Shown here: positions 1-64,000 of the stretch, piece by piece | Layout of the letters: each line of letters begins with the position of its first letter | Position numbering within the stretch: position 1 is the first letter of the stretch | IMG/VR virus record: IMGVR_UViG_3300023278_002893 | Coordinates: 62,001 to 126,000 of that record | Direction: 5' to 3' (one strand) | DNA: 64,000 nucleotides | Notes under the pieces: model-generated | The model's database searches: none | What the model was told of the DNA's origin: nothing | The model's input: the letters and a program-made list of their open reading frames with translations, nothing else | Program-made: the position numbers and the translations under genes

Positions 1-111
1 ACCCTCTCCTGCTAAAAACTGAGCCCAATTCACGGCAAAACGCACCTCCAAACCCCCATAGGCATTTATATGGTGCTGCTCAGGCCCATAACTACAAACG
101 GCTATCTTCAT
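1..111 (-). CDS. Partial CDS (N-terminus only, runs off left edge), possibly a GT-B/GT4 glycosyltransferase
   Basis: ATG at 111 overlaps the upstream stop (ATGA). Translation MKIAVCSYGPEQHHINAYGGLEVRFAVNWAQFLAGEG; MKIA...GGxE is typical of GT4 N-termini. Confidence 0.4.
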   Translation of the reverse strand, partial: MKIAVCSYGPEQHHINAYGGLEVRFAVNWAQFLAGEG

Positions 112-827
112 ACTAATAAATCCTCATCTAATCCGGTTATCAAATTTTGCGTTTTCTTCAGTACCGTCAACCCGTGCACACTTGCCTCTGGCCCAAACCC
201 TCTGGTGCCGTGATGAGTAGTAAATCCTTTACCTTGTCGGGTAGACACGATCTCATTCAGCAGATCGGCACCGATAGCGGCGGGGGCGGTATCTTCAATT
301 ATGTAAAACCCACCATCTTTCACAAACGGCCAAAAATCTTCAAAACTAAACTGGCAAGCATCCGCATCGTGGTTACCATCATCTATAACGATATCGAAAG
401 GCCCGTGCTTCTTCGCAATAGCTTTCATAGCAGGTCGATCCCTCTGATCTGCTATTTCATAGATAACTTTGGAAAGGGCTGCTGGATCAAAATCGGACTG
501 TCCTTCATATCTATTATGATCTACACCAATAATCTTGGTGTCTGAATGGGTAAAAAAGTCTTGGAAATATTCCATGGACGCACCATAATATACCCCAAGT
601 TCTAAAACTTTAATAGGTTCGTGTTTGAACGGATCAAACAGCACTTCGTATACATCTATAATAGAAGCATCCCATTTACTTGTCGAATATTTGAAGTAAG
701 GTCGCGTGACATAATGGCCCTTATCAAACCTAACCCAACGCGTACTGTAAGGCACGTCTGGATTATCTTTATGTGGATGTGGTGAGTCGGGAGGCATTCG
801 TCCCCACTCTTTAAAATCAACACTCAT
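108..827 (-). CDS. Class I SAM-dependent methyltransferase (sugar O-methyltransferase-like)
   Basis: Motif I VLELGVYYGAS, IIGVD, FDIVIDDGNH, and KDGGFYIIED. Confidence 0.75.
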   Translation of the reverse strand: MSVDFKEWGRMPPDSPHPHKDNPDVPYSTRWVRFDKGHYVTRPYFKYSTSKWDASIIDVYEVLFDPFKHEPIKVLELGVYYGASMEYFQDFFTHSDTKIIGVDHNRYEGQSDFDPAALSKVIYEIADQRDRPAMKAIAKKHGPFDIVIDDGNHDADACQFSFEDFWPFVKDGGFYIIEDTAPAAIGADLLNEIVSTRQGKGFTTHHGTRGFGPEASVHGLTVLKKTQNLITGLDEDLLV

Positions 828-846
828 GGTGTAATAACCCCCTTCA

Positions 847-1542
847 TTATGATAAAATAACCTGGCCGAGCGTACCTCTAGCTCTTAGCATTTGGGAAGC
901 ACACGCGTGAGAGTCGCACGGATAGCGCACTACCTCCACTCCAGGGCACGAGGCTATATGATTTGCATGATTCAAATCCTGCTGGCAGTCCTCCCCGATG
1001 TGAACTTTATACACTGTCTTCCCATTATAGTCCTTTATGACCTCCTTCAGATCACGAAAATCATTTTCAGGTGCTATGGTTGCGGTGTGCAGCTGTTTAC
1101 ATTTGTAAATTGTGGGATCATCGTGCTCTCTCCCCCAGTCTTCGTACAAAATAACCTGGGGACCAAAAGCATGCACGGAATCGACCTTCAACCAGTGCCC
1201 AAATAGTATTGACCCGTAGCCTCCTGCAGAAACCCCCACACAAGTTATACGCGAAGGGCGCATCGTGGTGATTAACTCTCTTAGGCACGCAAGAAGGTCG
1301 TGTGCATTAAGAATATTAGCATCTATCCCTAAATGATAATACGCCATATAGGGATCCCGTATAAAGATCTTTGAATGTGCGGACCCACTAGTAGCCTTAA
1401 CGAATTCAAAGTTTGCCAACTCATTTAACCCACGGGCATGTCCGGTAAATGCTATAACCAAAGGCGCCCCCACACTAGTCTCCCACATTATATGGGGGGT
1501 AACTAGTGCCTCTGTGTCTACCAAGGTATTACCTACCATCAT
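847..1542 (-). CDS. Alpha/beta-hydrolase-fold protein (glycan acyl-esterase/transferase-like)
   Basis: Nucleophile elbow GVSAGGYG, AFGPQ, C-terminal His (DSH); located inside a glycan cluster. Confidence 0.55.
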   Translation of the reverse strand: MMVGNTLVDTEALVTPHIMWETSVGAPLVIAFTGHARGLNELANFEFVKATSGSAHSKIFIRDPYMAYYHLGIDANILNAHDLLACLRELITTMRPSRITCVGVSAGGYGSILFGHWLKVDSVHAFGPQVILYEDWGREHDDPTIYKCKQLHTATIAPENDFRDLKEVIKDYNGKTVYKVHIGEDCQQDLNHANHIASCPGVEVVRYPCDSHACASQMLRARGTLGQVILS

Positions 1543-2114
1543 ACCAATCCTTTACCGCCTGTTTTCAAAAACACCGAGGCCGCCCACTTCATCGGGAGAG
1601 ACGGATTATTGGGATCCATCATCTCCTTACCGGTGTAGGGATTTAATCCGTAACTATAAAAGTCAAGGATATCTCCACCGGCCCAAGACCCCATGGTGTT
1701 GTAAGCGTCCATATGGCCGGGGCTGTCTGTGTTATCCATAAAGATCGCATACTTAGCTTTGGCGTAACACTCCTCCATACACTCTCTACGAAAGTGTCCG
1801 TCTACGAAAACGAGATCAAATTGACCCTCATATTCATGAATCAGTTTGGAGTAGCCTGCAATGTCAAATTTTCCACCAATGTCTGCTTTCAGCACGTACT
1901 CTACGTTTTTAATGTCGTGTTCTGCCAACTCTCTAGCACATGCTTCGTAACAATGCGGCATTCTATCGACTGCCACCACTTCTCCCGCATTCTTCCCGAA
2001 CCACAGAGTTGACTTTCCAGAGCCATACTCAAAGATTCTCATGTTTGGTTTCACAAAGCCAACGAGCCAATCATATGCGTCATAAGGAATAAAAGGTCTA
2101 ATATTATCTTCCAT
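1539..2114 (-). CDS. SAM-dependent methyltransferase
   Basis: IFEYGSGKSTLWF, VVAVD, FDLVFVDG, MDN. Confidence 0.7.
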   Translation of the reverse strand: MEDNIRPFIPYDAYDWLVGFVKPNMRIFEYGSGKSTLWFGKNAGEVVAVDRMPHCYEACARELAEHDIKNVEYVLKADIGGKFDIAGYSKLIHEYEGQFDLVFVDGHFRRECMEECYAKAKYAIFMDNTDSPGHMDAYNTMGSWAGGDILDFYSYGLNPYTGKEMMDPNNPSLPMKWAASVFLKTGGKGLV

Positions 2115-2117
2115 AAT

Positions 2118-2672
2118 TTACTCCGGGAGCCTGATCAAAGCGGTACCCTTACCGCCAATAAATAACTCACAATGAAATCCTGCTTTCGAAAGTTCTCTAA
2201 CCAGTATCTCAGGTCCTGTCCTCGGAGCCTTCACATCGTGCACCCCTACCAAACCACCGGGACGAACCATTGGGGAATAATTGTCCCAATCCGCTCTTGC
2301 AATTTCCTGAGTGTGCCCCCCATCTATCCAGAGGAAGTCATAGGGTGCATATTCTCTCACTTTTTCTATGATTTCCTGACTAGTAGAATCCCCTTGTATG
2401 AATAAAGGAACAGGTGCTTCGGGGAAATCAACCGTAAGCTGGGTATGATCTAAATCTAGGGACACCACCCTCTCAGAAGTAAGTAATTGCCAGAAACGAG
2501 TAGTCCCCCCGTACTGTACTCCTATTTCCAGGGTACGTGTAGGTCGGAGAATGTTCAACCTTTCAACTACTGGCCACAGCTCTTGGGGATCTTGAGCAAT
2601 CTTAGCACCCATTCCCCCCAATTCCTCGTTAAATATCTGATCGAAGCTACCTTTATCCATTAAACATCCCAC
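2118..2672 (-). CDS. SAM-dependent methyltransferase (Methyltransf_24-like)
   Basis: LEIGVQYGGT, IQGDS, YDFLWIDGGH, VRPGGLVGVHD. Confidence 0.75.
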   Translation of the reverse strand: MGCLMDKGSFDQIFNEELGGMGAKIAQDPQELWPVVERLNILRPTRTLEIGVQYGGTTRFWQLLTSERVVSLDLDHTQLTVDFPEAPVPLFIQGDSTSQEIIEKVREYAPYDFLWIDGGHTQEIARADWDNYSPMVRPGGLVGVHDVKAPRTGPEILVRELSKAGFHCELFIGGKGTALIRLPE

Positions 2673-3502
2673 TTTACGCGAGGATCATCACCCATCTTAG
2701 CTTTAATAGCCTCCTCGTTACCTTGGTAATGTAATATAGCAGCGTCAAATGCACTCTCTTTGTACATTGACCAGTACGCATTGTATGCGGAAGGTAGTTG
2801 TTCGTAGGTATCTGCTGTTTTTACCGCGGCGATAGTTAACGCAGTCTGTGTAAAATTGTGAGGACACTGCTCAATCCCGCTGTTGCGGATCTTCTTAGCT
2901 ATATCTAGCCAAGCTTCTGAAAACCCCCGACCATTCCTGAAAAAAACCAACGCAGAGTTGTAATAAAAGGTGCAGGACTTCCCTCTTATCTCGTTCTGAA
3001 AGGCATCTCCTTCCCCCATCCCCTCCTTAAACTTCTCCTCCGGAGGAGTAACTCCCACATGTTCGTAAAGCTGTTTCCAAATGTGGACATGTTCTGACCC
3101 GGCCCAACGTTGAAACTCACGTTCTGGGCCTACTGCTGCTATGTCCACCTGTTTGTCCAAGAGAGCTTCAAACTTCTCAGTATCCAAGACATACATATCG
3201 GTATCTATCCACAGAGCAAATTCGGTTGACACCGGGGTGCTGGCTGCTATGATTTTGTTACCGACACGCTCACACCCATTTCCTAGGGGTTCTCCCCCCA
3301 CTACCTTACACCCTGCGTTAGTTAGCCAGTCCTGGGTTATTTGTGAGGGGGAGTGATCCCTGGCATACCACATTACAATAGGAACATCTTTATACCTACC
3401 CCCGTTGGTTCTGATAGAATACACAAGCCTTTTGGCCATGGGCTCGAAGTCCGGATCAGGACGCTTCTCGCAGGCGGAAATAATAGTAACTTTGTTTGTC
3501 AT
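2660..3502 (-). CDS. GT-A fold glycosyltransferase-like protein (GT8-like)
   Basis: DxD motif WIDTDMYV, YYNSALV, YNAY, ILHY. Confidence 0.55.
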   Translation of the reverse strand: MTNKVTIISACEKRPDPDFEPMAKRLVYSIRTNGGRYKDVPIVMWYARDHSPSQITQDWLTNAGCKVVGGEPLGNGCERVGNKIIAASTPVSTEFALWIDTDMYVLDTEKFEALLDKQVDIAAVGPEREFQRWAGSEHVHIWKQLYEHVGVTPPEEKFKEGMGEGDAFQNEIRGKSCTFYYNSALVFFRNGRGFSEAWLDIAKKIRNSGIEQCPHNFTQTALTIAAVKTADTYEQLPSAYNAYWSMYKESAFDAAILHYQGNEEAIKAKMGDDPRVKWDV

Positions 3503-3532
3503 TTCTCATTCTCCTGTGAATTGCCTTTTCTA

Positions 3533-4552
3533 TTATTCAAACTCCTGATATAGTTCCGCAAAAGGCAAAGGGTGGGTACCTTGGTAGGTCAGCAGGTCGC
3601 TGTCCGTTTCCTTGGGGTTCTCTGTAAAAGCGTAACTGTCATACTCCCTAGTAGTAAAATCGTAGGGAGGTAATTCTGATTCCTTGGGTAGATTTTCTTC
3701 CGCGTGGAAAAAACTATCTACATTACGTACTCTACGGGCAATAACCTCCGGATCACCGATACGCGAGTAATGATACAGCCAAACATTGGTATTTGTAATA
3801 TCTGGCAGAGTGGGAGACTGCGCGGTGGGCGGGCGGATGAATTCAGGGAGAAGAACGTACAACTCCTCCGGTACAGGAAAATCCCCCAATTCAATTTCAC
3901 TCATCGGAACGTTTCGACAATTCTGTATCACAGATCTACAATTCTGGCCATCAAAACCATCGTAGGTATAACAATCTTTCCGAGTCAATCGGGTAATTTC
4001 AACCGTCCAATCCTTACGGATAGTGTGTATATTTCCGTAGAAATAAGGACGCCAAAAATCAAAACCCGTGATGCGGCCGAACTCTGCTAAATATTTCTCA
4101 ACTAAATGTTCCTTAATCGCGGGGGTCCTCGGTTTCAGCAGGGCGGCTCGAAGTGTATCCACCCAGGCGGCATACCTAACAGCCTCCCGAATCATTTTCG
4201 CATCATCTTCATGAAATGCCTCATCCTGCTGAACACATAGTCTCCACTCAGTATCAGGACTACATGCATCTACAGCAACTTGACTCTGGTGTCCTATCTC
4301 CAAGCCCTTCTTCATGTTATCCATGTTCCAGGGAGATTCGAATAGAACTATACCCAACTCATCGCGGAGCTGGAGAGCTAACTCGCGGGTACCATCGTCC
4401 GTCGTAGGGTCATATGACAATACCACTTCATCGCAGACAGGAAGCAACGCTTCCACACACTGGCGCAAAGGATACCCAAACTTTACAGAGTTCCTGGCAG
4501 CAACACAACCGCTTATGCTATTTTGTTCCTGTGACATGAAGCTCCCAGTCAT
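3533..4552 (-). CDS. Glycosyltransferase family 2-like protein
   Basis: ISGCVAARN..YP, CDEVV, DDGT, QQDE, LYHYS. Confidence 0.65.
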   Translation of the reverse strand: MTGSFMSQEQNSISGCVAARNSVKFGYPLRQCVEALLPVCDEVVLSYDPTTDDGTRELALQLRDELGIVLFESPWNMDNMKKGLEIGHQSQVAVDACSPDTEWRLCVQQDEAFHEDDAKMIREAVRYAAWVDTLRAALLKPRTPAIKEHLVEKYLAEFGRITGFDFWRPYFYGNIHTIRKDWTVEITRLTRKDCYTYDGFDGQNCRSVIQNCRNVPMSEIELGDFPVPEELYVLLPEFIRPPTAQSPTLPDITNTNVWLYHYSRIGDPEVIARRVRNVDSFFHAEENLPKESELPPYDFTTREYDSYAFTENPKETDSDLLTYQGTHPLPFAELYQEFE

Positions 4553-5111
4553 TCTCTACGACCCTACGCACGTTCTTGAATCCTGCTCGCTCCATGCGAG
4601 GCTTAAAAGACTCGAACGTGTACATAGCCTTGTGCGCTCCCCACTCTGTGTACTGCCCTGGGTGGGGGACTTCACCGTCTGGCATACAATCCCTCTCCCA
4701 GTCAGGGTTGCCGGAGATCTTCTCCCAACCATCGGGACCGCCAGGGTAATCGGAAAATCCTCCAAACAACGCGATCATGGTCTCTTCAGTGGAATGAGTC
4801 CCATCTACATAAGCGTGACATAAAAAGTCCAAATCAGGCATCTTGAGCCTAATGATTCCACTTGGTTTCAAAACTCTATACCACTCCCTAAGGACAGCGC
4901 CCACCTCTGTGTAGGAGAAATGTTCAACCGTATGGGCAGAGTAAAGATCATCCACCTCGTTGTCTGATATCCAATCCAGATTACGAACGTCTGACTCCCT
5001 ATCAACATTACCCACCTTTACAGCATCAACGTGGTAATATCCGGGCTCTCCGTGCGGGCCAGACCCCAACTCTATACGAACAGGACTACTTGCTGACGTC
5101 AGGAACTGCAT
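4518..5111 (-). CDS. Methyltransferase type 11-like protein
   Basis: IELGSG, YSAHTVEH, EWYRVLKPSG..PD. Confidence 0.7.
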   Translation of the reverse strand: MQFLTSASSPVRIELGSGPHGEPGYYHVDAVKVGNVDRESDVRNLDWISDNEVDDLYSAHTVEHFSYTEVGAVLREWYRVLKPSGIIRLKMPDLDFLCHAYVDGTHSTEETMIALFGGFSDYPGGPDGWEKISGNPDWERDCMPDGEVPHPGQYTEWGAHKAMYTFESFKPRMERAGFKNVRRVVENDWELHVTGTK

Positions 5112-7068
5112 CTGATACTTTCTTTTTAGTAGTCTGCCTGAATGACAAGCCTTTCTTATCTTTGGACAGACTAACTGTTACCTTCGACCCCGCACCAACG
5201 TCCTCTCCCAAGATCGCCTTGGCAAGGGGGGTGTTAAGGAACTTCTTTACTGCCCTTCGCATCGGGCGAGCGCCGAACTTCTTGTCGATGCCTCGATCTA
5301 AGAGGAAGTTTTTGGCACCCAGATTGAAAGTAAGAACCAACCCTCGGGATTTCTTGACCTGCTCGTTGATCTCGGCGAGGAGAATATCCAGAATGTGCAT
5401 GTAATCTCCACGCTCCAGCAATCGGAAATGAATCACATCATCAACCCGGTTCAAGAACTCCGGTTTGAACTTCTTCTTCAGTGCGGCCGAGCGTGCCTTG
5501 GTAGTCTTGGTCTCGTCCGCCTCGTGCTCCCCACCAAACCCCATAGTCTTGCCTACATTATCTACTTCCTTAACGCCGATGTTCGAGGTCATGATAATGA
5601 AGCACTGCTTGAAGGAAACTTTCTTACCCCCCTTACTCTCCGTAAGAACACCATCATCGAGGATCTGGAGGATGCGCTCGTGAAAATTACCATGTGCCTT
5701 CTCGATCTCGTCAAAGAGAACAACCGAGAAAGGATTCTTAGATACTTCCTTAGTCAGATGACCACCCTCATCATACCCCACATACCCAGGAGGGGAACCA
5801 GTTAGTTTGGCTACCTCATGAGACTGCTGGTATTCCTGACAATCTATCCGCACAAGATGTGCGTCCAGAACCTCAGCGAGAGCCTTCGCAGCCTCGGTCT
5901 TACCTACACCTGTATTACCGGTAAGCAGGAAGCAACCTAGGGGCTCGTGGTCACGTTTAAGTCCCACCGAAGCTCGCTGGATAGCATCTGTCACCATCTC
6001 TATAGCCTCATCCTGACCAACAATGTGCTTCTTCAACTTGTCGGAAAGATTAAGTAGGGTTTCCTTAGGAACATCCTCAAATCTCTTTCTTTTAGAAGAC
6101 GCAGACTGGCTCTCTTCATTCCCCGCCGCTGACATTCTTCTATTGTTCTTAGTCTTAGATCGCTGTCTATCCTTGAAATCTGCACGGATCTTCTTCAGAT
6201 CGACATTCTCCAACTTGAGAAACGGATTATAATCTATAGCGATTTCATACAGCTCCTGTACCAGCTTAGCGGGCTTAGTGTGCTGCGTAACGCCCATAGT
6301 ATCCAACAGATGGAAGATATCAGCAAAGTCTTCGATGCACAGATGTACTATCAGAAGATGATAGCCGCTAATGGTCTCAAATGGCGTACCTCCCAACAGC
6401 AATGATGCGGTATCTTCGTCTGCTTCATACTGACGAATGTTCAATCCCACACCTATCTTCTTCCAACGGTGTCCAATCAGCTCATAGGGCACATCGTCTT
6501 TGCCCCCACCGCCCCCGCCCGGGCTATCCCTGAAGGGGTTATCGGGAGGTGATTCGTCCTGGGGACCATCTAAAGAGCCGATCTCATCATCATCAAAGAA
6601 GGGATTCCTAGGCCCCTCTACCGCATCCGGCGCGCGGGTAATAACCGCAGGGCCGAAGTCGGAAAGCGGAGGGTCCTGATCCCATAGAGAATTACTGGTG
6701 AGGGGACGAGCATCCTCATCCTCCCGCACAGTGGCTTCGATCTTCATTACATTGTTATCATTTATCATGATATTCTCCGGCAAAAACGCCGGACAATACT
6801 TATAGACCAACGACAACGCTTCGGCCCTAATCTCTTCGACCCTCGTATAGAGTTCTTTTCTCCTGCGAAGGTGGTAGAAAAAAGGTGAGGAATTTGCCAT
6901 GCAAGTTCCTAGCACAAAATCCTCATAAAACACCCGATACATGAGTCCCTTATCGGGGGAGAGCAACGATAACTTATCATTTACATCCCCATCAGGGTAT
7001 TCGAGGATCATGACATGGAAATCCGCAGACTCCAAAAATACCTTATGTGTAACATAAGCTTTGGACAT
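5086..7068 (-). CDS. Clp/Hsp100 ATPase with a single (D2-type) AAA+ module and an unrecognised N-terminal half
   Basis: IVGQDEA, Walker A GNTGVGKT, pore loop GSPPGYVG, Walker B VVLFDEIEKA, MTSN, MGF loop, FKPEFLNRVD, sensor-2 GARPMRR; no D1 module. Confidence 0.85.
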   Translation of the reverse strand: MSKAYVTHKVFLESADFHVMILEYPDGDVNDKLSLLSPDKGLMYRVFYEDFVLGTCMANSSPFFYHLRRRKELYTRVEEIRAEALSLVYKYCPAFLPENIMINDNNVMKIEATVREDEDARPLTSNSLWDQDPPLSDFGPAVITRAPDAVEGPRNPFFDDDEIGSLDGPQDESPPDNPFRDSPGGGGGGKDDVPYELIGHRWKKIGVGLNIRQYEADEDTASLLLGGTPFETISGYHLLIVHLCIEDFADIFHLLDTMGVTQHTKPAKLVQELYEIAIDYNPFLKLENVDLKKIRADFKDRQRSKTKNNRRMSAAGNEESQSASSKRKRFEDVPKETLLNLSDKLKKHIVGQDEAIEMVTDAIQRASVGLKRDHEPLGCFLLTGNTGVGKTEAAKALAEVLDAHLVRIDCQEYQQSHEVAKLTGSPPGYVGYDEGGHLTKEVSKNPFSVVLFDEIEKAHGNFHERILQILDDGVLTESKGGKKVSFKQCFIIMTSNIGVKEVDNVGKTMGFGGEHEADETKTTKARSAALKKKFKPEFLNRVDDVIHFRLLERGDYMHILDILLAEINEQVKKSRGLVLTFNLGAKNFLLDRGIDKKFGARPMRRAVKKFLNTPLAKAILGEDVGAGSKVTVSLSKDKKGLSFRQTTKKKVSDAVPDVSK

Positions 7069-7085
7069 TTGATATTTCCCTTTCC

Positions 7086-7967
7086 CTAGAGGTTAGATGC
7101 AGCCCTTATTACTTTGATCGCTTCTGCATGGGTTAACTCTTCAAATACCTGCTTGGGGGCACCTAGATCATCCACAATACCGGGCGCTAGTTGGATCATG
7201 TCCGGTTGATTCTTACCTCTCTTCTCCGCAAGACTCTCCAACGCACCCTTCTGAGTAGAAGTAATACCCTTTTTAGAATTAGGATCCTCAAAAGGATTAG
7301 GACGCTCGCTCGAGGTGCTCGCGGCTACCGCTGCCGGCGGGCGGGGTGGTGGAGCAGGGCGCTGCACGGCTTGCGGTGGGGCTGGAGGAGAGGGCCTCTG
7401 CACGGCAGCGGGGGCAGGGACTGTTGGACGTGGAGGCCCGCCTGCAAACGGCTGTGCGGGCGGATCTGCGGGCGCTGGGGGGCGCGACGGCGGAGTTGGG
7501 CGAGGCGGCGGGGCGAGCGGGAGCGGAGACGGTTTAGACGCAGCGGTCGTCGAGGGGCGACGAGTTGGAGGGGTGAACGGAGCAGGCACGTCGTCCAGAT
7601 AAAGCTCAAGAGCCACACCCAACTGACTTGCACACTTCTTCAACCCATCACTGGCAGCTCCCTTCAGGGCGGCACCTGTATCAACACCTTTGTTAATGTT
7701 GCAGGAACCAAACTGCTGCTTAACTATAGGACTACCCTGCGAGTCCCACACCTTCAACTCAACCAAAGCGACAGCCAGGCCGTCAAAGATTTCGTGCTTA
7801 ATTATCGTAGTATCCCAAGCATAGTCGAATGCTTCGTTTAGAAGCTGAATCGCGTGCTCTGTTCCGATGTAATCGAAGGTCATTCCATGACCACCCTGTC
7901 GTTGCTTAACCCTTGAAGGGTCTAGGGGTCTTTGGATAACCTCTTTTGCCTGATCGCTAATTGACAT
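7086..7967 (-). CDS. Rad52/Rad22 (Sak-like) single-strand annealing protein with Pro-rich linker
   Basis: VKQRQGG..FDYI..AIQLLNEAFDYAW...ALKGAASDGLKKCASQLGVALELY, followed by a Pro/Ala-rich tract and a small C-terminal domain. Confidence 0.8.
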   Translation of the reverse strand: MSISDQAKEVIQRPLDPSRVKQRQGGHGMTFDYIGTEHAIQLLNEAFDYAWDTTIIKHEIFDGLAVALVELKVWDSQGSPIVKQQFGSCNINKGVDTGAALKGAASDGLKKCASQLGVALELYLDDVPAPFTPPTRRPSTTAASKPSPLPLAPPPRPTPPSRPPAPADPPAQPFAGGPPRPTVPAPAAVQRPSPPAPPQAVQRPAPPPRPPAAVAASTSSERPNPFEDPNSKKGITSTQKGALESLAEKRGKNQPDMIQLAPGIVDDLGAPKQVFEELTHAEAIKVIRAASNL

Positions 7968-8272
7968 TATGAATTCTCCTGCACTGTCTCTGTCCCCTGC
8001 TCCGGCTCAGTATATGTCTCGCCTTCTGGAAGAGCCATACCTTCGCGGGGAAAAATCTTTGTCTTCGTCACACGATCGGTGAGCTTTAACTTGTTGGCAA
8101 GTAGATAGGAATTAACTACGGGATCGTTGCGTAGAATATCACAAATAAATAGCATACGGCTATAATCACCGCCTGAAACACTACCCCCTACTGCAAGTTC
8201 TCCGACCCCATCGAAATGCTTAATCTCAGGAAGAACTTCTTCACGGGCGCTTACCCCTTTGAATTCTGACAT
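7967..8272 (-). CDS. Hypothetical protein
   Basis: Start refined to ATG 8272 (MSEFKG), preceded by AAGGAG; a promoter lies just upstream. Confidence 0.6.
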   Translation of the reverse strand: MSEFKGVSAREEVLPEIKHFDGVGELAVGGSVSGGDYSRMLFICDILRNDPVVNSYLLANKLKLTDRVTKTKIFPREGMALPEGETYTEPEQGTETVQENS

Positions 8273-8296
8273 TTGTATCTCCTTAATTACCCACCA

Positions 8297-8325
8297 ATCA
8301 TATGATGGGGGAGGATGTAAGTCAA
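8297..8325 (-). promoter_or_regulatory. Sigma70-type promoter for hyp-rad52-clp ATPase genes
   Basis: TTGACT-17 nt (TACATCCTCCCCCATCA)-TATGAT in an intergenic gap. Confidence 0.65.
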
Positions 8326-8339
8326 GCCCACAACTCCAT

Positions 8340-9086
8340 TTAATCACTTTTTTTAGCAGCCTCGTACTTATCAAGGGCCCGTAGAATGTTGATAACTATC
8401 TCACTCCGTACCACATCTTCAGTCTGAAAATTGATCACAGCCACATCATCTACTTCCTGAAGCACTTCCTGGAGTGCACCTAAGCCCCCCAACCTACCCT
8501 TCGCAAGATCGGACTGGTAAGGATCACCGTTGATAACCATCTTACAGTTCTCACCTACGCGAGTAACCGCCATAACTAGTTGATCAAAAGTGGCGTTCTG
8601 TGCCTCATCAATGATAACAAAGCAATCATCAAATGTACGACCACGCATAAACGCCAGAGGCGCAATCTCTATGTAATCCTTCTCCAACTTTTCGTTAACA
8701 ATCTCCACAGACGCTATGCTATGGAGGGAATCAAAGATCGGACGCAAATAGGGGTTAAGTTTCTCCTGAATGTCTCCGGGCAGAAAGCCAAGCTTCTCAC
8801 CCCCCGCCTCTACTGCGGGTCTGGCTATAATAATCCTCTTGACTTGCTTAGACCACAGATGACCCAACGCCTCATAAACCGCTAGGTATGTTTTACCTGT
8901 ACCTGCAGGTCCTGATGTGATTACAATGCTGTTGTTCTCCACCGCATCCAGGTACGCTGCCTGGTTTTCATTACGAGGAACTATTTTTTTCAGTTTAGCA
9001 AAGGTGCGTTCCTTAACTGGGGTGTTATTTTCTTTGCCAGATCTGCTACCACTATTGTTACGACTTCGGGTTCTATTTTTAGGCAT
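8340..9086 (-). CDS. phoH: PhoH family ATPase
   Basis: PRNENQ, GPAGTGKT, RPAVEAG.EKLGFLPG, PLAFMRGRTF, IIDEAQN, GDPYQSD. Confidence 0.93.
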   Translation of the reverse strand: MPKNRTRSRNNSGSRSGKENNTPVKERTFAKLKKIVPRNENQAAYLDAVENNSIVITSGPAGTGKTYLAVYEALGHLWSKQVKRIIIARPAVEAGGEKLGFLPGDIQEKLNPYLRPIFDSLHSIASVEIVNEKLEKDYIEIAPLAFMRGRTFDDCFVIIDEAQNATFDQLVMAVTRVGENCKMVINGDPYQSDLAKGRLGGLGALQEVLQEVDDVAVINFQTEDVVRSEIVINILRALDKYEAAKKSD

Positions 9087-9155
9087 TATAGTACGTCAGC
9101 CTCCTTGGAGGGAGTTATCCCCGCAAAACCTATAGGCAGTGCGGGGTAATGACTA

Positions 9156-9398
9156 TTACTCTAGGGACAGGAGTTCATAGAAAACTTCGCCAAAAGTATA
9201 TTGGAACATAGGCCCATCAAACTTCTTATGGTTCCCACACACACATCGGATTTCGGCGGTGAGAAATATCTTCTCTCTCCTGTCATCAGGCATCTCGTCG
9301 TAACCCTGTTTCCATATGGCATAAAGTTGATCATAAGAAACCGGGGTCGCTGAATTACACGCATCGCATCTTAAGTTTATGTCCATTGTTTCCTCCAT
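9156..9398 (-). CDS. Small hypothetical Cys-containing (Zn-binding-like) protein
   Basis: CDAC...CVCG; fits the operon. Confidence 0.55.
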   Translation of the reverse strand: MEETMDINLRCDACNSATPVSYDQLYAIWKQGYDEMPDDRREKIFLTAEIRCVCGNHKKFDGPMFQYTFGEVFYELLSLE

Positions 9399-9400
9399 GT

Positions 9401-9510
9401 GCTACCCAGACCATAAAGACCTGGGCAGCGGGGCGGGCGGATGTTTCCGCCGCTCTCCACCAGTAAGTTTTAGGTTCTTACAAACCCGGGATGTTAATCC
9501 CCGACCAGCC
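9401..9510 (-). other. Structured intergenic element (three hairpins plus a predicted H-type pseudoknot)
   Basis: Minus strand: CGGGGAT/ATCCCG hairpin; GGGTT-T-GTAAG-AACCT-AAAA-CTTAC pseudoknot; GGCGGA/TCCGCC hairpin; GCTGCCCAG/CTGGGTAGC hairpin. Confidence 0.35.
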
Positions 9511-9515
9511 TGAGT

Positions 9516-10010
9516 TTATAGTCTGCTCAAGACTCCGCGGTACCAGGGTGAGTTTATAGTCATTCCAGGACTTATCTCCCCGTCACCCAAGCGTAATCGC
9601 CTGAGCGAGTTCGTGCGTTTCCGTTTAAGGAGCCATTCTTGTCTTCTCTTTTCGACACGTAATTCATTTGCGCTCAACGGTTCGATATATGAGCAGTTAC
9701 TTCCTTCCTTCTCAAAGAATAATACGTTGTCCGTCCCGTAATAGCAAGCAGGTTTCTGTAAGTCAGTGCGGGGATTAGGATTAGTCTGCTCCACGCCTAT
9801 GCCTTTACAGGAGTAGGGGAAGCAATCGCGCACCTTCCTACGAGGGCCTCGGGGATCGTGGAAAATAATCCCAGGCCCTGTATTTCCTGTGGTTATTCTA
9901 AGGGTAGGCCTGGCAGTAACTCTTCTACCAGGACCTTCCGCACTAACTGGAAGGGTTATTAAGAAGATAAGGCATGCTAGTTTCAAAAACAGTGACCATC
10001 TCATCCTCAA
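9516..10010 (-). CDS. Hypothetical protein with predicted signal peptide
   Basis: N-terminus MRMRWSLFLKLACLIFLITLPVSA; several Cys. Confidence 0.55.
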   Translation of the reverse strand: MRMRWSLFLKLACLIFLITLPVSAEGPGRRVTARPTLRITTGNTGPGIIFHDPRGPRRKVRDCFPYSCKGIGVEQTNPNPRTDLQKPACYYGTDNVLFFEKEGSNCSYIEPLSANELRVEKRRQEWLLKRKRTNSLRRLRLGDGEISPGMTINSPWYRGVLSRL

Positions 10011-10282
10011 ACCCTCACCAAGTCAGCAGGTACGGTTAGGCATAATTCCCCATCGAAGTCTTGAACATCCGAATCGGGATCACATAGCAATCCATAGACC
10101 TTACCGGGGAGTATTTTACCGTCGAACCATTCCGGGGGCAGGATTCCATCCTTAACAACGTCTTCCGCCTCTTCCCGCGTGAGATAAACAATCCCCCCTA
10201 TAGCTTTCCGAGGGTTAGGATCTTCATCAAAATATTGTTCGTAGGCGACGGGATTACCCACCGTGTATGCATCAGGTTTCAT
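10007..10282 (-). CDS. Hypothetical protein
   Basis: Preceded by AGGAG; overlaps next gene. Confidence 0.6.
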   Translation of the reverse strand: MKPDAYTVGNPVAYEQYFDEDPNPRKAIGGIVYLTREEAEDVVKDGILPPEWFDGKILPGKVYGLLCDPDSDVQDFDGELCLTVPADLVRV

Positions 10283-10294
10283 TTTAATTCTCCT

Positions 10295-10585
10295 CTATAA
10301 TTGGCAAATCCACCAACAACTAACGCCCGGGGTCTCTACAGGCTTACCTTGCGCACGGATCCGATCCATGGCATCGGGATCAACCATTTTACCACCGCAG
10401 CCCCAACACATAGCGACAACTATACCAGGCATAATCTCCTCGTCCAGTACCCTATCGTGGTGTGGGTGCATGGTTGATGTCTTCGGGCAATTCTTATGAC
10501 TTACCCAACCAGAGCCGGGTATATTTTCCAAATCCTCGTAGGGTATATAGCCCTCGTCTTTGAGATATTCCAGGAACTTATTCAT
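10295..10585 (-). CDS. Hypothetical protein (CxxC)
   Basis: ORF track; fits the operon. Confidence 0.55.
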   Translation of the reverse strand: MNKFLEYLKDEGYIPYEDLENIPGSGWVSHKNCPKTSTMHPHHDRVLDEEIMPGIVVAMCWGCGGKMVDPDAMDRIRAQGKPVETPGVSCWWICQL

Positions 10586-10590
10586 GATTT

Positions 10591-10767
10591 CTACCTACCC
10601 ATAACAGCTGCAAATGCGTCCTCTTTCGTAGCAAATCTCTGCCCCACCCATTCAAAAGTCTTAGGGTCTTCTTTGGTGGGCAACGCGAGACGCCATGCCT
10701 CCTCCCAATACCAATAACTTATAGTGTATTCGTCGGTATGCGCGCTGCTGAAATCTTCTATTGTCAT
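10591..10767 (-). CDS. Small hypothetical protein (58 aa, not in ORF track)
   Basis: MTIEDFSSAHTDEYTISYWYWEEAWRLALPTKEDPKTFEWVGQRFATKEDAFAAVMGR*; ATGA overlap with upstream gene; fills the gap. Confidence 0.55.
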   Translation of the reverse strand: MTIEDFSSAHTDEYTISYWYWEEAWRLALPTKEDPKTFEWVGQRFATKEDAFAAVMGR

Positions 10768-11048
10768 AGGAATCTCTGACCTCCGGGGTATTTAGTGTAA
10801 TAAACTATTCCGCCGACCCAAAATAAATTGCCGATGAAAAGAAGTAAGCCTCCCCACCAAGACCATGACTGCTCCAGGTGTGAGTAGTAGTATAGATTCC
10901 AAGCACCCCAGGATGTAAAGAAAACCGTAGCATACTTAGACACGCCCGCCACCATCTTATCTTTACATACCTGCCTGAAGTGATCGAAGACGGCAAAGGC
11001 CCCAAGGAATTCAAATATACCATTTATCATGTCAGGCATGTCAGTCAT
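10764..11048 (-). CDS. Small 3-TM membrane protein, PQ-loop/SemiSWEET-like
   Basis: Three hydrophobic segments with a KDKMVAGVS loop and WNLYYY. Confidence 0.45.
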   Translation of the reverse strand: MTDMPDMINGIFEFLGAFAVFDHFRQVCKDKMVAGVSKYATVFFTSWGAWNLYYYSHLEQSWSWWGGLLLFIGNLFWVGGIVYYTKYPGGQRFL

Positions 11049-11255
11049 TTAGTTCTCTTTTCCTTTGGAATGAGTGTGTCTTACCGCAGTGCCGGGAAAC
11101 ACAACCCCGCCTAAATTATTCGCGGCGAAATTATATGCTTCGACCGAATCATCGAAGGTGCCCAACAACACATGTCCCTCTAAAGTAAGTCCATAGACAA
11201 AGAATACAGTTTTTATCTTTAAATCTGAGTCTCTATCTGATATTTCATAAGTCAT
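11049..11255 (-). CDS. Hypothetical protein
   Basis: GAGGAG RBS; ORF track. Confidence 0.55.
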   Translation of the reverse strand: MTYEISDRDSDLKIKTVFFVYGLTLEGHVLLGTFDDSVEAYNFAANNLGGVVFPGTAVRHTHSKGKEN

Positions 11256-11291
11256 TTACTTCTCCTCAAAAGTTCTACCTAGTACCTTGAT

Positions 11292-11463
11292 CCTAGTCCC
11301 TGAAAGAAACGAAGGGGGTTTCCAGACATATCCTCAGCCCAAATACAAATGGAACTAATAGCCTGAGTAATGTTCAGCCAACCAAACAAAGGCGCACTCG
11401 CTCCAAGACTAGTTCCATTTCTCATAACAGACTTTATAGCCCGTTGGAATCAGGTGGGCCAGG
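11292..11463 (-). ncRNA. Putative structured non-coding RNA (unidentified)
   Basis: ~220-nt gap in a dense operon. Nested stems on the minus strand: AAATGGAACTAGT/ATTAGTTCCATTT (13 bp), ACGGGCT/AGTCTGT, TTCCA/TGGAA, CCTGA/TCAGG, CCTGG/CTAGG; G:U pairs favour the minus strand. Confidence 0.35.
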
Positions 11464-11473
11464 CCCATCTATC

Positions 11474-12049
11474 CTAACTTACCAGAGATTCAAGCTTCTC
11501 AATTCTTTTTAGAGCACAATCCACACTGCTTTCGTTGTACTCCACCTGATTCAAAAACTTCCTAACAAAAGCACCCACATGATGAGCTGCGGAAATCCTA
11601 AGATCCCGAGGAGCATGGGTCAAACGTACTGTACTCCCCTCCAACCAAACATGTCTCATTTCAGGACCTTCTATACGATCTGGATCATTTTTCTCTACCC
11701 GGAAAAGATGGGCAACTATGTACCAATTAGTACTAAGTTTAGAATATCCCAATCGCCAGAAAAATAAAGCCCCTGTCGCATCCTCGTGAAAACAAAGTCG
11801 GTATTGACTATCTGTCGCAGGATCTGTATCCTCTTTAAGTATGAAAGGGTACCCAACCTCAAAATCCCTGAGCTTGTCCTCCAAGACTTTATAGAAATCT
11901 GTTACCCTTTCGGTCTTCGTGTTTATAGATTTGGAAAGATCTTCCAGTTTCTCTAACGCCACCTCAGTCTCCGACAGTTCCAACAAAATTCTCTTGTCGC
12001 GGTCACCGTCTATATACTTAGTTCGTTCTTCTTCTGTTTCGAATTCCAT
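11474..12049 (-). CDS. Hypothetical protein
   Basis: AAGGAGG RBS, 191 aa. Confidence 0.65.
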   Translation of the reverse strand: MEFETEEERTKYIDGDRDKRILLELSETEVALEKLEDLSKSINTKTERVTDFYKVLEDKLRDFEVGYPFILKEDTDPATDSQYRLCFHEDATGALFFWRLGYSKLSTNWYIVAHLFRVEKNDPDRIEGPEMRHVWLEGSTVRLTHAPRDLRISAAHHVGAFVRKFLNQVEYNESSVDCALKRIEKLESLVS

Positions 12050-12091
12050 TTTGGATTCCTCCTTTTTGTCCAGATTCCTCTGGAAATAAAT

Positions 12092-12455
12092 GCCCAGAAT
12101 TCTGTTGCCAGGGACTGGGCGACCCCCGCATACGTTATAGTAGTATCAGTACTTTACGCTGCAAATGCAAAAGACTCTACGAGGGTCTCGGTAGAACCGA
12201 ATTCCTTCGCGGCCAAATCTCTTGCGTACTCTACTAGAGAGTTAGTTTTGCCAATTGAAACATTTAGGATTTTTAACGAGGCCATCCTAAATCCTCGGGC
12301 TGCGTTCTCTACTTATTCCGTCCAGTCGATTCCAATTCTCCCCCAGTAATACTATACACACTCTGGTGGAGGAGGGGGGTGTCGAACCCCCGTGCTGATA
12401 CCGTCGTCAGAAGAGACCGAATAACAGCCATCTTGTACCTATACTCTCTTGTACA
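12092..12455 (-). ncRNA. ssrA: Circularly permuted (two-piece) tmRNA
   Basis: Acceptor piece first: ...GGCTGT...CAC-GGGGG-TTCGACA-CCCCC-CTCCTCC-A-CCA, ending at 12364. Then a 19-nt spacer. Coding piece from 12344: GGGGGAG-AATTGGAATCGAC...GCAGCC, pk1 (CGAGG/CCTCG, TTTAGGAT/ATCCTAAA), tag ORF, terminal pseudoknot. Acceptor stem GGGGGAG/CTCCTCC has the G3:U70 alanine identity pair. Outer ends are approximate. Confidence 0.92.
12154..12252 (-). other. tmRNA tag reading frame: (A)GKTNSLVEYARDLAAKEFGSTETLVESFAFAA*
   Basis: Resume codon GGC follows pk1 and TTCAATT; 32 codons then TAA; ends in the hydrophobic-AA degron. Confidence 0.85.
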
Positions 12456-12469
12456 GGTTCTACATATTT

Positions 12470-13132
12470 TCATCTCTTTAGACATAACTTCGGGTTGTAA
12501 AGCAAATTCCCCAAATTTTCCTCAATACGAACATCTGACCAACTGTCATTCCCCCTATCAAAAAAATCAAGATTTTTTAAGACGTAGCTGATAGCATCTT
12601 CGTATTCCCGTACGTTAATAATTTCACTCCCCAACGTAAATAGAAGGGGGCCAGCGCCGAGATGTTTACAACCCACTGTATAATTACAAATCTCTGCTAG
12701 TTGCATAAGACGCGGATGAATTATTTCCAATTCAATGTATTGTTGATGGTCTTTTTCTTTGGAACACATAGATTCAGATGGGGATTGTCTCTTTAATGTT
12801 AATGCACGTTTTGATTTTTTAATATAATCAGCAGCTCTCTTAAAAACGCCCCAAGTGAGTAGGGACGGCGTGGATTTTGGATCGTAGAGAGCGAAGTATG
12901 CCTGATAATAAAATACTAATCCACTCAACTCAAGAGCCTGGGAATTCAACTCAAAAGCCTGAGAAGTCAACTTAAGAGCCTGGTAATTTCTGCTCAGAGA
13001 CATGATTGCTACTATCAGAGATAATATCGCCACAAAAATGGCGACCCATGTTCCCATTTCTTCGGGCATGTTTAACTCCCCCAATCCCCAAGGAATTGAT
13101 ACATTATAAAACTCTGCCAAGATGTCACACAC
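12470..13132 (-). CDS. Hypothetical membrane-anchored protein (AT-rich)
   Basis: TM segment WVAIFVAILSLIVAIMSL followed by a heptad repeat. Confidence 0.6.
   Translation of the reverse strand: MCDILAEFYNVSIPWGLGELNMPEEMGTWVAIFVAILSLIVAIMSLSRNYQALKLTSQAFELNSQALELSGLVFYYQAYFALYDPKSTPSLLTWGVFKRAADYIKKSKRALTLKRQSPSESMCSKEKDHQQYIELEIIHPRLMQLAEICNYTVGCKHLGAGPLLFTLGSEIINVREYEDAISYVLKNLDFFDRGNDSWSDVRIEENLGNLLYNPKLCLKR
12925..12987. repeat. Three imperfect 21-bp tandem repeats within a CDS
   Basis: tcaactcaagagcctgggaat / tcaactcaaaagcctgagaag / tcaacttaagagcctggtaat. Confidence 0.7.
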
Positions 13133-13148
13133 AACCTGTTCTCCTTAC

Positions 13149-13316
13149 TTAATTCTTCGCAATAAAACCCGCAGCACCCCTATAATATTCCCTTACCACA
13201 CCACCAACTTCTTTTGCTTTTCTCTCAGCCTTTTCTTTATCTTTGAACTCGTCAGATATTTTTTCTTTACCTTCTGAATCTGTTCTAACTACTACATACC
13301 GAATCCATTTATCCAT
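13149..13316 (-). CDS. Small hypothetical protein (55 aa, not in ORF track)
   Basis: MDKWIRYVVVRTDSEGKEKISDEFKDKEKAERKAKEVGGVVREYYRGAAGFIAKN*; GAAGGA upstream. Confidence 0.55.
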   Translation of the reverse strand: MDKWIRYVVVRTDSEGKEKISDEFKDKEKAERKAKEVGGVVREYYRGAAGFIAKN

Positions 13317-13318
13317 AT

Positions 13319-13744
13319 CTAAAATCCTTCCCGCTGTCGATTCTTATCCATTGACTTCTTTAGATACTCTATTGAGGTTCGTAATCTTCTTGGGCTATCT
13401 CCAAAAAATCCTAGTCCAGAATTACAATTACCACAAAGCAAGCCTCTGACCTTCCCACTTTTATGGTCGTGGTCTATCACTAACTTCTTAGTGGAATCTA
13501 AACAAATAGCACAACTATCTTCTTGTTCCCAGACCATCCTGTTATAATCATCCTGGGAAAGTCCATACTTATGTAGCCGGGCGCGATTACTTTTACAATC
13601 CTTACATCTATGGTCGAACTCATCGTTCGTGTTCGGATCTCTATCGAAACTACTATGTGGTCGATGTTCGTGACAGCAGTCGCAGTATTTATTCTCGGCA
13701 AGATCTACGTCTGGTAAGCCAAAAAGACGGAACTGGGTGGCCAT
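13319..13744 (-). CDS. Endonuclease VII family (His-Me finger) nuclease
   Basis: KYGLS..DY..M...Q..CAIC...LVIDHDHKSGKVRGLLCGNCNSGLG. Confidence 0.85.
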   Translation of the reverse strand: MATQFRLFGLPDVDLAENKYCDCCHEHRPHSSFDRDPNTNDEFDHRCKDCKSNRARLHKYGLSQDDYNRMVWEQEDSCAICLDSTKKLVIDHDHKSGKVRGLLCGNCNSGLGFFGDSPRRLRTSIEYLKKSMDKNRQREGF

Positions 13745-13745
13745 T

Positions 13746-14000
13746 TTAATTCTTCCTATTCATCACATCATGCAACATATTAAGCATGAACATGAGTCCA
13801 TATGCCTTCTTAAAGAAATCATCTGGTGCTTTGCTAATCCTCTCCCACGCGGCGCTCTCTTCGGGAGTAAATTTACCCTCTTTAATCAAAGCCATGTGTT
13901 CTTTGTCTATCACAAAATCGTAATGGTAATGACCTTCTTCATCTTGGTAAACCTGTATGCCTGTTTTTTCTTCCGACATTTCTATCTCCAGAACACCCAC
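13746..14000 (-). CDS. Hypothetical protein
   Basis: ORF track; start uncertain. Confidence 0.5.
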   Translation of the reverse strand: MGVLEIEMSEEKTGIQVYQDEEGHYHYDFVIDKEHMALIKEGKFTPEESAAWERISKAPDDFFKKAYGLMFMLNMLHDVMNRKN

Positions 14001-14218
14001 CGGGGGTGCTTTATTCCATTCAAGGCGTCATGCTTTTTACGAAGATTTTTTCCGTGGCGACAAATACAATACTGCCAAATAGAATTGGCCCCTGGACGAT
14101 CCATATCATCATCCAGCCAACCTTTATTCTTACATTTTTGACAGTCACGATAAAACATACAAAACTCCCTAACAAGAGACCGTCGGAGGAATATCTCTCG
14201 AATCGCCCATACGTTCAA
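13982..14218 (-). CDS. Small Cys-rich hypothetical protein
   Basis: CQKC..GW...YCIC..G; true start probably MFYRD. Confidence 0.5.
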   Translation of the reverse strand: MNVWAIREIFLRRSLVREFCMFYRDCQKCKNKGWLDDDMDRPGANSIWQYCICRHGKNLRKKHDALNGIKHPRWVFWR

Positions 14219-14429
14219 ATGTAAAAACTAGGGACTCAACCTGGCTCGATTCTGCACCCAAGGTTGCGGTTGTGGCAGGAAGCCCTGCCCGAAAGATCTG
14301 TAATGCCCGCCCTACACACCACCCCATACGGCCACAACCTTCAACAATGTCCTCACAACCCACAGAGGCAACCTCTAAAGCTCCGCTCTCGTCATGTATA
14401 ATCAATGCAAGTCTCATCCCATTCCCCAC
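14169..14429 (-). CDS. Hypothetical protein
   Basis: ORF track; fits the operon. Confidence 0.45.
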   Translation of the reverse strand: MGNGMRLALIIHDESGALEVASVGCEDIVEGCGRMGWCVGRALQIFRAGLPATTATLGAESSQVESLVFTFERMGDSRDIPPTVSC

Positions 14430-14956
14430 TTCCTACGGATAGCATACACCACATCAAACGCATCATCTAATGCGTCGTGAGAGACCTCAGGTCGTCCTGT
14501 AAGCCTGTTTATCTCACCAAGGGTGGGGATATGGTCAAACTCGTCATGGTACATGCTACCGGGATCTAGGGTCCTTCTTAGGAATCGCCGGAAGAAAAAT
14601 TTATTGACCGGATTCTCCAGGATTTGGATGTCAAATCCAGCAACATTCTTACCCGCAGGGGTGAATCTCCCCGAAGGTTGTATCCTGTCCAACCACTTAA
14701 TAAAATCTACTCGTGCCTGATCAATAGAAACAACATCATCATTTCTAGCGGCCCGGTCGAGTAACTTGGCGTTTAGTTTCATGGCGTAGGGCTCAGAATA
14801 GTCGATACGGGGCCACTTTATAACCCGGTTGAAGGTAGGTAGATCCTTCAGATCCTTGCCGTTATCATAGACGGCTGCGAGCTGGAGGACATGCACTTTC
14901 TGCATCTTCACGCCGGTAGTTTCAATATCGATAGAGAGATATGGGAATCTAAACAT
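14414..14956 (-). CDS. DEDDh 3'-5' exonuclease (DnaQ-like)
   Basis: SIDIETTG, GKNVAGFD, HDALDDA. Confidence 0.85.
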   Translation of the reverse strand: MFRFPYLSIDIETTGVKMQKVHVLQLAAVYDNGKDLKDLPTFNRVIKWPRIDYSEPYAMKLNAKLLDRAARNDDVVSIDQARVDFIKWLDRIQPSGRFTPAGKNVAGFDIQILENPVNKFFFRRFLRRTLDPGSMYHDEFDHIPTLGEINRLTGRPEVSHDALDDAFDVVYAIRRKWGMG

Positions 14957-14980
14957 GTGTGTCCTTTCCTAGTATCAGTA

Positions 14981-15009
14981 ATGATAAGGGGATGATCCCC
15001 CATTGTCAA
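14981..15009 (-). promoter_or_regulatory. Sigma70-type promoter with palindromic spacer
   Basis: TTGACA-ATGGGGGATCATCCCCT (17 nt)-TATCAT. Confidence 0.7.
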
Positions 15010-15686
15010 GAAGTTCCTGAAATAGCAACAGCTGTGAGCGACACTCCCGCGAAGGGGCCACCACAATCTTCCCGACCTAACGACACCGGGCCTCCAGAAT
15101 CAGTGACCATATATGCTGTACTAAACTTGTGCATGTTAACGGGCGATGCGTCGAGACTAGTAAACAAGGAACCACTGGGCAATAGGTGAGCCGTGTGATT
15201 GCTTGACTGCGCCATACAAAGATCTACAACTAAATATCCAGAAGGAACAACCATCGTAGAGTCTGAAATAAGAAAATCAGGTCGCTGAGTATTTATAACA
15301 GGCCCTACATGAGGAATGAACGACGTACCCGTATCAATACCTGTAAATACAAAACCAGCCGCGTTCATAACCGCGACGGGGTTATCAAATTCCAACCTTA
15401 TTGTACCACTTGTAGCTGCGGGATCCTTCAATGCTATTATGAAACCCGCAGGGAACGGCTCCCCACCTACCCCAATATTGGAAGCCACCAGCTCCATGGG
15501 CTGGGTAGACATCGACGTCATTGTGAAGTTTGCAGAATGAAAATTAGACCTATCACCATCAACCATACCAACAAACGCATACATGATTTCGGTTCCCGAG
15601 ACGGGAATACCTGTCATGTCAATATTTATGTTGCGCTCGTTGAAAATTGAATTTCTAAGCCCAGAAGTGGTAAGCTCGACTATCAT
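15006..15686 (-). CDS. Hypothetical beta-rich protein, possibly virion-associated
   Basis: Ser/Thr/Gly-rich with repeated xSG motifs like the structural proteins at 50-64 kb. Confidence 0.55.
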   Translation of the reverse strand: MIVELTTSGLRNSIFNERNINIDMTGIPVSGTEIMYAFVGMVDGDRSNFHSANFTMTSMSTQPMELVASNIGVGGEPFPAGFIIALKDPAATSGTIRLEFDNPVAVMNAAGFVFTGIDTGTSFIPHVGPVINTQRPDFLISDSTMVVPSGYLVVDLCMAQSSNHTAHLLPSGSLFTSLDASPVNMHKFSTAYMVTDSGGPVSLGREDCGGPFAGVSLTAVAISGTS

Positions 15687-15892
15687 GCTGCAATTCTTCG
15701 AAGGCCTTTTTTAGTAATTATATAGACAGGCCACCCATAAGCCTTCTTATGTGTGGGTAAAGTTTTATGTAGAAGACCTTCCTTGACCATCGCCTCAAGA
15801 GTCCAATAGTCGGCCTCCCCCTGACGAGCGGTCACCCGCTTCTTACGTCTGGCAATCTTTAGGATTGCTGTTTTATCTGTAATACGAACCAA
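15683..15892 (-). CDS. Small basic hypothetical protein (winged-helix-like C-terminus)
   Basis: AMVKEGLL...YIITKKG; AGGAGG RBS. Confidence 0.5.
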   Translation of the reverse strand: MVRITDKTAILKIARRKKRVTARQGEADYWTLEAMVKEGLLHKTLPTHKKAYGWPVYIITKKGLRRIAA

Positions 15893-15911
15893 AATAACCT
15901 CCTATTCTCAT

Positions 15912-16781
15912 TTAGTAAAGCTTGTTCTGCCTAAAACGATCCGGAGCCACGTAGGAGGGGGCAATTGTATTAGCATTAACCGCCTTTTCTATGTTCTCCA
16001 ACGCCAGATCGTAGTATTTAGGATCTCTTTCTATCCCTGCAAACTTTCTTCGAACATTATACGCAGCAACGGCAGTGGTACCACTCCCAAGAAATGGATC
16101 AAACACCGTGTCCCCCTCCACCGAATAAAGTAAAACCAATCGCCGAGCGAACTCCTCAGGAAATTTAGCAGAGTGATCCCTATTAGAGGAAACACTGCGT
16201 AAATTCCACACAGCAGATGCCCACTTCTTCCAATCTTCTTTACTTATCGAATCAGTCACCGACATAACGCGCTCGTCTTCCGTCCCTTTGTTTAGGATAG
16301 GTAAATCAGGGCGCTTGGGGCTATCGCCTTTGTAATACACCCAGATATATTCCCAGTTGGGAAGCACACGCGTATAGGTGGCTGGAATTCCATCGTGATA
16401 ACCAACGTGTTGGGAGTTCTGCCACGGATCATCTTTGTGCCAGATAATTCTGGACAAAAGATGACAACTCAACCCCTTCATGTGATCAGCAATTATTCTA
16501 CTGACCTCAATATTCTCCTCAATAATACCCGAAACCTTAGAAAAAGCAGCAATGTCGGCGATATTGATTGCTATCTTCCCACCCTCTACTGTGTTTTCCA
16601 CCACATTAGCGAGAACGTCCTTGAGGAGTTGGATATATTCCTCGTAAGAATAATCCTCCTCATATTTCTTCCCTACAAAATACGGAGGTGAGGTAATAGT
16701 GAGGTGATAGGGACCTTTGGGATATCTTTTTAGATCCCGAGAATCACCATTTACTATATTATCCATCAATAAGACTCTCAT
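15912..16781 (-). CDS. DNA methyltransferase, N4-C/N6-A beta class
   Basis: TSPPY catalytic motif precedes HSAKFP and FDPFLGSGTT; SPPY suggests N4-cytosine. Confidence 0.9.
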   Translation of the reverse strand: MRVLLMDNIVNGDSRDLKRYPKGPYHLTITSPPYFVGKKYEEDYSYEEYIQLLKDVLANVVENTVEGGKIAINIADIAAFSKVSGIIEENIEVSRIIADHMKGLSCHLLSRIIWHKDDPWQNSQHVGYHDGIPATYTRVLPNWEYIWVYYKGDSPKRPDLPILNKGTEDERVMSVTDSISKEDWKKWASAVWNLRSVSSNRDHSAKFPEEFARRLVLLYSVEGDTVFDPFLGSGTTAVAAYNVRRKFAGIERDPKYYDLALENIEKAVNANTIAPSYVAPDRFRQNKLY

Positions 16782-17040
16782 CCCTTTTCATACCGTCAAG
16801 TTCTCGAGCAAGTGTGTTAGTCTGAAGCGATACCGTGGTGGCAAACTGCTGGAACCTACCAAGCAAGAACATAAACGCAATCCTATCCTGAGTAATTCCC
16901 TCAGGAAATCCATTCTGAACCCGTACCTCCTCGGCGAGATCCTCGTCGAACAGAATGGCGGTACACACATCCATTGTGGTCTCGAGCCGAACACCGGTCG
17001 GCTGAACATCGACGTCTTCATTCATTTTATAATCCTCCAT
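16759..17040 (-). CDS. Hypothetical protein
   Basis: ORF track. Confidence 0.55.
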   Translation of the reverse strand: MEDYKMNEDVDVQPTGVRLETTMDVCTAILFDEDLAEEVRVQNGFPEGITQDRIAFMFLLGRFQQFATTVSLQTNTLARELDGMKRDESLIDG

Positions 17041-17097
17041 CTCTTCAATGTAGAAGAGCTTGTGACCGGACTCGGTATTTCCGAGTCAAGTCTGTTA

Positions 17098-17592
17098 TCA
17101 CACACCCAATTTGCGGGTGATCTTCTGGGTCTGGGTGAATCGAGTGTACTTATTACCCCTCTCACCCCTCCAACTAGCAAGCGTCGCGCCAAATGCATAT
17201 CGTCGCTGGAACCGAACAGCCTCCTCAGTTCGTCCTAGAAACTGAGAAAGAAACTTGGTAGTGAAGTGATTCGTCGGCGCTATTAGTACCGCCGCGATAT
17301 CAACATCAGACCAGGCATCCCCACTATTTCCGGCATAAAAATCAATAAGATGGGCATTGCCGAGACGTGCCTTCTTATTCTCCTTCCGGAATCTTTCAGC
17401 GTTATATGCATAGAAATTGGCAACACCCCTAACCAGTCGAGTGGTTCTGGGATGTCGGGAAGAAGAAACCTTACGGAACTCCCGCAAAGCACTCTCATAA
17501 TCTCCCGCCTGTAGGAAACCAATCCCCTTTCGAATCGTATAAACACCCCGAGCTAGGGTAATCTTACGCTGTCGTCCATTGAAACTTACCAT
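17098..17592 (-). CDS. Hypothetical protein with Myb/HTH-like segment
   Basis: Start refined to ATG 17592 (AAGGAG RBS); WSDVDIAAVL...LSQFLGRTEEAVRFQRR. Confidence 0.5.
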   Translation of the reverse strand: MVSFNGRQRKITLARGVYTIRKGIGFLQAGDYESALREFRKVSSSRHPRTTRLVRGVANFYAYNAERFRKENKKARLGNAHLIDFYAGNSGDAWSDVDIAAVLIAPTNHFTTKFLSQFLGRTEEAVRFQRRYAFGATLASWRGERGNKYTRFTQTQKITRKLGV

Positions 17593-17593
17593 T

Positions 17594-18166
17594 TTAATTC
17601 TCCTTTTTACTTCCCTTAGAGCCAAACTTTGGTCTCTTGTCTGTAAACTTTGCGTTAACTCTTTTAAGCTGCACCATGTGCTTAAAATGCTCACTCACAA
17701 CTTCCGCTAGATCCTCTATTGGACAATAGCATATTGCCGGATGATCTGGATCGGTAATGAGATAAAAATCATTACATGTAAAATGGCTTGATGTTTGATT
17801 TTTATATCCATCCTTTTCTGATGAAAATACATACGACATTGGAATCACTGCAGCCCTTGTCATCTCCCTATTTACTTTAACAAACAGGGACATGGGGTGC
17901 CGAACGAAGAACTTATGCTTCCGTGCAGGCACCGAGAACCCCTTCTTCCAGGTAGGAGGGTAGGGTTCCGCGGTAGGCCACTTACTGCCCTGAGTACTCT
18001 CAATTTCAATAGCAAATCCCTCATAGCCCTCAGCGGTTGCCTCCACATCTACCCCAAACTTGTCACTTTCATGTAGGGATAGCTTGTACTTCTTCAACTT
18101 CTTAGAGTCTTTGAGGAGTTCCATTACCTTCTCCTCCGTAGACCATGCATTTTTATAATCTACCAA
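17594..18166 (-). CDS. Hypothetical protein, possible PD-(D/E)XK nuclease fold
   Basis: FGVDVEA...FAIEIE. Confidence 0.45.
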   Translation of the reverse strand: MVDYKNAWSTEEKVMELLKDSKKLKKYKLSLHESDKFGVDVEATAEGYEGFAIEIESTQGSKWPTAEPYPPTWKKGFSVPARKHKFFVRHPMSLFVKVNREMTRAAVIPMSYVFSSEKDGYKNQTSSHFTCNDFYLITDPDHPAICYCPIEDLAEVVSEHFKHMVQLKRVNAKFTDKRPKFGSKGSKKEN

Positions 18167-18168
18167 AG

Positions 18169-19059
18169 TTATTCTCCCTCGCTTTGACAGCTTGGGCAGA
18201 AGTGGGTTGATCTACCATTCAGCTTGATTTTCTTGATGACCTCCTGGCAGTAAGAACACTCCTGTCCTGTTTTTTGGTATACTTTGTGATGCTTTTGAAA
18301 CGAACCTTCTAGTCCAGCAGCGTCGGTATAATCCGACACGGAAGAACCTCGGTACTTCAAACCCTCCTTCAGAACAGTCTTGACTGCCAACCACAGCTTG
18401 GCTCGTTCCTCTTTGGAGAGAGATTCGCCTTTCCTAGTCGGGTGAATACCTGCTGAAAAGCAAGCCTCATCCGCATAGATATTGCCCACACCTGCAATCT
18501 TCTTCTGATCCAGAAGAACGGTCTTCACAGCTCGCCTAGTCCCCATAATACCACTAAACTCCTGGATAGAAATACCCAAGGCATCGGGCCCCAAATCTTT
18601 CAAACCCGGAACCTGTAAATTCTCAATGTCATCCACTTCGGGGACTAACCATATATGCCCGAAGAGACGCACATCGTTGAACTGCATCTCTACATCCGCA
18701 GAATCACCCGAAGGATCAGAAAATTCCAATATAAAGTGCGTGTGTCTGTCTACAAAACCTGTGCCAGTAAATCTATCCTCGAAAGACACATCAGGTACAT
18801 CCCTAACTAGAATCTTACCTGTCATGCCCAGGTGCATGACGATAACTGAGTTGTTATCTAGGGGCACAATGATATACTTACCCTTTCTAACAACAGTTAC
18901 CACGATTTGAGTCATGACATTCTCATAGAACGTCTGAGCATCTACGTTTAGCAAACTAGACTGAGCTTTGGGGCGTATAACCAGACCACTTATCATTTTA
19001 CCAATGAGAGCAGGTCGGATATCACGAACTATAGTTTCAACTTCCGGGAGTTCCGGCAT
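18169..19059 (-). CDS. mutM: Formamidopyrimidine-DNA glycosylase (Fpg)
   Basis: N-terminal MPELPEVET (start refined to 19059), RKGKY, HLGMTG, DVRLFG, LGPDAL, H2TH GVGNIYADE, C-terminal Zn finger CSYC...RSTHFCPSCQ. Confidence 0.93.
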   Translation of the reverse strand: MPELPEVETIVRDIRPALIGKMISGLVIRPKAQSSLLNVDAQTFYENVMTQIVVTVVRKGKYIIVPLDNNSVIVMHLGMTGKILVRDVPDVSFEDRFTGTGFVDRHTHFILEFSDPSGDSADVEMQFNDVRLFGHIWLVPEVDDIENLQVPGLKDLGPDALGISIQEFSGIMGTRRAVKTVLLDQKKIAGVGNIYADEACFSAGIHPTRKGESLSKEERAKLWLAVKTVLKEGLKYRGSSVSDYTDAAGLEGSFQKHHKVYQKTGQECSYCQEVIKKIKLNGRSTHFCPSCQSEGE

Positions 19060-19528
19060 GCGCGATCTCCTGTTCCTTACGTGCAAGGTAATAAGCTTCA
19101 AAGCCCTTCTTATTTAAGTCCTCACGACTACCTCTGAATATATAAGCAGCGATGCCTAAACAATTGCTTTTCTTCCCAAGAGCAGCTACCACACGGTCGG
19201 CTGCCCCGAAGGTGGTGATAACGTCATCGATGATCAGATAATTACCAGTGCTGAACTCCGGCCCGCGCAGATTGTCTCCCTTATCAACAATTACCAACGG
19301 CTTATCCTTAGCAAACGCTACAAACGTCGCAGGGACAATCCCTCCTATGGCGGGGGCTACAATGAAATCTACACTATCCCAATCAAACACCGGCTTCATC
19401 TGCCGGAGGAGCTGCTCTATATACGCTGCGTGTTCTCGCATACTAAGAAGATCAAAATCATAGAAGACGTTGGACGCTAGTCCGGACGAAAGGGTAAAAC
19501 TACCTTCTAATCGACACTCCTCAAACAT
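19037..19528 (-). CDS. Orotate phosphoribosyltransferase-like type I PRTase
   Basis: GSFTLSSGLASNVFYD, PRPP motif LIIDDVITT; start refined to MFEEC. Confidence 0.7.
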   Translation of the reverse strand: MFEECRLEGSFTLSSGLASNVFYDFDLLSMREHAAYIEQLLRQMKPVFDWDSVDFIVAPAIGGIVPATFVAFAKDKPLVIVDKGDNLRGPEFSTGNYLIIDDVITTFGAADRVVAALGKKSNCLGIAAYIFRGSREDLNKKGFEAYYLARKEQEIAHAGTPGS

Positions 19529-20114
19529 ACTCTGCAACTCCTCTGAAAGTCTTACGATGTAAAGGGGTAATCCCATGTACCATTATAGCCTGACGGTGTT
19601 CTTCTGTTCCGTATCCCTTGTTGCGGTCCCACCCATACTGAGGGTGATCCGTATGCATATCCTTCATGTATTTATCCCTGATAACCTTCGCAAGAATACT
19701 AGCAGCTCCAATACATTTTACTATATCATCCCCACCTTTTATACATTCTTGACTTATGTGAGGGGGAAGTTCCTGAAGAGGTCTATTACCATCTACAAGT
19801 ATTAAGGTGTTGTCTGGAGAATCTGCCATCTTATAAACATTCTGTGCGGAGGTTCTCATCGCCAAAAGGGCTGCGTTGAGTATGTTAATGTCATCAATTA
19901 CTCCGACACCTATTCCCTGAATATCATGAACACAGTTCTCCATTATCAATTCCGCAAGATGCTCTCGTTTCTTAGCAGATAATTTCTTACTATCCCTGAT
20001 TTCTCCCCACCAATCAAAATGCTCTGTCGGTTCCAGGACTGCGGCGGCGAAAACATCCCCCGCCAAGCAACCACGGCCGACTTCATCCACACCTATAACA
20101 ACCTGATCACTCAC
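19521..20114 (-). CDS. rnhB: Ribonuclease HII
   Basis: IGVDEVGRG, DSKKLS, LVDGN, KGGD..IGAASILAKV.RD, NKGYGT..H, HRKTF; probable GTG start at 20114. Confidence 0.92.
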   Translation of the reverse strand: MSDQVVIGVDEVGRGCLAGDVFAAAVLEPTEHFDWWGEIRDSKKLSAKKREHLAELIMENCVHDIQGIGVGVIDDINILNAALLAMRTSAQNVYKMADSPDNTLILVDGNRPLQELPPHISQECIKGGDDIVKCIGAASILAKVIRDKYMKDMHTDHPQYGWDRNKGYGTEEHRQAIMVHGITPLHRKTFRGVAEYV

Positions 20115-20553
20115 CTTCTTTGTCCTCAGGAGTCCAGATGGCAATCTCCTCCTCACCCGGACGACCATGCACCGACTCACCTACCGACTCAAGAGGGGCG
20201 ACGACCGGTATCTGGGCCGTTGCGGTAGTTTTGAACGCCGCAGGATTTGCCACTTCTACAAGAGGTTCGATAGATCCTCCCGAAGGAGGGGCAGGTACAG
20301 GACTCTGCTGACCATCAGGAAGAACGCCCATTTTCATAAGCTTACGCATCAGCCTGCGCGTCTTGGGATCCACATGGGGCACATAGACAGCATCAGCAGA
20401 GCACCTATTAACGAACTCACCCCCGAAGACGTAGCGTCCGCAAGACCTACGCTTCTTGATTGAGACCTTAGACCCCTTAGCACTACATACAGCACCCGAT
20501 AGCCTGGAACAATCAACACAGCGAACCTTATTTCCGCCTTCAAACTTGGACAT
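20107..20553 (-). CDS. Hypothetical protein with Cys-rich N-terminus
   Basis: CVDC...C...C. Confidence 0.55.
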   Translation of the reverse strand: MSKFEGGNKVRCVDCSRLSGAVCSAKGSKVSIKKRRSCGRYVFGGEFVNRCSADAVYVPHVDPKTRRLMRKLMKMGVLPDGQQSPVPAPPSGGSIEPLVEVANPAAFKTTATAQIPVVAPLESVGESVHGRPGEEEIAIWTPEDKEGE

Positions 20554-21008
20554 TATTCATCCTCTACCGTTATATGAACGTTTGACTTCCTATCCTCACC
20601 CTGATCGCCCAGAACCTGCTCCGGCGTCCCCGACTTTACCCCATAATTAGCAGCCGGGCGTGCAGTGGGATTAAATCTCCGCACTGCCCTCTCCTGTTCT
20701 TCCGGAGAAGTAACTTTGTCCAAAGGTAAACTATTCTGTGCCTGCTCCCACAGCGCATCCTTCTTAGAATCCACCTCATCCGCGGGCTCAGACGCTTTCT
20801 TCTTATTCTTTGCTCCCCGCGGGCGGCCCCTGCCTCTCTTCTTCTTAGCGACTGTGGGAGTGGGAACATCCTCCCCCGCCTCGTCCGATCGGAGCTCTAC
20901 GTAAATCTCACGTTTAGCAATCAGACGACCGAGTGTATCCTCCGTCTCCTCTATAGCATCATCCAGCTCGGAGATTCTGGTATCTAATGTTTTGATTATA
21001 TCACGCAT
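20553..21008 (-). CDS. Coiled-coil plus AT-hook DNA-binding-like protein
   Basis: N-terminal heptads, then KKKRGRGRPRGAKNKKK; start refined to MRDIIK. Confidence 0.55.
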   Translation of the reverse strand: MRDIIKTLDTRISELDDAIEETEDTLGRLIAKREIYVELRSDEAGEDVPTPTVAKKKRGRGRPRGAKNKKKASEPADEVDSKKDALWEQAQNSLPLDKVTSPEEQERAVRRFNPTARPAANYGVKSGTPEQVLGDQGEDRKSNVHITVEDE

Positions 21009-21009
21009 C

Positions 21010-21612
21010 TTATCCTCTCGTACTCTTAGTCTGGATTTTATCAACAATTCCAAACTCCATTGCTTCCTCCGCAGACATCCATTTGTCTCTGTCGTAGAGG
21101 GATTTACACTCTTCCACCGTTTTACCCGTGTTCAGTGCTAAATCTTTCATCAAGATCTCATTAACGGTTTCCATCTCACGCATCGTGATCTGGACATCGG
21201 TAATATCGCCCTTCGCTCCGCCAGATACCTGATGCATCATAATACGTGCTCTCGGCATAGAATAACGCTTACCTTTTGTACCTCCCGCCAAAAGAAAACA
21301 CCCCATGCTAGCAGCAGACCCAACACATAAAGTATGAATGTCGGGCTTGATGTATTCCATCGTATCATATATCCCAAGACCTGCGGACACCGACCCACCA
21401 GGTGAGTTGATGTACATAAATATGTCCTTGTTGGGATCGTCATTCTCCAAAAAGAGGAGTTGACCTATGATAAGATTGGCCATCGCATCGCTAACTGGGG
21501 TGCCTAGGACTATAATCCTATCTCTCAATAACCTTGAGTAAATATCGTACGCTTTCTCACTATTGCCATCCTTTTCGATAACAACCGGCATTGGAATTCC
21601 TGCTTCAGACAT
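21010..21612 (-). CDS. clpP: ATP-dependent Clp protease proteolytic subunit
   Basis: YDIYSRLLRDRII, YINSPGG, catalytic AASMG, IMMHQ, DRDKWMSAEEA.EFGIVD. Confidence 0.95.
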   Translation of the reverse strand: MSEAGIPMPVVIEKDGNSEKAYDIYSRLLRDRIIVLGTPVSDAMANLIIGQLLFLENDDPNKDIFMYINSPGGSVSAGLGIYDTMEYIKPDIHTLCVGSAASMGCFLLAGGTKGKRYSMPRARIMMHQVSGGAKGDITDVQITMREMETVNEILMKDLALNTGKTVEECKSLYDRDKWMSAEEAMEFGIVDKIQTKSTRG

Positions 21613-21624
21613 CTATTAAATTCC

Positions 21625-21792
21625 TTAGTTAAGTAAGACAGCGTCATTGCTGTCGGTATAAACAAAACCGTTTTCAAAACAGAGCTCACACGGACGACGC
21701 TCAGGCTTCAGAGGATCTTCAGCATAAGCATTACATACATAAACCACACCGTCTTCGCACTCAGGATCAGGGCAAGGGATTCTTTTAGACAT
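21625..21792 (-). CDS. Small Zn-finger-like protein (55 aa, not in ORF track)
   Basis: MSKRIPCPDPECEDGVVYVCNAYAEDPLKPERRPCELCFENGFVY...; AGGAG RBS. Confidence 0.6.
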   Translation of the reverse strand: MSKRIPCPDPECEDGVVYVCNAYAEDPLKPERRPCELCFENGFVYTDSNDAVLLN

Positions 21793-21819
21793 TTATTGTA
21801 CTCCTATGATGACAGGACA

Positions 21820-21848
21820 ATAATAAGGGGACAATCCCCTGTTGTCAA
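21820..21848 (-). promoter_or_regulatory. Sigma70-type promoter with palindromic spacer (clpP operon)
   Basis: TTGACA-ACAGGGGATTGTCCCCT (17 nt)-TATTAT. Confidence 0.7.
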
Positions 21849-21900
21849 GCACCGTCTAAAGTTTCCTGCTCTGCATTCTTAACTCTATCGAAATCCCTGA

Positions 21901-22062
21901 TCAACCGATCCCACTCACGCCGTACAACGTAACCATTATCCACGCATTGTCTAAATAAGGTATAAGATCACACATCGCATTAACTTCTCGCGGGGCGGTA
22001 TAGACTTCCGCCAGTCCCCTTACCCTATCCTTGGATTTAATTTGGGGTTTCATCTCTTCCAT
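21901..22062 (-). pseudogene. Truncated N6-adenine DNA methylase (R-M modification subunit) remnant
   Basis: QIKSKDRVRGLAEVYTAPREVNAMCDLI resembles the KSKxRVxxxGEVFTxxxxVxxMLDL N-terminus, but the ORF stops after 53 aa. Confidence 0.55.
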
Positions 22063-22068
22063 GTCCCA

Positions 22069-22097
22069 ATCATACACTATACTTCCCCCATTGTCAA
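22069..22097 (-). promoter_or_regulatory. Sigma70-type promoter
   Basis: TTGACA-ATGGGGGAAGTATAGTG (17 nt)-TATGAT. Confidence 0.65.
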
Positions 22098-22105
22098 GGA
22101 ACACC

Positions 22106-22915
22106 TTACTCGTGGTAGGTTTTAATTTCGCCTATGTAGTTGTTCTTCATATGTTCTTTGTGTGCGCGAGTCGCCGCATTTCGTGCCGCTTCCACCTCTT
22201 TCTCTGTGGCATTTTTGAGACGGCCGTCAGCAAGCATATGATGACGCCTACACAAAGGAAGCCAATTAGAACCATCCAAAGGATTATTTTCATGATTGCC
22301 GTCTAAATGATGGCAATCCACACTCTTAACGTTCTTACCTTCGACTTTATCACAACCAGGGAAGAAACATTTGATTGGATCACCGAAGATTTTCTTCAGC
22401 CGAAACTTACCCTTACCAAAGTAGAGGTGTCGGGAGCGTCCGCCCTTCCAAGAATTACTTTTATCTCCAGACTGGGCTTCTGAAATTCTCCTCCGCCGCT
22501 CGTCGGTAACAACGACTTGACTTAATTTAAGTCTCGTGGCGTCACTGACCTCATGTCCTAACAAACTGGCACTGATGGCTAATTTGTGTTCTTCGGAAAG
22601 CTTCGAACCCAATCGAGCCTGTCGAATCTTCTCTTTGGTTTCTTCAGAGTGCTTCTTTCCTGTATTAGCAATGGCAAGCTTGAGGGCTTTGGGTGTCAGA
22701 TACTTCTCTGGCTTCTTGCCTCTCTTCTTTAAGATAAACCTCAAGCGAGACAGCTGCATTCGCCTTCTTGTCAAGGGTGATACAACTGGTGCGTTGGGAA
22801 ACTGCTCCCTGTATTTCTTTGAATTCAGGTCATGTGTTTTTAGATGACCGGGTAATGATTTATATCTGTTGAAACAAATTTCACATTTTACTGTTGGAGT
22901 TAATTTCTGTGCCAA
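22106..22915 (-). CDS. Free-standing HNH homing endonuclease with NUMOD3 repeats and N-terminal Zn finger
   Basis: CEIC...HLKTH; GKKHSEETKEKI-type repeats; CHHLDGNHENN..NWLPLCRRHH. Confidence 0.8.
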   Translation of the reverse strand: MAQKLTPTVKCEICFNRYKSLPGHLKTHDLNSKKYREQFPNAPVVSPLTRRRMQLSRLRFILKKRGKKPEKYLTPKALKLAIANTGKKHSEETKEKIRQARLGSKLSEEHKLAISASLLGHEVSDATRLKLSQVVVTDERRRRISEAQSGDKSNSWKGGRSRHLYFGKGKFRLKKIFGDPIKCFFPGCDKVEGKNVKSVDCHHLDGNHENNPLDGSNWLPLCRRHHMLADGRLKNATEKEVEAARNAATRAHKEHMKNNYIGEIKTYHE

Positions 22916-22954
22916 ATCATAGCACCGTCCTTTACTCCCCGATATTTATCCCCA

Positions 22955-23617
22955 TTATAGCATAATCCTAGCATTATCTATTTCTAAATCACGCACTTCT
23001 GAAACCAGAATAAAGCCAGGAAGTAACTCACCCGTCGTAAGATAATACAGATAGTCTAAAAAATCAAAGGCGGCTTTGGTGGCTACCAAATCATCTCTTC
23101 GAAAGAAACAAACAGCTTGCTTTGACCAACCTTTCTGCCCCGGGGCCAGAAGACAAATAATATCTATGTTAGTATTATTCTCCTTACTATTCAAACTATC
23201 AGCCACCCGTATTTGAACCTTTGCAAGATCTTGTGAAATCAGTAATATAAGAATTGCTGGTAGGTCACTAGAATCTAAGAAATCTGGTAAAGTTCTCAGA
23301 GATAGAAATTTTCCAGTAGCTTCTTCCATCACATTTTGTAACCACCACTCTGTGTAAGAGGTAGTCCGTTTTTTATGTTCTGCCAGTATCCACTGACTCT
23401 CTTTCGTCTCTATTAGAAAATCAGGCCTTTTACCAATATCTGATATATCTTTTGGATCATCTATATACAAATAAACTTTGTCTCCAAACCATTTTTCTGA
23501 CCAGGGTGGGGGGTTTTGTTGTTTCTTCAACTGCCTCTTATGGTTTTCCCTTTTTCTATAACGATCTTCTTTCGACTTTCTCGACAATTTCCGCTTCTTC
23601 TTATTTACCATCATCAC
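22955..23617 (-). CDS. Hypothetical protein (AT-rich, basic N-terminus)
   Basis: ORF track; composition differs from flanks. Confidence 0.55.
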   Translation of the reverse strand: MMMVNKKKRKLSRKSKEDRYRKRENHKRQLKKQQNPPPWSEKWFGDKVYLYIDDPKDISDIGKRPDFLIETKESQWILAEHKKRTTSYTEWWLQNVMEEATGKFLSLRTLPDFLDSSDLPAILILLISQDLAKVQIRVADSLNSKENNTNIDIICLLAPGQKGWSKQAVCFFRRDDLVATKAAFDFLDYLYYLTTGELLPGFILVSEVRDLEIDNARIML

Positions 23618-26600
23618 TCACATCCGCTATGACCGCAATCGGCGCACTTCACACAACCACTCTCCATAATCAATTTCTTAGACTGACAGGAGCGGCATCT
23701 TGAAACCTCTAAATACTCTTCGTCTGTAATATACTTCTTCAGTACCCGCAGGATCGCTTTACTGAACGCAGTTACCTCCCCATCACACTTCGTGAGCTGG
23801 GAAACCAGCGCGTTGAGTGGAGCCCCGTGTCTAAGACTGGTGGATAAGAGACGGGTGACCATTCGATGTTCATCATTCAGAAGGAGCTGAGCTACGTTTT
23901 TGATTGTCCAGGTGTCCTCACCTGTACCAATCACGAGGTTATATCTACCGTGCCCATTCCTCCTCAGCATACCACCTGTGCGGGATGAGGATATTTCGAT
24001 ATGTTCCTCCGGGAAACAGAAAACCTCATAGGGTTTCCCATGGAGAAGACCAACCAAAACCTTCCACTTCTCGCCCTTTACACTAACCGTATGAATGTCA
24101 CAATCCAGATCATCGGGCCGTACAGGGGCATTCATCGTTACCACCGTTTTTGGCCTGGAACCTGGATTCTTGGACGGATTCTTGAGGGTCTCCAAGATCT
24201 GAGTCTTGGAACCGTCCCGATATACGGCGGTGGATTTGATATTACTATCGAAAGCACCTATATAAGCACCCATGATATCGTCTACAGTCGCTTCAGGCGG
24301 GAGATTGATGGTATTATGAGATACTATACCAGATACAAGATAGTTATGTGATTCTTCAACCTCCACATCATACATTGAGATTTTGCCTGAATTCTCTATT
24401 GAAGAAATCTTCATCACCTTGCCCAAAATTTCTAATCCTAATTCTTCTGCCAATTCCCGAGTACAATGTTGGGATCTTCTTTGTCGTAAATTACGGACAG
24501 CAGAATAACGAGGATGGTCCGATTTGATAGGCAGTGTGAACACATCTTCATGCTCGAATGCAACCAGGTGTGCTCTACCGCCATTAACTTTGGGAGAACA
24601 TTTGTGTAACTCTAAAGGTGTGATGGTTTGCATTAGTTCATCAGAAACCATTACGGAATGAACGTAATAGCCGTGAGACTTAACTAGTTTCTTACCACAA
24701 TAAACACGGGGCTTTCCAAAAGAACGAAGCATTTCTGCGACTTGATACGCCAGTGCTTGGGATTTACCTTCGTACACAACCAAACCCCTTCCCGGCCGCA
24801 AATAACCATCTAAAGTAAGTCCTTCGATAAAATGTCTCTTTTCAGCAAAACTTCCTTGTAAAATCTGATCAGGAACTCTCTTATCATCACTCCTATAACC
24901 AATCAATTCTCTAAGATATCTAACTAATACACGAGAGGTAAGTCTGTGCTCAACCACACCCGTCCGCGAATCTATATGAACTTCTGGAATAACGCCAAAT
25001 ACATCTTCAGCGAGTGTGTTGTAGAAATTCCCCACATTCCCTGAATCTTTTTCGTATAAAGAAACCTTACCAGTGGATTCCTCCAAATGACCATCCGCAG
25101 CCAACATTCCTAAAAGTTTAGCTAGATAAACCGACATTTTATCCGGTAAATTTATAAAGTTCGCATTAGTTTTCCTATCAAAATCTATATTTATTGTACG
25201 AGAATTCTCAACATCAAAAACCTCAAAATCGTCGTTGATAAATATCAAATCATCGGGAACTAGATCACCCAATGTTTTCCAACCCCCGATAGTTTTTACT
25301 TTATGAGAATCAGATGCGCCAGTTATGGATGATCCGTTTTGCAGAACAAGACTGGTTGCATCTTTCTCACCGGCACTGTAATGGGAAAGTACTTTACGAT
25401 GAATACCCTTCTCATCTATAACCATCAGATCCTGAAGCGGTTCCCCAAAAACATCAACACCGCGTGCGTTACCGCACTGCTCAATAGGTAAAATTCCTCT
25501 ATTAGTATTGATCAAAGTACCCCCAGCTAAACATTTACTCACACTAGAATCAACCTGCTCAGAAAACACCGCCTGCATCGCCAAGTGGTCTTGCCAGCTG
25601 ATGTCCTGAGCCTGCTCGAAGTACTTTGGCACCCTCTTATGTCGCCTTAGTTCCCGGAAATCGTGGTTGTATTCCGCAAAGTCAATACCGCGAGTCTCCA
25701 TCCATTCTAAAAATGAAGGGCAACCATCCATAATAGTTCCGATATTGGAATTCCGCTGATACGCCATAGCAAAATAAGGCTCGCACCCAGAAGAATAACC
25801 GGTAATAGTTCCAGTTGTTCCCGTAGGAGCTTGCGTAAGGATAGTGACATTCGCAATACCATGGGTCTTTAACTCCTTCTCCAGATCAGGTCTCTCCTTG
25901 AGAAGCTGCTGGATGAACTTACTCTTCTTGAACTTCTTGAAGTCGTAAGCTGGGAATGGACCAATCTCTTTGGCCATATCAATGGACGCTTCGTACGCTG
26001 TGTGCTTGATGAACTTGAGAATCTTCTTAGCCATTCCGCGGCCAGAATCTTGACTATAAATGTAATCCTTATCGGTGCGCATGGACATGCGGATTAACGC
26101 CTCGTGCATACCAATGGTTCCCAAACCTATGCGACGCTCTTTCTGGGTGTTCTCATCAATCTTCTCAACTCCAGTCTCGTTGAGAAGGGTAATCCAGTTA
26201 AGACTACGCACCAAAACAAAGACTGCTTCCCTCAACCCATCCCAATCCACCGAACCGTCCTCATTTACAAACTCAGGAAGGACAAGACTGGACAAGCAAC
26301 ACACTGACCATGGTGGAAGAACCTGCTCTGCACAAGGATTGGTTGCGTCTAACGGATTAAAATATTCCCCATTGTGATAAGCACGTGCCCTATCTACGAA
26401 AAAGATACCAGGGCACCCATCCTCCCATGCATTGGTACAGATACGTCTAAACCACTCATATGCGGTAAGGTGATAGGAACTCTTGACAAGTTTTAGATGC
26501 TTAGTATTCCTAAAAGGAACCTCATTCGTAGCCTCATGTAGTGCTATTTCTTCATCTGGCGCGCACACTGAAATGGGAATAACAGTCTCCACGCCGGGCA

Positions 26601-27387
26601 TTGTGGGATCATACATAGTCAATTCATAATCCCAGAGCGCCCAGGTCTTTTCTTCCCAACTCAACTTCCACGGCTTCTTCGACTGACGCTTAACCTGGCG
26701 CATAAAATTATCTGAAATAGCGACAGAAACATTGAATGTCTGCCATGGATAGGGGTTAGTCCATTGCCACTGCTCGAACATACTCTCATCGGTGATCACT
26801 GCAAACTTGCGAAGATTCTCCCAATTGCCTCGGGACTTCTTCGTAATAAACTTCAGAAGACCGGGGTGGGTATCATTCAGAATACCCATATTAGCGCCGC
26901 TACGATTACCTCCCTGCTGAATATTAGAGGAAGCGTATCCCATAGAAGTAATGAAACCTTCAGGGCCACTTGCGCGCGCATTGGCACCCTTACACCAAGC
27001 GCCTGCCGGGCGCAAGCTGGAGAAGTTGATCCCCGTGCCTCCCCCATGTGCCTGGATATGGAAGTGAATCCGCTGGGCCTCAGAGATCTCCTCCCGGCTG
27101 TCCCCAATACCTAGGACAAAACAATTGAACATGTTCTTGATCCCCGTACCTGCTTGGGCAAGAGGACGTCCTGCGTACATGATCTTCTTCTCTTCGCACA
27201 GGGTCTGCGCGAGGGCTCTTCGGTGGTCCTCATCGTTCTGATAAATATAGTTATTTGTACGATTAAATGTTTCAAAAATATCCTTCTCGACCGGGAGACC
27301 GGAGTCGTCTTTGAGGTAATAACGGGAACCCGCAATAGACTCGTGAGCGGGATTAGTGAAGTAAGTTTTAGCTGTGTACTTACCCAT
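23614..27387 (-). CDS. nrdJ: Class II (B12-dependent) ribonucleotide reductase, intein-containing
   Basis: NCFV, GGGTG.NFS.LRP, TNPCAEQ..CCL, RRIGLG, APTGT, DSSVSK/TIN, C-terminal TSCPD-like domain and CxxC...ESGCVKCADCGHSGC; no beta-subunit gene nearby. Confidence 0.9.
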   Translation of the reverse strand: MGKYTAKTYFTNPAHESIAGSRYYLKDDSGLPVEKDIFETFNRTNNYIYQNDEDHRRALAQTLCEEKKIMYAGRPLAQAGTGIKNMFNCFVLGIGDSREEISEAQRIHFHIQAHGGGTGINFSSLRPAGAWCKGANARASGPEGFITSMGYASSNIQQGGNRSGANMGILNDTHPGLLKFITKKSRGNWENLRKFAVITDESMFEQWQWTNPYPWQTFNVSVAISDNFMRQVKRQSKKPWKLSWEEKTWALWDYELTMYDPTMPGVETVIPISVCAPDEEIALHEATNEVPFRNTKHLKLVKSSYHLTAYEWFRRICTNAWEDGCPGIFFVDRARAYHNGEYFNPLDATNPCAEQVLPPWSVCCLSSLVLPEFVNEDGSVDWDGLREAVFVLVRSLNWITLLNETGVEKIDENTQKERRIGLGTIGMHEALIRMSMRTDKDYIYSQDSGRGMAKKILKFIKHTAYEASIDMAKEIGPFPAYDFKKFKKSKFIQQLLKERPDLEKELKTHGIANVTILTQAPTGTTGTITGYSSGCEPYFAMAYQRNSNIGTIMDGCPSFLEWMETRGIDFAEYNHDFRELRRHKRVPKYFEQAQDISWQDHLAMQAVFSEQVDSSVSKCLAGGTLINTNRGILPIEQCGNARGVDVFGEPLQDLMVIDEKGIHRKVLSHYSAGEKDATSLVLQNGSSITGASDSHKVKTIGGWKTLGDLVPDDLIFINDDFEVFDVENSRTINIDFDRKTNANFINLPDKMSVYLAKLLGMLAADGHLEESTGKVSLYEKDSGNVGNFYNTLAEDVFGVIPEVHIDSRTGVVEHRLTSRVLVRYLRELIGYRSDDKRVPDQILQGSFAEKRHFIEGLTLDGYLRPGRGLVVYEGKSQALAYQVAEMLRSFGKPRVYCGKKLVKSHGYYVHSVMVSDELMQTITPLELHKCSPKVNGGRAHLVAFEHEDVFTLPIKSDHPRYSAVRNLRQRRSQHCTRELAEELGLEILGKVMKISSIENSGKISMYDVEVEESHNYLVSGIVSHNTINLPPEATVDDIMGAYIGAFDSNIKSTAVYRDGSKTQILETLKNPSKNPGSRPKTVVTMNAPVRPDDLDCDIHTVSVKGEKWKVLVGLLHGKPYEVFCFPEEHIEISSSRTGGMLRRNGHGRYNLVIGTGEDTWTIKNVAQLLLNDEHRMVTRLLSTSLRHGAPLNALVSQLTKCDGEVTAFSKAILRVLKKYITDEEYLEVSRCRSCQSKKLIMESGCVKCADCGHSGCE
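24313..25533 (-). mobile_element. Intein with LAGLIDADG homing endonuclease (407 aa) in nrdJ
   Basis: Starts CLAGGTLI after VSK; ends YDVEVEESHNYLVSGIVSHN before Thr+1; LAGLIDADG blocks LLGMLAADG and FIEGLTLDG; AT-richer than the exteins. Confidence 0.92.
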
Positions 27388-27422
27388 AGTACAGCGGTGC
27401 CTCCTTGTAATTCTGTTAGTTT

Positions 27423-27788
27423 TTACAGATTGGTTATAGTATCGCCAACACTAATACCATTCTGTTCGAAAAAACCAACAGGGGCCTCTAGTGCATAGCG
27501 TGCGCGGTTTGTGGATGCCTGTGTTACCCCATCTGAGGCACTCAACACTTTGATTTCTTCTATCAATCCGTCGTTTGAAATGAATGCTACATCCAGATCT
27601 ATCAAACAACCTACAGGTGTCATTTGTATTGGTGCGATCCAACCAAAATCAAATAACATTCCATCATAGACTCCCAGATCATCTACCCCCTTGAGTCCAG
27701 CCGTCAACTCAACACCTGTATATGCACAGGAAACTTCGTAACTGGAATCGTTAATAACAATAGTCTTACCTGGTGGTAGTTCGTGCAT
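27423..27788 (-). CDS. DUF192 family protein
   Basis: GL...DGMLFDF...M....IDLDVAFI...RYALEAPVG...GISVGD. Confidence 0.75.
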   Translation of the reverse strand: MHELPPGKTIVINDSSYEVSCAYTGVELTAGLKGVDDLGVYDGMLFDFGWIAPIQMTPVGCLIDLDVAFISNDGLIEEIKVLSASDGVTQASTNRARYALEAPVGFFEQNGISVGDTITNL

Positions 27789-28269
27789 CTATGAATCTCC
27801 TTCTCTCTCTATATTTGTTTATATCTCGACTGGTCAGCCTCAAGTCTATGCTGATATCATTAAGAGAATCTACAATTTGCGGGAAAATCTCCGCCAACTC
27901 TTTGAATACCCCCAAGTCGATGCTGTCATATGCTACCCTTCCAATATCGATGTAATCTCCTAAAGTATAAGCAGTCTTTCTTTTACGTGCATGAAAACTA
28001 TCTGGAAAAATACCCGACACGAGGAGCGCCAGATCGCCAGTTACTCTTAAATACTCATGCCTTATGTTCCCACTAGAGTTCAACCCCTGTCTCAACATGT
28101 CGTCAAGGCGTAAAGATCTAGGATCTGCATAAGTAGCATGAATGCTAGAACATAACACCTCAACAATATATCCCTCCAAACGAGGATCAATCTGTTTATC
28201 CTCCAGGGCAGCACTGACTAAAGATGTAAAAGTCTCCTTACTGGTACTCAATAGTATCGCTATAACCAA
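27766..28269 (-). CDS. Conserved hypothetical helical protein
   Basis: LRVTGDLALLVSGIFPDS...YIDIGRVAY...FKELA resembles an uncharacterised bacterial family. Confidence 0.6.
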   Translation of the reverse strand: MVIAILLSTSKETFTSLVSAALEDKQIDPRLEGYIVEVLCSSIHATYADPRSLRLDDMLRQGLNSSGNIRHEYLRVTGDLALLVSGIFPDSFHARKRKTAYTLGDYIDIGRVAYDSIDLGVFKELAEIFPQIVDSLNDISIDLRLTSRDINKYRERRRFIDARTTTR

Positions 28270-28278
28270 ATGCGCCTC

Positions 28279-30228
28279 CTATTTGCTCCAGTGGTCGGCG
28301 ATAGTAACCTCTACCCCATCATCCTTTCCAACCGGAACAGTCCGGACAAAGCGATGGAACGCCTGTCTCATGACTTCAGCCTTGATCTCCGATACTTCCT
28401 CTGCTCTATCATCAGGTACCTCTGAAACGATTTCATCATGGACGGTAAATAAAAGCTTGGCGCCATTGATCTTATCATATACTCTCTGGAGCCGGTTAAG
28501 AGCCTCCTTGGTAATGTCCGCATTAGTACCTTGGATAACAGCATTGTTACCTGCCCGGCGAGTTGCGTTCTTAGAACGCCTGAACATCTGCTCGTCTTCC
28601 GGATCAGCAAGAGTGTAGTAGCGTTTTCGGCCGATTATGGTTTTGCTGTGTCGGAGAGCGATAGACTCATGTCCATTGCGATCCAACCACCGTTTAATAC
28701 CACTATACGTATTGAAGTAATCATCAAGAATCCCCTCAGCCTCACCTTGTGGAATCTTAAATCGTCCCGCAAGAGACCACGCACTGAGACCATAAGCAAT
28801 ACCGAAGTTAATCACCTTAGTCTTGCTTCGGAAGTCATAAACCTTACGATATATAGATACGTCAGATTCACTGTACAAGTCAAGTAGATTAACTGACGGA
28901 TGATCCTTTTTCTTAATTTCATTATACACATCTAGATCCGCGTCAGTAAATCCAAACACCTGCTTTGCTGTAATGATATGGAGATCCCCTCCTCCCTCAA
29001 AAATTTCAATAAAGCGTCGATCTTGTGAGACTTCCGCCAGGATGCGCAACTCACACTGACTATAATCCGCAGTAAGAATCTTGTTTCCCGGCAACGCTTT
29101 GAAGCATTCGCGGAAAGAGATCTTTACAAACTCATCCTCCCTATCCTGAGGCATGTTCTGTAGATTAGGTTTATCCGAACTAAGACGCCCAGTTGTAGTT
29201 CCCAGCTGATGAAACGTAGCGTGAAGTCTGTGCGTGGTGCGCGAAATCTTCTGTAGAACAGGCTCTCCATATGTAGAGACTAACTTATCGTAACCTCTCC
29301 ACTCCAGAAGGAGTCTGGCCAGGTCGTGATCTATATCCTGAAGGGTCTTCTCCTCGGTGTTCTCCAAGCTATATCCTAACTTGTCAAACGCATCTAATAA
29401 CTGATCCTTACTGGAAATATTCACCGTGGAGGCGCCAAAGAGCGTGTTCTGCTCCTGGAAAGGCTCCAATATGGTAGTTATATCTTTACTAATTACTACC
29501 GACTGATCCTTAGCTTCTTGTATGATTCTACGCCAATGTTCCTGGTCGATGGTAACGCCATTGAGTTCCATTTCTGAATTCGGCCGAAGAAATTCAAATT
29601 CCAACAGAGCAGTGTCAATGAGACCCTCACGCATCAACATGCCGCTAAGAACATCCACCAGCGGGTGTAAGAAAAGCACATCATCTGCCGCGTATTGCAA
29701 CTGTTTGGGCGTAAATTCCTTGTGATATTGATGGTTAATGAAGCTGGTACGGACAGACTTGTCCATGTTAATACCTAGGAACTTCTTCGCCAGGAATGCC
29801 AAACTCTTATAAGGGAATTGCTTCTTATGCTTCTCCCCCATTGGAATAAAACCACCACGATTGTCATCTATAATACCCGAGGTTAGAAGTCTGTAGGCTA
29901 TTTGAGTATCAAACATACCATCCAGTTGGATACCCAACTGCTTACGGGTAGCCTGATAATCGAACTTAAGGTTATGTCCAATTTTAAGGATACCAGGATC
30001 CTCCAAGATAGGCCCTAAAAGACGACCGTCTATCTTACGAGGATCGAAGAGATAAGCCACCTCCTCGGTACCCAGCTGCATTAGAAGCAACCTGTCAATG
30101 CCCTCAACCACCTTCAATCCGGTGGTTTCCACATCATAACCTAGGCGGGAGAAAGTTGAAAGATACTCTAGTGCCTCTTTGGCCTTATACTCATCATCGA
30201 CATAGACGTAATTGCAATCCTCTATCAC
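28279..30228 (-). CDS. polA: DNA polymerase family A (3'-5' exonuclease plus polymerase; no 5'-3' exonuclease)
   Basis: YDVETTG, GHNLKFD, YAADD, TTTGRLSSDKPNLQN, motif A ADYSQCELR, motif B KVINFGIAYG (Phe at the E. coli 762-equivalent), motif C TVHDEI. Confidence 0.95.
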   Translation of the reverse strand: MIEDCNYVYVDDEYKAKEALEYLSTFSRLGYDVETTGLKVVEGIDRLLLMQLGTEEVAYLFDPRKIDGRLLGPILEDPGILKIGHNLKFDYQATRKQLGIQLDGMFDTQIAYRLLTSGIIDDNRGGFIPMGEKHKKQFPYKSLAFLAKKFLGINMDKSVRTSFINHQYHKEFTPKQLQYAADDVLFLHPLVDVLSGMLMREGLIDTALLEFEFLRPNSEMELNGVTIDQEHWRRIIQEAKDQSVVISKDITTILEPFQEQNTLFGASTVNISSKDQLLDAFDKLGYSLENTEEKTLQDIDHDLARLLLEWRGYDKLVSTYGEPVLQKISRTTHRLHATFHQLGTTTGRLSSDKPNLQNMPQDREDEFVKISFRECFKALPGNKILTADYSQCELRILAEVSQDRRFIEIFEGGGDLHIITAKQVFGFTDADLDVYNEIKKKDHPSVNLLDLYSESDVSIYRKVYDFRSKTKVINFGIAYGLSAWSLAGRFKIPQGEAEGILDDYFNTYSGIKRWLDRNGHESIALRHSKTIIGRKRYYTLADPEDEQMFRRSKNATRRAGNNAVIQGTNADITKEALNRLQRVYDKINGAKLLFTVHDEIVSEVPDDRAEEVSEIKAEVMRQAFHRFVRTVPVGKDDGVEVTIADHWSK

Positions 30229-31130
30229 TTTAATGCCCTTTTTCTTTTCTTGATCATTGCGGCCAATTCGGTTTCAAAGTCGGCGGCACATTCAAAACAT
30301 AGGAGTTCAGTCGCTTGGGTAGTATCTGCCACTGAGTCGGTAACTTTTATCCTATTATCTTCTAGAAATTTGAGCTGACCTTTGAACTCAGTGACTTCTT
30401 TTATCTTGGTGGCCAAATCCTTTATAGACATACCCACCCCGGTGCCAATATCCAAAATACCGAGATCTTTTATCCTAGAATTAACAACCAATTCCGTGGC
30501 ACGCACAGCATCCGACACGTGAATAAAGTCGCGAACACGATTGACGTTATAAAGAGCGACGTCGCGCCCCGTTAGCATGACATCTGTAAGGAAATTGATC
30601 ATGCTGTTGGAGGAAAAGGATTTGCTCAGACCATACATCTCAGAAAACCTCAACGACACCGGCTCTATGCCCAGCAGAGGCGCAACAAGATGGAGGAGAT
30701 CCTCACTCCCCCGCTTTGAAATACCGTAATGCGATACCGCATCACGGGCGGCCTCACAGGAAGCGAAGATTATCTTAGAAGGTTTGGTATTAACCACACT
30801 ACACGCATCTAAAAGATTAGCCATCCCCACATAGTTGGTCTCAGCACACGTTCGAAAATTATCCACCGATTCTGGCCTCGTTACAAATGCGGCCAGGTGA
30901 ATGATGACGTCAGGCTTATCCCTATCAATGACCCTGAAGATATCGTAGTAGTTACGAATGTTACCCACGACTGCGGGATGGACATTCTTCCTCTTCGGGA
31001 ATTTCTGCGCAAGAGATGACCCGTGCATAAAACTATCCAGGATAAAAATCTGGTTGCTGCGAGTCTTGGCCAGGCTAGCTATCAACTCCTGCCCAAGAAA
31101 ACCAGCACCGCCTGTAATTAGAATCCTCAT
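30225..31130 (-). CDS. NAD-dependent epimerase/dehydratase
   Basis: TGGAGFLG, HLAA, YGISK, RDFIHVSD. Confidence 0.85.
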   Translation of the reverse strand: MRILITGGAGFLGQELIASLAKTRSNQIFILDSFMHGSSLAQKFPKRKNVHPAVVGNIRNYYDIFRVIDRDKPDVIIHLAAFVTRPESVDNFRTCAETNYVGMANLLDACSVVNTKPSKIIFASCEAARDAVSHYGISKRGSEDLLHLVAPLLGIEPVSLRFSEMYGLSKSFSSNSMINFLTDVMLTGRDVALYNVNRVRDFIHVSDAVRATELVVNSRIKDLGILDIGTGVGMSIKDLATKIKEVTEFKGQLKFLEDNRIKVTDSVADTTQATELLCFECAADFETELAAMIKKRKRALK

Positions 31131-31131
31131 C

Positions 31132-32052
31132 CTAGCTAGATTCCTTTAGAATCTCAAGATACCTAGCGTATGCACGGAGTTCTCCCGCAGACTCCCCATC
31201 AATACCTTCCCTACAGTGACGGTTCTTTTCGATGAACTCAGACAGCACGGGGTGTAGTTTTTCAGAAACCATAAGGCTGTTGAAGTGGGAAAACAAAGAG
31301 ACCTCTGGGTGATGTTCCGCAAGCAATCTTTTCATCTCATGCCATTCTTCAGTACGAATGCCATCCGATCGTCCCCCTCCCGGCCACTCCCCTGCAATAA
31401 AATAATTGCGACAAGCGTTGCGGTACTCATCCCGTGTGCTCTTTATGTGATAGTAGTGTGCCTTACTTCTAGCCACCGGCCCAGTCATTCCCTGAAGAGC
31501 CTGATGTAGATCCACATCGTATCGCATGTTGGGATTCCACTTGAAGAAAATTTGCCGATAATACTCACACGGCCCATTATCTACACGATTAGCCCAGTCA
31601 CCTTCCTTGTAGGAAATATCATTGGCCCGAAATTCCATCACACCAAAATTACGACCACCCTCAGACTGCTTAACCGCTTCTCTGAGAGAGGTAAGCAACT
31701 CTGCGGAAGGAACCTCATCATCATCACAGAGGAGAACCCAACCCCCCTTGACGTGCTTTAGATATTCATTATACTGGTTGGCAAAGCTGTCATCCCACTC
31801 TCGCTGGAACACCTCAACCTTAGAACCCAGAGACTTGAGATACTCATAAGACCCGTCCTTACTGAAACCATCCACAATTACTGCACGATCTACATAAGGG
31901 AGAACTACGGGAAGGTTCCTCTTGACGTTATTGATCCTGTCTTGGGTAACAGAGACATAAGTAATAGTATCGTCAGACCACACGTTCGTAGGAACAGCCA
32001 CCATGGGTTCAACGTTGTCAGACGAGGTTGTTCTAAATCCTTCAAATTTCAT
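31132..32052 (-). CDS. Glycosyltransferase family 2-like protein
   Basis: IVDGFSKDGS, WDDSFANQYN, LCDDDE. Confidence 0.7.
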   Translation of the reverse strand: MKFEGFRTTSSDNVEPMVAVPTNVWSDDTITYVSVTQDRINNVKRNLPVVLPYVDRAVIVDGFSKDGSYEYLKSLGSKVEVFQREWDDSFANQYNEYLKHVKGGWVLLCDDDEVPSAELLTSLREAVKQSEGGRNFGVMEFRANDISYKEGDWANRVDNGPCEYYRQIFFKWNPNMRYDVDLHQALQGMTGPVARSKAHYYHIKSTRDEYRNACRNYFIAGEWPGGGRSDGIRTEEWHEMKRLLAEHHPEVSLFSHFNSLMVSEKLHPVLSEFIEKNRHCREGIDGESAGELRAYARYLEILKESS

Positions 32053-32061
32053 TTGTTTCTC

Positions 32062-32961
32062 CTAGTAAGTCATCTCACCTTGATGGGGTTTGCGATCCTT
32101 ATTGTATGGGATCTCTTTGTTTCCGGCCAAATAAATATTCTGATCGGGGTGCATGAGTCCGAAATAGACCGTAAACCAACTACGAGCCTCAGAGTTCTCA
32201 CTATCACGATTCAACAACATCCACTGCTTGAACTCGTCCTTGATTGTACCATTGACCATCTCAGGGTAGAACTGATCAAAGGTCTCGAATCCATTGTCAG
32301 AACACATCTTCTTGAACTCTGCCCACTCAGGAACGCTAGTGTTGTTCTGGGCAACTTCTCCCGTACTCCAATAATTCTTACACCCCCGCAATAGCTCCGA
32401 CGCGGTAGTCTTGATGTGGAAATAACGATAATCCACCTGACCAACCGAGGGCTGCGCATAAGGGGTGTGTATCCCACCATGAGTCTCGCCGTTCCAGTTT
32501 ATTCCACGAGACACTTTGAAAAGAACAGGGTTGTAGTAATTAGACTTGTTGTCATATACCTCACCCTCGATGCTGATTCTAATATCATGTGCATTGAATG
32601 CTATCCTATTCACACCACCGGCCTCAGCCTTGGCTATCATAGTACGCAGTTGATACAGTGCGGGATCTTCTAAGAACTCATCGCAATCCATGTGGAAACA
32701 CCACGAGTCCTCAGGGAGCTTGCTTAGATACGCATTCCGAAGTGTTGGCGGGTGATAGGGAACATTGATTATTTCCCACGCCACATTCCACGCCTTGCAC
32801 TCTGCAGAAGCTAGAAACTCCTCACTCTCCTTACAGCTTCCATGCAGAATAATAATAGATCGATCTGCAAATGGGGCATGCGTACGAACAACCTTTATCA
32901 ATTCTTGTGGTCTTCCTTTAACTACCGTTGCAAAGATCAATTCTGTCATAATAATCTCCAA
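32062..32961 (-). CDS. Glycosyltransferase family 2-like protein (paralog of 31132..32052)
   Basis: LRNAYL, HMDCDEF, GETH, and shared YFHIK...CKNY and EWxEFKK blocks. Confidence 0.6.
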   Translation of the reverse strand: MEIIMTELIFATVVKGRPQELIKVVRTHAPFADRSIIILHGSCKESEEFLASAECKAWNVAWEIINVPYHPPTLRNAYLSKLPEDSWCFHMDCDEFLEDPALYQLRTMIAKAEAGGVNRIAFNAHDIRISIEGEVYDNKSNYYNPVLFKVSRGINWNGETHGGIHTPYAQPSVGQVDYRYFHIKTTASELLRGCKNYWSTGEVAQNNTSVPEWAEFKKMCSDNGFETFDQFYPEMVNGTIKDEFKQWMLLNRDSENSEARSWFTVYFGLMHPDQNIYLAGNKEIPYNKDRKPHQGEMTY

Positions 32962-33742
32962 CCTCTTTTAAAATGTCTACCCTATCAAAGGTAAGACCTA
33001 ATTCTTTTGGGGAATTGAACTGATAACATACGCTTGTCATCAGCTCTCCCATCAGTTTCACATCAATATTATACTTTTCGTTTAGATAACTGGCGACATC
33101 CAACAAATTTGTCGGCTGTCCGGATCCTATATCAACTCCCTTGGGGTGATCTAGGGCAATACCTTTCTCGACAGATTGCTGGGTAAATTCTCCCAACAAC
33201 CTGACTGCCTCATCAATAGGAATAAAATCACGGAGACAGGAATATACCTGCACCGCCCCTTCCCTCTTTGCGGTATAGACCATCTTAGAAAGACCATCTT
33301 TGTCGGGGTCACGATTGAATATCGTAGAGAACCTGATATTTTTGTACGCCACTTTATCCACATACCGCAATGCCATCTTCTCCATCAGGAACTTAGACCA
33401 CGCATATAGACTCATATCCGACGGGTGTTTATAACAACGCCAAGTTGCCAGGACACTCATCGAACTTATAAGTATAACCGGAAAAGAAGAACCCCGTACC
33501 TGATGGACAATCTCTAGAACATCCATCGGCAGGAACGCGTTATCATCTATCAGCTGGATCTCACTGTCAGAAGACAGAGAGGCTCCAGCACACACCAACG
33601 CATCGACACTCATTAACTTATCAGCCAAGACATCATATTGAGACCTATTCCTATAACGAACAGAAACTGGAACAGTCTCGGGGAACTGTCTTATAAATTC
33701 CCGACCAATAGAACCACTAGCTCCTGTTAGAGCAACCCGCAT
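32918..33742 (-). CDS. NAD-dependent epimerase/reductase (extended SDR)
   Basis: TGASGSIG, ISSMS, YAWSK, RDFI. Confidence 0.75.
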   Translation of the reverse strand: MRVALTGASGSIGREFIRQFPETVPVSVRYRNRSQYDVLADKLMSVDALVCAGASLSSDSEIQLIDDNAFLPMDVLEIVHQVRGSSFPVILISSMSVLATWRCYKHPSDMSLYAWSKFLMEKMALRYVDKVAYKNIRFSTIFNRDPDKDGLSKMVYTAKREGAVQVYSCLRDFIPIDEAVRLLGEFTQQSVEKGIALDHPKGVDIGSGQPTNLLDVASYLNEKYNIDVKLMGELMTSVCYQFNSPKELGLTFDRVDILKEVGDYYDRIDLCNGS

Positions 33743-34698
33743 TATCTCAACTCCTCCTCATCCCGGGGTCTTACTACCAGTTCCTGCCAATATCGGAAGA
33801 TATTCAATCCATTCTCCACATAATGAGAAACCTTTTCGCCTCTCAAATAATTTAGCACCATCTCAGGCTCGTTGAATCCCGCCAAAGTACGAGCTGCGGT
33901 AGTTCCAGAACAACGGGCATTAATCTCCAGCACGTAGGGAATGTTATCCCTAACTATAAGCTGAACATTACAAGGCCCGAAAGGTTTGATCTCACTAATC
34001 AACTCGCGGAGAAATTCCATAACCATCGGGTTTTGATTTACTCGTGCTTTATAGGTATCCCCAGAGCGCAGCTCCCGGGTCATGCAGATTATACCCTTGA
34101 CGTCCCCATCGAAGCTGACTGTGCCGCAAGTATATTCCTCTCCCTCTATATACGACTGCATTATCTGCTGAGAACCCGCCTCAATGTTACTATTGGCCTC
34201 CCACCGGGTGGGAAACCTCATAAAGCCCTGAGAACGGCAACCTGTACGGGGTTTAAGGATAACAGGTTCTTCCGGAATCCCCGCACACCCACCCGTTTCG
34301 TAATCATACGTAGGAGTGAAAGGCAGATTCTTAAACTCAAGAAACTTCATCAGCGCAAACTTATCCTCACTGAGGGTTATTACATCAGGCGTGCTTATAA
34401 TAGGAGTAATTCCAGAAGCACGAAGCTTCTCAGCCTGTTCGGAAATTACTTCAAGCTCTGCGTCAAACCCGGAGAAAAGATATTTAGCTCCAGAGCCGTG
34501 GCAGATACTGATGAGACTATCTATGAATTCTGGGTCGGTATAATTCTTGCCTATGTACCCGTAATCTGCCATGTAAAGTCCGGCAGCTTGATTACTAGGA
34601 TCAATAGCAACTGATTCATACTCGGTATCTTTTAGAGACTTTATGATACTCTGACCTACCCCTCCGCCTGCAGCGGTGACTGCTACTTTTGTACTCAT
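33742..34698 (-). CDS. ATP-grasp ligase (short CarB-like family found in glycan clusters)
   Basis: VTAAGGGVG, DK, KPRTGCRS, QSYIEGEEYT, GPCNVQ, EINARCSGT. Confidence 0.8.
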   Translation of the reverse strand: MSTKVAVTAAGGGVGQSIIKSLKDTEYESVAIDPSNQAAGLYMADYGYIGKNYTDPEFIDSLISICHGSGAKYLFSGFDAELEVISEQAEKLRASGITPIISTPDVITLSEDKFALMKFLEFKNLPFTPTYDYETGGCAGIPEEPVILKPRTGCRSQGFMRFPTRWEANSNIEAGSQQIMQSYIEGEEYTCGTVSFDGDVKGIICMTRELRSGDTYKARVNQNPMVMEFLRELISEIKPFGPCNVQLIVRDNIPYVLEINARCSGTTAARTLAGFNEPEMVLNYLRGEKVSHYVENGLNIFRYWQELVVRPRDEEELR

Positions 34699-35273
34699 GT
34701 CGTTATACTCCCCAATTCCTCAAAGATCACATCATTTCCATCCAGTAGGGCGTAACCTCGTGAATGCCCTCTTCTACCATGTGTAATGGAGCCTGGATTT
34801 ATAACCGACCGGCGGTCAAATCTAAACCAATTCTGGGTATGTGTATGTCCTATAACAATTATGTCCTTATCTGTTTGGTCCAATAAGAGACGGGCAGAAT
34901 CCTCTACAAAGATGTAATCGTTAACTGGATGAGTGTGGGTAACAAATATGTTACCTTCCTCATACACCTCCGGCAAAGACTCCATGTACTCTCTATATTT
35001 ACCTTTAAGGTTCTCCCTGGCCCATAGTACGGGTTCGGTGATGAAATCCGGATAGGGAGACAGGTTGTAGTCCTCATCCAACACCATCTCATCGTGATTT
35101 CCTCTAACAGTCTTCACGTCCAAATCTATGAGCATGTCAATGACATACTCCAAGTCAGTGTTATAGCCGCAAATATCCCCGGCACAGATCAGCTCATCAA
35201 AGCCACCCGCAACGGCCTCGATATCCTGAGACGCCCTCTTGCTGGAATGTATGTCGCTGAATAGTAATTTCAT
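34695..35273 (-). CDS. Calcineurin-like metallophosphoesterase
   Basis: SDIHS, GDICG, RGNHD, GHTH, NPGS. Confidence 0.85.
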   Translation of the reverse strand: MKLLFSDIHSSKRASQDIEAVAGGFDELICAGDICGYNTDLEYVIDMLIDLDVKTVRGNHDEMVLDEDYNLSPYPDFITEPVLWARENLKGKYREYMESLPEVYEEGNIFVTHTHPVNDYIFVEDSARLLLDQTDKDIIVIGHTHTQNWFRFDRRSVINPGSITHGRRGHSRGYALLDGNDVIFEELGSITT

Positions 35274-35275
35274 TT

Positions 35276-36361
35276 CTAGTCCCTAAAAAAAGAAGCCACT
35301 GTGCCTATAATAAATTCAATCTCCGAGTCCTTCAATGCTGGGTATAGGGGGAGCGTAAGACACGTAGAGGATAAACGTCTTCCATTCTCCGCACTACTCA
35401 CAATACCCGCAAACGAACCCATATCTGGAATTGCAGGATCAAAGTAACGCTTAGTGCCCACCCCTCTCGCATTTAGAAAGGTTTCTAGACGATTCCTAGT
35501 GGCCGGGTGCTCCAGAAAAATAACACAATCCTTGTAAGAAGGATCAACTCCTAATCTAGGCTCCCACAGACGGACGGGAAGATTAGCGAAACCATTGCGG
35601 TAAGTATTCATAAGATAAGTTCTTCTATCCCGAGTCTTCCCGAAACATTCAATAGCATGATATGCCAGAATAGAATTGAACTCCTGAATCTTACCATTCA
35701 ATCCCCTAGTTCTAGTATCCAAACTTCCCACCAACCCATGACCCGATCCCTCCCGAACGCCCTCATAAATGTCCTTATTTCCAGTGATAATTAGACCACC
35801 TTCTCCTGAAGAAATCTGCTTGGTGGCGGCAATACTATGAACAGTGGCGTCGCCGAGGGTGGAAATGTGTCTGTCTTTATATCTGGTGCCGAAGACATGA
35901 GCGCCATCGAAGAACAAGCGAGCGCCATACCTACCACACACCGCCTCATGTTCTTCTGGATAACACGCATTGCCCCACATATGAACAGGCATCACCGCAG
36001 CAATATCTGGGTGCGTACGGAACGCACCCTCCACCTTGTCAGGCAGAAGCTGCCCGTTGTTATCCACATCCACCACGACGGGGATATGATCATTCCACTC
36101 CAACGCCTGTAAAGTTGCATTGAAAGTAAAGGAGGGCAGAACAACCTTAGATCTGGGGGGTATAAGATTCAGCAGTAGGATCAATCCCAAAGAACAACTA
36201 GAAACTGCATGCACGTGAGAAACTCCAAACAGATCAGAGACCCGCTGCTCCAAACGATCTGTGTACTTACCCGGATAGAGCATACCGGACGCATACATCT
36301 CTCTTATTTCAGGCTCCACCACAGAGTACGGGGGGAGCTGAGGTTTATAAATGGGAATCAA
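35276..36361 (-). CDS. DegT/DnrJ/EryC1/StrS sugar aminotransferase
   Basis: PSFTFNAT, PVHMWG, DGAHVFG, PLP lysine in SIAATK..GEGG, LPLYP. Confidence 0.9.
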   Translation of the reverse strand: MIPIYKPQLPPYSVVEPEIREMYASGMLYPGKYTDRLEQRVSDLFGVSHVHAVSSCSLGLILLLNLIPPRSKVVLPSFTFNATLQALEWNDHIPVVVDVDNNGQLLPDKVEGAFRTHPDIAAVMPVHMWGNACYPEEHEAVCGRYGARLFFDGAHVFGTRYKDRHISTLGDATVHSIAATKQISSGEGGLIITGNKDIYEGVREGSGHGLVGSLDTRTRGLNGKIQEFNSILAYHAIECFGKTRDRRTYLMNTYRNGFANLPVRLWEPRLGVDPSYKDCVIFLEHPATRNRLETFLNARGVGTKRYFDPAIPDMGSFAGIVSSAENGRRLSSTCLTLPLYPALKDSEIEFIIGTVASFFRD

Positions 36362-36373
36362 TTATACACCCTC

Positions 36374-37336
36374 CTAGGTTGCCCAATAGAACTGCTTGGG
36401 GTTCTTGTGATATTCTGTGTACCACGGGATGGCAGCCCTGATACCTTTCCTCAGGTCGTAATTACACTTCCATCCCAGTCCCTTGATCTTCTCCGCTTCG
36501 AGGTACTGTTCCTTGATCTCAATGAAATCCTTCTCCAGTACCTGAGGCTCAATATCTACTCCCATTTCTTCGATTATCATCTGGGTAGTCTCGAAGATAT
36601 TGAAGAAGCCCGAACCTCCAACATTGTACGCCTCACCTGGGAGTCCCCGATCTTGAACAGCCATGTACGCATTAACAACGTCATCGATGTACATGAACTC
36701 TCTCTTGTAATTACCTACTCCTTTATAGATCACTGGTCGGATTCCATCGAGAATTCTCAGGATACTTCCAGGGATAATTCTAGATTTATTGAGATCGCCC
36801 GGCCCAAATATATTCCCCGAACGAATAATGGAGGTGTCCAGTCCATATGTATATGCATAAGACTGGGCAACTAGATCCGTGCAAGACTTAGAGGTACTAT
36901 AAGGGTCACTCGCCAATAGTGCGAAATCCTCTTTGTAGGGCAGCTTGTCATGGACACCGTACGCTTTATCCGAGGAAGCAACTACTACCTTGGAAACATG
37001 ACCACACTCCCGGGCAGCTTCCATTACATTAACGGTACCCATAAGGTTAGTCTGCCAACAACTCTTGGGATCTGCTGTTGCCATCTTAAGAATAGTAATA
37101 GCACCTATGTGGAAAATAGTGTCGATCTCATACTTAGAAACAGCGTATCTAACTGTGTCATAGTCGCGAAGATCTCCATAAACTACAGAAATGTTATCCA
37201 AAAGAGAACGCCTGGATTTATAGTTACGATCACGTACCAACCCAACCACCGTCTTGTCCATGTCTAAAAGTCTCTGGCATATTGCAGATCCAACGAATCC
37301 ATTCGCCCCTGTAACAAGGACATTATTCATCTGCAT
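36374..37336 (-). CDS. NDP-hexose 4,6-dehydratase (CDP-glucose/GDP-mannose 4,6-dehydratase-like)
   Basis: TGANGFVG, ASSDKAYG, PYSTSK, RSGNIFGPGD.N.SRIIP. Confidence 0.85.
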   Translation of the reverse strand: MQMNNVLVTGANGFVGSAICQRLLDMDKTVVGLVRDRNYKSRRSLLDNISVVYGDLRDYDTVRYAVSKYEIDTIFHIGAITILKMATADPKSCWQTNLMGTVNVMEAARECGHVSKVVVASSDKAYGVHDKLPYKEDFALLASDPYSTSKSCTDLVAQSYAYTYGLDTSIIRSGNIFGPGDLNKSRIIPGSILRILDGIRPVIYKGVGNYKREFMYIDDVVNAYMAVQDRGLPGEAYNVGGSGFFNIFETTQMIIEEMGVDIEPQVLEKDFIEIKEQYLEAEKIKGLGWKCNYDLRKGIRAAIPWYTEYHKNPKQFYWAT

Positions 37337-37973
37337 CTTTCATCTCCTTTTCAATCTCTGTATAAAGATAATCCTGACTCTTTTGTTTTGCACTACTCTT
37401 GTAGTGTAATATGTTAAAACGGGAAGGTTTTTCTAAAGAATCAGAATCGAAATCTATCTCTGTTCTATTTTTAAACCCTACAATCTCTTCATGCACGGGG
37501 TTTTGAAAACGACAATAATTCCTAAACAATCTGTACTGGTAGTCTGGATAAGTATCAGTTTGAATTCCATCAATAAAATTCCTACGAGGAATACCAAAAC
37601 AATCAAACTGCTTATCAGTTTCAGGCAGAACACCCGCAAGTTGCAACGACGCCTGTCCTTGTTCAGGATCTATCAATAGGGGTATAATTTCCAACAACGT
37701 AGGCTCCAACCTCTCATCAGGATCGTGAAGATAGATCCAATCTGTATCCAACGACGAGATTGCGAGATTCTTCTGAGCCGAGAAATCCCTCTCGAAGGGG
37801 TGATTTATGACCCGCGCACCTAACTTCTCACACCAACTAACAGTATCATCTTTAGAACCACCATCCACTACCACAATATCATCTACTACATTATAAAACT
37901 GCGGGATGGTTGCGGGAATGTGTGACTCCTCATTCTGGGCAATCATCGCGAGTCCGATTGTGGGCTTAGCCAT
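37323..37973 (-). CDS. Glycosyltransferase family 2
   Basis: MIAQNEE, VVDGGSKDDT, DFSAQKN, DPDE, YPDYQYRLF, VHE. Confidence 0.85.
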   Translation of the reverse strand: MAKPTIGLAMIAQNEESHIPATIPQFYNVVDDIVVVDGGSKDDTVSWCEKLGARVINHPFERDFSAQKNLAISSLDTDWIYLHDPDERLEPTLLEIIPLLIDPEQGQASLQLAGVLPETDKQFDCFGIPRRNFIDGIQTDTYPDYQYRLFRNYCRFQNPVHEEIVGFKNRTEIDFDSDSLEKPSRFNILHYKSSAKQKSQDYLYTEIEKEMKDADE

Positions 37974-39099
37974 TTAAACCTCCCCTATCTATTTCATCCA
38001 GTCTATTGACAATCATGTCACCAATCTTATCCCAAGTAAAGTTTTCTTGAACATTTTTACGAGCCAAAAGACCTTTCTCCTTAGCACCCTCTCGATTATT
38101 ATAAACATGACGCATCTGGGAAATAGCGTGACCAATGTCAGGCTCACACCACCTCTGATCTCCTGTATAATAAGGAGACCAGGTCATTCCATCCACGGGG
38201 GTCAAATTATAATCCACCGGATAACTGTTCTCCTCATTTAGAAAGTCAGTCTGACCTCCATAAGAGGGAGTAATGACAGGATTACCCATCGCCGCGGCTT
38301 CAAAATGTGGAAGACCCCACCCCTCCGAACGCTGCACCAAGGAGAAGCAATCTCCTCGTTTGTGGAGACCCATAATATCTCCATGGCTCATATTCTCCAC
38401 AATAACATACATCTTGGGATAGTGCCCCAGAGTCATGTACTTCCTGTACTCCTTGACCAGATTAACAATCTTGTCACGGTCAGCTCCGTGATCTTTCATG
38501 TAGGTCTTAAGTACCAAGACCACATCATCGACACCTGTGAATGCTGCGTTGTACGCGGACAAAAGACCATAAGGGTTCTTACGCTCTTGCCACTGAAAAA
38601 TAGAGTAAAACACATAGTCATTTACCCCAACACCTTCAATATTAAAATCAACAACACTATCTAAATCGGGAACATCTATTGCGTGGGGGATTTTATACAG
38701 AGGGACTGTGACTCCCGAGTCTCTAAACACTCCCATATTCCAATCACAAGGTAACCAAACCTCATTAGCCCTATTACAAGACATAGTCCAGGTAGGATGA
38801 AGCTTGCTAGTCTCCCACACAGTATAACCTATGAGGTGTTTATTGCTTTCAAACTTAGTCCAATGTGCCCACAAATCAGGGGTCGAATGAACGATGATCT
38901 TATCATAACCAATGTTATTATTGATGAGACTCGATAAGATCTCACCATCCTCTCCCAGATCTGGGCGAGCCTGCTCGAAGGAAATCGGAGCCAAGGTAAT
39001 AGGATACCCCTTTCGATGGATAGAAAGAACGTAATTCCTTGCCGCTTCTGCGTACCCACTTCCATCGAAGACAGGTCCTATGTATTTGACTCCAACCAT
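37966..39099 (-). CDS. Glycosyltransferase family 4 (GT-B)
   Basis: SGYAEAAR, WET, ERKN, EGWGLPHFEAAAMG. Confidence 0.85.
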   Translation of the reverse strand: MVGVKYIGPVFDGSGYAEAARNYVLSIHRKGYPITLAPISFEQARPDLGEDGEILSSLINNNIGYDKIIVHSTPDLWAHWTKFESNKHLIGYTVWETSKLHPTWTMSCNRANEVWLPCDWNMGVFRDSGVTVPLYKIPHAIDVPDLDSVVDFNIEGVGVNDYVFYSIFQWQERKNPYGLLSAYNAAFTGVDDVVLVLKTYMKDHGADRDKIVNLVKEYRKYMTLGHYPKMYVIVENMSHGDIMGLHKRGDCFSLVQRSEGWGLPHFEAAAMGNPVITPSYGGQTDFLNEENSYPVDYNLTPVDGMTWSPYYTGDQRWCEPDIGHAISQMRHVYNNREGAKEKGLLARKNVQENFTWDKIGDMIVNRLDEIDRGGLNG

Positions 39100-40433
39100 T
39101 ATAACATTTCTCCCTTAAATACAGGTTTGTTAGCATCAAGAGTGGTCTCAAGGAGAGAACTACTAGATGTACTCACAATCTTGTCGAAGACATCCACCCA
39201 GCGAGGGTTTATGTGCTTATCCCAAAGGAGATTATTGGAAACCATTTCGAATGCGGCTTTGGCTCTCTTCTTTCCCTCATCTCTGTTATCGTGAAGAATA
39301 ATCAGCTGCTCCACCATCTTGTGAAGATGTCCGGTGGGACGAGGAACCTCATTGTCGTGAGGAAGAACAGTAGTGTGATCAATATCTCCACCACTGGGGT
39401 AAGGGAAACCGGTCTCTTCGGTAATATATTCTCCTAAACACGTGTTGTTCGGGAAGACTACCGGAGTCATGGTCGCCATGGCCTCAGTCCATGATAATCC
39501 CCACCCCTCACCTACTGTAGTGCTAACAATACAATCACTTGCATTGTAGATCATATTGACTACTTCCAATGGGAAACCATTGGAGGGAGTAAAATTCTGG
39601 GGTAGGATCACATCTTCTTTTATATCCAGACCGTGTGATTTGATAACCTCAGGTAAATTCCACCCCTGATCAACCGCCGCCATGTGGAGATACAGGACAG
39701 AATTTGGACGCAGCTTCTTGAAATCCTGGAAAGCTCGGATTGTGGCAGGGATATCCTTACGTTGCTGATTCCTATTCACATTGGTAATGATGAACTTGTC
39801 AGCCTGTGGGCCAAAAAACTGTTTGCGGAAATTAAGTGTGTCTTGCTCGGAAAGCGGAAAGAAGACATCTGGATTAACACCGTGAGGCATAACCTGGAGC
39901 CTATTAGCAATCTCAGGTACCAGTCTAACAGACTGTTCCCGAGCGAATTGGGAATAGGTTACGGGAAAATCTACTGAGTTGGCAGCCCGAATCCACTCCT
40001 CCTTAGGAATACCATCTACCGGATAGTAAAAGACACTCTTGAAACGCTTACCGGACTTCTTCAAATTGTCTAACAAACCGGGGACAAAATCAAGAATGAA
40101 CGTGTCCTGTAGAAAGAACAAGATGTCATAGTCTAGATTGGGGTCAAGTAGGTGCTGCTGCAGGCGCTGCCGTCCATAAGGATCGCGCTGCTGATTGACA
40201 GCCATGGGCCAAATATTGAAAGGATACTCATGAGGATCTCCCCAATAATTAATGCCTAAGATATCAACTTCGTAGCGTCCGGAATTGTACAGAGCGGGAA
40301 GGATGTTACGCGACACCTGCCCAAATCCCGTGGCACATGTAGGTGAATCTCCGTAGAAAATAATCTTAGACTTCTTCTTCTTTTTCTTACCGATATTTGG
40401 ATCCATTCTATCTAAAAATTTCGGCTCGGCCAT
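39099..40433 (-). CDS. Glycosyltransferase family 4 (GT-B)
   Basis: TGFGQV, PHGV, NRNQQRKD, GEGWGLSWTEAMA. Confidence 0.85.
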   Translation of the reverse strand: MAEPKFLDRMDPNIGKKKKKKSKIIFYGDSPTCATGFGQVSRNILPALYNSGRYEVDILGINYWGDPHEYPFNIWPMAVNQQRDPYGRQRLQQHLLDPNLDYDILFFLQDTFILDFVPGLLDNLKKSGKRFKSVFYYPVDGIPKEEWIRAANSVDFPVTYSQFAREQSVRLVPEIANRLQVMPHGVNPDVFFPLSEQDTLNFRKQFFGPQADKFIITNVNRNQQRKDIPATIRAFQDFKKLRPNSVLYLHMAAVDQGWNLPEVIKSHGLDIKEDVILPQNFTPSNGFPLEVVNMIYNASDCIVSTTVGEGWGLSWTEAMATMTPVVFPNNTCLGEYITEETGFPYPSGGDIDHTTVLPHDNEVPRPTGHLHKMVEQLIILHDNRDEGKKRAKAAFEMVSNNLLWDKHINPRWVDVFDKIVSTSSSSLLETTLDANKPVFKGEML

Positions 40434-40440
40434 CTTAAAT

Positions 40441-40650
40441 CTAACCTCCAGTCAAGAGCAACAACGCTCTCTTAATTATACGACGTGGGACGTCGATTGT
40501 GTCTTTATTTTTATCTTCAAGGTAAATTTTATACTGAGTGAATTTAACCACATACCCAAATAACTTAGACCCGTCAGCACATTCTATACCCATGAACGGA
40601 TGATCTAACTCCTCAAGCTGCGCTTGCGTTCTCGTTATCTGAGACATCAT
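40441..40650 (-). CDS. Small hypothetical protein (Sm/SH3-like beta barrel?)
   Basis: ORF track; start uncertain. Confidence 0.45.
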   Translation of the reverse strand: MMSQITRTQAQLEELDHPFMGIECADGSKLFGYVVKFTQYKIYLEDKNKDTIDVPRRIIKRALLLLTGG

Positions 40651-41782
40651 CCACCTTATGCTCCCTCACTTTAAAGACAGGAGCATTATAACTGACCTTG
40701 GCTACCTTAGAGAGCGGATCTTTGAGCTCCGGCCTGTCTTTAACAAAGCGATCCAGTTTGGCTTTATTTACTACCAAAACGTTGAAAAGATCTGCTTCGG
40801 GAATGATATTTATGACATCCTCAAGATCGTAATTAGTTCGTCCTGCTTGAGTACTGTAAAGTTCCCGCTGGGCGGTGGCAATGGTCTCACCTAGAACTGC
40901 CTTCTCGGAAGCCATCATCTTCATCTCACGCTGACGGTTCTCCAGGATACTCTTCTGACCTGCGACATGCTGCCAGTGCTCCAAGAATCCGGCAGGATCC
41001 ATATCGGTAATAGAAGTAAGAACCCTACGACTATCTGCGACAGTGTCGGCATATTCAGGGCAATACACGCTATAATCGCACCACCCACATAGATTATTGA
41101 TCCGACCTTTTTGCTCCGCATCAACGATCTCATTCATGTGCTTCCAAGTACTTACCAAAAACCTACGGAACGTATCCTGCTGGGCGGCTGTCCTGTAGGA
41201 AGACACACTCTTATTGATTCGAGGATACTCCAAGGTAAGAATCCTATTGGAATACTGCGGCCAAACAATACTCGCTGCTAAATCATACATGGAGAGCTGG
41301 ATATCATCCTTCAGCTGCCATGTAGAAAGAGCAGTACGTGAGGTCTTATAATCCACAACCTCAATAGTATCTTCATTGATGATTCTAACCTTATCAATTG
41401 CACCTACAATTGGGATGTCATCGGGAGTATTGATCTTGAAGAAATGCTCAACTTCTAAGACCTGCTCTGCGGGATCCCACCTGTCGATCCACTCAGTAAT
41501 CATGGTCTTCCCGTCTTCATAGAACTCCATGTTAGCCAGACCGATGTCTGTCGCCTTATCCATGAATACGGTGACGGCGAACTCATAATCTGACGGAGCC
41601 GGAAAGCTCTTCTTTTCCATCATACGACGTGTAAATTGCTCAAGTGCCTCATGGACAGCAATACCCACACGTGCATGGTCATTCATTACTCTCGGAATTT
41701 CACGGTCGTATCGGAACACCGTCTTCAATTTACACTGAAGAAAGTCCTTAATTCCCGTGGCAGATAATCCTCTAATATCCAT
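40613..41782 (-). CDS. PD-(D/E)XK nuclease, RecB/AddB/Cas4-like
   Basis: SATGIKDFLQC, GIAVHEALE, GAIDKV..VVDYKTS, QLSMY, LCGWCDY..YCP. Confidence 0.85.
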   Translation of the reverse strand: MDIRGLSATGIKDFLQCKLKTVFRYDREIPRVMNDHARVGIAVHEALEQFTRRMMEKKSFPAPSDYEFAVTVFMDKATDIGLANMEFYEDGKTMITEWIDRWDPAEQVLEVEHFFKINTPDDIPIVGAIDKVRIINEDTIEVVDYKTSRTALSTWQLKDDIQLSMYDLAASIVWPQYSNRILTLEYPRINKSVSSYRTAAQQDTFRRFLVSTWKHMNEIVDAEQKGRINNLCGWCDYSVYCPEYADTVADSRRVLTSITDMDPAGFLEHWQHVAGQKSILENRQREMKMMASEKAVLGETIATAQRELYSTQAGRTNYDLEDVINIIPEADLFNVLVVNKAKLDRFVKDRPELKDPLSKVAKVSYNAPVFKVREHKVDDVSDNENASAA

Positions 41783-41785
41783 CTG

Positions 41786-42301
41786 TTATCTCCTATTTTT
41801 CTTACGCGTCTTCTTTTTGGTGGGTTCCGGCCCGGCCTTGATTAGCCCTCGGTATCCCCACAATAACGCCATTGCGTCTGTGATGTCATTCATCTTGTTG
41901 AATGTCCAATCGTCCAAATCATATTTGGTCTTGAAAAATTCAAAGACCTCTTCCTTCTTGAACTTACCTTCTTGCTCACCACAACAATGCTTCCTAGCAG
42001 TAGTAGCGGTAATTATCTCCACCTGAATACCTTTACTTGTACACAACTCTTGTGCCACACCTGCAAACTTAACTAAAGCCTTGAGGGTGTGGATGCTACC
42101 AAAACCAGGTCGGTAGTACGCGTCCTCCACGACCACAAGGTCTGGTTTGTATTTGTCTAAAATCTCTTCCAACTCGATTCGAAAAACCACCAGCTTGTCA
42201 TTGAATGATAACTTAGGGTTAGGAGCAATTATACCACAGGAGCGTTTAGCTATGAACCATCCAGTACTTTTAGTAGAGACATCCAATCCTAATATTTTCA
42301 T
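41786..42301 (-). CDS. ruvC: RuvC-like Holliday junction resolvase
   Basis: ILGLDVS..STGW, VVVED, DITDAMA. Confidence 0.75.
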   Translation of the reverse strand: MKILGLDVSTKSTGWFIAKRSCGIIAPNPKLSFNDKLVVFRIELEEILDKYKPDLVVVEDAYYRPGFGSIHTLKALVKFAGVAQELCTSKGIQVEIITATTARKHCCGEQEGKFKKEEVFEFFKTKYDLDDWTFNKMNDITDAMALLWGYRGLIKAGPEPTKKKTRKKNRR

Positions 42302-43080
42302 TTGCTAAATAGCTGACGCAGCTTCTCCTTTTCTTCATCTGCGATACCCGACACGTCAGGGTAATTAATTTGAACCACTACCATTACATCTCCCCGAGGG
42401 CCTCCATTGAATCCCGCCCCTCCCTGGCCTGCCAATCGCATAGTATTTCCATGTTTTACTCCGGACGGAACTACCAAATTAAGTATCTTCTGCTCAGGGA
42501 CAACACCCTTTCCATTACAGGGGGTACAGGGAGTCTTTATTGATTGTCCTTGCGCCTCACATTTATCACAGCCCTGCTGGATGAACATACTGCCATGCTG
42601 CTGTTGAATAAACCCACCGCCCTTACACTGATCGCACATCTCAAACTCTGTCCCACCCCTACCAGAACAGGCAGAACACCCAGAAGTTAGATTATAATCC
42701 AATGACATCTCTGCGCCGAACAGCGCGTCAAACACGGTAATCTCCAAAGGAATCTGAATACTCTGACCCTTCATGGGTGGGTTCTTTTGGGGAGGGCCGA
42801 ATGGAGAACGTCCTCCAAAGAACATACCAAAAGGATCACCTGTAGTTCTGAAACCTCCAGAAGAACCATTAGGAGAGCCGGTCATGTCATAAGACTGTCT
42901 CTTCTCAGGATCAGACAGCACCGAGTAGGCTTCGGAGATCTCTTTGAACTTCTCCTCCGCCCCCTCGGCGCTGTTCTTATCGGGGTGCCACTCCTGGGCC
43001 AATGTACGATATGCTTTTTTCAAAGCATCGGGCGCAACGTCCCTGGAAACCCCAAGTGTGTTATAATAATCCTTAACCAT
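42298..43080 (-). CDS. dnaJ: DnaJ chaperone (J domain, Zn finger, truncated C-terminal domain)
   Basis: KDYY, HPD, four CxxCxGxG-like repeats; start refined to MVKDYY at 43080. Confidence 0.9.
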   Translation of the reverse strand: MVKDYYNTLGVSRDVAPDALKKAYRTLAQEWHPDKNSAEGAEEKFKEISEAYSVLSDPEKRQSYDMTGSPNGSSGGFRTTGDPFGMFFGGRSPFGPPQKNPPMKGQSIQIPLEITVFDALFGAEMSLDYNLTSGCSACSGRGGTEFEMCDQCKGGGFIQQQHGSMFIQQGCDKCEAQGQSIKTPCTPCNGKGVVPEQKILNLVVPSGVKHGNTMRLAGQGGAGFNGGPRGDVMVVVQINYPDVSGIADEEKEKLRQLFSK

Positions 43081-43225
43081 TGGGCGTTCCGGCAGCTTCA
43101 ATGTGTACAACTACGGTGTTACCACAAGCCCCACAATTGTAGACAATCTGCTCACCTTCACGGCCGACTGACCACTTACTAGAACTGTCGCAATAGATAC
43201 AAATCGGATAATCTGCCTGTCCCAT
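43073..43225 (-). CDS. Small Zn-ribbon protein (50 aa, not in ORF track)
   Basis: MGQADYPICIYCDSSSKWSVGREGEQIVYNCGACGNTVVVHIEAAGTPNG*; AGGAG RBS. Confidence 0.6.
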   Translation of the reverse strand: MGQADYPICIYCDSSSKWSVGREGEQIVYNCGACGNTVVVHIEAAGTPNG

Positions 43226-43227
43226 AA

Positions 43228-43557
43228 TTATTCTCCTGCGGATTTGATGATCTCACCGTGAACGATAACTTTATCGTCATTATGTTCTAGTCCGGCGATG
43301 CTGAAACACTCATCATCTTTCAATGACGGATACTGCGAGGTAGCGAAAAGAACCCTATTCAACTCGTACATCAGAAATACATTGTCTTCATAAATTGAAA
43401 ACTCATCAGGTCCTGGAACCTCAGACGTCGGCGCGCCTGGAAGCTCGCTGATCTTACCTCTCAGAGGTACCTCAATCTCATGTCTTCCTCCCAACTCCCA
43501 ATCATAATCCTTAGCTGGGAGCAGAACGGGACCAGAAACTCCTTTTACATTACCCAT
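43228..43557 (-). CDS. Hypothetical protein
   Basis: ORF track, AGGAG RBS. Confidence 0.6.
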   Translation of the reverse strand: MGNVKGVSGPVLLPAKDYDWELGGRHEIEVPLRGKISELPGAPTSEVPGPDEFSIYEDNVFLMYELNRVLFATSQYPSLKDDECFSIAGLEHNDDKVIVHGEIIKSAGE

Positions 43558-43558
43558 A

Positions 43559-44203
43559 CTATGCTCCTACTTCACCGGCGGTGAAATTGGTAACAACCGC
43601 ATCAGTAAAGAAACGCGTCTGTCCGTCCGGCGCGTTCCACTTTCGCTCCTGAACATGGCCGGAAACCTTAACAGCCCCCTGCTCACCTATCTGATCCAAC
43701 TGCTCAGCAAGCTCATCCCATGCAGTAATTCTAACATAGGAATGTCGTAGTGTTTCTGGATCATCGGCGCGGTAATAGGGCACCTTAACCTTAGCGTGAA
43801 ATAGAGAAGTATCCTTACTCGGACCAACCTTCTTCAGCTCAGGCCACTGCAAAGTACCTTCCAAAACAAAGAGGTTTACTCCTTCGTTGGAATTTTCCAC
43901 GACCTCAGCAGAATCCACTACGAGATCCGTAACATTTCGCTTCTTGCCCTCATGAACATAACTTCGCTCATTGATTCGGGTGTTTGCCTTGATAATAGTA
44001 CCCTCAGGCAAACTTCCCAACCACTCTGCCCAATCTTCCCACGCAGTGATGCGAAGAACAGACTCCCGGGCATCGCCGGAACGCTGATCGGTAGTGGGGA
44101 TACCAATCTTACACTTAAACAGAGACTTCCCACCACTGGTTTGTTTAAGTTCGGGCCACTTAATTGCCCCTTGAATTACTGCACTGTTTGTTCCTACTGT
44201 CAT
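43559..44203 (-). CDS. ssb: Single-stranded DNA-binding protein with two tandem OB folds
   Basis: Duplicated unit N...G...WPELK...SLF..K...RITAW...AE.L...ER; start refined to MTVGTN (GGAGG RBS). Confidence 0.8.
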   Translation of the reverse strand: MTVGTNSAVIQGAIKWPELKQTSGGKSLFKCKIGIPTTDQRSGDARESVLRITAWEDWAEWLGSLPEGTIIKANTRINERSYVHEGKKRNVTDLVVDSAEVVENSNEGVNLFVLEGTLQWPELKKVGPSKDTSLFHAKVKVPYYRADDPETLRHSYVRITAWDELAEQLDQIGEQGAVKVSGHVQERKWNAPDGQTRFFTDAVVTNFTAGEVGA

Positions 44204-44204
44204 T

Positions 44205-45215
44205 TTATCCTCCAAGATGTTCTCTGACATCGTTATAAGTAAAGTCCTTAGGATCTTTACCATCTGGTAAGCCAACAACTATCGTGCTGACAAAAGGTTC
44301 GAGCATTTTATTCACACGCTTCGCACCTTCTCTTCCTGCCTTATCTGCGTCCAACATGATGGTCACATTTTCCGCATACTTAGAGAGAAGACCTCTCTGT
44401 ATTGGTGTAATGTCTATTCCCATAGCAGCAACAACATTATACACGCCCTGCATTGCCAATCCCCAAACATCTACAAATCCTTCTACCAATATTAAAGTTC
44501 TATCCTCGCCTTGTAGAACATCACCGACATACCATTTGGCAACATCCAGATTATATAAAGTAGTTCCTTTGTTTATGTTCTTCATCAGAAGATATTTGGG
44601 ATCTTCGTTGGAATCTGTTCTACGACCACTAATGGTAAGTAGATCGCCATTTTCGTCCCGAATAGGTATAGTTTCTCTGTGAATTCCCTTACCATCAGTA
44701 TAACCTCCTATCTCATAGAAGTCTAGGAGTTCTGCAGGGAAACCACGATCTTCAAAATAACTGGAACGATTTGATTTCAAATCTTCTAAGACCAACTCTG
44801 GAAAAAACCGGGTAGTTGAGGAGACGGGGGTACTTGCTTTGATTTCCCTTTGTACCTCCCGCTGTTGTTTCATTTCTAAATACTTGTCAGACAGAGTTTC
44901 TTGATTGTTTAGATCAATACCGGCTATATCCGCTAAGAACCTAACAGCATCGACAAAAGTTACTCCCGATGCCTTCATCACCAACCCCACTAAATCCCTG
45001 TCACCCTCCCCCTCACAATGTCGGGTGTAACAGCACCACGTTCTGGTCTCTAAATTGAACCGGAAACCTGTGATGTTATCTCCTCCGTGAATTTTACACG
45101 GGCCTCGGAGTTCCCGACCACTCCGCTTGACTATATTAAAACCAAGGTGGTTAAGAACACTCTCAGGATCAACCGAGAGCTTAACATTAACAATAGTTTC
45201 AGGCTGGATCTTCAC
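44205..45215 (-). CDS. dnaG: DNA primase (CHC2 Zn finger plus TOPRIM)
   Basis: CKIHGG...WCCYTRHC, SGRR, PKYL, LVEGFVD, MLDADKAG, GKDP. Confidence 0.88.
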   Translation of the reverse strand: MKIQPETIVNVKLSVDPESVLNHLGFNIVKRSGRELRGPCKIHGGDNITGFRFNLETRTWCCYTRHCEGEGDRDLVGLVMKASGVTFVDAVRFLADIAGIDLNNQETLSDKYLEMKQQREVQREIKASTPVSSTTRFFPELVLEDLKSNRSSYFEDRGFPAELLDFYEIGGYTDGKGIHRETIPIRDENGDLLTISGRRTDSNEDPKYLLMKNINKGTTLYNLDVAKWYVGDVLQGEDRTLILVEGFVDVWGLAMQGVYNVVAAMGIDITPIQRGLLSKYAENVTIMLDADKAGREGAKRVNKMLEPFVSTIVVGLPDGKDPKDFTYNDVREHLGG

Positions 45216-45663
45216 TTGATGCTCTCACAATCTGTTCAAAAACTACCCTAACATTGGTTCTAAGTGACTCATCACTGATATTAGGCACGCCGCGGACACC
45301 CGCGTCTCGGTACCTCTTAAGTTCTATGGACAAGAACTCAAAAACATCATCCTCCACCTCTTCGAAGCTGGTGTTAGTAGAATCTGCTAAAGTGTCTCTA
45401 AAAAAGTCAGCAAGTCGGGCAGATACTTTCAACGCATCTGCGGTATCGAACTCACTCGGATCGTCCTCAACCTTGGATGCTGCCATATTAAGAAGAGTAG
45501 ATAGCGGTATGGATTTTAAGATACGATCTACCCACATCTTAACTTTGGGATTCTTAAAGTAAAAGAAAAAAAGTAATCCAAGTCCCGCTGTCGCTGCTAC
45601 CGTACCCACCAGATCTAGAATTTCTCTAATATCCATTTCCATCCTCCTCCCCGTCCCCACCAC
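45199..45663 (-). CDS. Hypothetical protein with one N-terminal TM helix
   Basis: LVGTVAATAGLGLLFFFYF. Confidence 0.55.
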   Translation of the reverse strand: MVGTGRRMEMDIREILDLVGTVAATAGLGLLFFFYFKNPKVKMWVDRILKSIPLSTLLNMAASKVEDDPSEFDTADALKVSARLADFFRDTLADSTNTSFEEVEDDVFEFLSIELKRYRDAGVRGVPNISDESLRTNVRVVFEQIVRASSEDPA

Positions 45664-47068
45664 TAGACATCAAGTCTCTGAGCTGGACACGAGATTCCTG
45701 CATAGTCAATATTTTTTTGCGGAAATTCATATCAATTCCGCTGAAATTAGTTCCACCTGCACGGGTATCCAGGATCTGAAGACGATGCGTTCCCATACCA
45801 AGTGCATTATCTCTACCGTACTCCTCCTCCAACTTCTTCATTTCCTCGTGTGTCTTAGGAGCCAATCCTAAGAGGGTGTTTGCATACCTGAGGATACGAT
45901 CTGAATCTGCGAAGTCAGTCGCAGTGACGCGTCCCTTGTTGGCCCCCTCCCTGCCAATCTGGGCTGCAGTCAAAACTGGTATCTCCAATTGCCCTGCTAG
46001 ATTCTTGAGCGCCACACACAAATAACCAAGGGCCTGATATTCTTTCACCTTTCCCATCTGCTGGAGATCCGCATCTGGGAGTTTAATGTAATCAAAGATT
46101 ATACAGCCAATACCGTGCTGATGCTTATATTTTCGTGTGAGAGCACTCACCCCCTCAGCTGTGAAGTCGGGGTAGTACTTGTGTAATATCTTGCCTCTCT
46201 GAGCAATGTCGAGCGCCTCATCCACCGCCTTGTCCCATTCGGGGTTAGATGTATAAGTTCCGTTCTTGATCTCCTTCTCATAAACACTAGACAAAATAGA
46301 CAACAAACGAAATTGCTGCTCTTTGGTGCTCATCTCAGTATCCAAATACAGGACTGGGATGTTCTCCACATATGCCAAATGCTGAGCGATATTCATAAGA
46401 GTGGCTGACTTTCCCGCCTTCGGGCGGGCTCCCAGAACCGTCAGAGTCCCGGGCTCCAGGCCGTTGATGGCGGTATCGAGGAGTTCGAATCCGGTGGATA
46501 GTCCTCTAACGCTGGTAGGATCTGACTTCGCCTCCTCAACAAGCTCGGCCAGTCCCTCTGATATATTTACCGCATCGGTTCCTTTATTACTCTCAACCGA
46601 GATCTGGAGGAACTGCTCCTGGGCATGACCTACTATATCCTCGGCAGCCAGGGAATCTCCTGTAAGGACCCGGTTCTGATCGGTCATCTCGTGGATCTCT
46701 GCGGACGCTTTTATGATCTTGAATTTAGTGCTGGCATCCAAAACTCTCTTAATGTAGAACTCTATATTGTTAGGCTCCACTCTCTTATCGAAGAGGGCAT
46801 TAACGTAATCATATCCGTAGATCTTCTCCTCAAGGCCCATGGTGCCCGCCTGAGTTAGAATAGCGGCAGCATCTAAGGTAGCAAGATCCTCCCGCATCAG
46901 ACCTTTTATGATAGTCCAAAGAGCACGATTGTGGGAAGTTAGAAAATCACCATCACTTAGTTTAGCCTCGACTTCGAAATAATTTGTAGGATCTTTGAGA
47001 ACACACGCTATAATCGTCGCCTCATTACCGGCATGTGAGAACTTAACTTTAGTTTGTTCCAAATCCAT
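45626..47068 (-). CDS. dnaB: Replicative DNA helicase (DnaB family)
   Basis: GLSTGFELLD, GARPKAGKS, DTEM, IFDYIK, LKNLA, AAQIGR. Confidence 0.92.
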   Translation of the reverse strand: MDLEQTKVKFSHAGNEATIIACVLKDPTNYFEVEAKLSDGDFLTSHNRALWTIIKGLMREDLATLDAAAILTQAGTMGLEEKIYGYDYVNALFDKRVEPNNIEFYIKRVLDASTKFKIIKASAEIHEMTDQNRVLTGDSLAAEDIVGHAQEQFLQISVESNKGTDAVNISEGLAELVEEAKSDPTSVRGLSTGFELLDTAINGLEPGTLTVLGARPKAGKSATLMNIAQHLAYVENIPVLYLDTEMSTKEQQFRLLSILSSVYEKEIKNGTYTSNPEWDKAVDEALDIAQRGKILHKYYPDFTAEGVSALTRKYKHQHGIGCIIFDYIKLPDADLQQMGKVKEYQALGYLCVALKNLAGQLEIPVLTAAQIGREGANKGRVTATDFADSDRILRYANTLLGLAPKTHEEMKKLEEEYGRDNALGMGTHRLQILDTRAGGTNFSGIDMNFRKKILTMQESRVQLRDLMSSGGDGEEDGNGY

Positions 47069-47553
47069 TAAGAGCGTTCCCTAGAAACAATAGTGCGTTC
47101 ATCCCGGCGTCTATTATTTTCAGCCTTGATCGCATTCATAAGTTCGATAATGGGCTTATCCACACCATCGAGGAGATCCCTTTCCGCAGTGGCTATAGTA
47201 AGTTCTAACTCCAGTGCGCTCAATTCCCCAGAAGAAGCAATCGCATTGGCTTCTCTCTCTTTAAGAGTACCACCGGGTATGTTACCTGATTGGATAAGGG
47301 ATTTGACTCTTCGATCCAACACCTTCTTCTTTGTACTCGACTCAACCCTCGCAACATTGGATCTATACTGAAGAGTAATAAGGTACTGCCCCAACATGAC
47401 TACATACTGGGACAAAACCTGGGAGGAGTATGCCTCCATGTCCCGCGCGTTGAAGTTAAACACCTCTTCGATCTGAGAAGGAGGTGCGGCGGCATGAAGG
47501 GACAAATCATTCGACACCTGCTTCAATCTGTCTCTGACCGACTCATCCATCAT
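47068..47553 (-). CDS. Helical protein, possibly a UvsY-like recombination mediator
   Basis: All-helical, ~160 aa, basic C-terminus, between recA and dnaB; function is inference only. Confidence 0.4.
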   Translation of the reverse strand: MMDESVRDRLKQVSNDLSLHAAAPPSQIEEVFNFNARDMEAYSSQVLSQYVVMLGQYLITLQYRSNVARVESSTKKKVLDRRVKSLIQSGNIPGGTLKEREANAIASSGELSALELELTIATAERDLLDGVDKPIIELMNAIKAENNRRRDERTIVSRERS

Positions 47554-47893
47554 TCTGCGCCTCTTCTATTTTGATTAGAATATCTTCTGTAGTGATCGGA
47601 ATTTCGTCAAAGTTTATACGAAGAAGAGTATTGTCATGTAAATCACACCACTCCTTCTTCATCTTATCTCGTTTCTTCTGACCTTTAAAAGCCATAGCGT
47701 CTTTGTGAAAATGTTTATTGAACGAAGTGTGTTGTTGTCCCTGCACTTCCACATAGAGATTGAGTGTGGGTAGATAGAAATCAAAAAACAACCGCTGTCC
47801 TTGGAACTCCACGTACTCCTCGTGCTTGATGAGGAGATTAGGCAGCGCTTTTTGAAGACTTTCTAGTACGCTTTTTGCTAGATGGCTTGTCAT
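47543..47893 (-). CDS. Vsr/DUF559-like endonuclease
   Basis: FFDFYLP..NLYVEVQGQQH...RDKMKKEWC...LLRI. Confidence 0.7.
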   Translation of the reverse strand: MTSHLAKSVLESLQKALPNLLIKHEEYVEFQGQRLFFDFYLPTLNLYVEVQGQQHTSFNKHFHKDAMAFKGQKKRDKMKKEWCDLHDNTLLRINFDEIPITTEDILIKIEEAQNDG

Positions 47894-48950
47894 CTACTTG
47901 CTCCCCCACAATCTCTTTTTCTGGCTCGTCAGGAACATCAACTACCCCACCTGTAATTATAAGACGTAATTGCGCTTCCAGGGAAATTTTCAGAGAAATA
48001 TCTTTCTGTAGTTCCAATTTAGCTCTATCTTTACCCTGCCACTTATGCTCTCCATAAGTTAGCCACGAACCGCCCTTCTCAATAAGACCCATATCCACAC
48101 CCATCTCTATCAACTCGCCATCAGTATCATAGCCCATACCGTAGATCAAATCTACTTCGGCTGTTCGCCAAGGGGCTGCTCTTTTATTCTTCACCACCTT
48201 GAAGGTGGTTCGGTGACCATACACCTCACCTGTACCCGCATCCAGAAGCTTGCTGGCCTTAGACTGCCCTCCTCTAACATCTATCCTGTAAGCGGCATAG
48301 AAGGGAAGGGCCCTACCTCCGGTAGTGGTTTCTGGATTACCATAGGTTCCGATCTTATTTCGGATTTGATTGATGAAAATTAAGAGCGTGTTAGTTCTCT
48401 TGACTATAGGTAAGATCTTCTGAATTCCAGCACTTAGGAGACGGGCATGTTGTCCTATAGACTGCTGGTCAAAATCGGCTTCCATACGTGCTTCCGGAAC
48501 CAGGGCAGCAACGCTATCTATCATAACAATAGCAAACTCGCCTGTCTCCATGAGCTTCTGGGCTATACTTAAATTGGCTTCCCCGGTAGGCGCACCGTCT
48601 ACAACCATGACTTGGTTTTCCGGAAGGCCGAGTCTTACCAGAAGTTCGGTATCTAAAGAATTCTCGGCATCTATGATGGCGCATTTATGACCACGGGCAC
48701 AGGCCTGCAACATGGTGGCGTAACCGAGAAAACTCTTCCCCACACCTTCTGGTCCGAAGATCTCAAGAAGAAGTCCCCGTTCAAAACCACCGCGACCTAC
48801 GGCGTTATCCAAACCCAAACATCCGGTAGAAAGATACTCACGTTCCTCCTTCGCAGCTTCTCCCAGCCACTTAATTACATGGCCGTATTCCTTTTCAATC
48901 GCTTTAGTGGTGACGTTAATTACCTGATTATTATCAGTCGGTGTTATCAT
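47838..48950 (-). CDS. recA: Recombinase RecA
   Basis: STGCLGLD, EIFGPEGVGKS, IDAE, IDSVAALVP, IFINQIR, PETTTGGRALPFYA, VVKNK. Confidence 0.95.
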   Translation of the reverse strand: MITPTDNNQVINVTTKAIEKEYGHVIKWLGEAAKEEREYLSTGCLGLDNAVGRGGFERGLLLEIFGPEGVGKSFLGYATMLQACARGHKCAIIDAENSLDTELLVRLGLPENQVMVVDGAPTGEANLSIAQKLMETGEFAIVMIDSVAALVPEARMEADFDQQSIGQHARLLSAGIQKILPIVKRTNTLLIFINQIRNKIGTYGNPETTTGGRALPFYAAYRIDVRGGQSKASKLLDAGTGEVYGHRTTFKVVKNKRAAPWRTAEVDLIYGMGYDTDGELIEMGVDMGLIEKGGSWLTYGEHKWQGKDRAKLELQKDISLKISLEAQLRLIITGGVVDVPDEPEKEIVGEQVDDKPSSKKRTRKSSKSAA

Positions 48951-49476
48951 TTAGTTTCTCCAAAATCTTCTTTCTTTTCTTTGCCGCATTCTCGAAATCC
49001 TCCTGGGAATTTTCACGATCCAAGACTTCGTTTATCTTCTCAATGTACTCATTAGTTTTTAACTCCTCCACCTCACTCACATCACCATTGACGAAATTAC
49101 AAACTCTATCCATGATAGAACGGGAGGTTAGAATAGTCAAATGATTTATCGGCTCGCGAAGTTTCAAAAACTCCTCATACTTAAACAAAGCATCTACCAA
49201 CTCGGCTGACTCTCTAACAGCATTTTTCCTGCTGAGCCCTAACTTCTGACGTGAACGAACTAAATCGGCCGCGTATAGGTTATCCTTACCCCAGTCTATA
49301 GATGCGGGGAATTTACGATCTTCATTGTAGTAGAACCGGCGAGCATAGAAATACTCTACCAACCTCTTAACACTGGTTACCGACTCAGTGCTAGGAAATT
49401 TTACCTTAATGACTCGATAACCCCGATCTTGAAGAGACTTGACGGCATCTTCCTCATCAAAGTATAATCCAGACAC
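48934..49476 (-). CDS. Hypothetical protein
   Basis: ORF track; between dnaN and recA. Confidence 0.6.
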   Translation of the reverse strand: MSGLYFDEEDAVKSLQDRGYRVIKVKFPSTESVTSVKRLVEYFYARRFYYNEDRKFPASIDWGKDNLYAADLVRSRQKLGLSRKNAVRESAELVDALFKYEEFLKLREPINHLTILTSRSIMDRVCNFVNGDVSEVEELKTNEYIEKINEVLDRENSQEDFENAAKKRKKILEKLNDNTD

Positions 49477-50633
49477 TAATCAACCTTTTTAAGGGTACAA
49501 ACAAAAGCCTTGAAAGCGTCATCCTCAGGCTCTTTCAACAGAACACCACGAGCATCCGAAGTAAAGTAAAACTCAAACTCCGCACCCCTCAACTGGCGCA
49601 AGGAATTCTGAAGCAACATGGAATCGAAGTGTAGTATGAAATCAGCAGGAGTGGAAACCTCAAGATCGGAACTCTCCGCCTCACCCGTCACGCTGGAAGT
49701 TGAGAGGCTGGCGGTTCCTTTCTCGGCAGCATCCACTACCAGGCGATGACTCTTAGCATCCACAGATGGCTGCATTCCCTGGAGAACAGACATAAATGCT
49801 TCTCGGGGGAAAGTTGCCAGTTCTAAACCGGAAGTAACCATATAGTCAGTATAGTCTGGAAACTTAGTACTAATTAAAGTACCCACCAAAGTAGTACCAC
49901 CGCTCTTCAAGAAAAACTGGTCATCCTCAACATACATATTCACAACATCGAATGAAGGATTGACCAATTTAGATGCGACGGTTGCAAACTTAAGCCCCAA
50001 AATGAAAGAGCCGCGAAGGCCATTGACCTCCGCGTCTCGTCTAAACTCTGCAATTTGAATGCCGTCTGTTGCGGCGAAGACAACTTCATCCTCGGTGAGG
50101 GTGAGTTGGATACAATTAAAGTGCAATTTGGAAACATCTTTGGATGCGGCATGTCCTACCTTGGACAGGCCGTCCATGAACTGAAAGGCTGGAAACTCAG
50201 TGGCCAAAGAATCATTGAACTCGGGGGCCTCAATGAAGAAACCAGAATTCAGCAGTGGGAAGTTCCGCACATGCTTTAGAGTATGCTCTTCAGACACACG
50301 ATTACCACCAGAAACCTTGAGAGTACTCTTGGAAGTGGTCGCGAGAATAACATTATTTGGTTCGTTATCAAAACCAAAGTCCTCAAAGGTAGCAGTAACG
50401 GAGGTCGCTACCGCACCTGCCTTAACTAGGGCCTCCCCCTCTTCCTTAACAATTGCGGGTACTTGTACCCTAACACCTAAATTATCGTCAGAGGAAGTAA
50501 AAACCGCAGTGGATCCTTCTGCGCGAACAAGGACACCGGTCTTCTCCTCTGCGACGGCAGAACTAGCGGGTGCAATTTCGTTGCACGTGTTCAGCGCCCG
50601 CTTTAAATCTTGCGCAGCAATCTCAATCTTCAT
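49476..50633 (-). CDS. dnaN: DNA polymerase III beta sliding clamp
   Basis: 385 aa three-domain pattern; HAASKD, AATDG, LISTKFPDY. Confidence 0.8.
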   Translation of the reverse strand: MKIEIAAQDLKRALNTCNEIAPASSAVAEEKTGVLVRAEGSTAVFTSSDDNLGVRVQVPAIVKEEGEALVKAGAVATSVTATFEDFGFDNEPNNVILATTSKSTLKVSGGNRVSEEHTLKHVRNFPLLNSGFFIEAPEFNDSLATEFPAFQFMDGLSKVGHAASKDVSKLHFNCIQLTLTEDEVVFAATDGIQIAEFRRDAEVNGLRGSFILGLKFATVASKLVNPSFDVVNMYVEDDQFFLKSGGTTLVGTLISTKFPDYTDYMVTSGLELATFPREAFMSVLQGMQPSVDAKSHRLVVDAAEKGTASLSTSSVTGEAESSDLEVSTPADFILHFDSMLLQNSLRQLRGAEFEFYFTSDARGVLLKEPEDDAFKAFVCTLKKVD

Positions 50634-50656
50634 ATGTACCTCTCCATAAGTATTAA

Positions 50657-50673
50657 GACAGGAGTCTCCTGTC
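50657..50673. promoter_or_regulatory. Perfect inverted repeat, operator-like, just downstream of the dnaN promoter
   Basis: GACAGGAG-T-CTCCTGTC. Confidence 0.4.
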
Positions 50674-50684
50674 GCTACAAATCA

Positions 50685-50713
50685 ACTATACGACATAGTC
50701 CCCTCAATGTCAA
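50685..50713 (-). promoter_or_regulatory. Sigma70-type promoter for the replication block
   Basis: TTGACA-TTGAGGGGACTATGTCG (17 nt)-TATAGT. Confidence 0.7.
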
Positions 50714-50735
50714 GTATTTAATTTCGCGGATTGAA

Positions 50736-52736
50736 TTACGGATCACCTGTAATAGTGGCGCTTAGATCTACTGGGAATACTCTATTGGCTAGAGCATTCA
50801 TATCGAAGAAGTCCCGGACAGCGGAGACTTCTGCGGGGAGGGAAACTGTTCCACCAGAACCCGTAATAATTGCTGACATGTCGAACTCTCCTTGAAGTCC
50901 AATTACGGAGGCAATGCAATTTCGTACCGCCTCATCTAATGTAGCGAAAGAAGTAAGGTTTCCTAAGCGACTTACCCGACCGGCTGCGAAATCTCCAAAC
51001 AATCCGGAGGTGATTTCACGAAAGGATCTAACATTGATCTTCCAATTCTCTGTACTGTCACCGATGAACGCATCCTGAGTACCATTGACGTAGAAGTAAT
51101 CTAGGAGCTGTCCTTCTAGTTGTATTCGAATCTCCTGAATATCTAATTCTCTGCCCCCTCTGAGCTCCGCTGCGGTTATCGAATTGCGAGCAGGTGACAC
51201 ACGTGGGAGTCTACGTAAAGCTTTGATACGTGCAGGGAGATCTACATTTGGGGCACCTGCTGAAATAGCCGCACCTAAATTCAGACCACGGAAAGGCGAG
51301 AAAACAACACTAATAGTATCTGTTGTCAGGAATGTGGGTAGTTGCGGAAGCATAGGAGTGAATCTAACTAAAATAGAATCCATTGTATAGAATATTTCTT
51401 TCTGGTTTATAGTAGCGCCGAGATCGGCGTCTATAAAAGACAATATGTTAGCACCCAGATCACCTACATGTTGTGCGGTCGCAGTTGCGGAAAGGGTTAG
51501 GTTTGCGGAACCTCCTGCACAAGTGGGGCTACCTATGGTGGCGCGGATGTCAGACGCATTGAGGGTACTGATAGTTAGAATAGCAGTAACGAAAGTCTCC
51601 GAGGCCCGGAGAAATGCAGAAAGATCTGCGGTGTCACGAAGAGATTCGATGGTCGCGGGCAGGTTGTGAAGATTAGAGTTGGAAGAAATAGAAGCAAGAA
51701 GATTACTGGGGTGGAAAGGCTCTAAGGTGGCTGCCAAAAACCTATCGTGCTCACCCAAAAGCCAAGCGCTTGTGGTGGCTGCGAGAGTCTTAGAGGAAAG
51801 GAAAGTAATGGTGGCTGGGAGATCCGCTTCAACTTCTATCTCCAGACCGATTGTGGCCTTTAGATCAGCAGGGACGAGACCCAACAGCGACACAGGTAGA
51901 TCTATCAAATCCTTACTGGAACTTAGGAACGCCGAAAGATCCGACTCATCAAGGGGATCTCCTGTAATGGTGGCTGTTAGGAAATCCTCCATGCGGGAAG
52001 AAAGGGTTGCTGGTATATTTAGTTGGGCCGCTGAAAAACCTGTAACATATGCGAATAGCTTAGGGGCCGCGAGACCAAGCATTGTTCCGGGCATATCCCT
52101 ATACTGAAAGGCAAAAATGTCGGCGGGAACATCAAATTTCTGAACTGATTGGATAAGGCCTGGAAGATCGTGGGGAGCCCAGATAATAGCACCCAAGTTG
52201 GTTCCGTGTTGGGAGAACACAGTTGCTGCCAGATCAGGAGCTGCTATCCCTAGGATTATTCCTCCCAAATCTTTTTGGGTAATCTGTAAACGAGCACCGA
52301 GATCAAGTTGTGCTAGAACACCTGTGATAGAAGCAGGCAAATCTGAAGAAAACAGTCCGAAGATTACAGCCTGAAGTTCTGGTAGGAATGCTACTGGAAA
52401 AACACACGCGGGAAGATCAAATGCTTCCTGAGCCCTAATAAACAAAGCCAGATCTTCCGTACCTGTCTGTACGGCACGCATAACTGCGCGAAGATCTGGA
52501 AAGTTATATGCAATAGGGGGCTTGCGAACGATACCTTCGATAATGGTAAAGTCTGAAATAAAAGAAATACCAGACTGAGTTTGATCTGAGGCTGGAGTAG
52601 GGGTACTTCCCAACACGGCCTGGATATGAGGGCCGGTATGGGCAGATATAATAGAGCGTATCAACGCCCCCGCGTCTTCACGACCGGCATTATATAGGGC
52701 ACTATTATATGTATTCCTATTATAAGTACCTGCCAA
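50736..52736 (-). CDS. Repeat-rich putative virion fibre protein
   Basis: N-terminal YNRNTYNSALYN; about 30 degenerate D/N-L-x-A-x-I repeats at ~12-aa spacing. Confidence 0.6.
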   Translation of the reverse strand: MAGTYNRNTYNSALYNAGREDAGALIRSIISAHTGPHIQAVLGSTPTPASDQTQSGISFISDFTIIEGIVRKPPIAYNFPDLRAVMRAVQTGTEDLALFIRAQEAFDLPACVFPVAFLPELQAVIFGLFSSDLPASITGVLAQLDLGARLQITQKDLGGIILGIAAPDLAATVFSQHGTNLGAIIWAPHDLPGLIQSVQKFDVPADIFAFQYRDMPGTMLGLAAPKLFAYVTGFSAAQLNIPATLSSRMEDFLTATITGDPLDESDLSAFLSSSKDLIDLPVSLLGLVPADLKATIGLEIEVEADLPATITFLSSKTLAATTSAWLLGEHDRFLAATLEPFHPSNLLASISSNSNLHNLPATIESLRDTADLSAFLRASETFVTAILTISTLNASDIRATIGSPTCAGGSANLTLSATATAQHVGDLGANILSFIDADLGATINQKEIFYTMDSILVRFTPMLPQLPTFLTTDTISVVFSPFRGLNLGAAISAGAPNVDLPARIKALRRLPRVSPARNSITAAELRGGRELDIQEIRIQLEGQLLDYFYVNGTQDAFIGDSTENWKINVRSFREITSGLFGDFAAGRVSRLGNLTSFATLDEAVRNCIASVIGLQGEFDMSAIITGSGGTVSLPAEVSAVRDFFDMNALANRVFPVDLSATITGDP

Positions 52737-52782
52737 TTTTATCTCCTACAATTATTCTATTTTATATGACCCCTCTCAGTTA

Positions 52783-55700
52783 TTAGTCGGGAGTAACCTT
52801 CAATGTGTGGCCTGCTGAAATATCCACCCAAACATCCCCAGCATTCAAAGAACCCGACGACGTAGGCAATCCTGGCAAGTTCAAGTTTTGAGTGAAGGTA
52901 CCGCTGATAGAAGAAATGTCATTAGGCGTGGAAGCTACCGGATCTATAACCTCAAGACTAAAGTGAATAAACGTATCAGGGGAGGCACTAGAACCAAGAG
53001 TGAGGGTAGTACCCTGTGTGTGTAAAACACCGGGAGTAAATATATCACCCTCTACGACGTCAAGAACAGGAGTGATTGCCTGTTGCCTCAAATCAGATGT
53101 AAGATTAGGAGCGCCTCTCCAAGAACCCACGGTGGCACCGTTCTTACTAATAAAGAATGTTCGATCGCCGGTCGAGCCTGTAGGGAAAGACCCTCCATAA
53201 CTCACCCTTACTTTATTAATTCCTGCGGGTATGACAAATCTTCCCTCCTGCGCAGTGTCAAAAAAACCATCCGTATCAAAATGTACAGTATCAAAAGAAA
53301 GTGTGCCATCGCCGTTAAACGCGATGGCGCCGGAGTCAACGTCGATCCCACTAGAGCTGGCTACCTTCGCTCCCCTGAAACCTGCGGAAGAGCCGGGGCT
53401 AAGGGGAATACCTTGAAGAGTTATGGTGTCTGAAAATATACCAGATGCAGTGATAATAGATTTATCATCGATTGCCGTACTTGCGGTACCTATTGTGATA
53501 CCATCGGTAAAGGTACCTGTTACTGCAGTAAGTTCTCCAGTACCATCTAACTCAAGAGGCTTGCCGCCCGCTGTCGTTATAGTCCCATCCCCGCTGTCAT
53601 AAGCGTCTTGAAGAGTTCCACCCCCGCCCCCTCCGCCCCCGGTAGTAATCGTTACCTGACCGCCGCCGTCATCTGTTAAAGTACCAGTAGTAACTACAAT
53701 GGTATTTACATTAGATACAGTAGGAACACCGTCAGTTTCTTTGACAGTCAAAGCGGCGCCGCCACTTGTACCTGTAGAAACAGGAGTTCCTGAGATTGTC
53801 AGAGAGTCTGAATATATACCCGAAGACAAGACGAGGGGGTCAGACACACTCGCTTGCTCGCCACTGACCGTCATGATCTGTCCATCTTCTGTTATGGTTA
53901 CTGAACCTGCACCTGCTGCAGTAACCGAACCGGTGATGGAATTGATTTCAGTAACTCCAGAGTCTGTAGAAACAGGAATACCCGAAACAGTCAGGCTGTC
54001 GGACACCGCACCGCTAGTGGTTGTAAAATGAACGGCATCTAGATTCTCTACAGTTGCGGTACCTGTAACTGTAATATCAGTAAATACGAGAGAATCGGAG
54101 AGTTCGGTCATAACCGGAATACCCGAAACCGTTGCTGACTGGCTGATCTCTACAATATCTGCATCAAGCTGGTGAGTAGTAATGTTATCACTATTGATGG
54201 TAGTAAATGACACATCCGGCGATCCGGGGGGAGGCGACATGCCCCAAATAATCAATGAGCCATCCGTATTAGTAATGGTACCCCCGTTTGTTCTTCGCGC
54301 ATATAAATCGAAATCCTTGAAGGTAAGAACATTATCTAAAGTGCGGAACATCATAGTAGGTCGATATAAAACATCATCAAAAACAGATCCCTCATTAAAG
54401 GGGTGCTGTCCTGAATCTACACTATAATCTTCTCCATCTGTAACATTTTTTATCTTGTATCCAGCGGCAGTGGTATCCGTAGTCGTAGTAAAACCAGCAA
54501 TTCCAATAACTAACAACTGTTCTCGTTGGCGAGGAGTATACGTCTGAGAATATGCATTAAGTTTAGCGGACGTGGAAGATGAAATAGATTGATCCGCGGC
54601 GTCCCTAACTCCCTGAATCTGATCAAACGCTGACGTATTGACTACAAAAAATCTAGCTCTCTGTGAAGCTGAAGTTGAAGAAAATGCAATATTAGTGCTC
54701 TGCTCCATCTTCAAAATATGAGAACCCGCTGTTAGGGTTTCAATAACTGCGCCTGGGCAGGGGGATTTAAAATTGTTACCTGACTCTGCCTGAGTCATCA
54801 GCTCGGCACCGTCCAATAAGAATCTATTTCGACCTTCAAGTCCCGCACTAAGCTCACTCCCAAATAGTATGAGGTATTCTCCAGTTTCGGGGGCGGTAAA
54901 ATTAAGCGATGAGAAAAATTTACCTGTGTTATCAAAATCTTCAAAGGCGGACTGGTCGTGTGTTTGTCCTGTATCACTTCCATTAGTAAACCAATAGTCA
55001 GTCCCCGACACAAGACTCATCTGCTCAAGAGGAACAGAAACAATACCCATTGCGCCGTATTGACCGGTATTAGCACCGGAACCTAACTTAACTTGAATCG
55101 TAGCGGCAGAAACAGCGTCACCTGTAATGACCTTAAATCCCGCAACCTCAGCACCGCCCGTATGCCCAATTTTTACAGAAGACTGGGCGGCGCCTTCAGC
55201 CATGACAGACGTACCAAACCGGGCACGTATGTCCAAACTACCCGTGCTGGCGCTCGAAGTATCAAAACCAATATTACCTCTATAAAAAACAAGAGACTCG
55301 CCTGCTGAAATAGGGGCCGTCGAATGAACTGTCGTAAATGCAGCTGAGCTCATAGTGCCGGTAGAGTCATCAAAACTACCAAGAGCTGATGGAAAACTAC
55401 TAACAGGTATTTCTCCAAAAGTTGCAATACCTGAAACAGTCACGTCTTCCTTGAAATCGGCCGGGCCAGAAACTACCAATGACCCCGATGCTGTAATCCA
55501 ACCCGCCTCGATTAGATTATCTACGGTGAGAGTACCTGAGATATTAACATTACCAAACTCATCTTTTGGAACAAACTCTGGCGAACCTGAGATACCTACA
55601 AAAGTTTCTAACGCAATGATGGCATCCTTAAGTTCGTTGTGGTGCTCCGCCATGACAGTGAAATCCACATTATCATTTTGGTTATGTGCGACTGCGGTCG

Positions 55701-55953
55701 TGCCTCCGGCCCCGCGCTCAGCCCCACTGAACGTGGTCTCCGAGAACCCGTCGTAACGAATAGCCTCCGCCAAAGTTATGTCGGAAGGATCTGAAAGAAT
55801 AGTAATGAATCCCGCAGTCGGATAGCCAGTCGTAGTAACAACGGGTATCGTAAGCGTAGTATTGTCAATAGAGGACGTTAGTTGGGTACGTCCGTTATTG
55901 ATCGCTAAGAATAACGAATCATTATCATCTTTAGAATTTGGAAAATTAGGCAT
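52783..55953 (-). CDS. Putative tail fibre / receptor-binding protein
   Basis: S/T/G-rich with TVSGIPV-type repeats and Gly linkers; C-terminal C1q-like segment FRGAKV...FDTVHFDTDGFF...RFVIPAG. Confidence 0.65.
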   Translation of the reverse strand: MPNFPNSKDDNDSLFLAINNGRTQLTSSIDNTTLTIPVVTTTGYPTAGFITILSDPSDITLAEAIRYDGFSETTFSGAERGAGGTTAVAHNQNDNVDFTVMAEHHNELKDAIIALETFVGISGSPEFVPKDEFGNVNISGTLTVDNLIEAGWITASGSLVVSGPADFKEDVTVSGIATFGEIPVSSFPSALGSFDDSTGTMSSAAFTTVHSTAPISAGESLVFYRGNIGFDTSSASTGSLDIRARFGTSVMAEGAAQSSVKIGHTGGAEVAGFKVITGDAVSAATIQVKLGSGANTGQYGAMGIVSVPLEQMSLVSGTDYWFTNGSDTGQTHDQSAFEDFDNTGKFFSSLNFTAPETGEYLILFGSELSAGLEGRNRFLLDGAELMTQAESGNNFKSPCPGAVIETLTAGSHILKMEQSTNIAFSSTSASQRARFFVVNTSAFDQIQGVRDAADQSISSSTSAKLNAYSQTYTPRQREQLLVIGIAGFTTTTDTTAAGYKIKNVTDGEDYSVDSGQHPFNEGSVFDDVLYRPTMMFRTLDNVLTFKDFDLYARRTNGGTITNTDGSLIIWGMSPPPGSPDVSFTTINSDNITTHQLDADIVEISQSATVSGIPVMTELSDSLVFTDITVTGTATVENLDAVHFTTTSGAVSDSLTVSGIPVSTDSGVTEINSITGSVTAAGAGSVTITEDGQIMTVSGEQASVSDPLVLSSGIYSDSLTISGTPVSTGTSGGAALTVKETDGVPTVSNVNTIVVTTGTLTDDGGGQVTITTGGGGGGGGTLQDAYDSGDGTITTAGGKPLELDGTGELTAVTGTFTDGITIGTASTAIDDKSIITASGIFSDTITLQGIPLSPGSSAGFRGAKVASSSGIDVDSGAIAFNGDGTLSFDTVHFDTDGFFDTAQEGRFVIPAGINKVRVSYGGSFPTGSTGDRTFFISKNGATVGSWRGAPNLTSDLRQQAITPVLDVVEGDIFTPGVLHTQGTTLTLGSSASPDTFIHFSLEVIDPVASTPNDISSISGTFTQNLNLPGLPTSSGSLNAGDVWVDISAGHTLKVTPD

Positions 55954-55971
55954 TAAGGTTCTCCAAGAGGA

Positions 55972-56949
55972 TCAAGGAAGTTCTGGCCATACATCTATAT
56001 CCACCGCACGAATGACATTCGAGATACCCGTAACCGTAGTGATACTTCGCGTGCCTGATTCTGAGGTATGTATGGCTGAAACATTATTTTCGGACATATC
56101 AAATACTAAAACAGCACCACTGGTGGCAGTGTATAAACTACCACTTGTGTAATAGGAACCTAAACTGAAATCCACACTGACGGTAGGATCAGTAGTTAGA
56201 ACGGTATTATTAGCAGAGGATTCACTGCCCTGGTCTTCTTCAAATACAAAAGTGCCCCCCGAGGTAGCTACCCCAATTGCAGGGAGCTGCCCGGATACTT
56301 CGGAAAGGGTTATGTCAAAGGGAGGTTCCGCAGGAAGTGCGGGAGATGAGGTATTACTATACTCAAAATCTACATCAATTATATTTGTTCCGGTCGTAGA
56401 AAGCAAGTCGTAATTGGTCTCCACAGAGCCTTCATGTATTCCAGACGCAGTAGTCCAATATCCTCCCGCAGCGGTCAATCTTACAGAGTCGGATCCGCTG
56501 ACCACAGTACGAGTGGCATATTCTGATTCATCTGTAATGAAATCGACCCCCGACGCGGTGCCAATTAGAAGGCGTCCTGGGCTCGCATCTAAGTCCTTTA
56601 TGTGGTTATCCGACACTGGAGGACTAGTTAGAGTAGTAAAACGCTGTACAAACTGATCTGAGAAGTCTGAGCCCGGTGTACGGATGCGTATGTATTCCAT
56701 ATCGAAGATACCACTAGCCACAGTGCCTACATACAATTTACCCCGCAAGGGGTATGCACGCCAATCTACCGCAGCAGTAATGGGCTCTGAGGGAAGGGTG
56801 CCGGAAGAGATCACGTACCCCTTGAAAAGATCCACCACGTCAATGCCGCCGGAGGTAACGACGACCGCGTAGCGTTCCTCCACAATAAAGACATCGCGAG
56901 TGGCTGTCCCCGCTCCCGTGATCAAAGGCGTAGTGATCACAGTTCCCAT
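55972..56949 (-). CDS. Putative virion protein (beta-rich)
   Basis: S/T/G-rich with many xSG motifs, in the structural block. Confidence 0.55.
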   Translation of the reverse strand: MGTVITTPLITGAGTATRDVFIVEERYAVVVTSGGIDVVDLFKGYVISSGTLPSEPITAAVDWRAYPLRGKLYVGTVASGIFDMEYIRIRTPGSDFSDQFVQRFTTLTSPPVSDNHIKDLDASPGRLLIGTASGVDFITDESEYATRTVVSGSDSVRLTAAGGYWTTASGIHEGSVETNYDLLSTTGTNIIDVDFEYSNTSSPALPAEPPFDITLSEVSGQLPAIGVATSGGTFVFEEDQGSESSANNTVLTTDPTVSVDFSLGSYYTSGSLYTATSGAVLVFDMSENNVSAIHTSESGTRSITTVTGISNVIRAVDIDVWPELP

Positions 56950-59900
56950 TAGTTCGGCAACTCCCAGAAAACTTTCAGATTACCCGTCTGATCGCCCAAA
57001 GACTGACCCTCGGGGATATCAGTGCGAAGATAAAGATCTGTGGTTCCAGAGGCGGGGATAAGTCCGACCCGCAATCCCTGATCCAATTGGGAAGTCACGA
57101 GTTGAGGGCTAGTAGTGTGGTCAGGGCTAGAAGTCAGAGTGTATTGAACCTGTGCGTATCTTCCGGTAGGGAATAAAACACTTCCCTCCTGAAGAGAATC
57201 GTAAGCCAAAGTTCCAGAGAGGGCACCCCATACCGGATCTATTCCGCGCGGAGTTACTGGCGTGATTGCGTATTCCAGATCGGGGCCTGCGGAGCACGAG
57301 TACATAAACTGAATGGTCTTGTGGTCATAACGCCTATTGTTGTTAATCCTATCACCAATCTGTATGTCATAGTCTTCTGAGAATTGTGCCTCTCTACATT
57401 GGAGCAGATTAAAAGATTCTCTCTCGGAGTCATAGGTACTAGCTGCTAGGAAAAGCAACTGGCGGTCGGAGAGCAACTCCGTAGCATCCGATCCCGCCGC
57501 GGAGGTGCCCGAGAATCCGGAGCGTCTCATTCCTAATTCTGCCAAACTGACACCATTGCGCACCGACACGCCTCTCGGATCTACCAAATCTACCTTGGTA
57601 ACAGAGACGAGGGTACCCGCAACCAGCACAACTCTCAGTGCGTACATTTCGGGACGTCGGTTTGCGGAATTATTGACACTGTTAAGGGGGTTTCCAAAAA
57701 AAAGATATAACAAACCATCTATTGGATTATAAACACATTGCATAGCATTGGGATTACCATCTGCCTCTGACATACCAGGAATGGTAGATAAATCTATAAC
57801 CACTGACTCTGATACCAGTGTGTTGTCTTCCGTTACTAAATCCCCTCTCTGGATAACCATCAAAAGATCACCAGAGGAACTATCCACAGTATCGCTAGTA
57901 AGTGCGTAAAAATAAGTACCATCGAAAGTTAGGCAACTCATGTTATTCCAGCGCGTTGAGGAGCCCCCTATAGAATCTTCTCGCCAACTACTACGAAGGA
58001 AGTTACCCTGAGTATCCATTGTAATTGCATAATAGATAACGGTGTTTACGAAGAAATAGGGCTGTCTCTGTACTATATGAATCTCATCGAATGCGGCATC
58101 CCAAATCATACCCACAGGTTCGAATGTTTCGGTCGCAGTGACGGCGGCTTCATAACTATAATTTATCTGGCCTTGGAGATGATCTGTTCTCATATACTCA
58201 AATGAATTGGGATCATAGACATCCCAGATAGGACGTAAATCACTAGGGGCTGTACCGCTCAGCAACACATTGAGCACCCACAACTCATCATTGTCTGGGT
58301 GATACATCATGGCCCCACCTAAATTCTTAATTGTGTTGGTACCGGCGACTTCTCTACTGGTAACAAATCCATTGTTTTGGTTTATGATCCAATCATTTCC
58401 GCCGGAAGCATATTCCTCCTCATTAAGCCACTTGGCTGTTGGATAAACCCCAAGAGCAGTTGAGAGTTGATTGGTAGGATAAGTACTATCTGATCCCCAA
58501 TTAGATCTAATCAATTCCTGACCTATTACAGGTGAGGAAATGGGCGGAGTATCGCTTGCTCTGGCTCTGATAGTCTTGAATGCTGACGCGGTGTCACTAT
58601 CTATAGACGACTCTCGGGTCTCAATGGACGTAAAAGAAGAAGACACAAGTGAAGGCTGGGAACCGCCATCAAAAACAGGAGTCGTGTAGGTACCTGTAGC
58701 CAGGTAATCCCCAATGGGGATAGACTCAAACCAAATATTTGTCAAGTGGGTAGCCTCAGAAACCCAAGTCGATGCGAAATTAAGATCCTCTTGACACGTA
58801 GCCGCATCATTGAGAAGTATCGATCCGTTTCCCGGGTCACTTGCATCGGCTCTCCAGGTCAAAGCACCTGGCGACTGGGGACTATACCAAACATCTGCAT
58901 TATTTTCTTCGCTGGAGTACCCAATAAAATCGCCGGGGGCTGCCTTCCAAAATACAAACGCCTCCTGGGATACTGGATTTTGGCCTCCGATCTGTTGGTA
59001 TTGTGCAGTATTCTTGACTATGAAATTAGTACCAGAGGCTGAAGGAAAGTTAAATTGAGGATTATCCTCATCAAACCTGAACAAGAAACAGCCCGTTCTG
59101 GTAGTATTAGCCAACGATGCTATAGACATTATCTTAGTAATAATACAAGGTTCTTTTATCCGAGTATTGAGAGATAAAGTCACACCCTCCTGACGATGAA
59201 AAGAAGTACCATCATTTACCATCGAGGGACGTATCCCCGACGCAACCGTGCGACGTTCTAAAACAACACGATCTGCTCCAGAACTATGAAAAGCCTCGAT
59301 CTCGAAGAAATCGACATCAATGGCGGTACCAGTAACCGCAGTAAAGGGCTGGACACTAAGGCCTCTGACCGTGTGAAATGGAGCACCTGACCACGTGGTC
59401 ACTGAGCCTACATCAAATATGAAATCCTGGATCTCCCCACTTAGATTATTATAAGGGAACTGACTAAGTACGGAATTTTCTACAGGGTAAGGATCTCCCC
59501 CAGCATCCTCCACCCATCTCCAGCGGAGACGAGGGCCCTCAGACACATCATTAACTCCAAGAGGCCCCCCACGCATGCGGACGCGGACGCGGTCATAAAG
59601 ATCGGTATCTATCAGGACATGATTGTTATGGGGACCAAGAATATTACCAATGCCCGCAGGCTCTGACATCAATAAGGCTTCGCCGTCAGTATAATCACCC
59701 ACGTTAATAAAGCTGGGGCCGAGACCTGTGCTGGTATACCCAGCAGCACCATCGAGAGTAAATTCTCTAAACGATAGAGCACTCAATCCCCAACCAACGA
59801 CATCCTGAGAATCTGACCATCTATGGTAAAATCCACTAGAAGTCACCGTGCGTGTGCCTTGCAAAGTACCGGCTGCCCAGGAAGTAACTGCGGGCTGGGA

Positions 59901-60551
59901 ACTCTCAAGAACCTGACGGCCGAACCAGGGGCCGTTAGTACTGGTGGAGATCTCAAAAAGTTCATCCGCGTCTGTACCAGTGTCATCAATAAAGACAAAC
60001 GCAGACCCCTTCTTGGGAAAACGATTGAAAAGTTTGAGAATCTGTACGTTATCAGAGGGCCTGCCCACGGGAGCATCTTCTATCTCTACCTCTGTTTGGT
60101 TACCATCAGCTCCGAAATCTACAAGAGTATCGTCATTGATGGCTTTCCATTCAAATGTATCGACATCTCCGGATGGTGCATGTGTGTATCTAATATATCT
60201 TGGGGCTCCTGAAATTGTAGAATCAGCAATATCTCCAACGTACAAATTAGGGGAGCCAGTTAGTGTAACAGGGAAGTATGCAATATCATCATCGCTTATG
60301 GCCATCTCAGCGGTTGAGGCGTCTTCGGTGTAAAGCTCAATGCGATTCAGCTTCCAACGCGCTCCGAGATCCGCAGTCAGTACAATACTCTCAGTGGCGG
60401 AAACGGTGACTGCTGGAACAGAAATAGCCCCGTCCGCCATAACAGTCATCTGCTGTTCGTCTAAGAGCTGACTACCAGAGAATGTAGGATCAGTGGGAGA
60501 ATTAGCTGTGTTTCTAATAAACCCTTCCCGAATCATATTTCGTTCTACCAT
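56949..60551 (-). CDS. Large putative virion/baseplate-associated protein
   Basis: 1200 aa, acidic and beta-rich; C-terminal LYLRTDIP...LKVFW resembles the neighbour's IYIRSNIP...LLVRW. Confidence 0.6.
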   Translation of the reverse strand: MVERNMIREGFIRNTANSPTDPTFSGSQLLDEQQMTVMADGAISVPAVTVSATESIVLTADLGARWKLNRIELYTEDASTAEMAISDDDIAYFPVTLTGSPNLYVGDIADSTISGAPRYIRYTHAPSGDVDTFEWKAINDDTLVDFGADGNQTEVEIEDAPVGRPSDNVQILKLFNRFPKKGSAFVFIDDTGTDADELFEISTSTNGPWFGRQVLESSQPAVTSWAAGTLQGTRTVTSSGFYHRWSDSQDVVGWGLSALSFREFTLDGAAGYTSTGLGPSFINVGDYTDGEALLMSEPAGIGNILGPHNNHVLIDTDLYDRVRVRMRGGPLGVNDVSEGPRLRWRWVEDAGGDPYPVENSVLSQFPYNNLSGEIQDFIFDVGSVTTWSGAPFHTVRGLSVQPFTAVTGTAIDVDFFEIEAFHSSGADRVVLERRTVASGIRPSMVNDGTSFHRQEGVTLSLNTRIKEPCIITKIMSIASLANTTRTGCFLFRFDEDNPQFNFPSASGTNFIVKNTAQYQQIGGQNPVSQEAFVFWKAAPGDFIGYSSEENNADVWYSPQSPGALTWRADASDPGNGSILLNDAATCQEDLNFASTWVSEATHLTNIWFESIPIGDYLATGTYTTPVFDGGSQPSLVSSSFTSIETRESSIDSDTASAFKTIRARASDTPPISSPVIGQELIRSNWGSDSTYPTNQLSTALGVYPTAKWLNEEEYASGGNDWIINQNNGFVTSREVAGTNTIKNLGGAMMYHPDNDELWVLNVLLSGTAPSDLRPIWDVYDPNSFEYMRTDHLQGQINYSYEAAVTATETFEPVGMIWDAAFDEIHIVQRQPYFFVNTVIYYAITMDTQGNFLRSSWREDSIGGSSTRWNNMSCLTFDGTYFYALTSDTVDSSSGDLLMVIQRGDLVTEDNTLVSESVVIDLSTIPGMSEADGNPNAMQCVYNPIDGLLYLFFGNPLNSVNNSANRRPEMYALRVVLVAGTLVSVTKVDLVDPRGVSVRNGVSLAELGMRRSGFSGTSAAGSDATELLSDRQLLFLAASTYDSERESFNLLQCREAQFSEDYDIQIGDRINNNRRYDHKTIQFMYSCSAGPDLEYAITPVTPRGIDPVWGALSGTLAYDSLQEGSVLFPTGRYAQVQYTLTSSPDHTTSPQLVTSQLDQGLRVGLIPASGTTDLYLRTDIPEGQSLGDQTGNLKVFWELPN

Positions 60552-60563
60552 ATCATCCTTTTC

Positions 60564-63500
60564 CTAATCACAATTTACGAGCGGGGTCTTCCACCTAACC
60601 AAAAGGGAAGCGTCACGATTCTCGTTACCTGTTATATCCTTGGGTATGTTGCTTCTAATATATATAGTAGCCTCTTCCCCGTCTTCTACTCCCAACGAAA
60701 CCAGAGGCAAGTCGTCAGAGCCTGAGCTGTGGAAATTAACATTGTCCAGAGAAATCTCAATCATATCAGAGGGCTTTAGTAACTGACTACGTAATAGATC
60801 TCTATCAAACCTGTCGCTGAAGTCTGTCTTAGCATAATTATAAATCTTAATGTTCTCTAAAAGTGCCCAAGTGGATGCAGTATTTGTAGCAGGTTGGGTA
60901 GGAACTGGCGTGAAAGTTGTCGCTGTTTCGTTTTGAGGGGCTGCGGCAATTGCCTGCCCGACCTCACCCCCAAACATAACAGACGCGCCTCCCTCCCTCA
61001 CACCTTCCCAGGAACGATTACTACCATAGACTATCTCCCCATCAACGACTATCTGGACAGTAGAGTTAAGTGGCCCAATACTCCCATTGACATCCCACAC
61101 CAAAGCAACGTGCATTGTCTGATACTTCGCGAACGTGTAATTCTCTATCTTAGATTGGAACTGATACAACCTTTCCAAGTCATTTATGATCACAATAAAA
61201 CCAATTCCAGGTCGGAAAAAGAAAGTCATGAACTTACCATCAGGTCGTGTTATTTTGAAGATACTGGGAAGTACATCCGTGAATTGATTAACTCTACCAG
61301 TCTCTCCCCAATCAGGCTGGAACCAGAACTCAACAGTACCTATGGAAATATCCAGACCTTCCTGATAAATAGTAAAGGTCTCGCTGTTATTCAAATAAAG
61401 GGATGGGGTGAAGTTACAAACGTCGTCGAAGTTATTGCGAACAAATTGCATATCATCCAAGATTAATTCTAGATTCCTGGAACTACCAACGCCCCGGAAC
61501 TCTAACTCAAAGTATCGTATTCCTGGGGCATCAAAGACATTCCTTGTGTAGTTACCATCCACCGAGGAGGTTATCACAAAGTCCGCAGTTACGAAATCTA
61601 CCTGACTCTCCCCTGTATTTAAATCATAACTCGCCCCGGGCTGAAAAGGAATCTCAGATCGGTCAGCCGCTGATTTAAATTGAAGTTTGATCTCATTCCA
61701 ACCAGATTGCAATGATAGTTCTTTCATATTCCACACATAGGAAATATCGCGATCGTTTCCTAGGCGTATAGTTCCGAAATTAGTATCAAGAAGTGCTATA
61801 TCATTTATCTTCATCCAAAAAACAAAGAAATCTCGCTCGGAGAAATCAGCATCGTTGTTAGCATCTATACCATCCAGGGACACAGCTGCGACTGCGACCG
61901 AATCAACAGCGTATGTTATCTTAGTGCCTCTTTGATTAGTACTGTTAGGATGTACCTCTGGAACATCAGCCATTTCTACCAAAGGAGTCAATTGAATCTC
62001 CGACTCCAGCAAACGAAATTCATGAATAACTATAGAATTGGCATCCTCACCCTGACCTTGTACTGAATCCACCTCTAAAGTCCAGGTATCTGCAGTTATT
62101 GGAGGATTCAACGTACCGCTGAAAGTCAACCCGACGAAATCCTCCTCGGTCAGGACAACCTGCTCGACAGAACCAGGGTTAGCTTTGAGGGTAAAAGTAG
62201 CGGGCGCGTTAGTACGTAAGCCCGTGCCTACCTGCTTGGCATAGCTCTCGTCCATCTCCCATTCAAATCTGTTTACGGTTTTAGGCTCAGCAAGAGTAAC
62301 AGTAAGGGTATCTGTAAATCCGGTAGCTTGCCAGAAAGTCCCATTATCGCCATCCACCATATAAGACGCCTGGTGTTCGGGGACAAAGGTTAGAGACGAT
62401 GCCGTAGAACCCCAGGCATGGTTGGTCTCGATGAGTCCCTGTATATTAGCGGAAGACACGGTCTCTTCAAACAACTGAATAGACACAACACGTGTCTGGG
62501 GACCACGACCAATACCAAACTGATTGGATTGTCCTACTTCATTGGGCTCATTGAGAACAGACTCATCGGGATAAACACTGTCTTCTACATAAACACGCAT
62601 TCCTGAGGTCTCTATGGTATTGATAAAAATATGTGTAAAGCCAATACCCTCATTATAACTATCCACTCCTGTAAAAGACGCCTGATCGATGTCTAACCAG
62701 CTGGCATCAAGTGTGGGATCTGATTCTGAATTGGTCAAAGTTTGGATCTTGAAGTCTGTGGGGTAAAATTCTGTGTCGTACCCCAATACAGTAATGGCTT
62801 TAATCTCTTTGGTAATCACGTCACCTCTGTACGCGTCATGGAAAACTCTCCAAACATAGTGGGGAAATTCACTGCCCGGTACCACAAGATCAGTCAATGT
62901 GTTCTTAGTAAAGACACCCCAATAATCATCTTCGGATATCTCATCGAACTTACCATCCCAAAGGAAGAAGGGGTCACCTATAGTATTGACATCAGAAGAG
63001 TTATGGCTAGCTCCATAATCCACACCCTCCAGCAGACTATAAAGATTGCCTTGAGTATTATTAAAGGTGGAGACATCCTGTAATCCTGCACGGGTAGTAC
63101 TAAACCAATTAGAGTTCTCCGTGAATATCTCTGGTTGGGCCGGAGCAAAATTAACACCAAACAAAGTACCACCCTGCGTGTTAAAGTTATACTGCTTAGG
63201 CTGGGAGGCTAAATCCGACTGCAAGAGATTACTATCACCACGTACGGCCACCCATCTAATTGCGGTAGAGGGAGTAGCAGTACCCCAATCGGAATACTCT
63301 ACATTCTCAGGGCTGCCCACTCCAATAAATGACTTATTGGAATACGTAAAATTGCTATCATCATCTACATCCCAATAGCCTTTATCGTCTGTTGCGGGTT
63401 TAGCTCCCGGTGTCAGTAAGTCTCGTCTAAGTTCGGTGGCTGCGGAAAACGTACTGAGTCTGTAGGGCCTATTTAAATCAAAGCATATTACGGGATAGTC

Positions 63501-64000
63501 TGAGTAATTGATGGAGGTGGTGTTTCTGTTGTCCGTAAGCACATCTCCCAAAGGATCCCAAAAATGGTTTGGTCCTTGATGGGGTATGGCTGCCTGAGTT
63601 ATCCGAGGATATATCCTCGCTTGGTATAAAATGGCCTGGGGAAAATTATCTATCTGGTAAGGAGACTTACCCTCCGTGGTGGAGCCCCCAGTACTTCCCT
63701 GGACGTTAAGCTCAAATTCGGCGGCGGCTGAAGATTCAAATCGAATCCAACGGGCAAAGGAAGAAGAACCTGCCCAATCAACTAGGTTGGGATCAGAGAC
63801 GTCATCCCCACTAAATAGCGCTGTGTTGGGCCAAGGGGTCTGATTTAGAGTTTCGGAAATTAATTCAAAAACACGGGAAGCCGTGTCGATATTAAAGTGT
63901 CTTCCCAGATCGACTGCAACATGAATGACACCACCCACTCCCCCACACTCCGCTACGCCGGGAGTATATTCCCTATCAACGGTGTTGTCTACGGGCAGTG
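60564..64000 (-). CDS. Large putative virion protein with discoidin (F5/8)-like and LamG-like domains; 5'-partial
   Basis: Frame stays open to the window edge; MVDGDNGTFW (discoidin-like), GTVEFWFQPDW...HVALVW...IVVDG...IKIYN (LamG-like). Confidence 0.65.
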   Translation of the reverse strand, partial: LPVDNTVDREYTPGVAECGGVGGVIHVAVDLGRHFNIDTASRVFELISETLNQTPWPNTALFSGDDVSDPNLVDWAGSSSFARWIRFESSAAAEFELNVQGSTGGSTTEGKSPYQIDNFPQAILYQARIYPRITQAAIPHQGPNHFWDPLGDVLTDNRNTTSINYSDYPVICFDLNRPYRLSTFSAATELRRDLLTPGAKPATDDKGYWDVDDDSNFTYSNKSFIGVGSPENVEYSDWGTATPSTAIRWVAVRGDSNLLQSDLASQPKQYNFNTQGGTLFGVNFAPAQPEIFTENSNWFSTTRAGLQDVSTFNNTQGNLYSLLEGVDYGASHNSSDVNTIGDPFFLWDGKFDEISEDDYWGVFTKNTLTDLVVPGSEFPHYVWRVFHDAYRGDVITKEIKAITVLGYDTEFYPTDFKIQTLTNSESDPTLDASWLDIDQASFTGVDSYNEGIGFTHIFINTIETSGMRVYVEDSVYPDESVLNEPNEVGQSNQFGIGRGPQTRVVSIQLFEETVSSANIQGLIETNHAWGSTASSLTFVPEHQASYMVDGDNGTFWQATGFTDTLTVTLAEPKTVNRFEWEMDESYAKQVGTGLRTNAPATFTLKANPGSVEQVVLTEEDFVGLTFSGTLNPPITADTWTLEVDSVQGQGEDANSIVIHEFRLLESEIQLTPLVEMADVPEVHPNSTNQRGTKITYAVDSVAVAAVSLDGIDANNDADFSERDFFVFWMKINDIALLDTNFGTIRLGNDRDISYVWNMKELSLQSGWNEIKLQFKSAADRSEIPFQPGASYDLNTGESQVDFVTADFVITSSVDGNYTRNVFDAPGIRYFELEFRGVGSSRNLELILDDMQFVRNNFDDVCNFTPSLYLNNSETFTIYQEGLDISIGTVEFWFQPDWGETGRVNQFTDVLPSIFKITRPDGKFMTFFFRPGIGFIVIINDLERLYQFQSKIENYTFAKYQTMHVALVWDVNGSIGPLNSTVQIVVDGEIVYGSNRSWEGVREGGASVMFGGEVGQAIAAAPQNETATTFTPVPTQPATNTASTWALLENIKIYNYAKTDFSDRFDRDLLRSQLLKPSDMIEISLDNVNFHSSGSDDLPLVSLGVEDGEEATIYIRSNIPKDITGNENRDASLLVRWKTPLVNCD

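What the first reader, a model, noticed from the sequence alone, without database searches (positions are those of the whole stretch)
5086..7068. Single-module ClpA/C-type ATPase with a ClpP-docking MGF loop and a novel N-terminal half
Seen: only the D2-type AAA+ module is present (GYVG pore loop, GARP sensor 2). It follows ~330 aa with no Clp-N repeats, no D1 and no ClpX Zn finger, and includes an acidic Pro/Gly linker. Established: ClpA/ClpC have two AAA modules, ClpB lacks the ClpP-binding loop, and [LIVM]G[FL] marks ClpP partners. KTMGFGG sits at that position. Inference: a phage-specific one-ring unfoldase whose N-domain selects substrates for the phage ClpP.
Basis: partly seen in the sequence, partly recalled or inferred. 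Interest (0 to 1): 0.65.

Follow-up and report, generated by a model that had tools for sequence, protein, structure and literature searches.

The report
One-ring phage Clp unfoldase family
An uncultured 298-kb phage encodes a Clp-type protein-unfolding motor with only one ATPase ring. It keeps the loop that plugs into ClpP, a protease the phage also encodes, and has a duplicated front domain of no described family, so it is a new variant of a well-known machine.

Summary
Window 5086-7068 (- strand) is a 660-aa ORF. Residues 335-645 are a complete D2-type Clp/Hsp100 module with Walker A/B, GYVG, sensor 1, Arg finger and GARP.

M509-G510-F511 lies at the tip of a helix-loop-helix, where ClpA has IGL and ClpC has xGF. 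This stretch matches ClpC best.

The first 330 aa hit nothing in Pfam, PHROGs or NCBIfam, and they are not a degenerate D1. They are two homologous copies of a ~105-aa beta-hairpin-plus-helices domain (hhalign 97.9%, E 5e-13), joined by an acidic Pro/Gly/Asp linker with two NPF motifs.

A profile search of 1.84 billion proteins found this N-half only in this family, on viral or metagenomic contigs.

The xGF loop is conserved across the family. A canonical clpP is present in 7 of 7 related IMG/VR virus records of at least 29 kb. In three distant relatives clpP lies directly downstream of the ATPase gene.

A Rad52-type annealing-protein gene always sits immediately upstream.

Best reading: a phage-specific single-ring unfoldase feeding ClpP. 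Binding, hexamer formation and substrates are untested, and the complex prediction gave no verdict.

The parts
5086..7068 (-). Whole gene: 660-aa single-module Clp/Hsp100-type ATPase (P0001)
   Evidence: ORF list and translation. At least 70 clusters of full-length homologues of about 650 aa.
6673..7068 (-). N-A domain, residues 1-132: beta-hairpin plus about five helices, ending in a CPAFLPEN motif and a conserved RPL..N..W extension
   Evidence: AF2 model of the N-half has pLDDT above 90 across the domain. Homologous to N-B by hhalign: probability 97.9%, E 5e-13. No Pfam or PHROG hit.
6496..6672 (-). Disordered acidic Pro/Gly/Asp linker, residues 133-191, with two NPF motifs (155-157, 177-179) and a Gly6 run
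   Evidence: pLDDT below 50. Composition and motif coordinates. The NPF motifs are nearly invariant in the close clade.
6169..6495 (-). N-B domain, residues 192-300: second copy of the same fold, ending in YNPFLKLE
   Evidence: hhalign against N-A. Model pLDDT 86-97. W202, L273, Y274 and N281 are conserved across the wide family.
6067..6168 (-). Basic Lys/Arg/Ser-rich connector, residues 301-334, between N-B and the AAA+ module
   Evidence: Composition. A helix continues to about residue 313, and residues 306-326 are low-confidence.
5425..6066 (-). D2-type AAA+ large subdomain, residues 335-548: Walker A 5896-5919, GYVG pore loop 5776-5787, Walker B 5701-5724, sensor 1 5581-5592, Arg finger in 5440-5457
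   Evidence: Pfam AAA_2, 173 bits. PDB phmmer E 1e-74 to ClpB NBD2, with ClpA and ClpC D2 at about 1e-72. Foldseek TM 0.82-0.88 to ClpB NBD2, and rmsd 2.4-3.7 over about 315 columns to ClpC and ClpA D2. Motif coordinates.
5530..5550 (-). K-T-M-G-F-G-G at the tip of a helix-loop-helix (H499-507 / H519-533): candidate ClpP-docking loop
   Evidence: MGF lies 16 residues after sensor 1. ClpA IGL 617-619 lies 14 residues after it. The segment's best PDB matches are ClpC and ClpC1, ahead of ClpE, then the ClpB chimera carrying the ClpA loop, then ClpB, then ClpA. G510 and G512 are invariant and F511 exceeds 90% in 36 sequences. [IVLMA]-G-[FIL] is present in 25 of 27 wide-family members.
5134..5424 (-). 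D2 small subdomain, residues 549-645, with sensor 2 GARP at 5263-5274
   Evidence: Pfam ClpB_D2-small, 65 bits. GARP is invariant.
7086..7967 (-). Upstream neighbour: Rad52/Rad22-family annealing protein, 293 aa. It has an N-terminal Rad52 domain, a Pro-rich linker with an NPF motif (224-226) and a small C-terminal domain. The gap to the ATPase start is 17 nt.
   Evidence: Pfam PF04098, 47.5 bits. The same gene pair occurs in L013-L019, L024, L027, L028, L029, L030 and L033.
21010..21612 (-). Phage clpP: 200 aa, the only ClpP in the 297.7-kb genome and the presumed proteolytic partner
   Evidence: PF00574 245 bits over positions 2-181 of 182. 51% identity to E. coli ClpP with the Ser/His/Asp triad conserved. 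50-58% identity to bacterial ClpPs.

Best explanation
The gene encodes a phage-specific, single-ring Clp/Hsp100 unfoldase.

- Motor: its only AAA+ module is a complete, presumably active D2-type motor of the ClpA/ClpB/ClpC kind.
- Assembly (inferred): six copies form a ring that pulls substrates through the GYVG pore loops.
- Docking (inferred): the flexible xGF loops (M509-G510-F511) plug into the hydrophobic clefts of a ClpP heptamer. Unfolded chains would then be fed to the phage's own ClpP (window 21010-21612), and possibly to the host's.
- Substrate choice (inferred): ClpA and ClpC have Clp_N plus D1 in front of D2. This protein instead has two copies of a roughly 105-aa beta-hairpin-plus-helices domain on a long acidic tether. 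These are most likely the substrate- or adaptor-binding module.
- Setting: the gene lies in the replication, recombination and repair block, always directly after a Rad52-type annealing-protein gene. Its clients are therefore more likely phage or host DNA-metabolism or proteostasis proteins than virion parts.

Shown: domain make-up, motif integrity, duplication, family distribution and gene context. Inferred: hexamer, ClpP docking, degradation and clients.
For: 1. D2 identity and intact catalytic and translocation motifs. All are invariant in 36 homologues.
2. Inteins in about 10 homologues sit exactly at Walker A (GK|T) and just before the pore loop. These are sites under the strongest constraint.
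3. MGF is at the ClpA IGL position. The loop segment ranks ClpC and ClpC1 first. S. aureus ClpC has A-G-F-G-G aligned to M-G-F-G-G.
4. The tripeptide is kept in 25 of 27 members whose N-halves are only 17-32% identical to this one.
5. The model shows a helix-loop-helix with a low-confidence, flexible tip.
6. The phage ClpP is canonical. By my reading of alignment A5, the pocket residues known from E. coli (Y60, Y62, F82, I90, M92, F112, L114) are replaced conservatively by F, Y, Y, L, V, Y and M.
7. This is the only Clp-type ATPase in the genome. The two other AAA+ proteins are a clamp-loader subunit and RuvB.
8. clpP lies 4, 2 and 70 nt downstream of the ATPase gene in three distant relatives (L027, L031, L033) and 3 kb downstream in L028.
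9. One canonical clpP is present in 7 of 7 IMG/VR records of at least 29 kb that carry the family.
Against: - No physical evidence exists. The ESMFold2 complex of two ClpP copies plus the D2 module scored ipSAE 0.25 against a mark of 0.32, which is no verdict either way.
- In this genome clpP lies 14 kb away, upstream of the ATPase gene.
- One relative (L030) has only a divergent ClpP-like gene nearby (24% identity). One 39-kb contig (L024) shows no clpP within about 10 kb.
- The co-occurring genomes are related to one another, so the counts are not independent.
- A lone D2 ring without D1 is not proven to hexamerise.
- ClpP could instead serve host ClpX or ClpA.
Confidence: 0.68

Rival explanations
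1. A ClpP-independent remodeller or disaggregase, similar to ClpB or to the one-ring mitochondrial Skd3/CLPB. The ring would unfold or dismantle complexes or aggregates and release them. Candidate clients are rings or filaments of the neighbouring Rad52-type protein on DNA. The xGF loop would be an inherited or secondary feature.
For: - The D2 module is as close to ClpB NBD2 as to ClpA or ClpC.
- Single D2-type rings that work without a protease are known (Skd3; my own knowledge).
- An HSP20 gene precedes Rad52-ATPase in L024, L027 and L033. Small heat-shock proteins are known partners of disaggregases.
- The Rad52 gene is a tighter and more constant neighbour than clpP.
- The complex prediction gave no support, which is not evidence against binding.
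Against: - The xGF tripeptide is conserved across very divergent members. This is hard to explain without a docking partner.
- clpP is immediately downstream in three lineages and present in all long records.
- There is no M-domain for DnaK coupling.
- This genome has no HSP20.
- Remodelling and degradation are not exclusive: ClpX and ClpA do both.
Confidence: 0.17
2. A virion-assembly chaperone or protease. The N-domains would be tail-assembly-chaperone-like modules that hold tape-measure, baseplate or other structural proteins. The ring, with ClpP, would process or remove them during morphogenesis.
For: - The only recurring fold resemblances of both N-domains are to phage assembly chaperones. 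In the PDB these are YqbN 3klu (Z 5.0), 3fgx, HK97 gpG 2ob9 and the ORF19 protein of a Vibrio phage-inducible island (5ir0) (Z 4.0-4.2).
- Many 'tail assembly chaperone' entries appear in the viral structure library, and a T4 baseplate-hub chaperone cluster appears in the ESM Atlas.
Against: - All matches fall below the aligner's own reliability range: Z below 8, Foldseek E above 0.09, TM below 0.55.
- The gene sits among PhoH, Rad52, RNase HII, Fpg, ribonucleotide reductase, DNA polymerase, helicase and clamp genes, not among structural genes.
- Its neighbours in relatives are likewise DNA-metabolism genes.
Confidence: 0.07
3. An ordinary two-ring ClpA/ClpC whose N-terminal half is a decayed Clp_N plus D1.
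For: In the full-length PDB search, the ClpA alignment ran on into residue 267 of the query, matching ClpA residue 375.
Against: - The N-half consists of two homologous domains of about 105 aa, each a beta-hairpin plus helices, not an alpha/beta P-loop fold.
- No AAA+ or Clp chain appears among the fold matches shown for the N-half.
- Residues 192-340 alone find no Clp chain even at E 10.
- None of 44 N-halves matches Clp_N or an AAA lid in Pfam at E up to 10.
- hhalign of N-A and N-B against ClpA and ClpB N+D1 gives probability below 1%.
- Foldseek alignments that extend beyond D2 have rmsd of 13-19 A.
Confidence: 0.02

Closest known systems
ClpC / ClpC1 (Firmicutes, Actinobacteria): D2 ring docking on ClpP
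   Same: - The D2 module is about 40% identical and superposes at rmsd 2.4-3.7 over about 315 columns.
- The ClpP-loop segment is the best PDB match. S. aureus ClpC has A-G-F-G-G where this protein has M-G-F-G-G, and the loops are of similar length.
   Different: - No Clp_N repeats, no D1 ring and no M-domain. The MecA, McsB and phospho-arginine binding surfaces are therefore absent.
- The front end is replaced by two copies of an undescribed domain plus an acidic tether.
ClpA (E. coli) with ClpP and ClpS
   Same: - D2 motifs are shared, and IGL 617-619 is at the equivalent position.
- It acts with a cognate ClpP.
   Different: - ClpA has one more ring.
- The ClpA loop is 8 residues shorter.
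- There is no ClpS in the phage genome and no Clp_N for it to bind.
ClpX (including the ClpX-ClpP pairs encoded by jumbo phages such as phage G and Atu_ph07)
   Same: - The overall logic is the same: one AAA+ ring, an N-terminal client or adaptor domain, and I-G-F-G loops docking on ClpP.
- Phage-encoded Clp pairs are documented (PMC12484599; PMC6102473; PMC7824862).
   Different: - The AAA+ module is of the ClpA/B/C D2 subfamily, with a ClpB_D2-small lid, not the ClpX subfamily. The NCBIfam ClpX model scores 29.7 bits against a cut-off of 359.
- There is no C4 zinc finger. The N-half has only three scattered Cys residues.
Skd3 / human CLPB and ClpB NBD2
   Same: - Skd3 is precedent for a lone D2-type ring with a non-Clp N-terminal module (one search lists CLPB homologue chains at E 1e-42 to 1e-44; architecture from my own knowledge).
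- The best sequence and fold match of the module is T. thermophilus ClpB NBD2, at 44% identity.
   Different: - Those are protease-independent disaggregases without an xGF tripeptide. E. coli ClpB has G-E-L-D-Y at that place.
- This family keeps xGF and travels with clpP.
Phage tail-assembly chaperones (HK97 gpG, XkdN/YqbN-like)
   Same: They are small beta-hairpin-plus-helices domains. They are the only recurring, though weak, fold neighbours of both N-A and N-B.
   Different: - Z is only 4-5 and sequence identity 5-8%, with no profile match.
- Membership is not established.
- None of these is known to be fused to an AAA+ motor.

Membership tests
Clp/Hsp100 D2-type AAA+ module (Pfam AAA_2 + ClpB_D2-small) | Profile matches above the curated cut-offs for both subdomains | tested here: met
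   AAA_2 scores 173.1 bits against 27. ClpB_D2-small scores 65.4 bits against 21.9.
Clp/Hsp100 D2-type AAA+ module (Pfam AAA_2 + ClpB_D2-small) | Walker A, Walker B, aromatic pore loop G-Y-V-G, sensor 1, Arg finger and sensor 2 G-A-R-P all intact | tested here: met
   Positions given. All are invariant in 36 homologues and largely kept in the wide family.
ClpA / ClpC (class I, two-ring Hsp100) | Two AAA+ modules, D1 and D2, in one chain | tested here: not met
   There is only one P-loop module. The ClpA and ClpB equivalog models score 306-314 bits against cut-offs of 993-1232 and align only to their D2 part. The N-half is not an AAA+ fold.
ClpA / ClpC (class I, two-ring Hsp100) | N-terminal Clp_N repeat domain | tested here: not met
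   No Clp_N hit in this protein or in 44 N-halves at E up to 10. hhalign against ClpA and ClpB N+D1 gives probability below 1%.
ClpP-partner unfoldases (ClpX, ClpA, ClpC, ClpE) | [LIVM]-G-[FL] tripeptide at the tip of the helix-loop-helix after sensor 1 | tested here: met
   MGF 509-511 lies 16 residues after MTSN. ClpA IGL lies 14 residues after MTTN. Secondary structure, loop homology to ClpC, conservation.
ClpP-partner unfoldases (ClpX, ClpA, ClpC, ClpE) | Physical, ATP-dependent docking on ClpP and activation of it | tested here: inconclusive
   The complex prediction scored ipSAE 0.25 and 0.23, below the 0.32 mark, which is no verdict. This needs biochemistry.
ClpP-partner unfoldases (ClpX, ClpA, ClpC, ClpE) | A cognate clpP in the same genome or operon | tested here: met
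   One canonical clpP in this genome. Present in 7 of 7 related records of at least 29 kb. Adjacent to the ATPase gene in L027, L031 and L033.
ClpX | ClpX-subfamily AAA+ module and N-terminal C4 zinc-binding domain | tested here: not met
   The ClpX models score 23-30 bits against cut-offs of 359-371. There is no Cys cluster in residues 1-330.
ClpB / Hsp104 disaggregases | Coiled-coil M-domain inserted in D1, and no ClpP tripeptide | tested here: not met
   There is no D1 or M-domain. The M-domain columns of ClpB are a gap in alignment A3. The xGF tripeptide is present.
ClpP serine protease (window 21010-21612) | PF00574 match, Ser-His-Asp triad, and conserved N-terminal and pocket residues | tested here: met
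   245.5 bits against a cut-off of 20.2. S102, H127 and D176 align to the E. coli triad, and the pocket positions carry conservative substitutions.
Rad52/Rad22 annealing proteins (window 7086-7967) | PF04098 match above the cut-off | tested here: met
   47.5 bits against 20.3. The upstream neighbours in relatives also match.
Phage tail-assembly-chaperone fold (for N-A and N-B) | Significant structural or profile similarity to gpG or XkdN-type chaperones | tested here: inconclusive
   The best values are Z 5.0, 4.2, 4.1 and 4.0, Foldseek E at least 0.09, and TM at most 0.55. No PHROG or Pfam match.

The most novel reading that the evidence does not exclude
The ATPase may be a dedicated partner of the Rad52-type annealing protein encoded just upstream.

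Its tandem N-domains would capture that protein, perhaps through the NPF motifs that both proteins carry in their disordered linkers. The ATPase's own NPF motifs would then act as tethers or pseudo-substrates.

The ring would strip annealing-protein rings or filaments from DNA and recycle them or, with ClpP, destroy them. This would be an AAA+ 'recombination-mediator recycler', a kind of machine not described for phage annealing proteins.

The basis is as follows:
- The gene pair has gaps of 2-17 nt in all 14 contexts that could be read. This holds across members whose N-halves are only about 20-30% identical, while the position of clpP varies.
- NPF motifs occur in both proteins of the close clade.

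No binding test could be run.
Probability: 0.2. Interest if true: 0.75.

Novelty: new variant of a known kind. Interest (0 to 1): 0.55.

Why it matters
Known ClpP-feeding motors are ClpX (its own AAA+ subfamily) and the two-ring ClpA, ClpC and ClpE.

A natural family would show that a lone D2-type ring, kept together with the docking loop and a clpP gene, is enough for a working protease partner. That would give a minimal, compact model of the D2 motor for mechanistic work.

The duplicated N-domain has no described family and no confident structural neighbour, so it is a candidate new client- or adaptor-binding module.

The family is confined to a lineage of uncultured phages of about 130-320 kb. 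It sits in their DNA-metabolism block next to a Rad52-type gene. This suggests that the phages run their own regulated proteolysis or remodelling during replication or recombination, which could be tested by heterologous expression.

It remains a variant of a very well-known machine, and no function has been shown.

Tried and rejected
- **Complex prediction.** Two ClpP copies plus D2 residues 330-650, using my own alignments, scored ipSAE 0.25 and 0.23 against a mark of 0.32. The tool's verdict is 'no answer', so this is neither support nor evidence against. It used the only job, so the N-half with the Rad52-type protein could not be tried.
- **D1-remnant lead.** phmmer ran the ClpA alignment back to query residue 267. 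I rejected this as evidence of a D1 remnant. Residues 192-340 alone find no Clp chain at E 10. hhalign against ClpA and ClpB N+D1 gives probability below 1%, though the target profile had only three sequences. No AAA+ chain appears among the fold hits.
- **Fold searches of the N-half model.** There was no significant match in the PDB by Foldseek (best E 0.73), the PDB by VIA-wide (best Z 5.0), the viral structure library BFVD (best E 0.09) or the ESM Atlas (TM at most 0.32). The tail-assembly-chaperone resemblance is kept only as a lead.
- **Other searches of the N-half.**
  - ESM Atlas feature search of residues 1-132: no usable hit.
  - Pfam on 44 N-halves at E up to 10: nothing consistent.
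  - tblastn against 50,697 phage records at E up to 1: no match.
- **Public sequencing runs.** None was listed for the gene, so there is no expression evidence and read laying was not used.
- **P0113 (492 aa).** It first looked like a one-N-domain form, but its gene starts at base 2 of the contig, so it is truncated.
- **Wider surveys.**
  - Single-protein scans for P0097 and P0075 found nothing in IMG/VR.
  - Metagenome loci could not be used as handles to search whole records.
- **Literature.** I found no paper on a phage one-ring D2-type Clp ATPase, or on a Rad52-Clp link.
Full report
**1. What is at the coordinates**

Window 5086..7068 on the - strand is one uninterrupted ORF of 660 aa with an ATG start. 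The window is bases 62001-126000 of a 297,725-bp IMG/VR virus record that CheckV rates as complete. All long ORFs in the window lie on the - strand.

The surrounding genes are mostly for DNA metabolism:
- PhoH, a Rad52-type protein, RNase HII and Fpg
- a ribonucleotide reductase and a family-A DNA polymerase
- an exonuclease, a DnaB-type helicase and a processivity factor

No cultured phage is close. The DNA polymerase is at most 31% identical to anything in 50,697 phage records.

**2. The AAA+ module**

Pfam places AAA_2 at residues 376-544 (173 bits) and ClpB_D2-small at 551-632 (65 bits). The NCBIfam ClpB, ClpA, ClpK, ClpV and ClpG models all align only with their second module and score far below their full-length cut-offs. 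ClpX and HslU score near noise.

Against the PDB, the module matches T. thermophilus ClpB NBD2 (E 1e-74), ClpA (2.5e-72) and ClpC or ClpC1 (about 1e-71).

The full-length AF2 model has pLDDT 73. It superposes on ClpB NBD2 with TM 0.82-0.88. It superposes on the D2 of ClpC, ClpC1 and ClpA at rmsd 2.4-3.7 A over about 315 columns. Alignments that try to extend into D1 have rmsd of 13-19 A.

All the expected motifs are present and invariant in 36 homologues:
- Walker A, 384-391
- GYVG, 428-431
- Walker B, 449-456
- sensor 1, 493-496
- R541
- GARP, 599-602

**3. The MGF loop**

M509-G510-F511 lies 16 residues after sensor 1 in a predicted helix-loop-helix (H499-507, H519-533). The tip has pLDDT below 50, as expected for a flexible loop.

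In E. coli ClpA, fetched from the K-12 record, IGL is at 617-619, 14 residues after the same motif. In ClpX, I-G-F-G is at 268-271.

I searched residues 484-560 alone against the PDB. ClpC and ClpC1 came first, then ClpE, then the ClpB chimera carrying the ClpA loop, then ClpB and ClpA. S. aureus ClpC has A-G-F-G-G aligned to M-G-F-G-G.

One nuance: E. coli ClpB has a segment of the same length as ClpA here and lacks only the tripeptide.

In the close family, G510 and G512 are invariant and F511 exceeds 90%. Two members have V-G-I-G. In the wide family, whose N-halves are only 17-32% identical to this one, [IVLMA]-G-[FIL] is present in 25 of 27 members.

**4. The N-terminal half**

Residues 1-330 match nothing in Pfam, PHROGs or NCBIfam. 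Scanning 44 family N-halves one by one at E up to 10 gave nothing consistent.

An AF2 model of residues 1-300, built from a 44-sequence alignment, reached pLDDT 84. It shows two compact domains with pLDDT above 90 and a disordered stretch at 133-191. Both domains have the same order of elements: a beta-hairpin, then four or five helices, then an N-P-x-L-type motif.

Profile-profile comparison of residues 1-132 with 192-296 gave probability 97.9% and E 5e-13 over about 100 columns. The 'novel half' is therefore a tandem duplication of one domain of about 105 aa.

The linker is rich in Pro, Asp and Gly. It carries two NPF motifs that are nearly invariant in the close clade. A basic connector (301-334) leads into D2.

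The N-half is not a decayed D1 or Clp_N:
- No AAA+ chain is among its fold matches.
- Residues 192-340 find no Clp chain at E 10.
- hhalign against ClpA and ClpB N+D1 gives probability below 1%.

Fold searches gave no significant neighbour. The only recurring weak matches, for both copies, are small phage assembly chaperones:
- YqbN 3klu at Z 5.0, and 3fgx
- HK97 gpG 2ob9
- the ORF19 protein of a Vibrio phage-inducible island (5ir0)
- several 'tail assembly chaperone' models
- a T4 baseplate-hub chaperone cluster

These values are below the aligner's stated reliability range, so I keep them only as a lead.

**5. Distribution**

A word-based search with residues 1-330 found 70 clusters, 46-77% identical in the N-half. 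Nearly all are about 650 aa with the same Pfam architecture, on contigs of up to 320 kb.

An exhaustive profile search of the N-half against 1.84 billion representatives found only 68 proteins at E up to 1e-3. They are same-architecture proteins of about 600-660 aa, intein-bearing ones of about 1000 aa, and fragments.

Other collections gave almost nothing:
- No match to the N-half in the INPHARED phage collection.
- Only one match among 185,579 species genomes. It is a 16-kb contig binned with an Altiarchaeales genome assembled from a metagenome, probably a mis-binned phage contig.

The family is, as far as these data go, phage-specific and undescribed. I found no paper on it. Phage-encoded ClpP, ClpX, ClpA-like and ClpS genes are already known in jumbo phages (PMC7824862; PMC6102473; PMC12484599).

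**6. The ClpP link**

The genome has one ClpP, at window 21010-21612. It scores 245 bits on PF00574, is 51% identical to E. coli ClpP, and is 50-58% identical to bacterial ClpPs. The triad is intact, and the E. coli pocket positions carry conservative aromatic or aliphatic replacements.

It sits in the DNA-metabolism block, not next to structural genes.

The 660-aa protein is the only Clp-type ATPase in the genome. The other two AAA+ genes are a clamp-loader subunit and RuvB.

clpP positions in relatives:

| Context | clpP position relative to the ATPase gene |
|---|---|
| L027, L031, L033 (distant relatives) | 4, 2 and 70 nt downstream |
| L028 | 3 kb downstream |
| Four close IMG/VR records | 15-18 kb away, same strand |
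| G007 (256-kb record) | about 10.7 kb away if the record's ends are joined |
| L024 (39-kb contig) | none within about 10 kb |
| L030 | only a divergent ClpP-like gene nearby (24% identity) |

In total, 7 of 7 IMG/VR records of at least 29 kb with the family have one canonical clpP. These genomes are related, so the counts are not independent.

The one complex prediction available (two ClpP copies plus D2) scored 0.25 against a mark of 0.32 and gives no verdict.

**7.

The ORF immediately upstream, window 7086-7967, is separated from the ATPase start by a 17-nt gap. It is a Rad52/Rad22-family protein (47.5 bits).

The same pair, with gaps of 2-17 nt, occurs in all 14 contexts I could read:
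- the window itself
- seven close IMG/VR loci
- the contigs of P0075, P0097, P0090, P0134, P0121 and P0100

Two of the distant contigs show HSP20-Rad52-ATPase-ClpP in a row. PhoH and a Holliday-junction endonuclease also recur nearby, so part of this is lineage synteny. Even so, Rad52 is the tightest and most constant neighbour, whereas clpP moves.

In the close clade, the Rad52-type proteins also carry one or two NPF motifs in their Pro-rich linkers. This is the basis of the 'novel case', which I could not test.

**8. Side evidence for function**

About ten homologues carry inteins at two sites: GK|T of Walker A and G|SPPGYVG before the pore loop. Each has C...HN plus T or S junctions. Inteins settle in sites that cannot drift, which fits an active ATPase-translocase.

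**9. Verdict**

- Architecture, phage specificity and a conserved ClpP-type docking loop with a travelling clpP are shown.
- ClpP binding, ring formation, degradation and substrate selection by the N-domains remain inferences.

It works like ClpX or ClpC with ClpP. It is not a member of ClpA/ClpC (two rings and Clp_N are not met), ClpX (subfamily and zinc finger are not met) or ClpB (M-domain not met). It is best filed as a new one-ring variant of the D2-type Clp/Hsp100 motors with a new, duplicated N-domain.

Noticed in passing
Homologues P0040, P0053, P0072, P0080, P0092 (site after K390 of P0001) and P0047, P0082, P0083, P0098, P0099 (site after G424): Inteins of 329-424 aa interrupt the ATPase at two sites. 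One is inside Walker A (GK|T). The other is just before the GYVG pore loop (KLTG|SPPGYVG). Each has C...HN junctions and a T or S as the +1 residue.
   Followed up: partly
window 7086-7967 (-) and window 6496-6672 (-): The Rad52-type protein (NPF at 224-226) and the ATPase linker (NPF at 155-157 and 177-179) both carry NPF motifs in disordered acidic or Pro-rich stretches. The motif recurs in both proteins of seven close relatives. What binds it is unknown.
   Followed up: partly
window 23614-27387 (-): The ribonucleotide reductase large subunit is 1257 aa. The PHROG match is split into two stretches, and an unrelated small hit lies at 981-1028. It probably carries an intein or other insert.
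   Followed up: no
window 22106-22915 (-): An ORF with NUMOD3 and ROS/MucR-like motifs, resembling a homing endonuclease, lies close to clpP.
   Followed up: no
window 50736-63938 (-): Four large ORFs of 666, 1056, 1200 and 1124 aa, plus one of 325 aa, have no PHROG match. GC skew shifts from about -0.18 to about 0, and AT skew turns positive, at about 50 kb. The genes nevertheless stay on the - strand.
   Followed up: partly
L035 (WJJK01000092.1, 16-kb contig): The only cellular-genome hit of the N-half is a contig in an Altiarchaeales genome assembled from a metagenome. Given the family's otherwise viral distribution, it is probably a mis-binned phage contig.
   Followed up: no
L032 (P0130, 450 aa); ESM Atlas cluster of 476-aa viral AAA_2 proteins; BFVD A0A6J5MDF8 (488 aa): Shorter relatives appear to have one N-domain plus D2. 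The BFVD hit aligns 92 columns at rmsd 2.1 A (Foldseek E 0.09). The neighbours of P0130 are neither ClpP nor Rad52-like. It is unclear whether the one-copy form is ancestral.
   Followed up: partly
window 6067-6168 (-), residues 301-334: A conserved Lys/Arg/Ser-rich connector lies between N-B and D2. Given the DNA-metabolism context, it could be a nucleic-acid-binding or flexible hinge segment.
   Followed up: no
L024, L027, L033 (distant relatives): An HSP20 gene lies upstream of the Rad52-ATPase pair, directly in L027 and L033 and about 7 kb away in L024. The window's own genome has no HSP20.
   Followed up: partly

What the first reader, a model, noticed from the sequence alone, without database searches (positions are those of the whole stretch)
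5086..43080. Candidate phage-encoded trans-translation and proteolysis system: permuted tmRNA, ClpP, Clp ATPase and DnaJ
Seen: ssrA (12.1-12.5 kb), clpP (21.0-21.6 kb), an MGF-loop ATPase (5.1-7.1 kb) and dnaJ (42.3-43.1 kb), each in a gene run headed by one of the related CTTGAC promoters. Established: tmRNA tags ending in AA are degraded by ClpXP/ClpAP. Inference: the phage brings its own tag-and-destroy pathway. It could recycle ribosomes stalled on cleaved mRNA (host shut-off, or toxin/anti-phage RNases) and route products to its own protease via the long tag. No smpB is visible here, so the host protein or a gene elsewhere is needed. The genes are dispersed, so the linkage is hypothetical.
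Basis: partly seen in the sequence, partly recalled or inferred. Interest (0 to 1): 0.85.

Follow-up and report, generated by a model that had tools for sequence, protein, structure and literature searches.

The report
Jumbo-phage tmRNA, ClpP, Clp ATPase, DnaJ
A 298-kb uncultured phage carries its own ribosome-rescue RNA, a Clp protease, an unusual Clp-type unfoldase and a DnaJ co-chaperone; each kind of gene is already known in huge phages, but genome comparisons here suggest the rescue RNA and the protease work together.

Summary
All four elements are at the stated places and look functional. They are a two-piece (permuted) tmRNA (12085-12431, minus strand; 32-codon tag ending FAFAA), a ClpP with an intact Ser-His-Asp triad, a 660-aa ATPase and a truncated class-A DnaJ. 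The ATPase has one ClpA/ClpC D2-type ring, and its MGF tripeptide aligns with the ClpP-docking IGL of E. coli ClpA. No SmpB is in the window.

The window is part of a 297,725-bp IMG/VR contig, inside a replication and repair module. All six related contigs with enough coverage keep ClpP, permuted tmRNA and ATPase in the same order. That is shared ancestry, so it is weak evidence of a functional link.

Stronger evidence comes from unrelated large-phage contigs. Five show DnaJ-ClpP-tmRNA within 4 kb, with one-piece tmRNAs. One shows tmRNA-ClpP-ClpA-like, one SmpB-ClpP, and three ClpC-like-ClpP, two of them with DnaJ alongside.

Against a dedicated system: most phage ClpP loci have no tmRNA nearby. 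The ATPase's only deeply conserved neighbour is a Rad52-like gene. One clade tag ends in TA rather than AA.

This is a new variant of known kinds; the ATPase architecture is the newest part.

The parts
12085..12431 (-). Two-piece (circularly permuted) tmRNA gene. Acceptor piece about 12364-12431, ending in an encoded CCA. Intervening segment 12345-12363. Coding piece from 12344 (GGGGGAG) down to a stem plus T-run at about 12085.
   Evidence: Rfam RF04321 matches at 78.3 bits. The sequence is shown. Across 7 clade sequences, 95.9% of cells are paired against 39-49% in slid controls, and 23 of 38 pairs show compensatory changes; the G3:U70 pair is invariant. The 3' part is conserved in relatives; its end point is inferred.
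12154..12252 (-). Tag reading frame: resume codon GGC at 12250-12252, 32 sense codons, stop TAA at 12154-12156. Tag: (A)GKTNSLVEYARDLAAKEFGSTETLVESFAFAA.
   Evidence: The resume position is placed by the Rfam alignment. One relative has the canonical Ala codon GCC at this position (L185). The tag is conserved at the amino-acid level across clade members.
21010..21612 (-). ClpP proteolytic subunit, 200 aa.
   Evidence: Pfam CLP_protease 245.8 bits. NCBIfam NF001368 scores 280.6 against a cut-off of 249, while the ClpP-related head-maturation protease model scores 81.6 against a cut-off of 120. It is 51% identical to E. coli ClpP. The S/H/D triad is present.
5086..7068 (-). Single-ring Clp/Hsp100 ATPase, 660 aa. 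Residues about 330-640 form a ClpA/B/C D2-type module with MGF at 509-511. Residues 1-330 are a family-specific N-terminal region made of two similarly built beta-hairpin-plus-helices domains joined by a disordered Gly/Pro/Asp linker.
   Evidence: 41% identical to ClpA D2; KTMGF aligns with KSIGL; a hydrophobic-Gly-Phe/Leu/Ile tripeptide (GF in 26) in 28 of 29 family members, with the GYVG pore loop and Walker A and B motifs conserved in most members (irregular in a few; P0123 lacks them); fold match to D2 of ClpC and ClpA in ClpP complexes; no PDB match for the N-terminal region.
7086..7967 (-). Rad52/Rad22-like annealing protein, 17 nt upstream of the ATPase. It is the ATPase's constant neighbour across the whole family.
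   Evidence: Pfam Rad52_Rad22, E 2.4e-12. The same adjacency is seen in L002-L004, L102, L185, L186, L187, L188, L273 and L274. In L272 a Rad52-like gene lies upstream with a tRNA between it and the ATPase.
42298..43080 (-). Truncated class-A DnaJ: J domain with HPD, G/F stretch, four CxxCxGxG motifs and C-terminal domain I. It lacks C-terminal domain II and the dimerisation region. The ORF is open from a TTG at 43110; the ATG at 43080 is the likelier start.
   Evidence: (matches positions 1-257 of the 354-position DnaJ_bact profile).
21820..21849 (-). Sigma-70-like promoter CTTGACA-N17-TATTAT with a GGGGA..TCCCC hairpin in the spacer. It heads a 55-aa ORF and then clpP.
   Evidence: A matching site lies ahead of clpP in L101, L102 and L006.
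22069..22098 (-). Second promoter of the same type (CTTGACA-N17-TATGAT), 250 nt further upstream.
14981..15010 (-). Promoter of the same type (CTTGACA-N17-TATCAT). It is the nearest such site upstream of ssrA, 2.6 kb away.
8297..8326 (-). Promoter of the same type (CTTGACT-N17-TATGAT), upstream of the Rad52-like gene and the ATPase.
   Evidence: A similar site lies at the equivalent place in L102.
50685..50714 (-). Related promoter-like site (CTTGACA-N17-TATAGT) heading the run from the clamp gene to dnaJ, 7.6 kb upstream of dnaJ.

Best explanation
The window is part of the replication and repair module of a lytic jumbo phage. The phage carries a small protein-quality-control toolkit.

Shown:
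- A structurally constrained two-piece tmRNA with alanine identity and a conserved long tag.
- A catalytically intact ClpP.
- An active-looking single-ring D2-type unfoldase with a ClpP-docking tripeptide.
- A J-domain co-chaperone.

Inferred mechanism: the phage tmRNA is charged by the host AlaRS and delivered by SmpB, either the host's or one encoded outside the window, to ribosomes stalled on broken mRNAs during infection. It releases them and appends a tag of about 33 aa whose C-terminal A-x-A-A resembles the Clp degron of bacterial SsrA tags. Tagged chains are then degraded by Clp proteases that include the phage ClpP, driven by the phage ATPase, the host ClpX or ClpA, or both. DnaJ recruits the host DnaK. 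It belongs to the same proteostasis toolkit but not specifically to trans-translation.
For: tmRNA function:
- 95.9% of cells are paired and 23 of 38 pairs show compensatory changes.
- G3:U70 is invariant.
- Tags are conserved as peptides across divergent DNA, and 6 of 7 end in AA.

ClpP is a true ClpP and not a prohead protease.

ATPase:
- MGF aligns with the IGL of ClpA.
- A hydrophobic-Gly-Phe/Leu/Ile tripeptide is kept in 28 of 29 family members down to about 22% identity.
- The best fold matches are D2 rings of ClpC and ClpA in ClpP complexes.

Co-retention: 6 of 6 clade contigs with coverage have ClpP, permuted tmRNA and ATPase in the same order.

Independent clustering elsewhere:
- DnaJ-ClpP-one-piece tmRNA within 4 kb in L142, L148, L151, L155 and L156.
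- tmRNA-ClpP-ClpA-like in L190.
- SmpB two genes from ClpP in L237.
- ClpC-like-ClpP-DnaJ in L149 and L163.

The tags next to clpP in those lineages are also long, at 20-25 codons.
Against: - The four genes are spread over 38 kb among DNA-metabolism genes and are not an operon.
- Clade co-occurrence is shared synteny, so it is not independent evidence.
- In 80 ClpP-anchored phage loci, only 3 have a tmRNA and 1 an SmpB within 10 kb. About 22 instead have ClpX, most of them with ClpS.
- The ATPase is always beside a Rad52-like gene. In the distant contig L273 it has neither ClpP nor tmRNA within 10 kb.
- The ATPase lacks the D1 ring and N-domain of ClpA, and nothing shows that it binds the tag.
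- The L102 tag ends in LTA.
- No SmpB is in the window or in any fetched clade locus.
Confidence: 0.45

Rival explanations
1. The four genes are independent auxiliary genes with no shared pathway. The tmRNA only keeps ribosomes free, and tagged products go to host proteases. ClpP and its ATPase degrade or remodel specific host or phage proteins. DnaJ helps replication-complex remodelling or virion assembly through the host DnaK. Their co-occurrence reflects a large conserved genome.
For: - The genes are dispersed among replication and repair genes.
- dnaJ sits next to the RuvC-like, PD-(D/E)XK nuclease, SSB, primase and DnaB genes.
- Most phage ClpP loci lack a nearby tmRNA.
- Phages with two-piece tmRNA have been described with no Clp link drawn (PMC9004378).
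- Reviews of jumbo phages treat ClpP, ClpA/X/S and DnaJ as separate, patchily distributed functions (PMC7824862 and PMC6102473).
Against: tmRNA or SmpB lies beside clpP, and dnaJ beside clpP, in several other lineages, with tmRNAs of the other gene form. This is hard to explain without some functional tie. All six clade contigs retain the full set at about 60% protein identity.
Confidence: 0.38
2. The ATPase mainly remodels or turns over the Rad52-like annealing protein or other recombination and replication complexes, with or without ClpP. This would parallel ClpX acting on MuA or lambda O, and ClpA acting on P1 RepA. It would have nothing to do with the tmRNA tag.
For: The Rad52-like gene sits 12-20 nt upstream of the ATPase in nearly every member examined, including members at 28-38% identity (L188, L273, L274). 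L273 has the pair without ClpP or tmRNA within 10 kb. The neighbourhood is made of recombination and repair genes. The ClpX and ClpA precedents are from my own knowledge and PMC6102473.
Against: The conserved ClpP-docking tripeptide argues that the ATPase feeds a protease. Adjacency alone does not identify a substrate. This reading is compatible with the ATPase also handling tagged proteins.
Confidence: 0.12
3. The tmRNA is a non-functional remnant picked up from a host (an attachment-site fragment) or a decoy that blocks host trans-translation, and ClpP is a capsid maturation protease.
For: Prophages often integrate at ssrA and carry fragments of it, and a tag-less phage tmRNA-like RNA that inhibits host tmRNA is reported. 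ClpP-like prohead proteases are common in phages, and one database record names the Atu_ph07 ClpP a head maturation protease.
Against: - The gene is complete, with covarying helices and a tag conserved as a peptide in 7 divergent phages.
- The ATPase family occurs in none of about 185,000 bacterial and archaeal species genomes except one mis-binned contig, so this is not a prophage lineage.
- ClpP scores well above the ClpP subfamily cut-off and below the head-maturation cut-off, and it lies in the replication module.
Confidence: 0.05

Closest known systems
Two-piece (circularly permuted) tmRNA of Alphaproteobacteria, some Betaproteobacteria and Cyanobacteria, and the two-piece tmRNAs already reported in marine phages (Melnitz, pelagimyophages)
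   Same: The gene order is acceptor piece, intervening segment, coding piece. It has the T-arm, the 7-bp acceptor stem with G3:U70, an encoded CCA, the P2 helices, and a tag ending in A-x-A-A. It matches RF04321. A relative (L003) also passes the alpha_tmRNA threshold.
   Different: The tag has 27-38 codons in this clade, whereas about 10 aa is the commonest bacterial length (PMC11915505). The resume codon is Gly, Ala or Asp depending on the member. ARAGORN misses the gene. No glutamine riboswitch of the Melnitz kind was detected by Rfam in the 3' part.
SsrA-tag degradation by ClpXP and ClpAP in bacteria
   Same: A C-terminal hydrophobic-Ala-Ala tag end, an intact ClpP and an unfoldase with a ClpP-docking loop are all encoded by one genome.
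   Different: The unfoldase is neither ClpX nor ClpA. It is a single D2-type ring with a family-specific N-terminal region. No SspB- or ClpS-like adaptor and no SmpB were found in the window. Tag recognition is untested.
Clp and chaperone genes of jumbo phages (Atu_ph07 and Rak2-like phages with ClpA next to DnaJ, ClpP, ClpX, ClpS; phage G with ClpXP and a tmRNA; Lak and other huge phages with tmRNA and SmpB)
   Same: A large phage carrying its own ClpP, a Clp ATPase, DnaJ and tmRNA. SmpB and ClpP homologues are present in Lak phages and in huge-phage records.
   Different: This lineage has no relative among deposited phage genomes. There was no DNA match, and no ATPase match covers more than 57% of the protein. 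The papers found do not describe tmRNA-clpP gene clustering. The ATPase architecture differs.
Single-ring D2-type Hsp100 proteins (the ClpB/Hsp104 NBD2 module; mitochondrial CLPB/Skd3)
   Same: One AAA+ module of the ClpB-D2 type with a D2-small domain behind a non-AAA N-terminal region.
   Different: Those proteins lack a ClpP-docking loop and act as disaggregases. This family keeps a hydrophobic-Gly-Phe/Leu/Ile tripeptide at the ClpA IGL position. Its N-terminal region has no match in the PDB.

Membership tests
tmRNA, two-piece/permuted form (RF04321) | Covariance-model match above the curated threshold | tested here: met
   78.3 bits against a gathering score of 47. Seven clade members score 56-98 bits.
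tmRNA, two-piece/permuted form (RF04321) | tRNA-like domain built from two separated halves: a 3' acceptor strand with T-arm upstream and a 5' acceptor strand downstream, with the G3:U70 alanine identity pair | tested here: met
   The 7-bp stem GGGGGAG/CUCCUCC is followed by ACCA. The U:G pair is invariant and its neighbouring pairs covary.
tmRNA, two-piece/permuted form (RF04321) | Tag reading frame with a resume codon and an in-frame stop, conserved as a peptide | tested here: met
   The frame has 32 codons plus TAA. Homologous tags occur in 6 other contigs.
tmRNA, two-piece/permuted form (RF04321) | Processing into two RNA pieces, aminoacylation, and dependence on SmpB | not testable with these tools
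   No SmpB is in the window or in the clade loci. The other 234 kb of the contig could not be read.
ClpP (peptidase S14) | Family-model match above threshold, scoring better than the phage prohead-protease relatives | tested here: met
   Pfam 245.8 bits. NF001368 scores 280.6 (cut-off 249), while head-maturation NF045542 scores 81.6 (cut-off 120). The score is below the TIGR00493 equivalog cut-off (270.4 against 308.6).
ClpP (peptidase S14) | Ser-His-Asp catalytic triad | tested here: met
   S, H and D are present at the columns of E. coli S111, H136 and D185.
ClpA/ClpC (class I Hsp100, ClpP-associated) | Two AAA+ modules (D1 and D2) and a Clp_N domain | tested here: not met
   Only one AAA_2 module, at residues 376-544. 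There is no Clp_N, AAA_lid_9 or D1 match. All NCBIfam equivalog scores are far below their cut-offs.
ClpA/ClpC (class I Hsp100, ClpP-associated) | ClpP-docking hydrophobic-Gly-Phe/Leu tripeptide between sensor-1 and the arginine finger of D2 | tested here: met
   MGF 509-511 aligns with ClpA IGL. A hydrophobic-Gly-Phe/Leu/Ile tripeptide (GF in 26) is present in 28 of 29 family members. Physical docking was not tested.
ClpA/ClpC (class I Hsp100, ClpP-associated) | Catalytic and translocation motifs of D2: Walker A, Walker B, GYVG pore loop, sensor-1, Arg finger and sensor-2 | tested here: met
   GNTGVGKT, VVLFDE, PPGYVG, TSN, FLNR and GARP are all present, and are invariant or nearly so in the clade.
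ClpX | ClpX-type AAA+ module with an N-terminal zinc-binding domain | tested here: not met
   ClpX models score 23-30 bits against cut-offs of about 360.
DnaJ, class A (type I Hsp40) | J domain with HPD, G/F region and four CxxCxGxG zinc-finger motifs | tested here: met
DnaJ, class A (type I Hsp40) | Full C-terminal client-binding domains I and II and the dimerisation region | tested here: not met
   The match covers profile positions 1-257 of 354 in TIGR02349, at 237.5 bits against a cut-off of 377. The protein has about 260 aa, against about 375 in bacterial DnaJ (the latter figure is from my own knowledge).
Complete trans-translation system (tmRNA plus SmpB) | An SmpB gene in the same genome | tested here: inconclusive
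   SmpB is absent from the 64-kb window and from all clade loci fetched.

The most novel reading that the evidence does not exclude
The unusually long, lineage-specific tag is a private degron. Its conserved inner part (NSLVEYA ... ETL) would be read by the family-specific N-terminal domains of the phage's single-ring unfoldase. The phage would then run a tagging-and-degradation channel separate from the host's ClpXP/SspB route, for example to clear truncated proteins made after host mRNA shut-off or after attack by anti-phage RNases. The recurrent tmRNA-clpP gene clusters with long tags in other huge phages would be versions of the same strategy.
Probability: 0.12. Interest if true: 0.85.

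Novelty: new variant of a known kind. Interest (0 to 1): 0.55.

Why it matters
Phage tmRNAs, phage ClpP and Clp ATPases, and phage DnaJ have each been catalogued, but their purpose during infection is unknown and they are usually discussed separately. The recurrent placement of tmRNA or SmpB genes beside clpP in several large-phage lineages, always with long tags, gives a concrete and testable hypothesis: huge phages bring their own ribosome-rescue-plus-degradation route.

The ATPase family is a separate point of interest. It is a ClpP-docking unfoldase with a single D2-type ring and an N-terminal region that has no structural relative. It is always paired with a Rad52-like gene. It could reveal a new way of giving a Clp protease its specificity, or a link between proteolysis and phage recombination.

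Tried and rejected
- ARAGORN on the window found no tmRNA. The Rfam and covariation evidence overrides this.
- Megablast of 20 kb of the window against deposited phages gave no match.
- Exact-product look-ups for two window proteins found nothing on record, so the rest of the contig could not be walked that way.
- A viral-contig scan with an SmpB alignment was swamped by E. coli-type SmpB at prophage ends. It says nothing about this contig.
- A fold search of the whole ATPase model matched only the D2 ring. The N-terminal model had no PDB match with E below 1.
- An internal duplication of the N-terminal region is suggested by the repeated secondary-structure pattern, but it is not significant by sequence (E 0.53).
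- The conserved 3' part of the tmRNA gene was checked for a riboswitch of the kind reported in phage Melnitz. Rfam found only tmRNA models there.
- Host inference through bacterial genomes returned only a 16-kb contig binned as 'Candidatus Altiarchaeales', which is almost certainly mis-binned phage DNA.
- P0074, a 475-aa bacterial D2-only ATPase, lies in an ordinary chromosomal context and is not part of this family.
- The bare hexamer CTTGAC is not enriched. Only the extended promoter motif is.

Full report
WHAT THE WINDOW IS. The window is bases 62,001-126,000 of IMG/VR contig IMGVR_UViG_3300023278_002893, which is 297,725 bp long. Essentially all genes are on the minus strand. The identifiable ones form a DNA replication, repair and nucleotide module:
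- ribonucleotide reductase large subunit, carrying an intein
- family-A DNA polymerase
- DnaB-like helicase, primase and sliding clamp
- RecA and SSB
- RuvC-like and PD-(D/E)XK nucleases
- RNase HII and Fpg glycosylase
- DNA methylases and an exonuclease
- endonuclease VII
- PhoH
- a Rad52-like protein
- glycosyltransferases
No deposited phage genome resembles the window at DNA level.

THE OBSERVATION. All four named elements are present at the stated places.

The tmRNA matches Rfam's tmRNA_permuted over its full length at 12154-12429 (-), scoring 78.3 bits against a threshold of 47. ARAGORN missed it. Read directly, the gene runs in this order:
- an acceptor piece (about 12431-12364) with a GGGGG/CCCCC T-arm, the 3' acceptor strand CUCCUCC and an encoded ACCA
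- a 19-nt intervening segment
- a coding piece starting with GGGGGAG at 12344

The two strands form a 7-bp acceptor stem whose third pair is G:U, the alanine identity element. The tag frame starts at GGC (12252-12250), has 32 sense codons and ends at TAA.

ClpP (21010-21612) is 51% identical to E. coli ClpP and has the catalytic Ser, His and Asp. It passes NCBI's ClpP subfamily cut-off and falls below the cut-off for ClpP-related head-maturation proteases.

The ATPase (5086-7068) has a single AAA+ module of the ClpA/B/C D2 type in residues about 330-640. It carries Walker A and B, the GYVG pore loop, sensor-1, the arginine finger and sensor-2. Its KTMGF aligns exactly with KSIGL of E. coli ClpA, the ClpP-docking loop.

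DnaJ (42298-43080) has HPD, a G/F stretch and four zinc-finger motifs but lacks the last third of bacterial DnaJ.

The promoter claim holds only in an extended form. CTTGAC alone is at chance frequency. CTTGAC[AT]-N16-17-TAKNWT occurs four times, all on the coding strand, against 0.2 expected, and a fifth variant lies at 50714. The site ahead of clpP is conserved in three relatives.

No SmpB is encoded in the window.

IS THE tmRNA FUNCTIONAL? Seven distinct sequences of this tmRNA were collected from related contigs: the window, L003, L099, L101, L102, L185 and L186.
- On their alignment, 95.9% of base-pair cells are standard pairs, against 39-49% when partners are slid by 1-3 columns.
- 23 of 38 pairs show compensatory double changes.
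- The G3:U70 pair never varies, while the acceptor pairs next to it covary.

The tags are homologous as peptides although the DNA has diverged:
- GKTNSLVEYAEALAIKELRSTETIIEATAIAA
- AKTNSLAEYAENLGKAEGFHGIGRESTETLDAMTAFAA
- GNSLVEYATRLHAKELVSKDVEQVAIAA
- GTSLMEYATRLHAEELVSEDVEQVAIAA
- DNSSLMSYAKALHVRELSEKETLVEAEAIAA
- QTLTDYVAAMHKGELAIKETLAPAKTLTA

Six of the seven (the window's plus these six) end in A-x-A-A; one ends in L-T-A. One member has the canonical Ala resume codon at the position inferred here. This is a working gene under selection on both structure and tag, not a remnant of an attachment site.

The tags are two to three times the usual bacterial length, which is most often about 10 aa (PMC11915505). 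From my own knowledge, they keep an Asn/Ser-rich start and a hydrophobic-Ala-Ala end like alphaproteobacterial tags, with extra residues between.

THE ATPase FAMILY. A database search found about 70 full-length relatives at 53-82% identity. All come from metagenomes, many on contigs of 100-320 kb. The hit list then drops sharply to bacterial ClpC proteins that match the D2 half only.

A profile of the N-terminal 330 residues, run against 1.84 billion representatives, finds 86 clusters. Nearly all are proteins of 600-680 aa, intein-bearing longer versions, or fragments. The region therefore belongs to this family alone.

No deposited phage has the family. Neither does any of about 185,000 bacterial and archaeal species genomes, apart from one 16-kb contig binned as an archaeon.

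AlphaFold models give two similarly built domains, each a beta-hairpin followed by helices, at residues 1-125 and 192-305. A disordered Gly/Pro/Asp linker joins them. There is no PDB match. The apparent duplication is not significant by sequence.

A hydrophobic-Gly-Phe/Leu/Ile tripeptide (GF in 26) is kept in 28 of 29 members down to about 22% identity. This is the best argument that the family feeds a ClpP.

In nearly every member examined, including those at 28-38% identity, the gene immediately upstream is Rad52-like. In L272 a tRNA gene lies between them. One distant contig (L273) has this pair with neither ClpP nor tmRNA within 10 kb.

CO-OCCURRENCE. Within the clade, six of six contigs with enough coverage carry, in order, RNR..., ClpP..., permuted tmRNA..., PhoH, Rad52-like, ATPase. 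These are the window, 3300009788_002224, 3300037264_004923, 3300022719_000329, an ENA 320-kb contig and an NCBI 194-kb contig. The ATPase of 3300022719_000329 is inferred from P0029, whose longest contig has the same length, 295,848 bp; it was not seen in a fetched locus. DnaJ was found on three of these contigs (the window, 3300037264_004923 and 3300005253_000948), on a second contig of the window's own sample, and on a 10-kb contig from the sample of 3300022719_000329. Because the whole region is syntenic, this shows retention but not functional linkage.

More informative are unrelated contigs found through DnaJ or ClpP.
- In a second lineage (ClpP 59-81% identical within the group, about 37-47% to this clade), five contigs show DnaJ, a few small genes, ClpP and then a one-piece tmRNA, all within about 4 kb. 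These are L142, L148, L151, L155 and L156. The four tags ARAGORN called have 20-25 codons.
- L190 has a one-piece tmRNA next to a ClpP-ClpA/C-like pair, with the tag GKNTHIFNHYPMVEVSQNQYAIAA.
- L237 has SmpB two genes upstream of ClpP.
- L149 and L163 have ClpC-like-ClpP-x-DnaJ, and L241 has ClpA-like-ClpP.
- L224 and L233 have permuted tmRNAs and tRNA arrays about 9 kb from ClpP.

On the other side, 76 of 80 ClpP-anchored loci have no tmRNA or SmpB within 10 kb, and about 22 have ClpX, most of them with ClpS, instead. The association is recurrent but facultative. These counts are not corrected for relatedness of the contigs.

WHAT IS KNOWN.
- Two-piece tmRNAs are already reported in phages: 53 of 133 distinct phage tmRNAs, mostly from marine phages. 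That paper speculated that a phage might tag proteins for degradation (PMC9004378).
- Huge phages with tmRNA and SmpB are reported (PMC7162821).
- Jumbo phages with ClpP, ClpA, ClpX, ClpS and DnaJ are reported, including ClpA next to DnaJ in Atu_ph07 (PMC7824862 and PMC6102473).
- Phage G has ClpXP and a tmRNA (PMC12484599).
- My searches found no paper describing tmRNA-clpP gene clustering or this ATPase architecture. The library is incomplete, so this is not proof of absence.

INTERPRETATION. The identity of each part is secure. The most likely working model is the one set out under best explanation. The phage tmRNA uses the host charging and delivery factors, with SmpB coming from the host or from elsewhere in the genome. 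It rescues ribosomes during infection and adds a long A-x-A-A-ended tag, and tagged chains are cleared by Clp proteases that include the phage ClpP. DnaJ is part of the same proteostasis toolkit.

Whether the phage ATPase reads the tag is open. Its constant pairing with a Rad52-like gene suggests that it has, or also has, a role in recombination-protein remodelling or turnover.

I put about 0.45 on the coupled tag-and-degrade reading and about 0.38 on independent functions. The remainder goes to the Rad52-centred reading and to minor rivals.

Noticed in passing
window 7086-7967 with 5086-7068; L185, L186, L187, L188, L273, L274: The Clp-type ATPase is immediately downstream (12-20 nt) of a Rad52/Rad22-like gene in nearly every family member examined, down to about 28% identity. 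This gene pair is more deeply conserved than any link to ClpP or tmRNA.
   Followed up: partly
window 23614-27387 (-): The ribonucleotide reductase large subunit has 1257 aa against 852 aa in a close relative (L271). It carries an intein with a LAGLIDADG endonuclease at about residues 665-1025. Some ATPase homologues (P0040, P0053, P0058) also carry inteins.
   Followed up: partly
window 50736-63938 (-): Five consecutive ORFs (666, 1056, 325, 1200 and 1124 aa) have no Pfam match, and the four large ones tested have no PHROG match. GC and AT skew change at about 50 kb, where this block begins.
   Followed up: no
window 5086-7068, residues 1-330: The N-terminal region of the ATPase models as two similarly built domains, each a beta-hairpin plus helices, joined by a disordered Gly/Pro/Asp linker. 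It has no structural match in the PDB and no relatives outside this ATPase family.
   Followed up: yes
L142, L148, L155, L156, L190 (tmRNA genes beside clpP): Phage tmRNAs next to clpP in other lineages also encode long tags (20-25 codons), ending LAVA, VAYA, LALV or AIAA. Long tags may be a general trait of large-phage tmRNAs.
   Followed up: partly
L102 14050-14330: One clade member's tag ends in ...AKTLTA rather than A-x-A-A, so the canonical Clp degron end is not universal in the clade.
   Followed up: no
L237 8169-10588: A 236-kb viral contig has an SmpB gene two genes upstream of clpP on the same strand. No tmRNA was found within the 20-kb locus.
   Followed up: partly
L192, L198, L205, L214, L217 and about 17 further ClpP loci: Many phage contigs have a ClpX gene near ClpP. 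In most of these it lies about 4-5 kb upstream with a ClpS gene about 3 kb upstream, a different Clp gene set from the one in this window.
   Followed up: no
window 21820-21849 and 14981-15010: Two of the sigma-70-like promoters carry a GGGGA-N3-4-TCCCC hairpin in the spacer between the -35 and -10 hexamers. Similar G/C-rich spacers occur in relatives' promoters. This may be a regulatory site.
   Followed up: partly
L103 (IMGVR_UViG_3300023278_003531, 196,567 bp): A second contig from the same sample ends with a DnaJ gene 100% identical to the window's. It may be an alternative assembly or a close strain of the same phage.
   Followed up: no
L269 (WJJK01000092.1): A 16-kb contig deposited as a 'Candidatus Altiarchaeales' MAG is syntenic with window 2.6-10.3 kb (PhoH, Rad52-like, ATPase, methyltransferase). 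It is almost certainly phage DNA that was mis-binned.
   Followed up: partly
window 13319-13744 and 22106-22915: An endonuclease VII gene and a NUMOD3-containing gene, possibly a homing-type endonuclease, sit within the clpP-ssrA region. In L155 a GIY-YIG gene is inserted between clpP and the tmRNA.
   Followed up: no

What the first reader, a model, noticed from the sequence alone, without database searches (positions are those of the whole stretch)
12092..12455. Circularly permuted two-piece tmRNA in a phage-like genome
Seen: the tRNA-like 3' half (T arm GGGGG-TTCGACA-CCCCC, CTCCTCC-A-CCA, ending 12364) lies upstream of the 5' half (GGGGGAG-AATTGGAATCGAC, starting 12344), separated by 19 nt. 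The halves form a 7-bp acceptor stem with G3:U70, and helix 2 (GCAGCC/GGCTGT) pairs across the pieces. pk1, the tag ORF and a terminal pseudoknot (CGGGGG/TCCCTG with GCCCAG/CTGGGC around GCAACAGAA) follow, and no second 3' half appears downstream. Established: permuted ssrA occurs in Alphaproteobacteria, some Betaproteobacteria and some cyanobacteria. The phage tmRNAs I know of are one-piece, and standard annotation often misses permuted genes. This may be an independent permutation or a captured host gene.
Basis: partly seen in the sequence, partly recalled or inferred. Interest (0 to 1): 0.9.

Follow-up and report, generated by a model that had tools for sequence, protein, structure and literature searches.

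The report
Two-piece tmRNA in a jumbo phage
The window carries a real, circularly permuted (two-piece) ribosome-rescue RNA gene on its minus strand; such genes are already known in phages, but this one belongs to a group of giant phages whose copies all encode an unusually long, conserved degradation tag and sit near the phages' own Clp protease genes.

Summary
Window 12429..12092 (minus strand) matches Rfam tmRNA_permuted at 78.3 bits against a threshold of 47. It has a 7-bp acceptor stem with G3:U70, a T arm, an encoded CCA, a 19-nt intervening segment, helix 2 across the two pieces, pk1, a tag frame and a terminal pseudoknot. ARAGORN misses it.

The novelty premise is wrong. Two-piece tmRNAs in phages are published (53 forms in phage genomes, PMC9004378), and one generic junction pattern found 41 loci in IMG/VR.

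The window is part of a 297,725-bp IMG/VR contig with a T4-like replication module. Eight related large contigs from independent assemblies carry the homologous permuted gene at the same syntenic place. Compensatory changes occur in every helix, and G3:U70 is invariant. So it is neither a misassembly nor a recent host capture.

The distinctive feature is a conserved 28-38-codon tag (32 in the window, ending AFAA) with Gly, Asp or Ala resume codons. A phage ClpP and a single-ring ClpC-like unfoldase are conserved nearby.

Lineage assignment (alpha, beta, cyano or separate) stays unresolved, and the host is unknown. Verdict: a new, divergent member of a known kind, of moderate interest.

The parts
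12092..12429 (-). Whole permuted tmRNA (ssrA) gene. The 5' limit is the first base of helix 2; the true transcript ends are unknown.
   Evidence: Rfam RF04321 at 78.3 bits covers 12429..12154. The terminal pseudoknot extends the gene to 12092.
12364..12429 (-). Acceptor piece (66 nt): 3' strands of helix 2, the T arm, the acceptor 3' strand, discriminator A and encoded CCA.
12425..12429 (-). Helix 2a strand GGCUG, pairing across the pieces with CAGCC at 12298-12302.
   Evidence: 100% paired in 9 relatives, with compensatory changes at 2 of 5 pairs.
12409..12419 (-). Helix 2b strand, pairing across the pieces with 12303-12313.
   Evidence: 93% of cells paired; 8 of 10 pairs show compensatory changes.
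12375..12391 (-). T arm: GGGGG / loop UUCGACA / CCCCC.
   Evidence: Read directly from the sequence. 100% paired across the clade.
12364..12374 (-). Acceptor 3' strand CUCCUCC, discriminator A, CCA.
   Evidence: It is the only such site in the window.
12345..12363 (-). 19-nt intervening segment, expected to be removed by tRNA-type end processing (inferred).
   Evidence: It lies between the CCA and G1. Relatives have 13-21 nt here, and about 86 nt in L057.
12092..12344 (-). Coding piece.
12338..12344 (-). Acceptor 5' strand GGGGGAG. G3 (12342) pairs with U70 (12370).
   Evidence: A 7-bp stem forms in the cofold. G:U at this position in 9 of 9 relatives, while neighbouring pairs covary.
12325..12337 (-). 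D-loop analogue AAUUGGAAUCGAC.
   Evidence: Aligned to the Rfam consensus aAaUGGuUUCGAC.
12262..12297 (-). Pseudoknot 1: S1 CGAGG/CCUCG, S2 AUUUAGGAU/AUCCUAAAU.
   Evidence: Scores 34 in the pseudoknot scan. S1 is 100% paired with 4 of 5 pairs compensatory; S2 is 86% paired.
12154..12252 (-). Tag reading frame: resume codon GGC, 32 sense codons (GKTNSLVEYARDLAAKEFGSTETLVESFAFAA), stop TAA.
   Evidence: The frame is conserved in 9 of 9 relatives. Indels are multiples of 3 and pS 0.68 exceeds pN 0.39. ARAGORN independently calls the same frame in 4 relatives.
12167..12225 (-). Helix inside the tag frame: GCAAGAG 12225-12219 with CUUUUGC 12173-12167.
   Evidence: 91% paired; 4 of 6 pairs compensatory.
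12128..12162 (-). Helix 5, which closes over the stop codon: GCAGCGU 12162-12156 with ACGUAUGC 12135-12128.
   Evidence: 98% paired; 3 of 7 pairs compensatory.
12092..12128 (-). Terminal, pk2-like H-type pseudoknot: S1 CGGGGG/UCCCUG, S2 GCCCAG/CUGGGC, loop 3 GCAACAGAAUU.
   Evidence: 0 of 60 local shuffles reach its score. S2 is 96% paired with all 5 pairs compensatory. The same element is in the beta_tmRNA consensus. The AACAGAA loop is shared with other viral tmRNAs and with pk2 of a one-piece gammaproteobacterial tmRNA.
21010..21612 (-). Context: phage-encoded ClpP, a possible protease for the tag (inferred link).
   Evidence: PF00574 at 245.8 bits against a cut-off of 20.2. ClpP is also upstream of the tmRNA in relative L058.
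5086..7068 (-). Context: single-ring Clp/Hsp100 unfoldase. It has a ClpA/B/C D2-like C-terminal half and about 330 aa at the N terminus with no family match.
   Evidence: AAA_2 and ClpB_D2-small domains. PDB matches to ClpB/ClpA/ClpC D2. MGF aligns with the IGF of a ClpC, and this G-F-G is conserved in the clade.

Best explanation
It is a functional, circularly permuted ssrA gene of an uncultivated giant phage, inherited within a clade of such phages.

Shown here:
- The gene has the full anatomy of a two-piece tmRNA.
- It is conserved under RNA-structure selection.
- Its tag frame is conserved as a coding frame.

Inferred mechanism:
1. The gene is transcribed inside a same-strand gene array. 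The next gene's ribosome-binding site follows the terminal pseudoknot closely.
2. RNase P cuts 5' of G12344, and 3' trimming exposes the encoded CCA at 12364. This removes the 19-nt spacer.
3. The 66-nt acceptor piece and the roughly 250-nt coding piece stay together through the acceptor stem and helix 2.
4. Host AlaRS charges the RNA with alanine through G3:U70 and A73.
5. With SmpB (none was found in the window, so presumably the host's) and EF-Tu, it enters stalled ribosomes.
6. Translation resumes at GGC 12252-12250 and adds Ala plus 32 residues ending AFAA.
7. The tagged product is delivered to a Clp protease. This could be the host's, or the phage's own ClpP with its ClpC-like unfoldase.
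For: Family match:
- Rfam tmRNA_permuted scores 78.3 bits against a threshold of 47, with the full model covered.

Pairing of the two pieces:
- The cofold of the two pieces gives the acceptor stem, the T arm and helix 2 at -43.1 kcal/mol.

Conservation in relatives:
- Eight related contigs of up to 320 kb, from NCBI, JGI, ENA and Logan assemblies, carry the homologue at the same place upstream of PhoH-Rad52-Clp ATPase.
- RNAalifold finds 60 pairs, 36 of them with compensatory changes.
- Per-helix counts are 86-100% paired, against about 10-70% for slid controls. G3:U70 is present in 9 of 9.

Tag frame:
- The tag frames are intact in 9 of 9, indels are in multiples of 3, the C terminus is A-[IFT]-A-[AS], and pS exceeds pN.
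- ARAGORN independently reports the same long tags in 4 relatives.

Terminal pseudoknot:
- It corresponds to the one in the beta_tmRNA consensus.

Protease context:
- ClpP and an unfoldase with a ClpP-docking-type G-F loop lie in the window and in relatives.
Against: - There is no expression, processing, charging or tagging data.
- The host is unknown.
- No SmpB was found among the roughly 50 window ORFs scanned. The other 234 kb of the contig was not examined.
- No promoter or terminator consensus flanks the gene.
- ARAGORN does not call it.
- beta_tmRNA scores 64.8 bits, below its threshold of 84.
- Some relatives deviate: CCA is not encoded in L055, L057 and L061, and the L061 T loop is GGCAGUA.
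- The link between the tag and the phage Clp proteins rests only on co-occurrence.
Confidence: 0.85

Rival explanations
1. It is the product of a separate (fourth) permutation event within this phage lineage, not a descendant of the alpha, beta or cyanobacterial two-piece forms.
For: - No lineage-specific Rfam model reaches its threshold for the window: beta scores 64.8 against 84, and the others score lower.
- The same holds for L055, L056, L057 and L062.
- One relative (L061) passes alpha (62.3 against 50) while the window leans towards beta, so the assignment is inconsistent.
- The long tag and the Gly/Asp resume codons are unlike the AND...ALAA tags of the other viral copies.
Against: - The gene order and the break point (after a single post-tag pseudoknot) are the same as in beta-scoring viral tmRNAs and in the beta_tmRNA consensus.
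- The loop-3 motif AACAGAA is shared with loci scoring 87-150 bits on beta_tmRNA.
- The low beta score is at least partly an alignment effect. The 32-codon tag and a 28-nt spacer displace the terminal pseudoknot.
- Similar architecture could also arise by convergence, so this rival is not excluded.
Confidence: 0.15
2. It is a recently captured host ssrA carried as a passenger, with no role for the phage.
For: - tmRNA genes are common integration sites, and fragments travel with phages. One example is the 30-nt Moorella phage att match.
- The T arm and acceptor 3' strand are identical to those of some bacterial one-piece tmRNAs.
Against: - The gene is conserved at a syntenic position in 9 contigs whose Clp ATPases are only 58-83% identical, with covariation throughout.
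- G+C content is like the surroundings.
- No permuted bacterial gene with this T arm and acceptor was found among 185,579 species genomes.
- The identity with bacterial tmRNAs is limited to about 30 nt.
Confidence: 0.04
3. It is an assembly artefact, or an attP-type fragment of a tmRNA 3' end lying next to unrelated sequence.
For: - The contig is a metagenome assembly.
- tmRNA 3' ends do occur as att sites in phages.
Against: - The same permuted order is found in eight independent assemblies from four sources.
- Every part of a tmRNA is present and co-linear.
- Helices that span the junction covary.
Confidence: 0.01
4. The RNA acts mainly as a decoy or regulator and not as a tagging tmRNA. It might titrate host SmpB or interfere with host trans-translation, as proposed for the TLD-only RNA of mycobacteriophage DS6A.
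For: - A TLD-only phage RNA is reported to inhibit tmRNA (PMC4131195 and PMC11915505).
- No phage SmpB was seen in the window.
- TLD identity among relatives does not follow phage relatedness (rho 0.11), as might be expected if the TLD tracks host factors.
Against: The tag frame, pk1, helix 5 and the sequence upstream of the resume codon are all conserved. The frame also evolves like a coding sequence. None of this is needed for a decoy.
Confidence: 0.07

Closest known systems
Betaproteobacterial-type two-piece tmRNA (Rfam RF01850 beta_tmRNA)
   Same: - The order is the same: acceptor piece, short spacer, coding piece.
- Helix 2 runs across the pieces.
- pk1, the stop codon in helix 5, and a single pk2-like pseudoknot at the 3' end are all present.
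- It is the best-scoring clan member for the window.
   Different: - It scores 64.8 bits, below the family threshold of 84.
- The tag has 32 codons, against about 10-13.
- The resume codon is GGC, not GCN.
- A 28-nt spacer and an extra helix lie inside the tag frame.
- CCA is encoded.
- The carrier is a giant phage of unknown host.
Phage-encoded two-piece tmRNAs of marine phages (OM43 phage Melnitz, pelagimyophages, cyanophages; PMC9004378)
   Same: A permuted ssrA carried by a lytic-type phage with a T4-like replication module, lying within a gene array and presumed to depend on host SmpB.
   Different: - Those copies group with alpha, beta/gamma or cyanobacterial host lineages and have short tags.
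- Melnitz has a glutamine riboswitch in the gene; none was found here.
- This clade has 28-38-codon tags.
- No sequence relative was found among 50,697 phage records.
Bacillus megaphage G (tmRNA plus ClpP and ClpX; PMC12484599)
   Same: A very large phage encoding both a tmRNA and its own Clp protease components.
   Different: - The paper gives no sign that phage G's tmRNA is permuted. It reports a 13-residue tag.
- Its unfoldase is ClpX. Here it is a ClpC/ClpA D2-like single ring with an unmatched N-terminal region.
One-piece tmRNAs of cluster C mycobacteriophages (Bxz1 and relatives; PMC4131195)
   Same: A phage-borne ssrA in a large myovirus genome.
   Different: Those have the standard gene order. 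The window has the permuted order, and there is no second 3' half.

Membership tests
Permuted (two-piece) tmRNA, Rfam RF04321 | Score at or above the curated gathering threshold, with the full model covered | tested here: met
   78.3 bits against 47, model positions 1-213 of 213.
Permuted (two-piece) tmRNA, Rfam RF04321 | tRNA-Ala-like acceptor stem: 7 bp, G3:U70, discriminator A, CCA end | tested here: met
   GGGGGAG pairs with CUCCUCC, followed by A-CCA. G:U is present in 9 of 9 relatives.
Permuted (two-piece) tmRNA, Rfam RF04321 | T arm with a UUCGA-type loop and a D-loop analogue with GG...UCGAC; no anticodon arm | tested here: met
   GGGGG-UUCGACA-CCCCC and AAUUGGAAUCGAC.
Permuted (two-piece) tmRNA, Rfam RF04321 | The 3' acceptor half lies upstream of the 5' half in the gene, with no second 3' half downstream | tested here: met
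   The CCA at 12364 precedes G1 at 12344 on the minus strand. There is a single T-arm/ACCA site in 64 kb.
Permuted (two-piece) tmRNA, Rfam RF04321 | Helix 2 formed between the two pieces | tested here: met
   P2a, P2b and P2c are 93-100% paired, and 12 of 17 pairs have compensatory changes.
Permuted (two-piece) tmRNA, Rfam RF04321 | pk1 upstream of a tag frame that lacks a start codon or SD and ends in a hydrophobic Ala-rich C terminus | tested here: met
   pk1 is at 12297-12262. The frame at 12252-12154 ends AFAA-stop and is conserved as a coding frame.
Permuted (two-piece) tmRNA, Rfam RF04321 | Processing into two RNAs, alanylation, SmpB binding, trans-translation | not testable with these tools
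   Needs RNA or biochemical work.
beta_tmRNA (RF01850) | Score at or above the gathering threshold | tested here: not met
   64.8 bits against 84. Part of the shortfall comes from the long tag displacing the 3' pseudoknot.
beta_tmRNA (RF01850) | A single pk2-like pseudoknot after helix 5 at the 3' end of the coding piece | tested here: met
   The element at 12128-12092 corresponds to the consensus cgGGG..CCUUG uuACcaAA.
alpha_tmRNA (RF01849) and cyano_tmRNA (RF01851) | Score at or above the gathering threshold | tested here: not met
   Neither is reported for the window. Both score below beta's 64.8 and were hidden as lower clan members. One relative, L061, passes alpha at 62.3 against 50.
Standard one-piece tmRNA (RF00023) | 5' half, then the mRNA-like domain, then the 3' half, in one gene | tested here: not met
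   The order is permuted. No 3' half lies downstream of the coding piece. A protein gene starts at 12049.
ClpP serine protease (PF00574), context gene 21010-21612 | Pfam curated cut-off | tested here: met
   245.8 bits against 20.2. It is 50-58% identical to cellular-type ClpP sequences in the phage record collection.
ClpP-partner Clp/Hsp100 unfoldase, context gene 5086-7068 | An AAA+ D2-type module with a ClpP-docking (I/V/L/M)-G-(F/L) loop | tested here: inconclusive
   AAA_2 and D2-small domains are present. MGF aligns with the IGF of a ClpC, and G-F-G is conserved in the clade. ClpB aligns here without the tripeptide. Binding to ClpP was not tested. No D1 ring or known N-domain was detected.

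The most novel reading that the evidence does not exclude
A clade of 200-320-kb phages runs its own protein tagging-and-destruction module. The module would consist of a two-piece tmRNA, the phage's own ClpP, and a single-ring ClpC-like unfoldase.

The tmRNA's 28-38-residue tag has a conserved N-terminal block (N-S-h-h-E-Y-A-x-x-L-A, where h is a hydrophobic residue). That block would be a recognition element for the unfoldase, whose conserved N-terminal region of about 330 residues has no known family.

Such a module would let the phage clear stalled ribosomes, for example after host RNase-based defence, and route the products to a phage-controlled protease. The tmRNA would also represent a separate, phage-borne lineage of permuted tmRNA.
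Probability: 0.2. Interest if true: 0.65.

Novelty: new member of a known kind. Interest (0 to 1): 0.4.

Why it matters
What phage tmRNAs do is still an open question. Proposals include keeping hijacked ribosomes running, recycling host proteins, and sensing host state.

This clade gives a handle that other phage copies lack. It has a long tag whose peptide sequence is conserved, and phage-encoded ClpP and unfoldase genes are conserved a few kilobases away. The tag-protease pairing can therefore be tested in vitro without the unknown host.

There is also a practical point. ARAGORN, the tool used in large huge-phage surveys (PMC7162821), misses 5 of the 9 copies. tmRNA counts in giant phages are therefore likely underestimates. 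The newer Rfam tmRNA_permuted model recovers the six copies it was run on; L058-L060 were not scanned.

Contigs of this phage clade also get binned into MAGs; one sits in an Altiarchaeales bin. This is relevant to reports of tmRNA genes in archaeal and other unexpected genomes.

Tried and rejected
- megablast and blastn of the locus against 50,697 phage records gave nothing except a 30-nt Moorella phage att match to the T arm and acceptor.
- tblastn of PolA gave at most 31% identity, and the 1200-aa ORF gave no match. There are no cultured relatives.
- The two neighbouring ORFs have no relative in IMG/VR apart from the same contig. One of them has none among 5.8 billion proteins.
- The genome-contig scan for the exact T arm and acceptor 3' strand found 8 loci. 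All are one-piece tmRNAs, tRNAs or att copies, and none is permuted.
- The metagenome scan for the same acceptor stem in a permuted junction found 3 contigs. They are ordinary beta-type with short tags and only about 75% identical over 83 nt.
- Host clues were weak and were rejected as evidence:
  - The tag starts GKTNS, like the B. subtilis tag.
  - The top ClpP hits are Firmicutes-like.
  - About 56% of ORFs have an SD motif.
  - A recalled resemblance to cyanobacterial tags could not be checked.
- The alternative short frame GCA-AAA-CUA-ACU-CUC-UAG (AKLTL) in the window was rejected, because it is not conserved in relatives.
- A generic H-type pseudoknot scan was rejected as stand-alone evidence, because it gives dozens of equal scores per strand.
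- A MAFFT alignment of the terminal pseudoknots from diverse viral loci (A1) was not structurally consistent, so no covariance model was built from it.
- The promoter and terminator scan found nothing flanking the gene.
- No glutamine riboswitch or other Rfam family lies in or next to the gene.

Full report
**1. The observation**

The feature lies on the minus strand. Rfam 15 gives a single gathering-level hit in the 64-kb window: RF04321 tmRNA_permuted at 12429..12154 (-), 78.3 bits against a threshold of 47, covering the full model.

Direct reading, with coordinates checked by script, gives these parts:
- Helix 2 strand GGCUG, 12429-12425.
- T arm, 12391-12375, with loop UUCGACA.
- Acceptor 3' strand CUCCUCC, 12374-12368.
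- A-CCA, ending at 12364.
- A 19-nt spacer, 12363-12345.
- Acceptor 5' strand GGGGGAG, from 12344, with G3 (12342) paired to U70 (12370).
- D-loop analogue, 12337-12325.
- Helix 2 partner CAGCC, 12302-12298.
- pk1, 12297-12262.
- Tag frame, 12252-12154.
- Helix 5 over the stop codon.
- An H-type pseudoknot, 12128-12092.

A cofold of the two pieces reproduces the acceptor stem, the T arm and helix 2 at -43.1 kcal/mol. Only one T-arm/ACCA site exists in the window, even with three mismatches allowed. The next protein gene starts at 12049, so there is no second 3' half. ARAGORN finds nothing in the window.

**2. What the window is**

All genes run on the minus strand at about 95% coding density and about 45% G+C. 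The identified genes are:
- PolA, DnaB, primase, a clamp, UvsX, a PD-(D/E)XK exonuclease, RuvC, Endo VII and Rad52.
- PhoH, RNase HII, Fpg, and an RNR large subunit carrying an intein.
- Many methyl- and glycosyltransferases.
- A true ClpP and a Clp/Hsp100-type ATPase.

The window is identical to part of IMGVR_UViG_3300023278_002893, a 297,725-bp contig. No cultured phage is close: PolA reaches at most 31% identity, and there is no DNA match. No virion gene lies in the window. The call of "phage" rests on the replication module, the IMG/VR label and the relatives.

**3. Is a permuted tmRNA in a phage new?**

No. PMC9004378 surveyed 18,146 phage genomes. It found 133 unique tmRNA forms, 53 of them called two-piece, mostly in marine and aquatic phages. 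The current tmRNA database lists 79 phage sequences, and its authors built RF04321 by merging the alpha, beta and cyano models. Huge phages are reported to carry tmRNAs and SmpB (PMC7162821).

A single generic pattern for a permuted junction found 41 loci in IMG/VR. Most of these pass beta_tmRNA, and ARAGORN of 16 that I tested. All share the same plan: acceptor piece, an 11-38-nt spacer, then a coding piece with pk1, a 10-15-residue AND...ALAA-type tag, and an H-type pseudoknot right after the stop codon. That pseudoknot is part of the beta_tmRNA consensus.

**4. Relatives of this particular gene**

The flanking ORFs are orphans. The Clp ATPase, by contrast, has about 70 homologues of 53-82% identity and the same length, on contigs of up to 320 kb. 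Ten loci were fetched. The eight that extend far enough upstream (L055-L062) show the same gene order and carry a permuted tmRNA in the same interval. The shared order is RNase T-like gene, tmRNA, small ORF, PhoH, Rad52, Clp ATPase, then methyltransferases. Rfam tmRNA_permuted scores 78-106 bits for the five of these loci that were scanned (L055-L057, L061, L062); L058-L060 were not scanned.

I aligned the nine sequences as alignment A2. RNAalifold predicts 60 pairs, 36 of them with compensatory changes. My own counts are:

| Helix | Cells paired | Note |
|---|---|---|
| Helix 2a | 100% | |
| Helix 2b | 93% | |
| Helix 2c | 100% | |
| T arm | 100% | |
| Acceptor stem | 89% | The breaks are 1-nt alignment shifts in two rows |
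| pk1 S1 | 100% | |
| pk1 S2 | 86% | |
| Helix inside the tag frame | 91% | |
| Helix 5 | 98% | |
| Terminal pseudoknot S2 | 96% | All five pairs compensatory |
| Terminal pseudoknot S1 | 89% | In a +1 register |

G3:U70 is present in 9 of 9, while the neighbouring acceptor pairs change (GGGGGAG, GGGGAUG, GGGGGUG, GGGGUGG, GGGCUCG, GGGCCCG). Because the same arrangement recurs in independent assemblies from four sources, a misassembly is effectively excluded.

**5. The tag**

All nine copies keep an open frame of 28-38 codons from a GGC, GAC or GCC resume codon to a stop codon inside helix 5. The window's tag is GKTNSLVEYARDLAAKEFGSTETLVESFAFAA, that is, 32 encoded residues after the tmRNA-borne Ala.

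The features shared across the clade are:
- An N-terminal block N-S-h-h-E-Y-A-x-x-L-A, where h is a hydrophobic residue.
- An acidic middle section.
- A C terminus of A-[IFT]-A-[AS].

Length differences are multiples of three, and synonymous divergence (0.68) exceeds non-synonymous divergence (0.39). ARAGORN independently reports the same frames in four relatives. It misses the window and four others. A short alternative frame in the window is not conserved and was rejected. The tag is thus a translated, selected sequence, two to three times longer than in the other viral two-piece tmRNAs seen here.

**6. Lineage and origin**

beta_tmRNA is the best clan member for the window, at 64.8 bits against a threshold of 84. 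One relative passes alpha (62.3 against 50), and four others pass no lineage model. The long tag and a 28-nt spacer displace the terminal pseudoknot in the beta alignment, which lowers the score.

The loop-3 motif AACAGAA of the terminal pseudoknot is shared with beta-scoring viral loci. It also appears in pk2 of a one-piece gammaproteobacterial tmRNA that has the same acceptor stem. I read this as a divergent relative of the beta-like permuted forms circulating in phages. A separate permutation event is not excluded (probability about 0.15).

Recent capture from a host is unlikely, for three reasons. The gene is clade-wide and syntenic. No permuted bacterial gene with this T arm and acceptor was found in 185,579 species genomes. 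The identity with bacterial tmRNAs is limited to about 30 nt.

Within the clade, tmRNA identity does not follow ATPase identity (rho 0.11). There are two types of tRNA-like domain. The window groups loosely with L058 and L061. This could reflect exchange between phages, or adaptation to host factors.

**7. How it most likely works**

Shown here: the anatomy, structural selection, and coding selection on the tag.

Inferred:
- Transcription occurs within the gene array. No promoter or terminator consensus flanks the gene, and the next gene's ribosome-binding site follows the pseudoknot by 4-30 nt in all nine copies.
- RNase P and 3' trimming remove the spacer.
- The two pieces are held together by the acceptor stem and helix 2.
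- The RNA is alanylated through G3:U70.
- SmpB comes from the host, since none was found in the scanned ORFs.
- Translation resumes at GGC.
- The tagged protein is delivered to a Clp protease.

The phage has its own ClpP. It also has a 660-aa unfoldase whose C-terminal half matches the D2 ring of ClpA/B/C. This unfoldase carries M-G-F where a ClpC has I-G-F, and the G-F-G is conserved across the clade. Its first 330 or so residues are conserved but match no family. ClpP also lies upstream of the tmRNA in L058. A functional tie between the tag and these proteins is a hypothesis based on co-conservation only. Phage G is a precedent for a giant phage with a tmRNA plus ClpXP, and ClpP, ClpA and ClpX are known in jumbo phages.

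**8. Novelty and score**

The kind is known. This copy and its clade are new members, with a distinctive long conserved tag. In the searchable literature, no paper combines permuted or two-piece tmRNA with jumbo or huge phages. I could not query the tmRNA database itself. Interest is 0.4. A specialist would not be surprised by the permutation. The long conserved tag next to a phage Clp system is a usable lead on what phage tmRNAs are for.

Noticed in passing
window 9400-9534 (- strand); also L055 7503-7657, L056, L057, L058, L059, L060, L061, L062, L063: A second conserved non-coding element sits just upstream of the small ORF 9156-9398 that precedes PhoH. It has invariant CUGGUGGA and CCCCGCUG motifs and a hairpin abutting the ribosome-binding site. 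RNAalifold predicts 28 pairs, 16 of them with compensatory changes. No Rfam family matches (best E about 1). It is a candidate cis-regulatory leader or small RNA of this phage clade.
   Followed up: partly
window 5086-7068 (-) and 21010-21612 (-): The phage encodes a cellular-type ClpP and a single-ring ClpA/B/C-D2-like unfoldase. The unfoldase has a conserved V/M-G-F loop and a conserved N-terminal region of about 330 residues with no family match. About 70 homologues sit on contigs of up to 320 kb.
   Followed up: partly
L063 (NCBI GCA_014729705.1, contig WJJK01000092.1): A contig of this phage clade, with the PhoH-Rad52-Clp ATPase-methyltransferase synteny, is deposited inside a MAG labelled Candidatus Altiarchaeales. 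Mis-binned phage contigs of this kind could account for some tmRNA genes reported in archaeal and other unexpected MAGs (PMC11915505). The fetched part of this contig carries no tmRNA.
   Followed up: no
L055-L062 compared with window 12092-12429: Identity of the tRNA-like domain does not follow phage relatedness (rho 0.11). L055, L056 and L062 share 93-96% identical tRNA-like domains although their ATPases are about 58-80% identical. The window, L058 and L061 have divergent domains. This suggests exchange between phages, or tracking of host factors.
   Followed up: partly
L057 3230-3625; L061 3476-3808; L055 5629-5955: Some relatives deviate from the usual pattern. L057 has a spacer of about 86 nt between the pieces. 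L057 and L061 have CUA, and L055 has CAA, in place of the encoded CCA. The L061 T loop is GGCAGUA instead of UUCGA-type.
   Followed up: no
window 23614-27387 (-); P0041, P0054, P0059; L058 6923-8728 and 16995-18293; L063 14111-15205: Inteins and LAGLIDADG elements are frequent in this clade. They occur in the RNR large subunit of the window, and in relatives within PhoH, dCMP deaminase and the Clp ATPase itself.
   Followed up: no
L064 8601-9791: A RuBisCO large-subunit family gene (PF00016) lies in a related contig, downstream of the Clp ATPase and among glycosyltransferases.
   Followed up: no
window 108-5111 (-) and the matching regions of L055-L062: Downstream of the Clp ATPase is a variable block of methyltransferases, glycosyltransferases, sulfotransferases and a patatin-like gene. 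Its content differs between relatives, while the flanks stay syntenic.
   Followed up: no
L006 and L027 (IMG/VR): ARAGORN also misses two other viral permuted tmRNAs that pass beta_tmRNA (87-90 bits). One has an unusual tag end (…MTANA), and the other has a tag frame with no obvious Ala or Gly resume codon.
   Followed up: no
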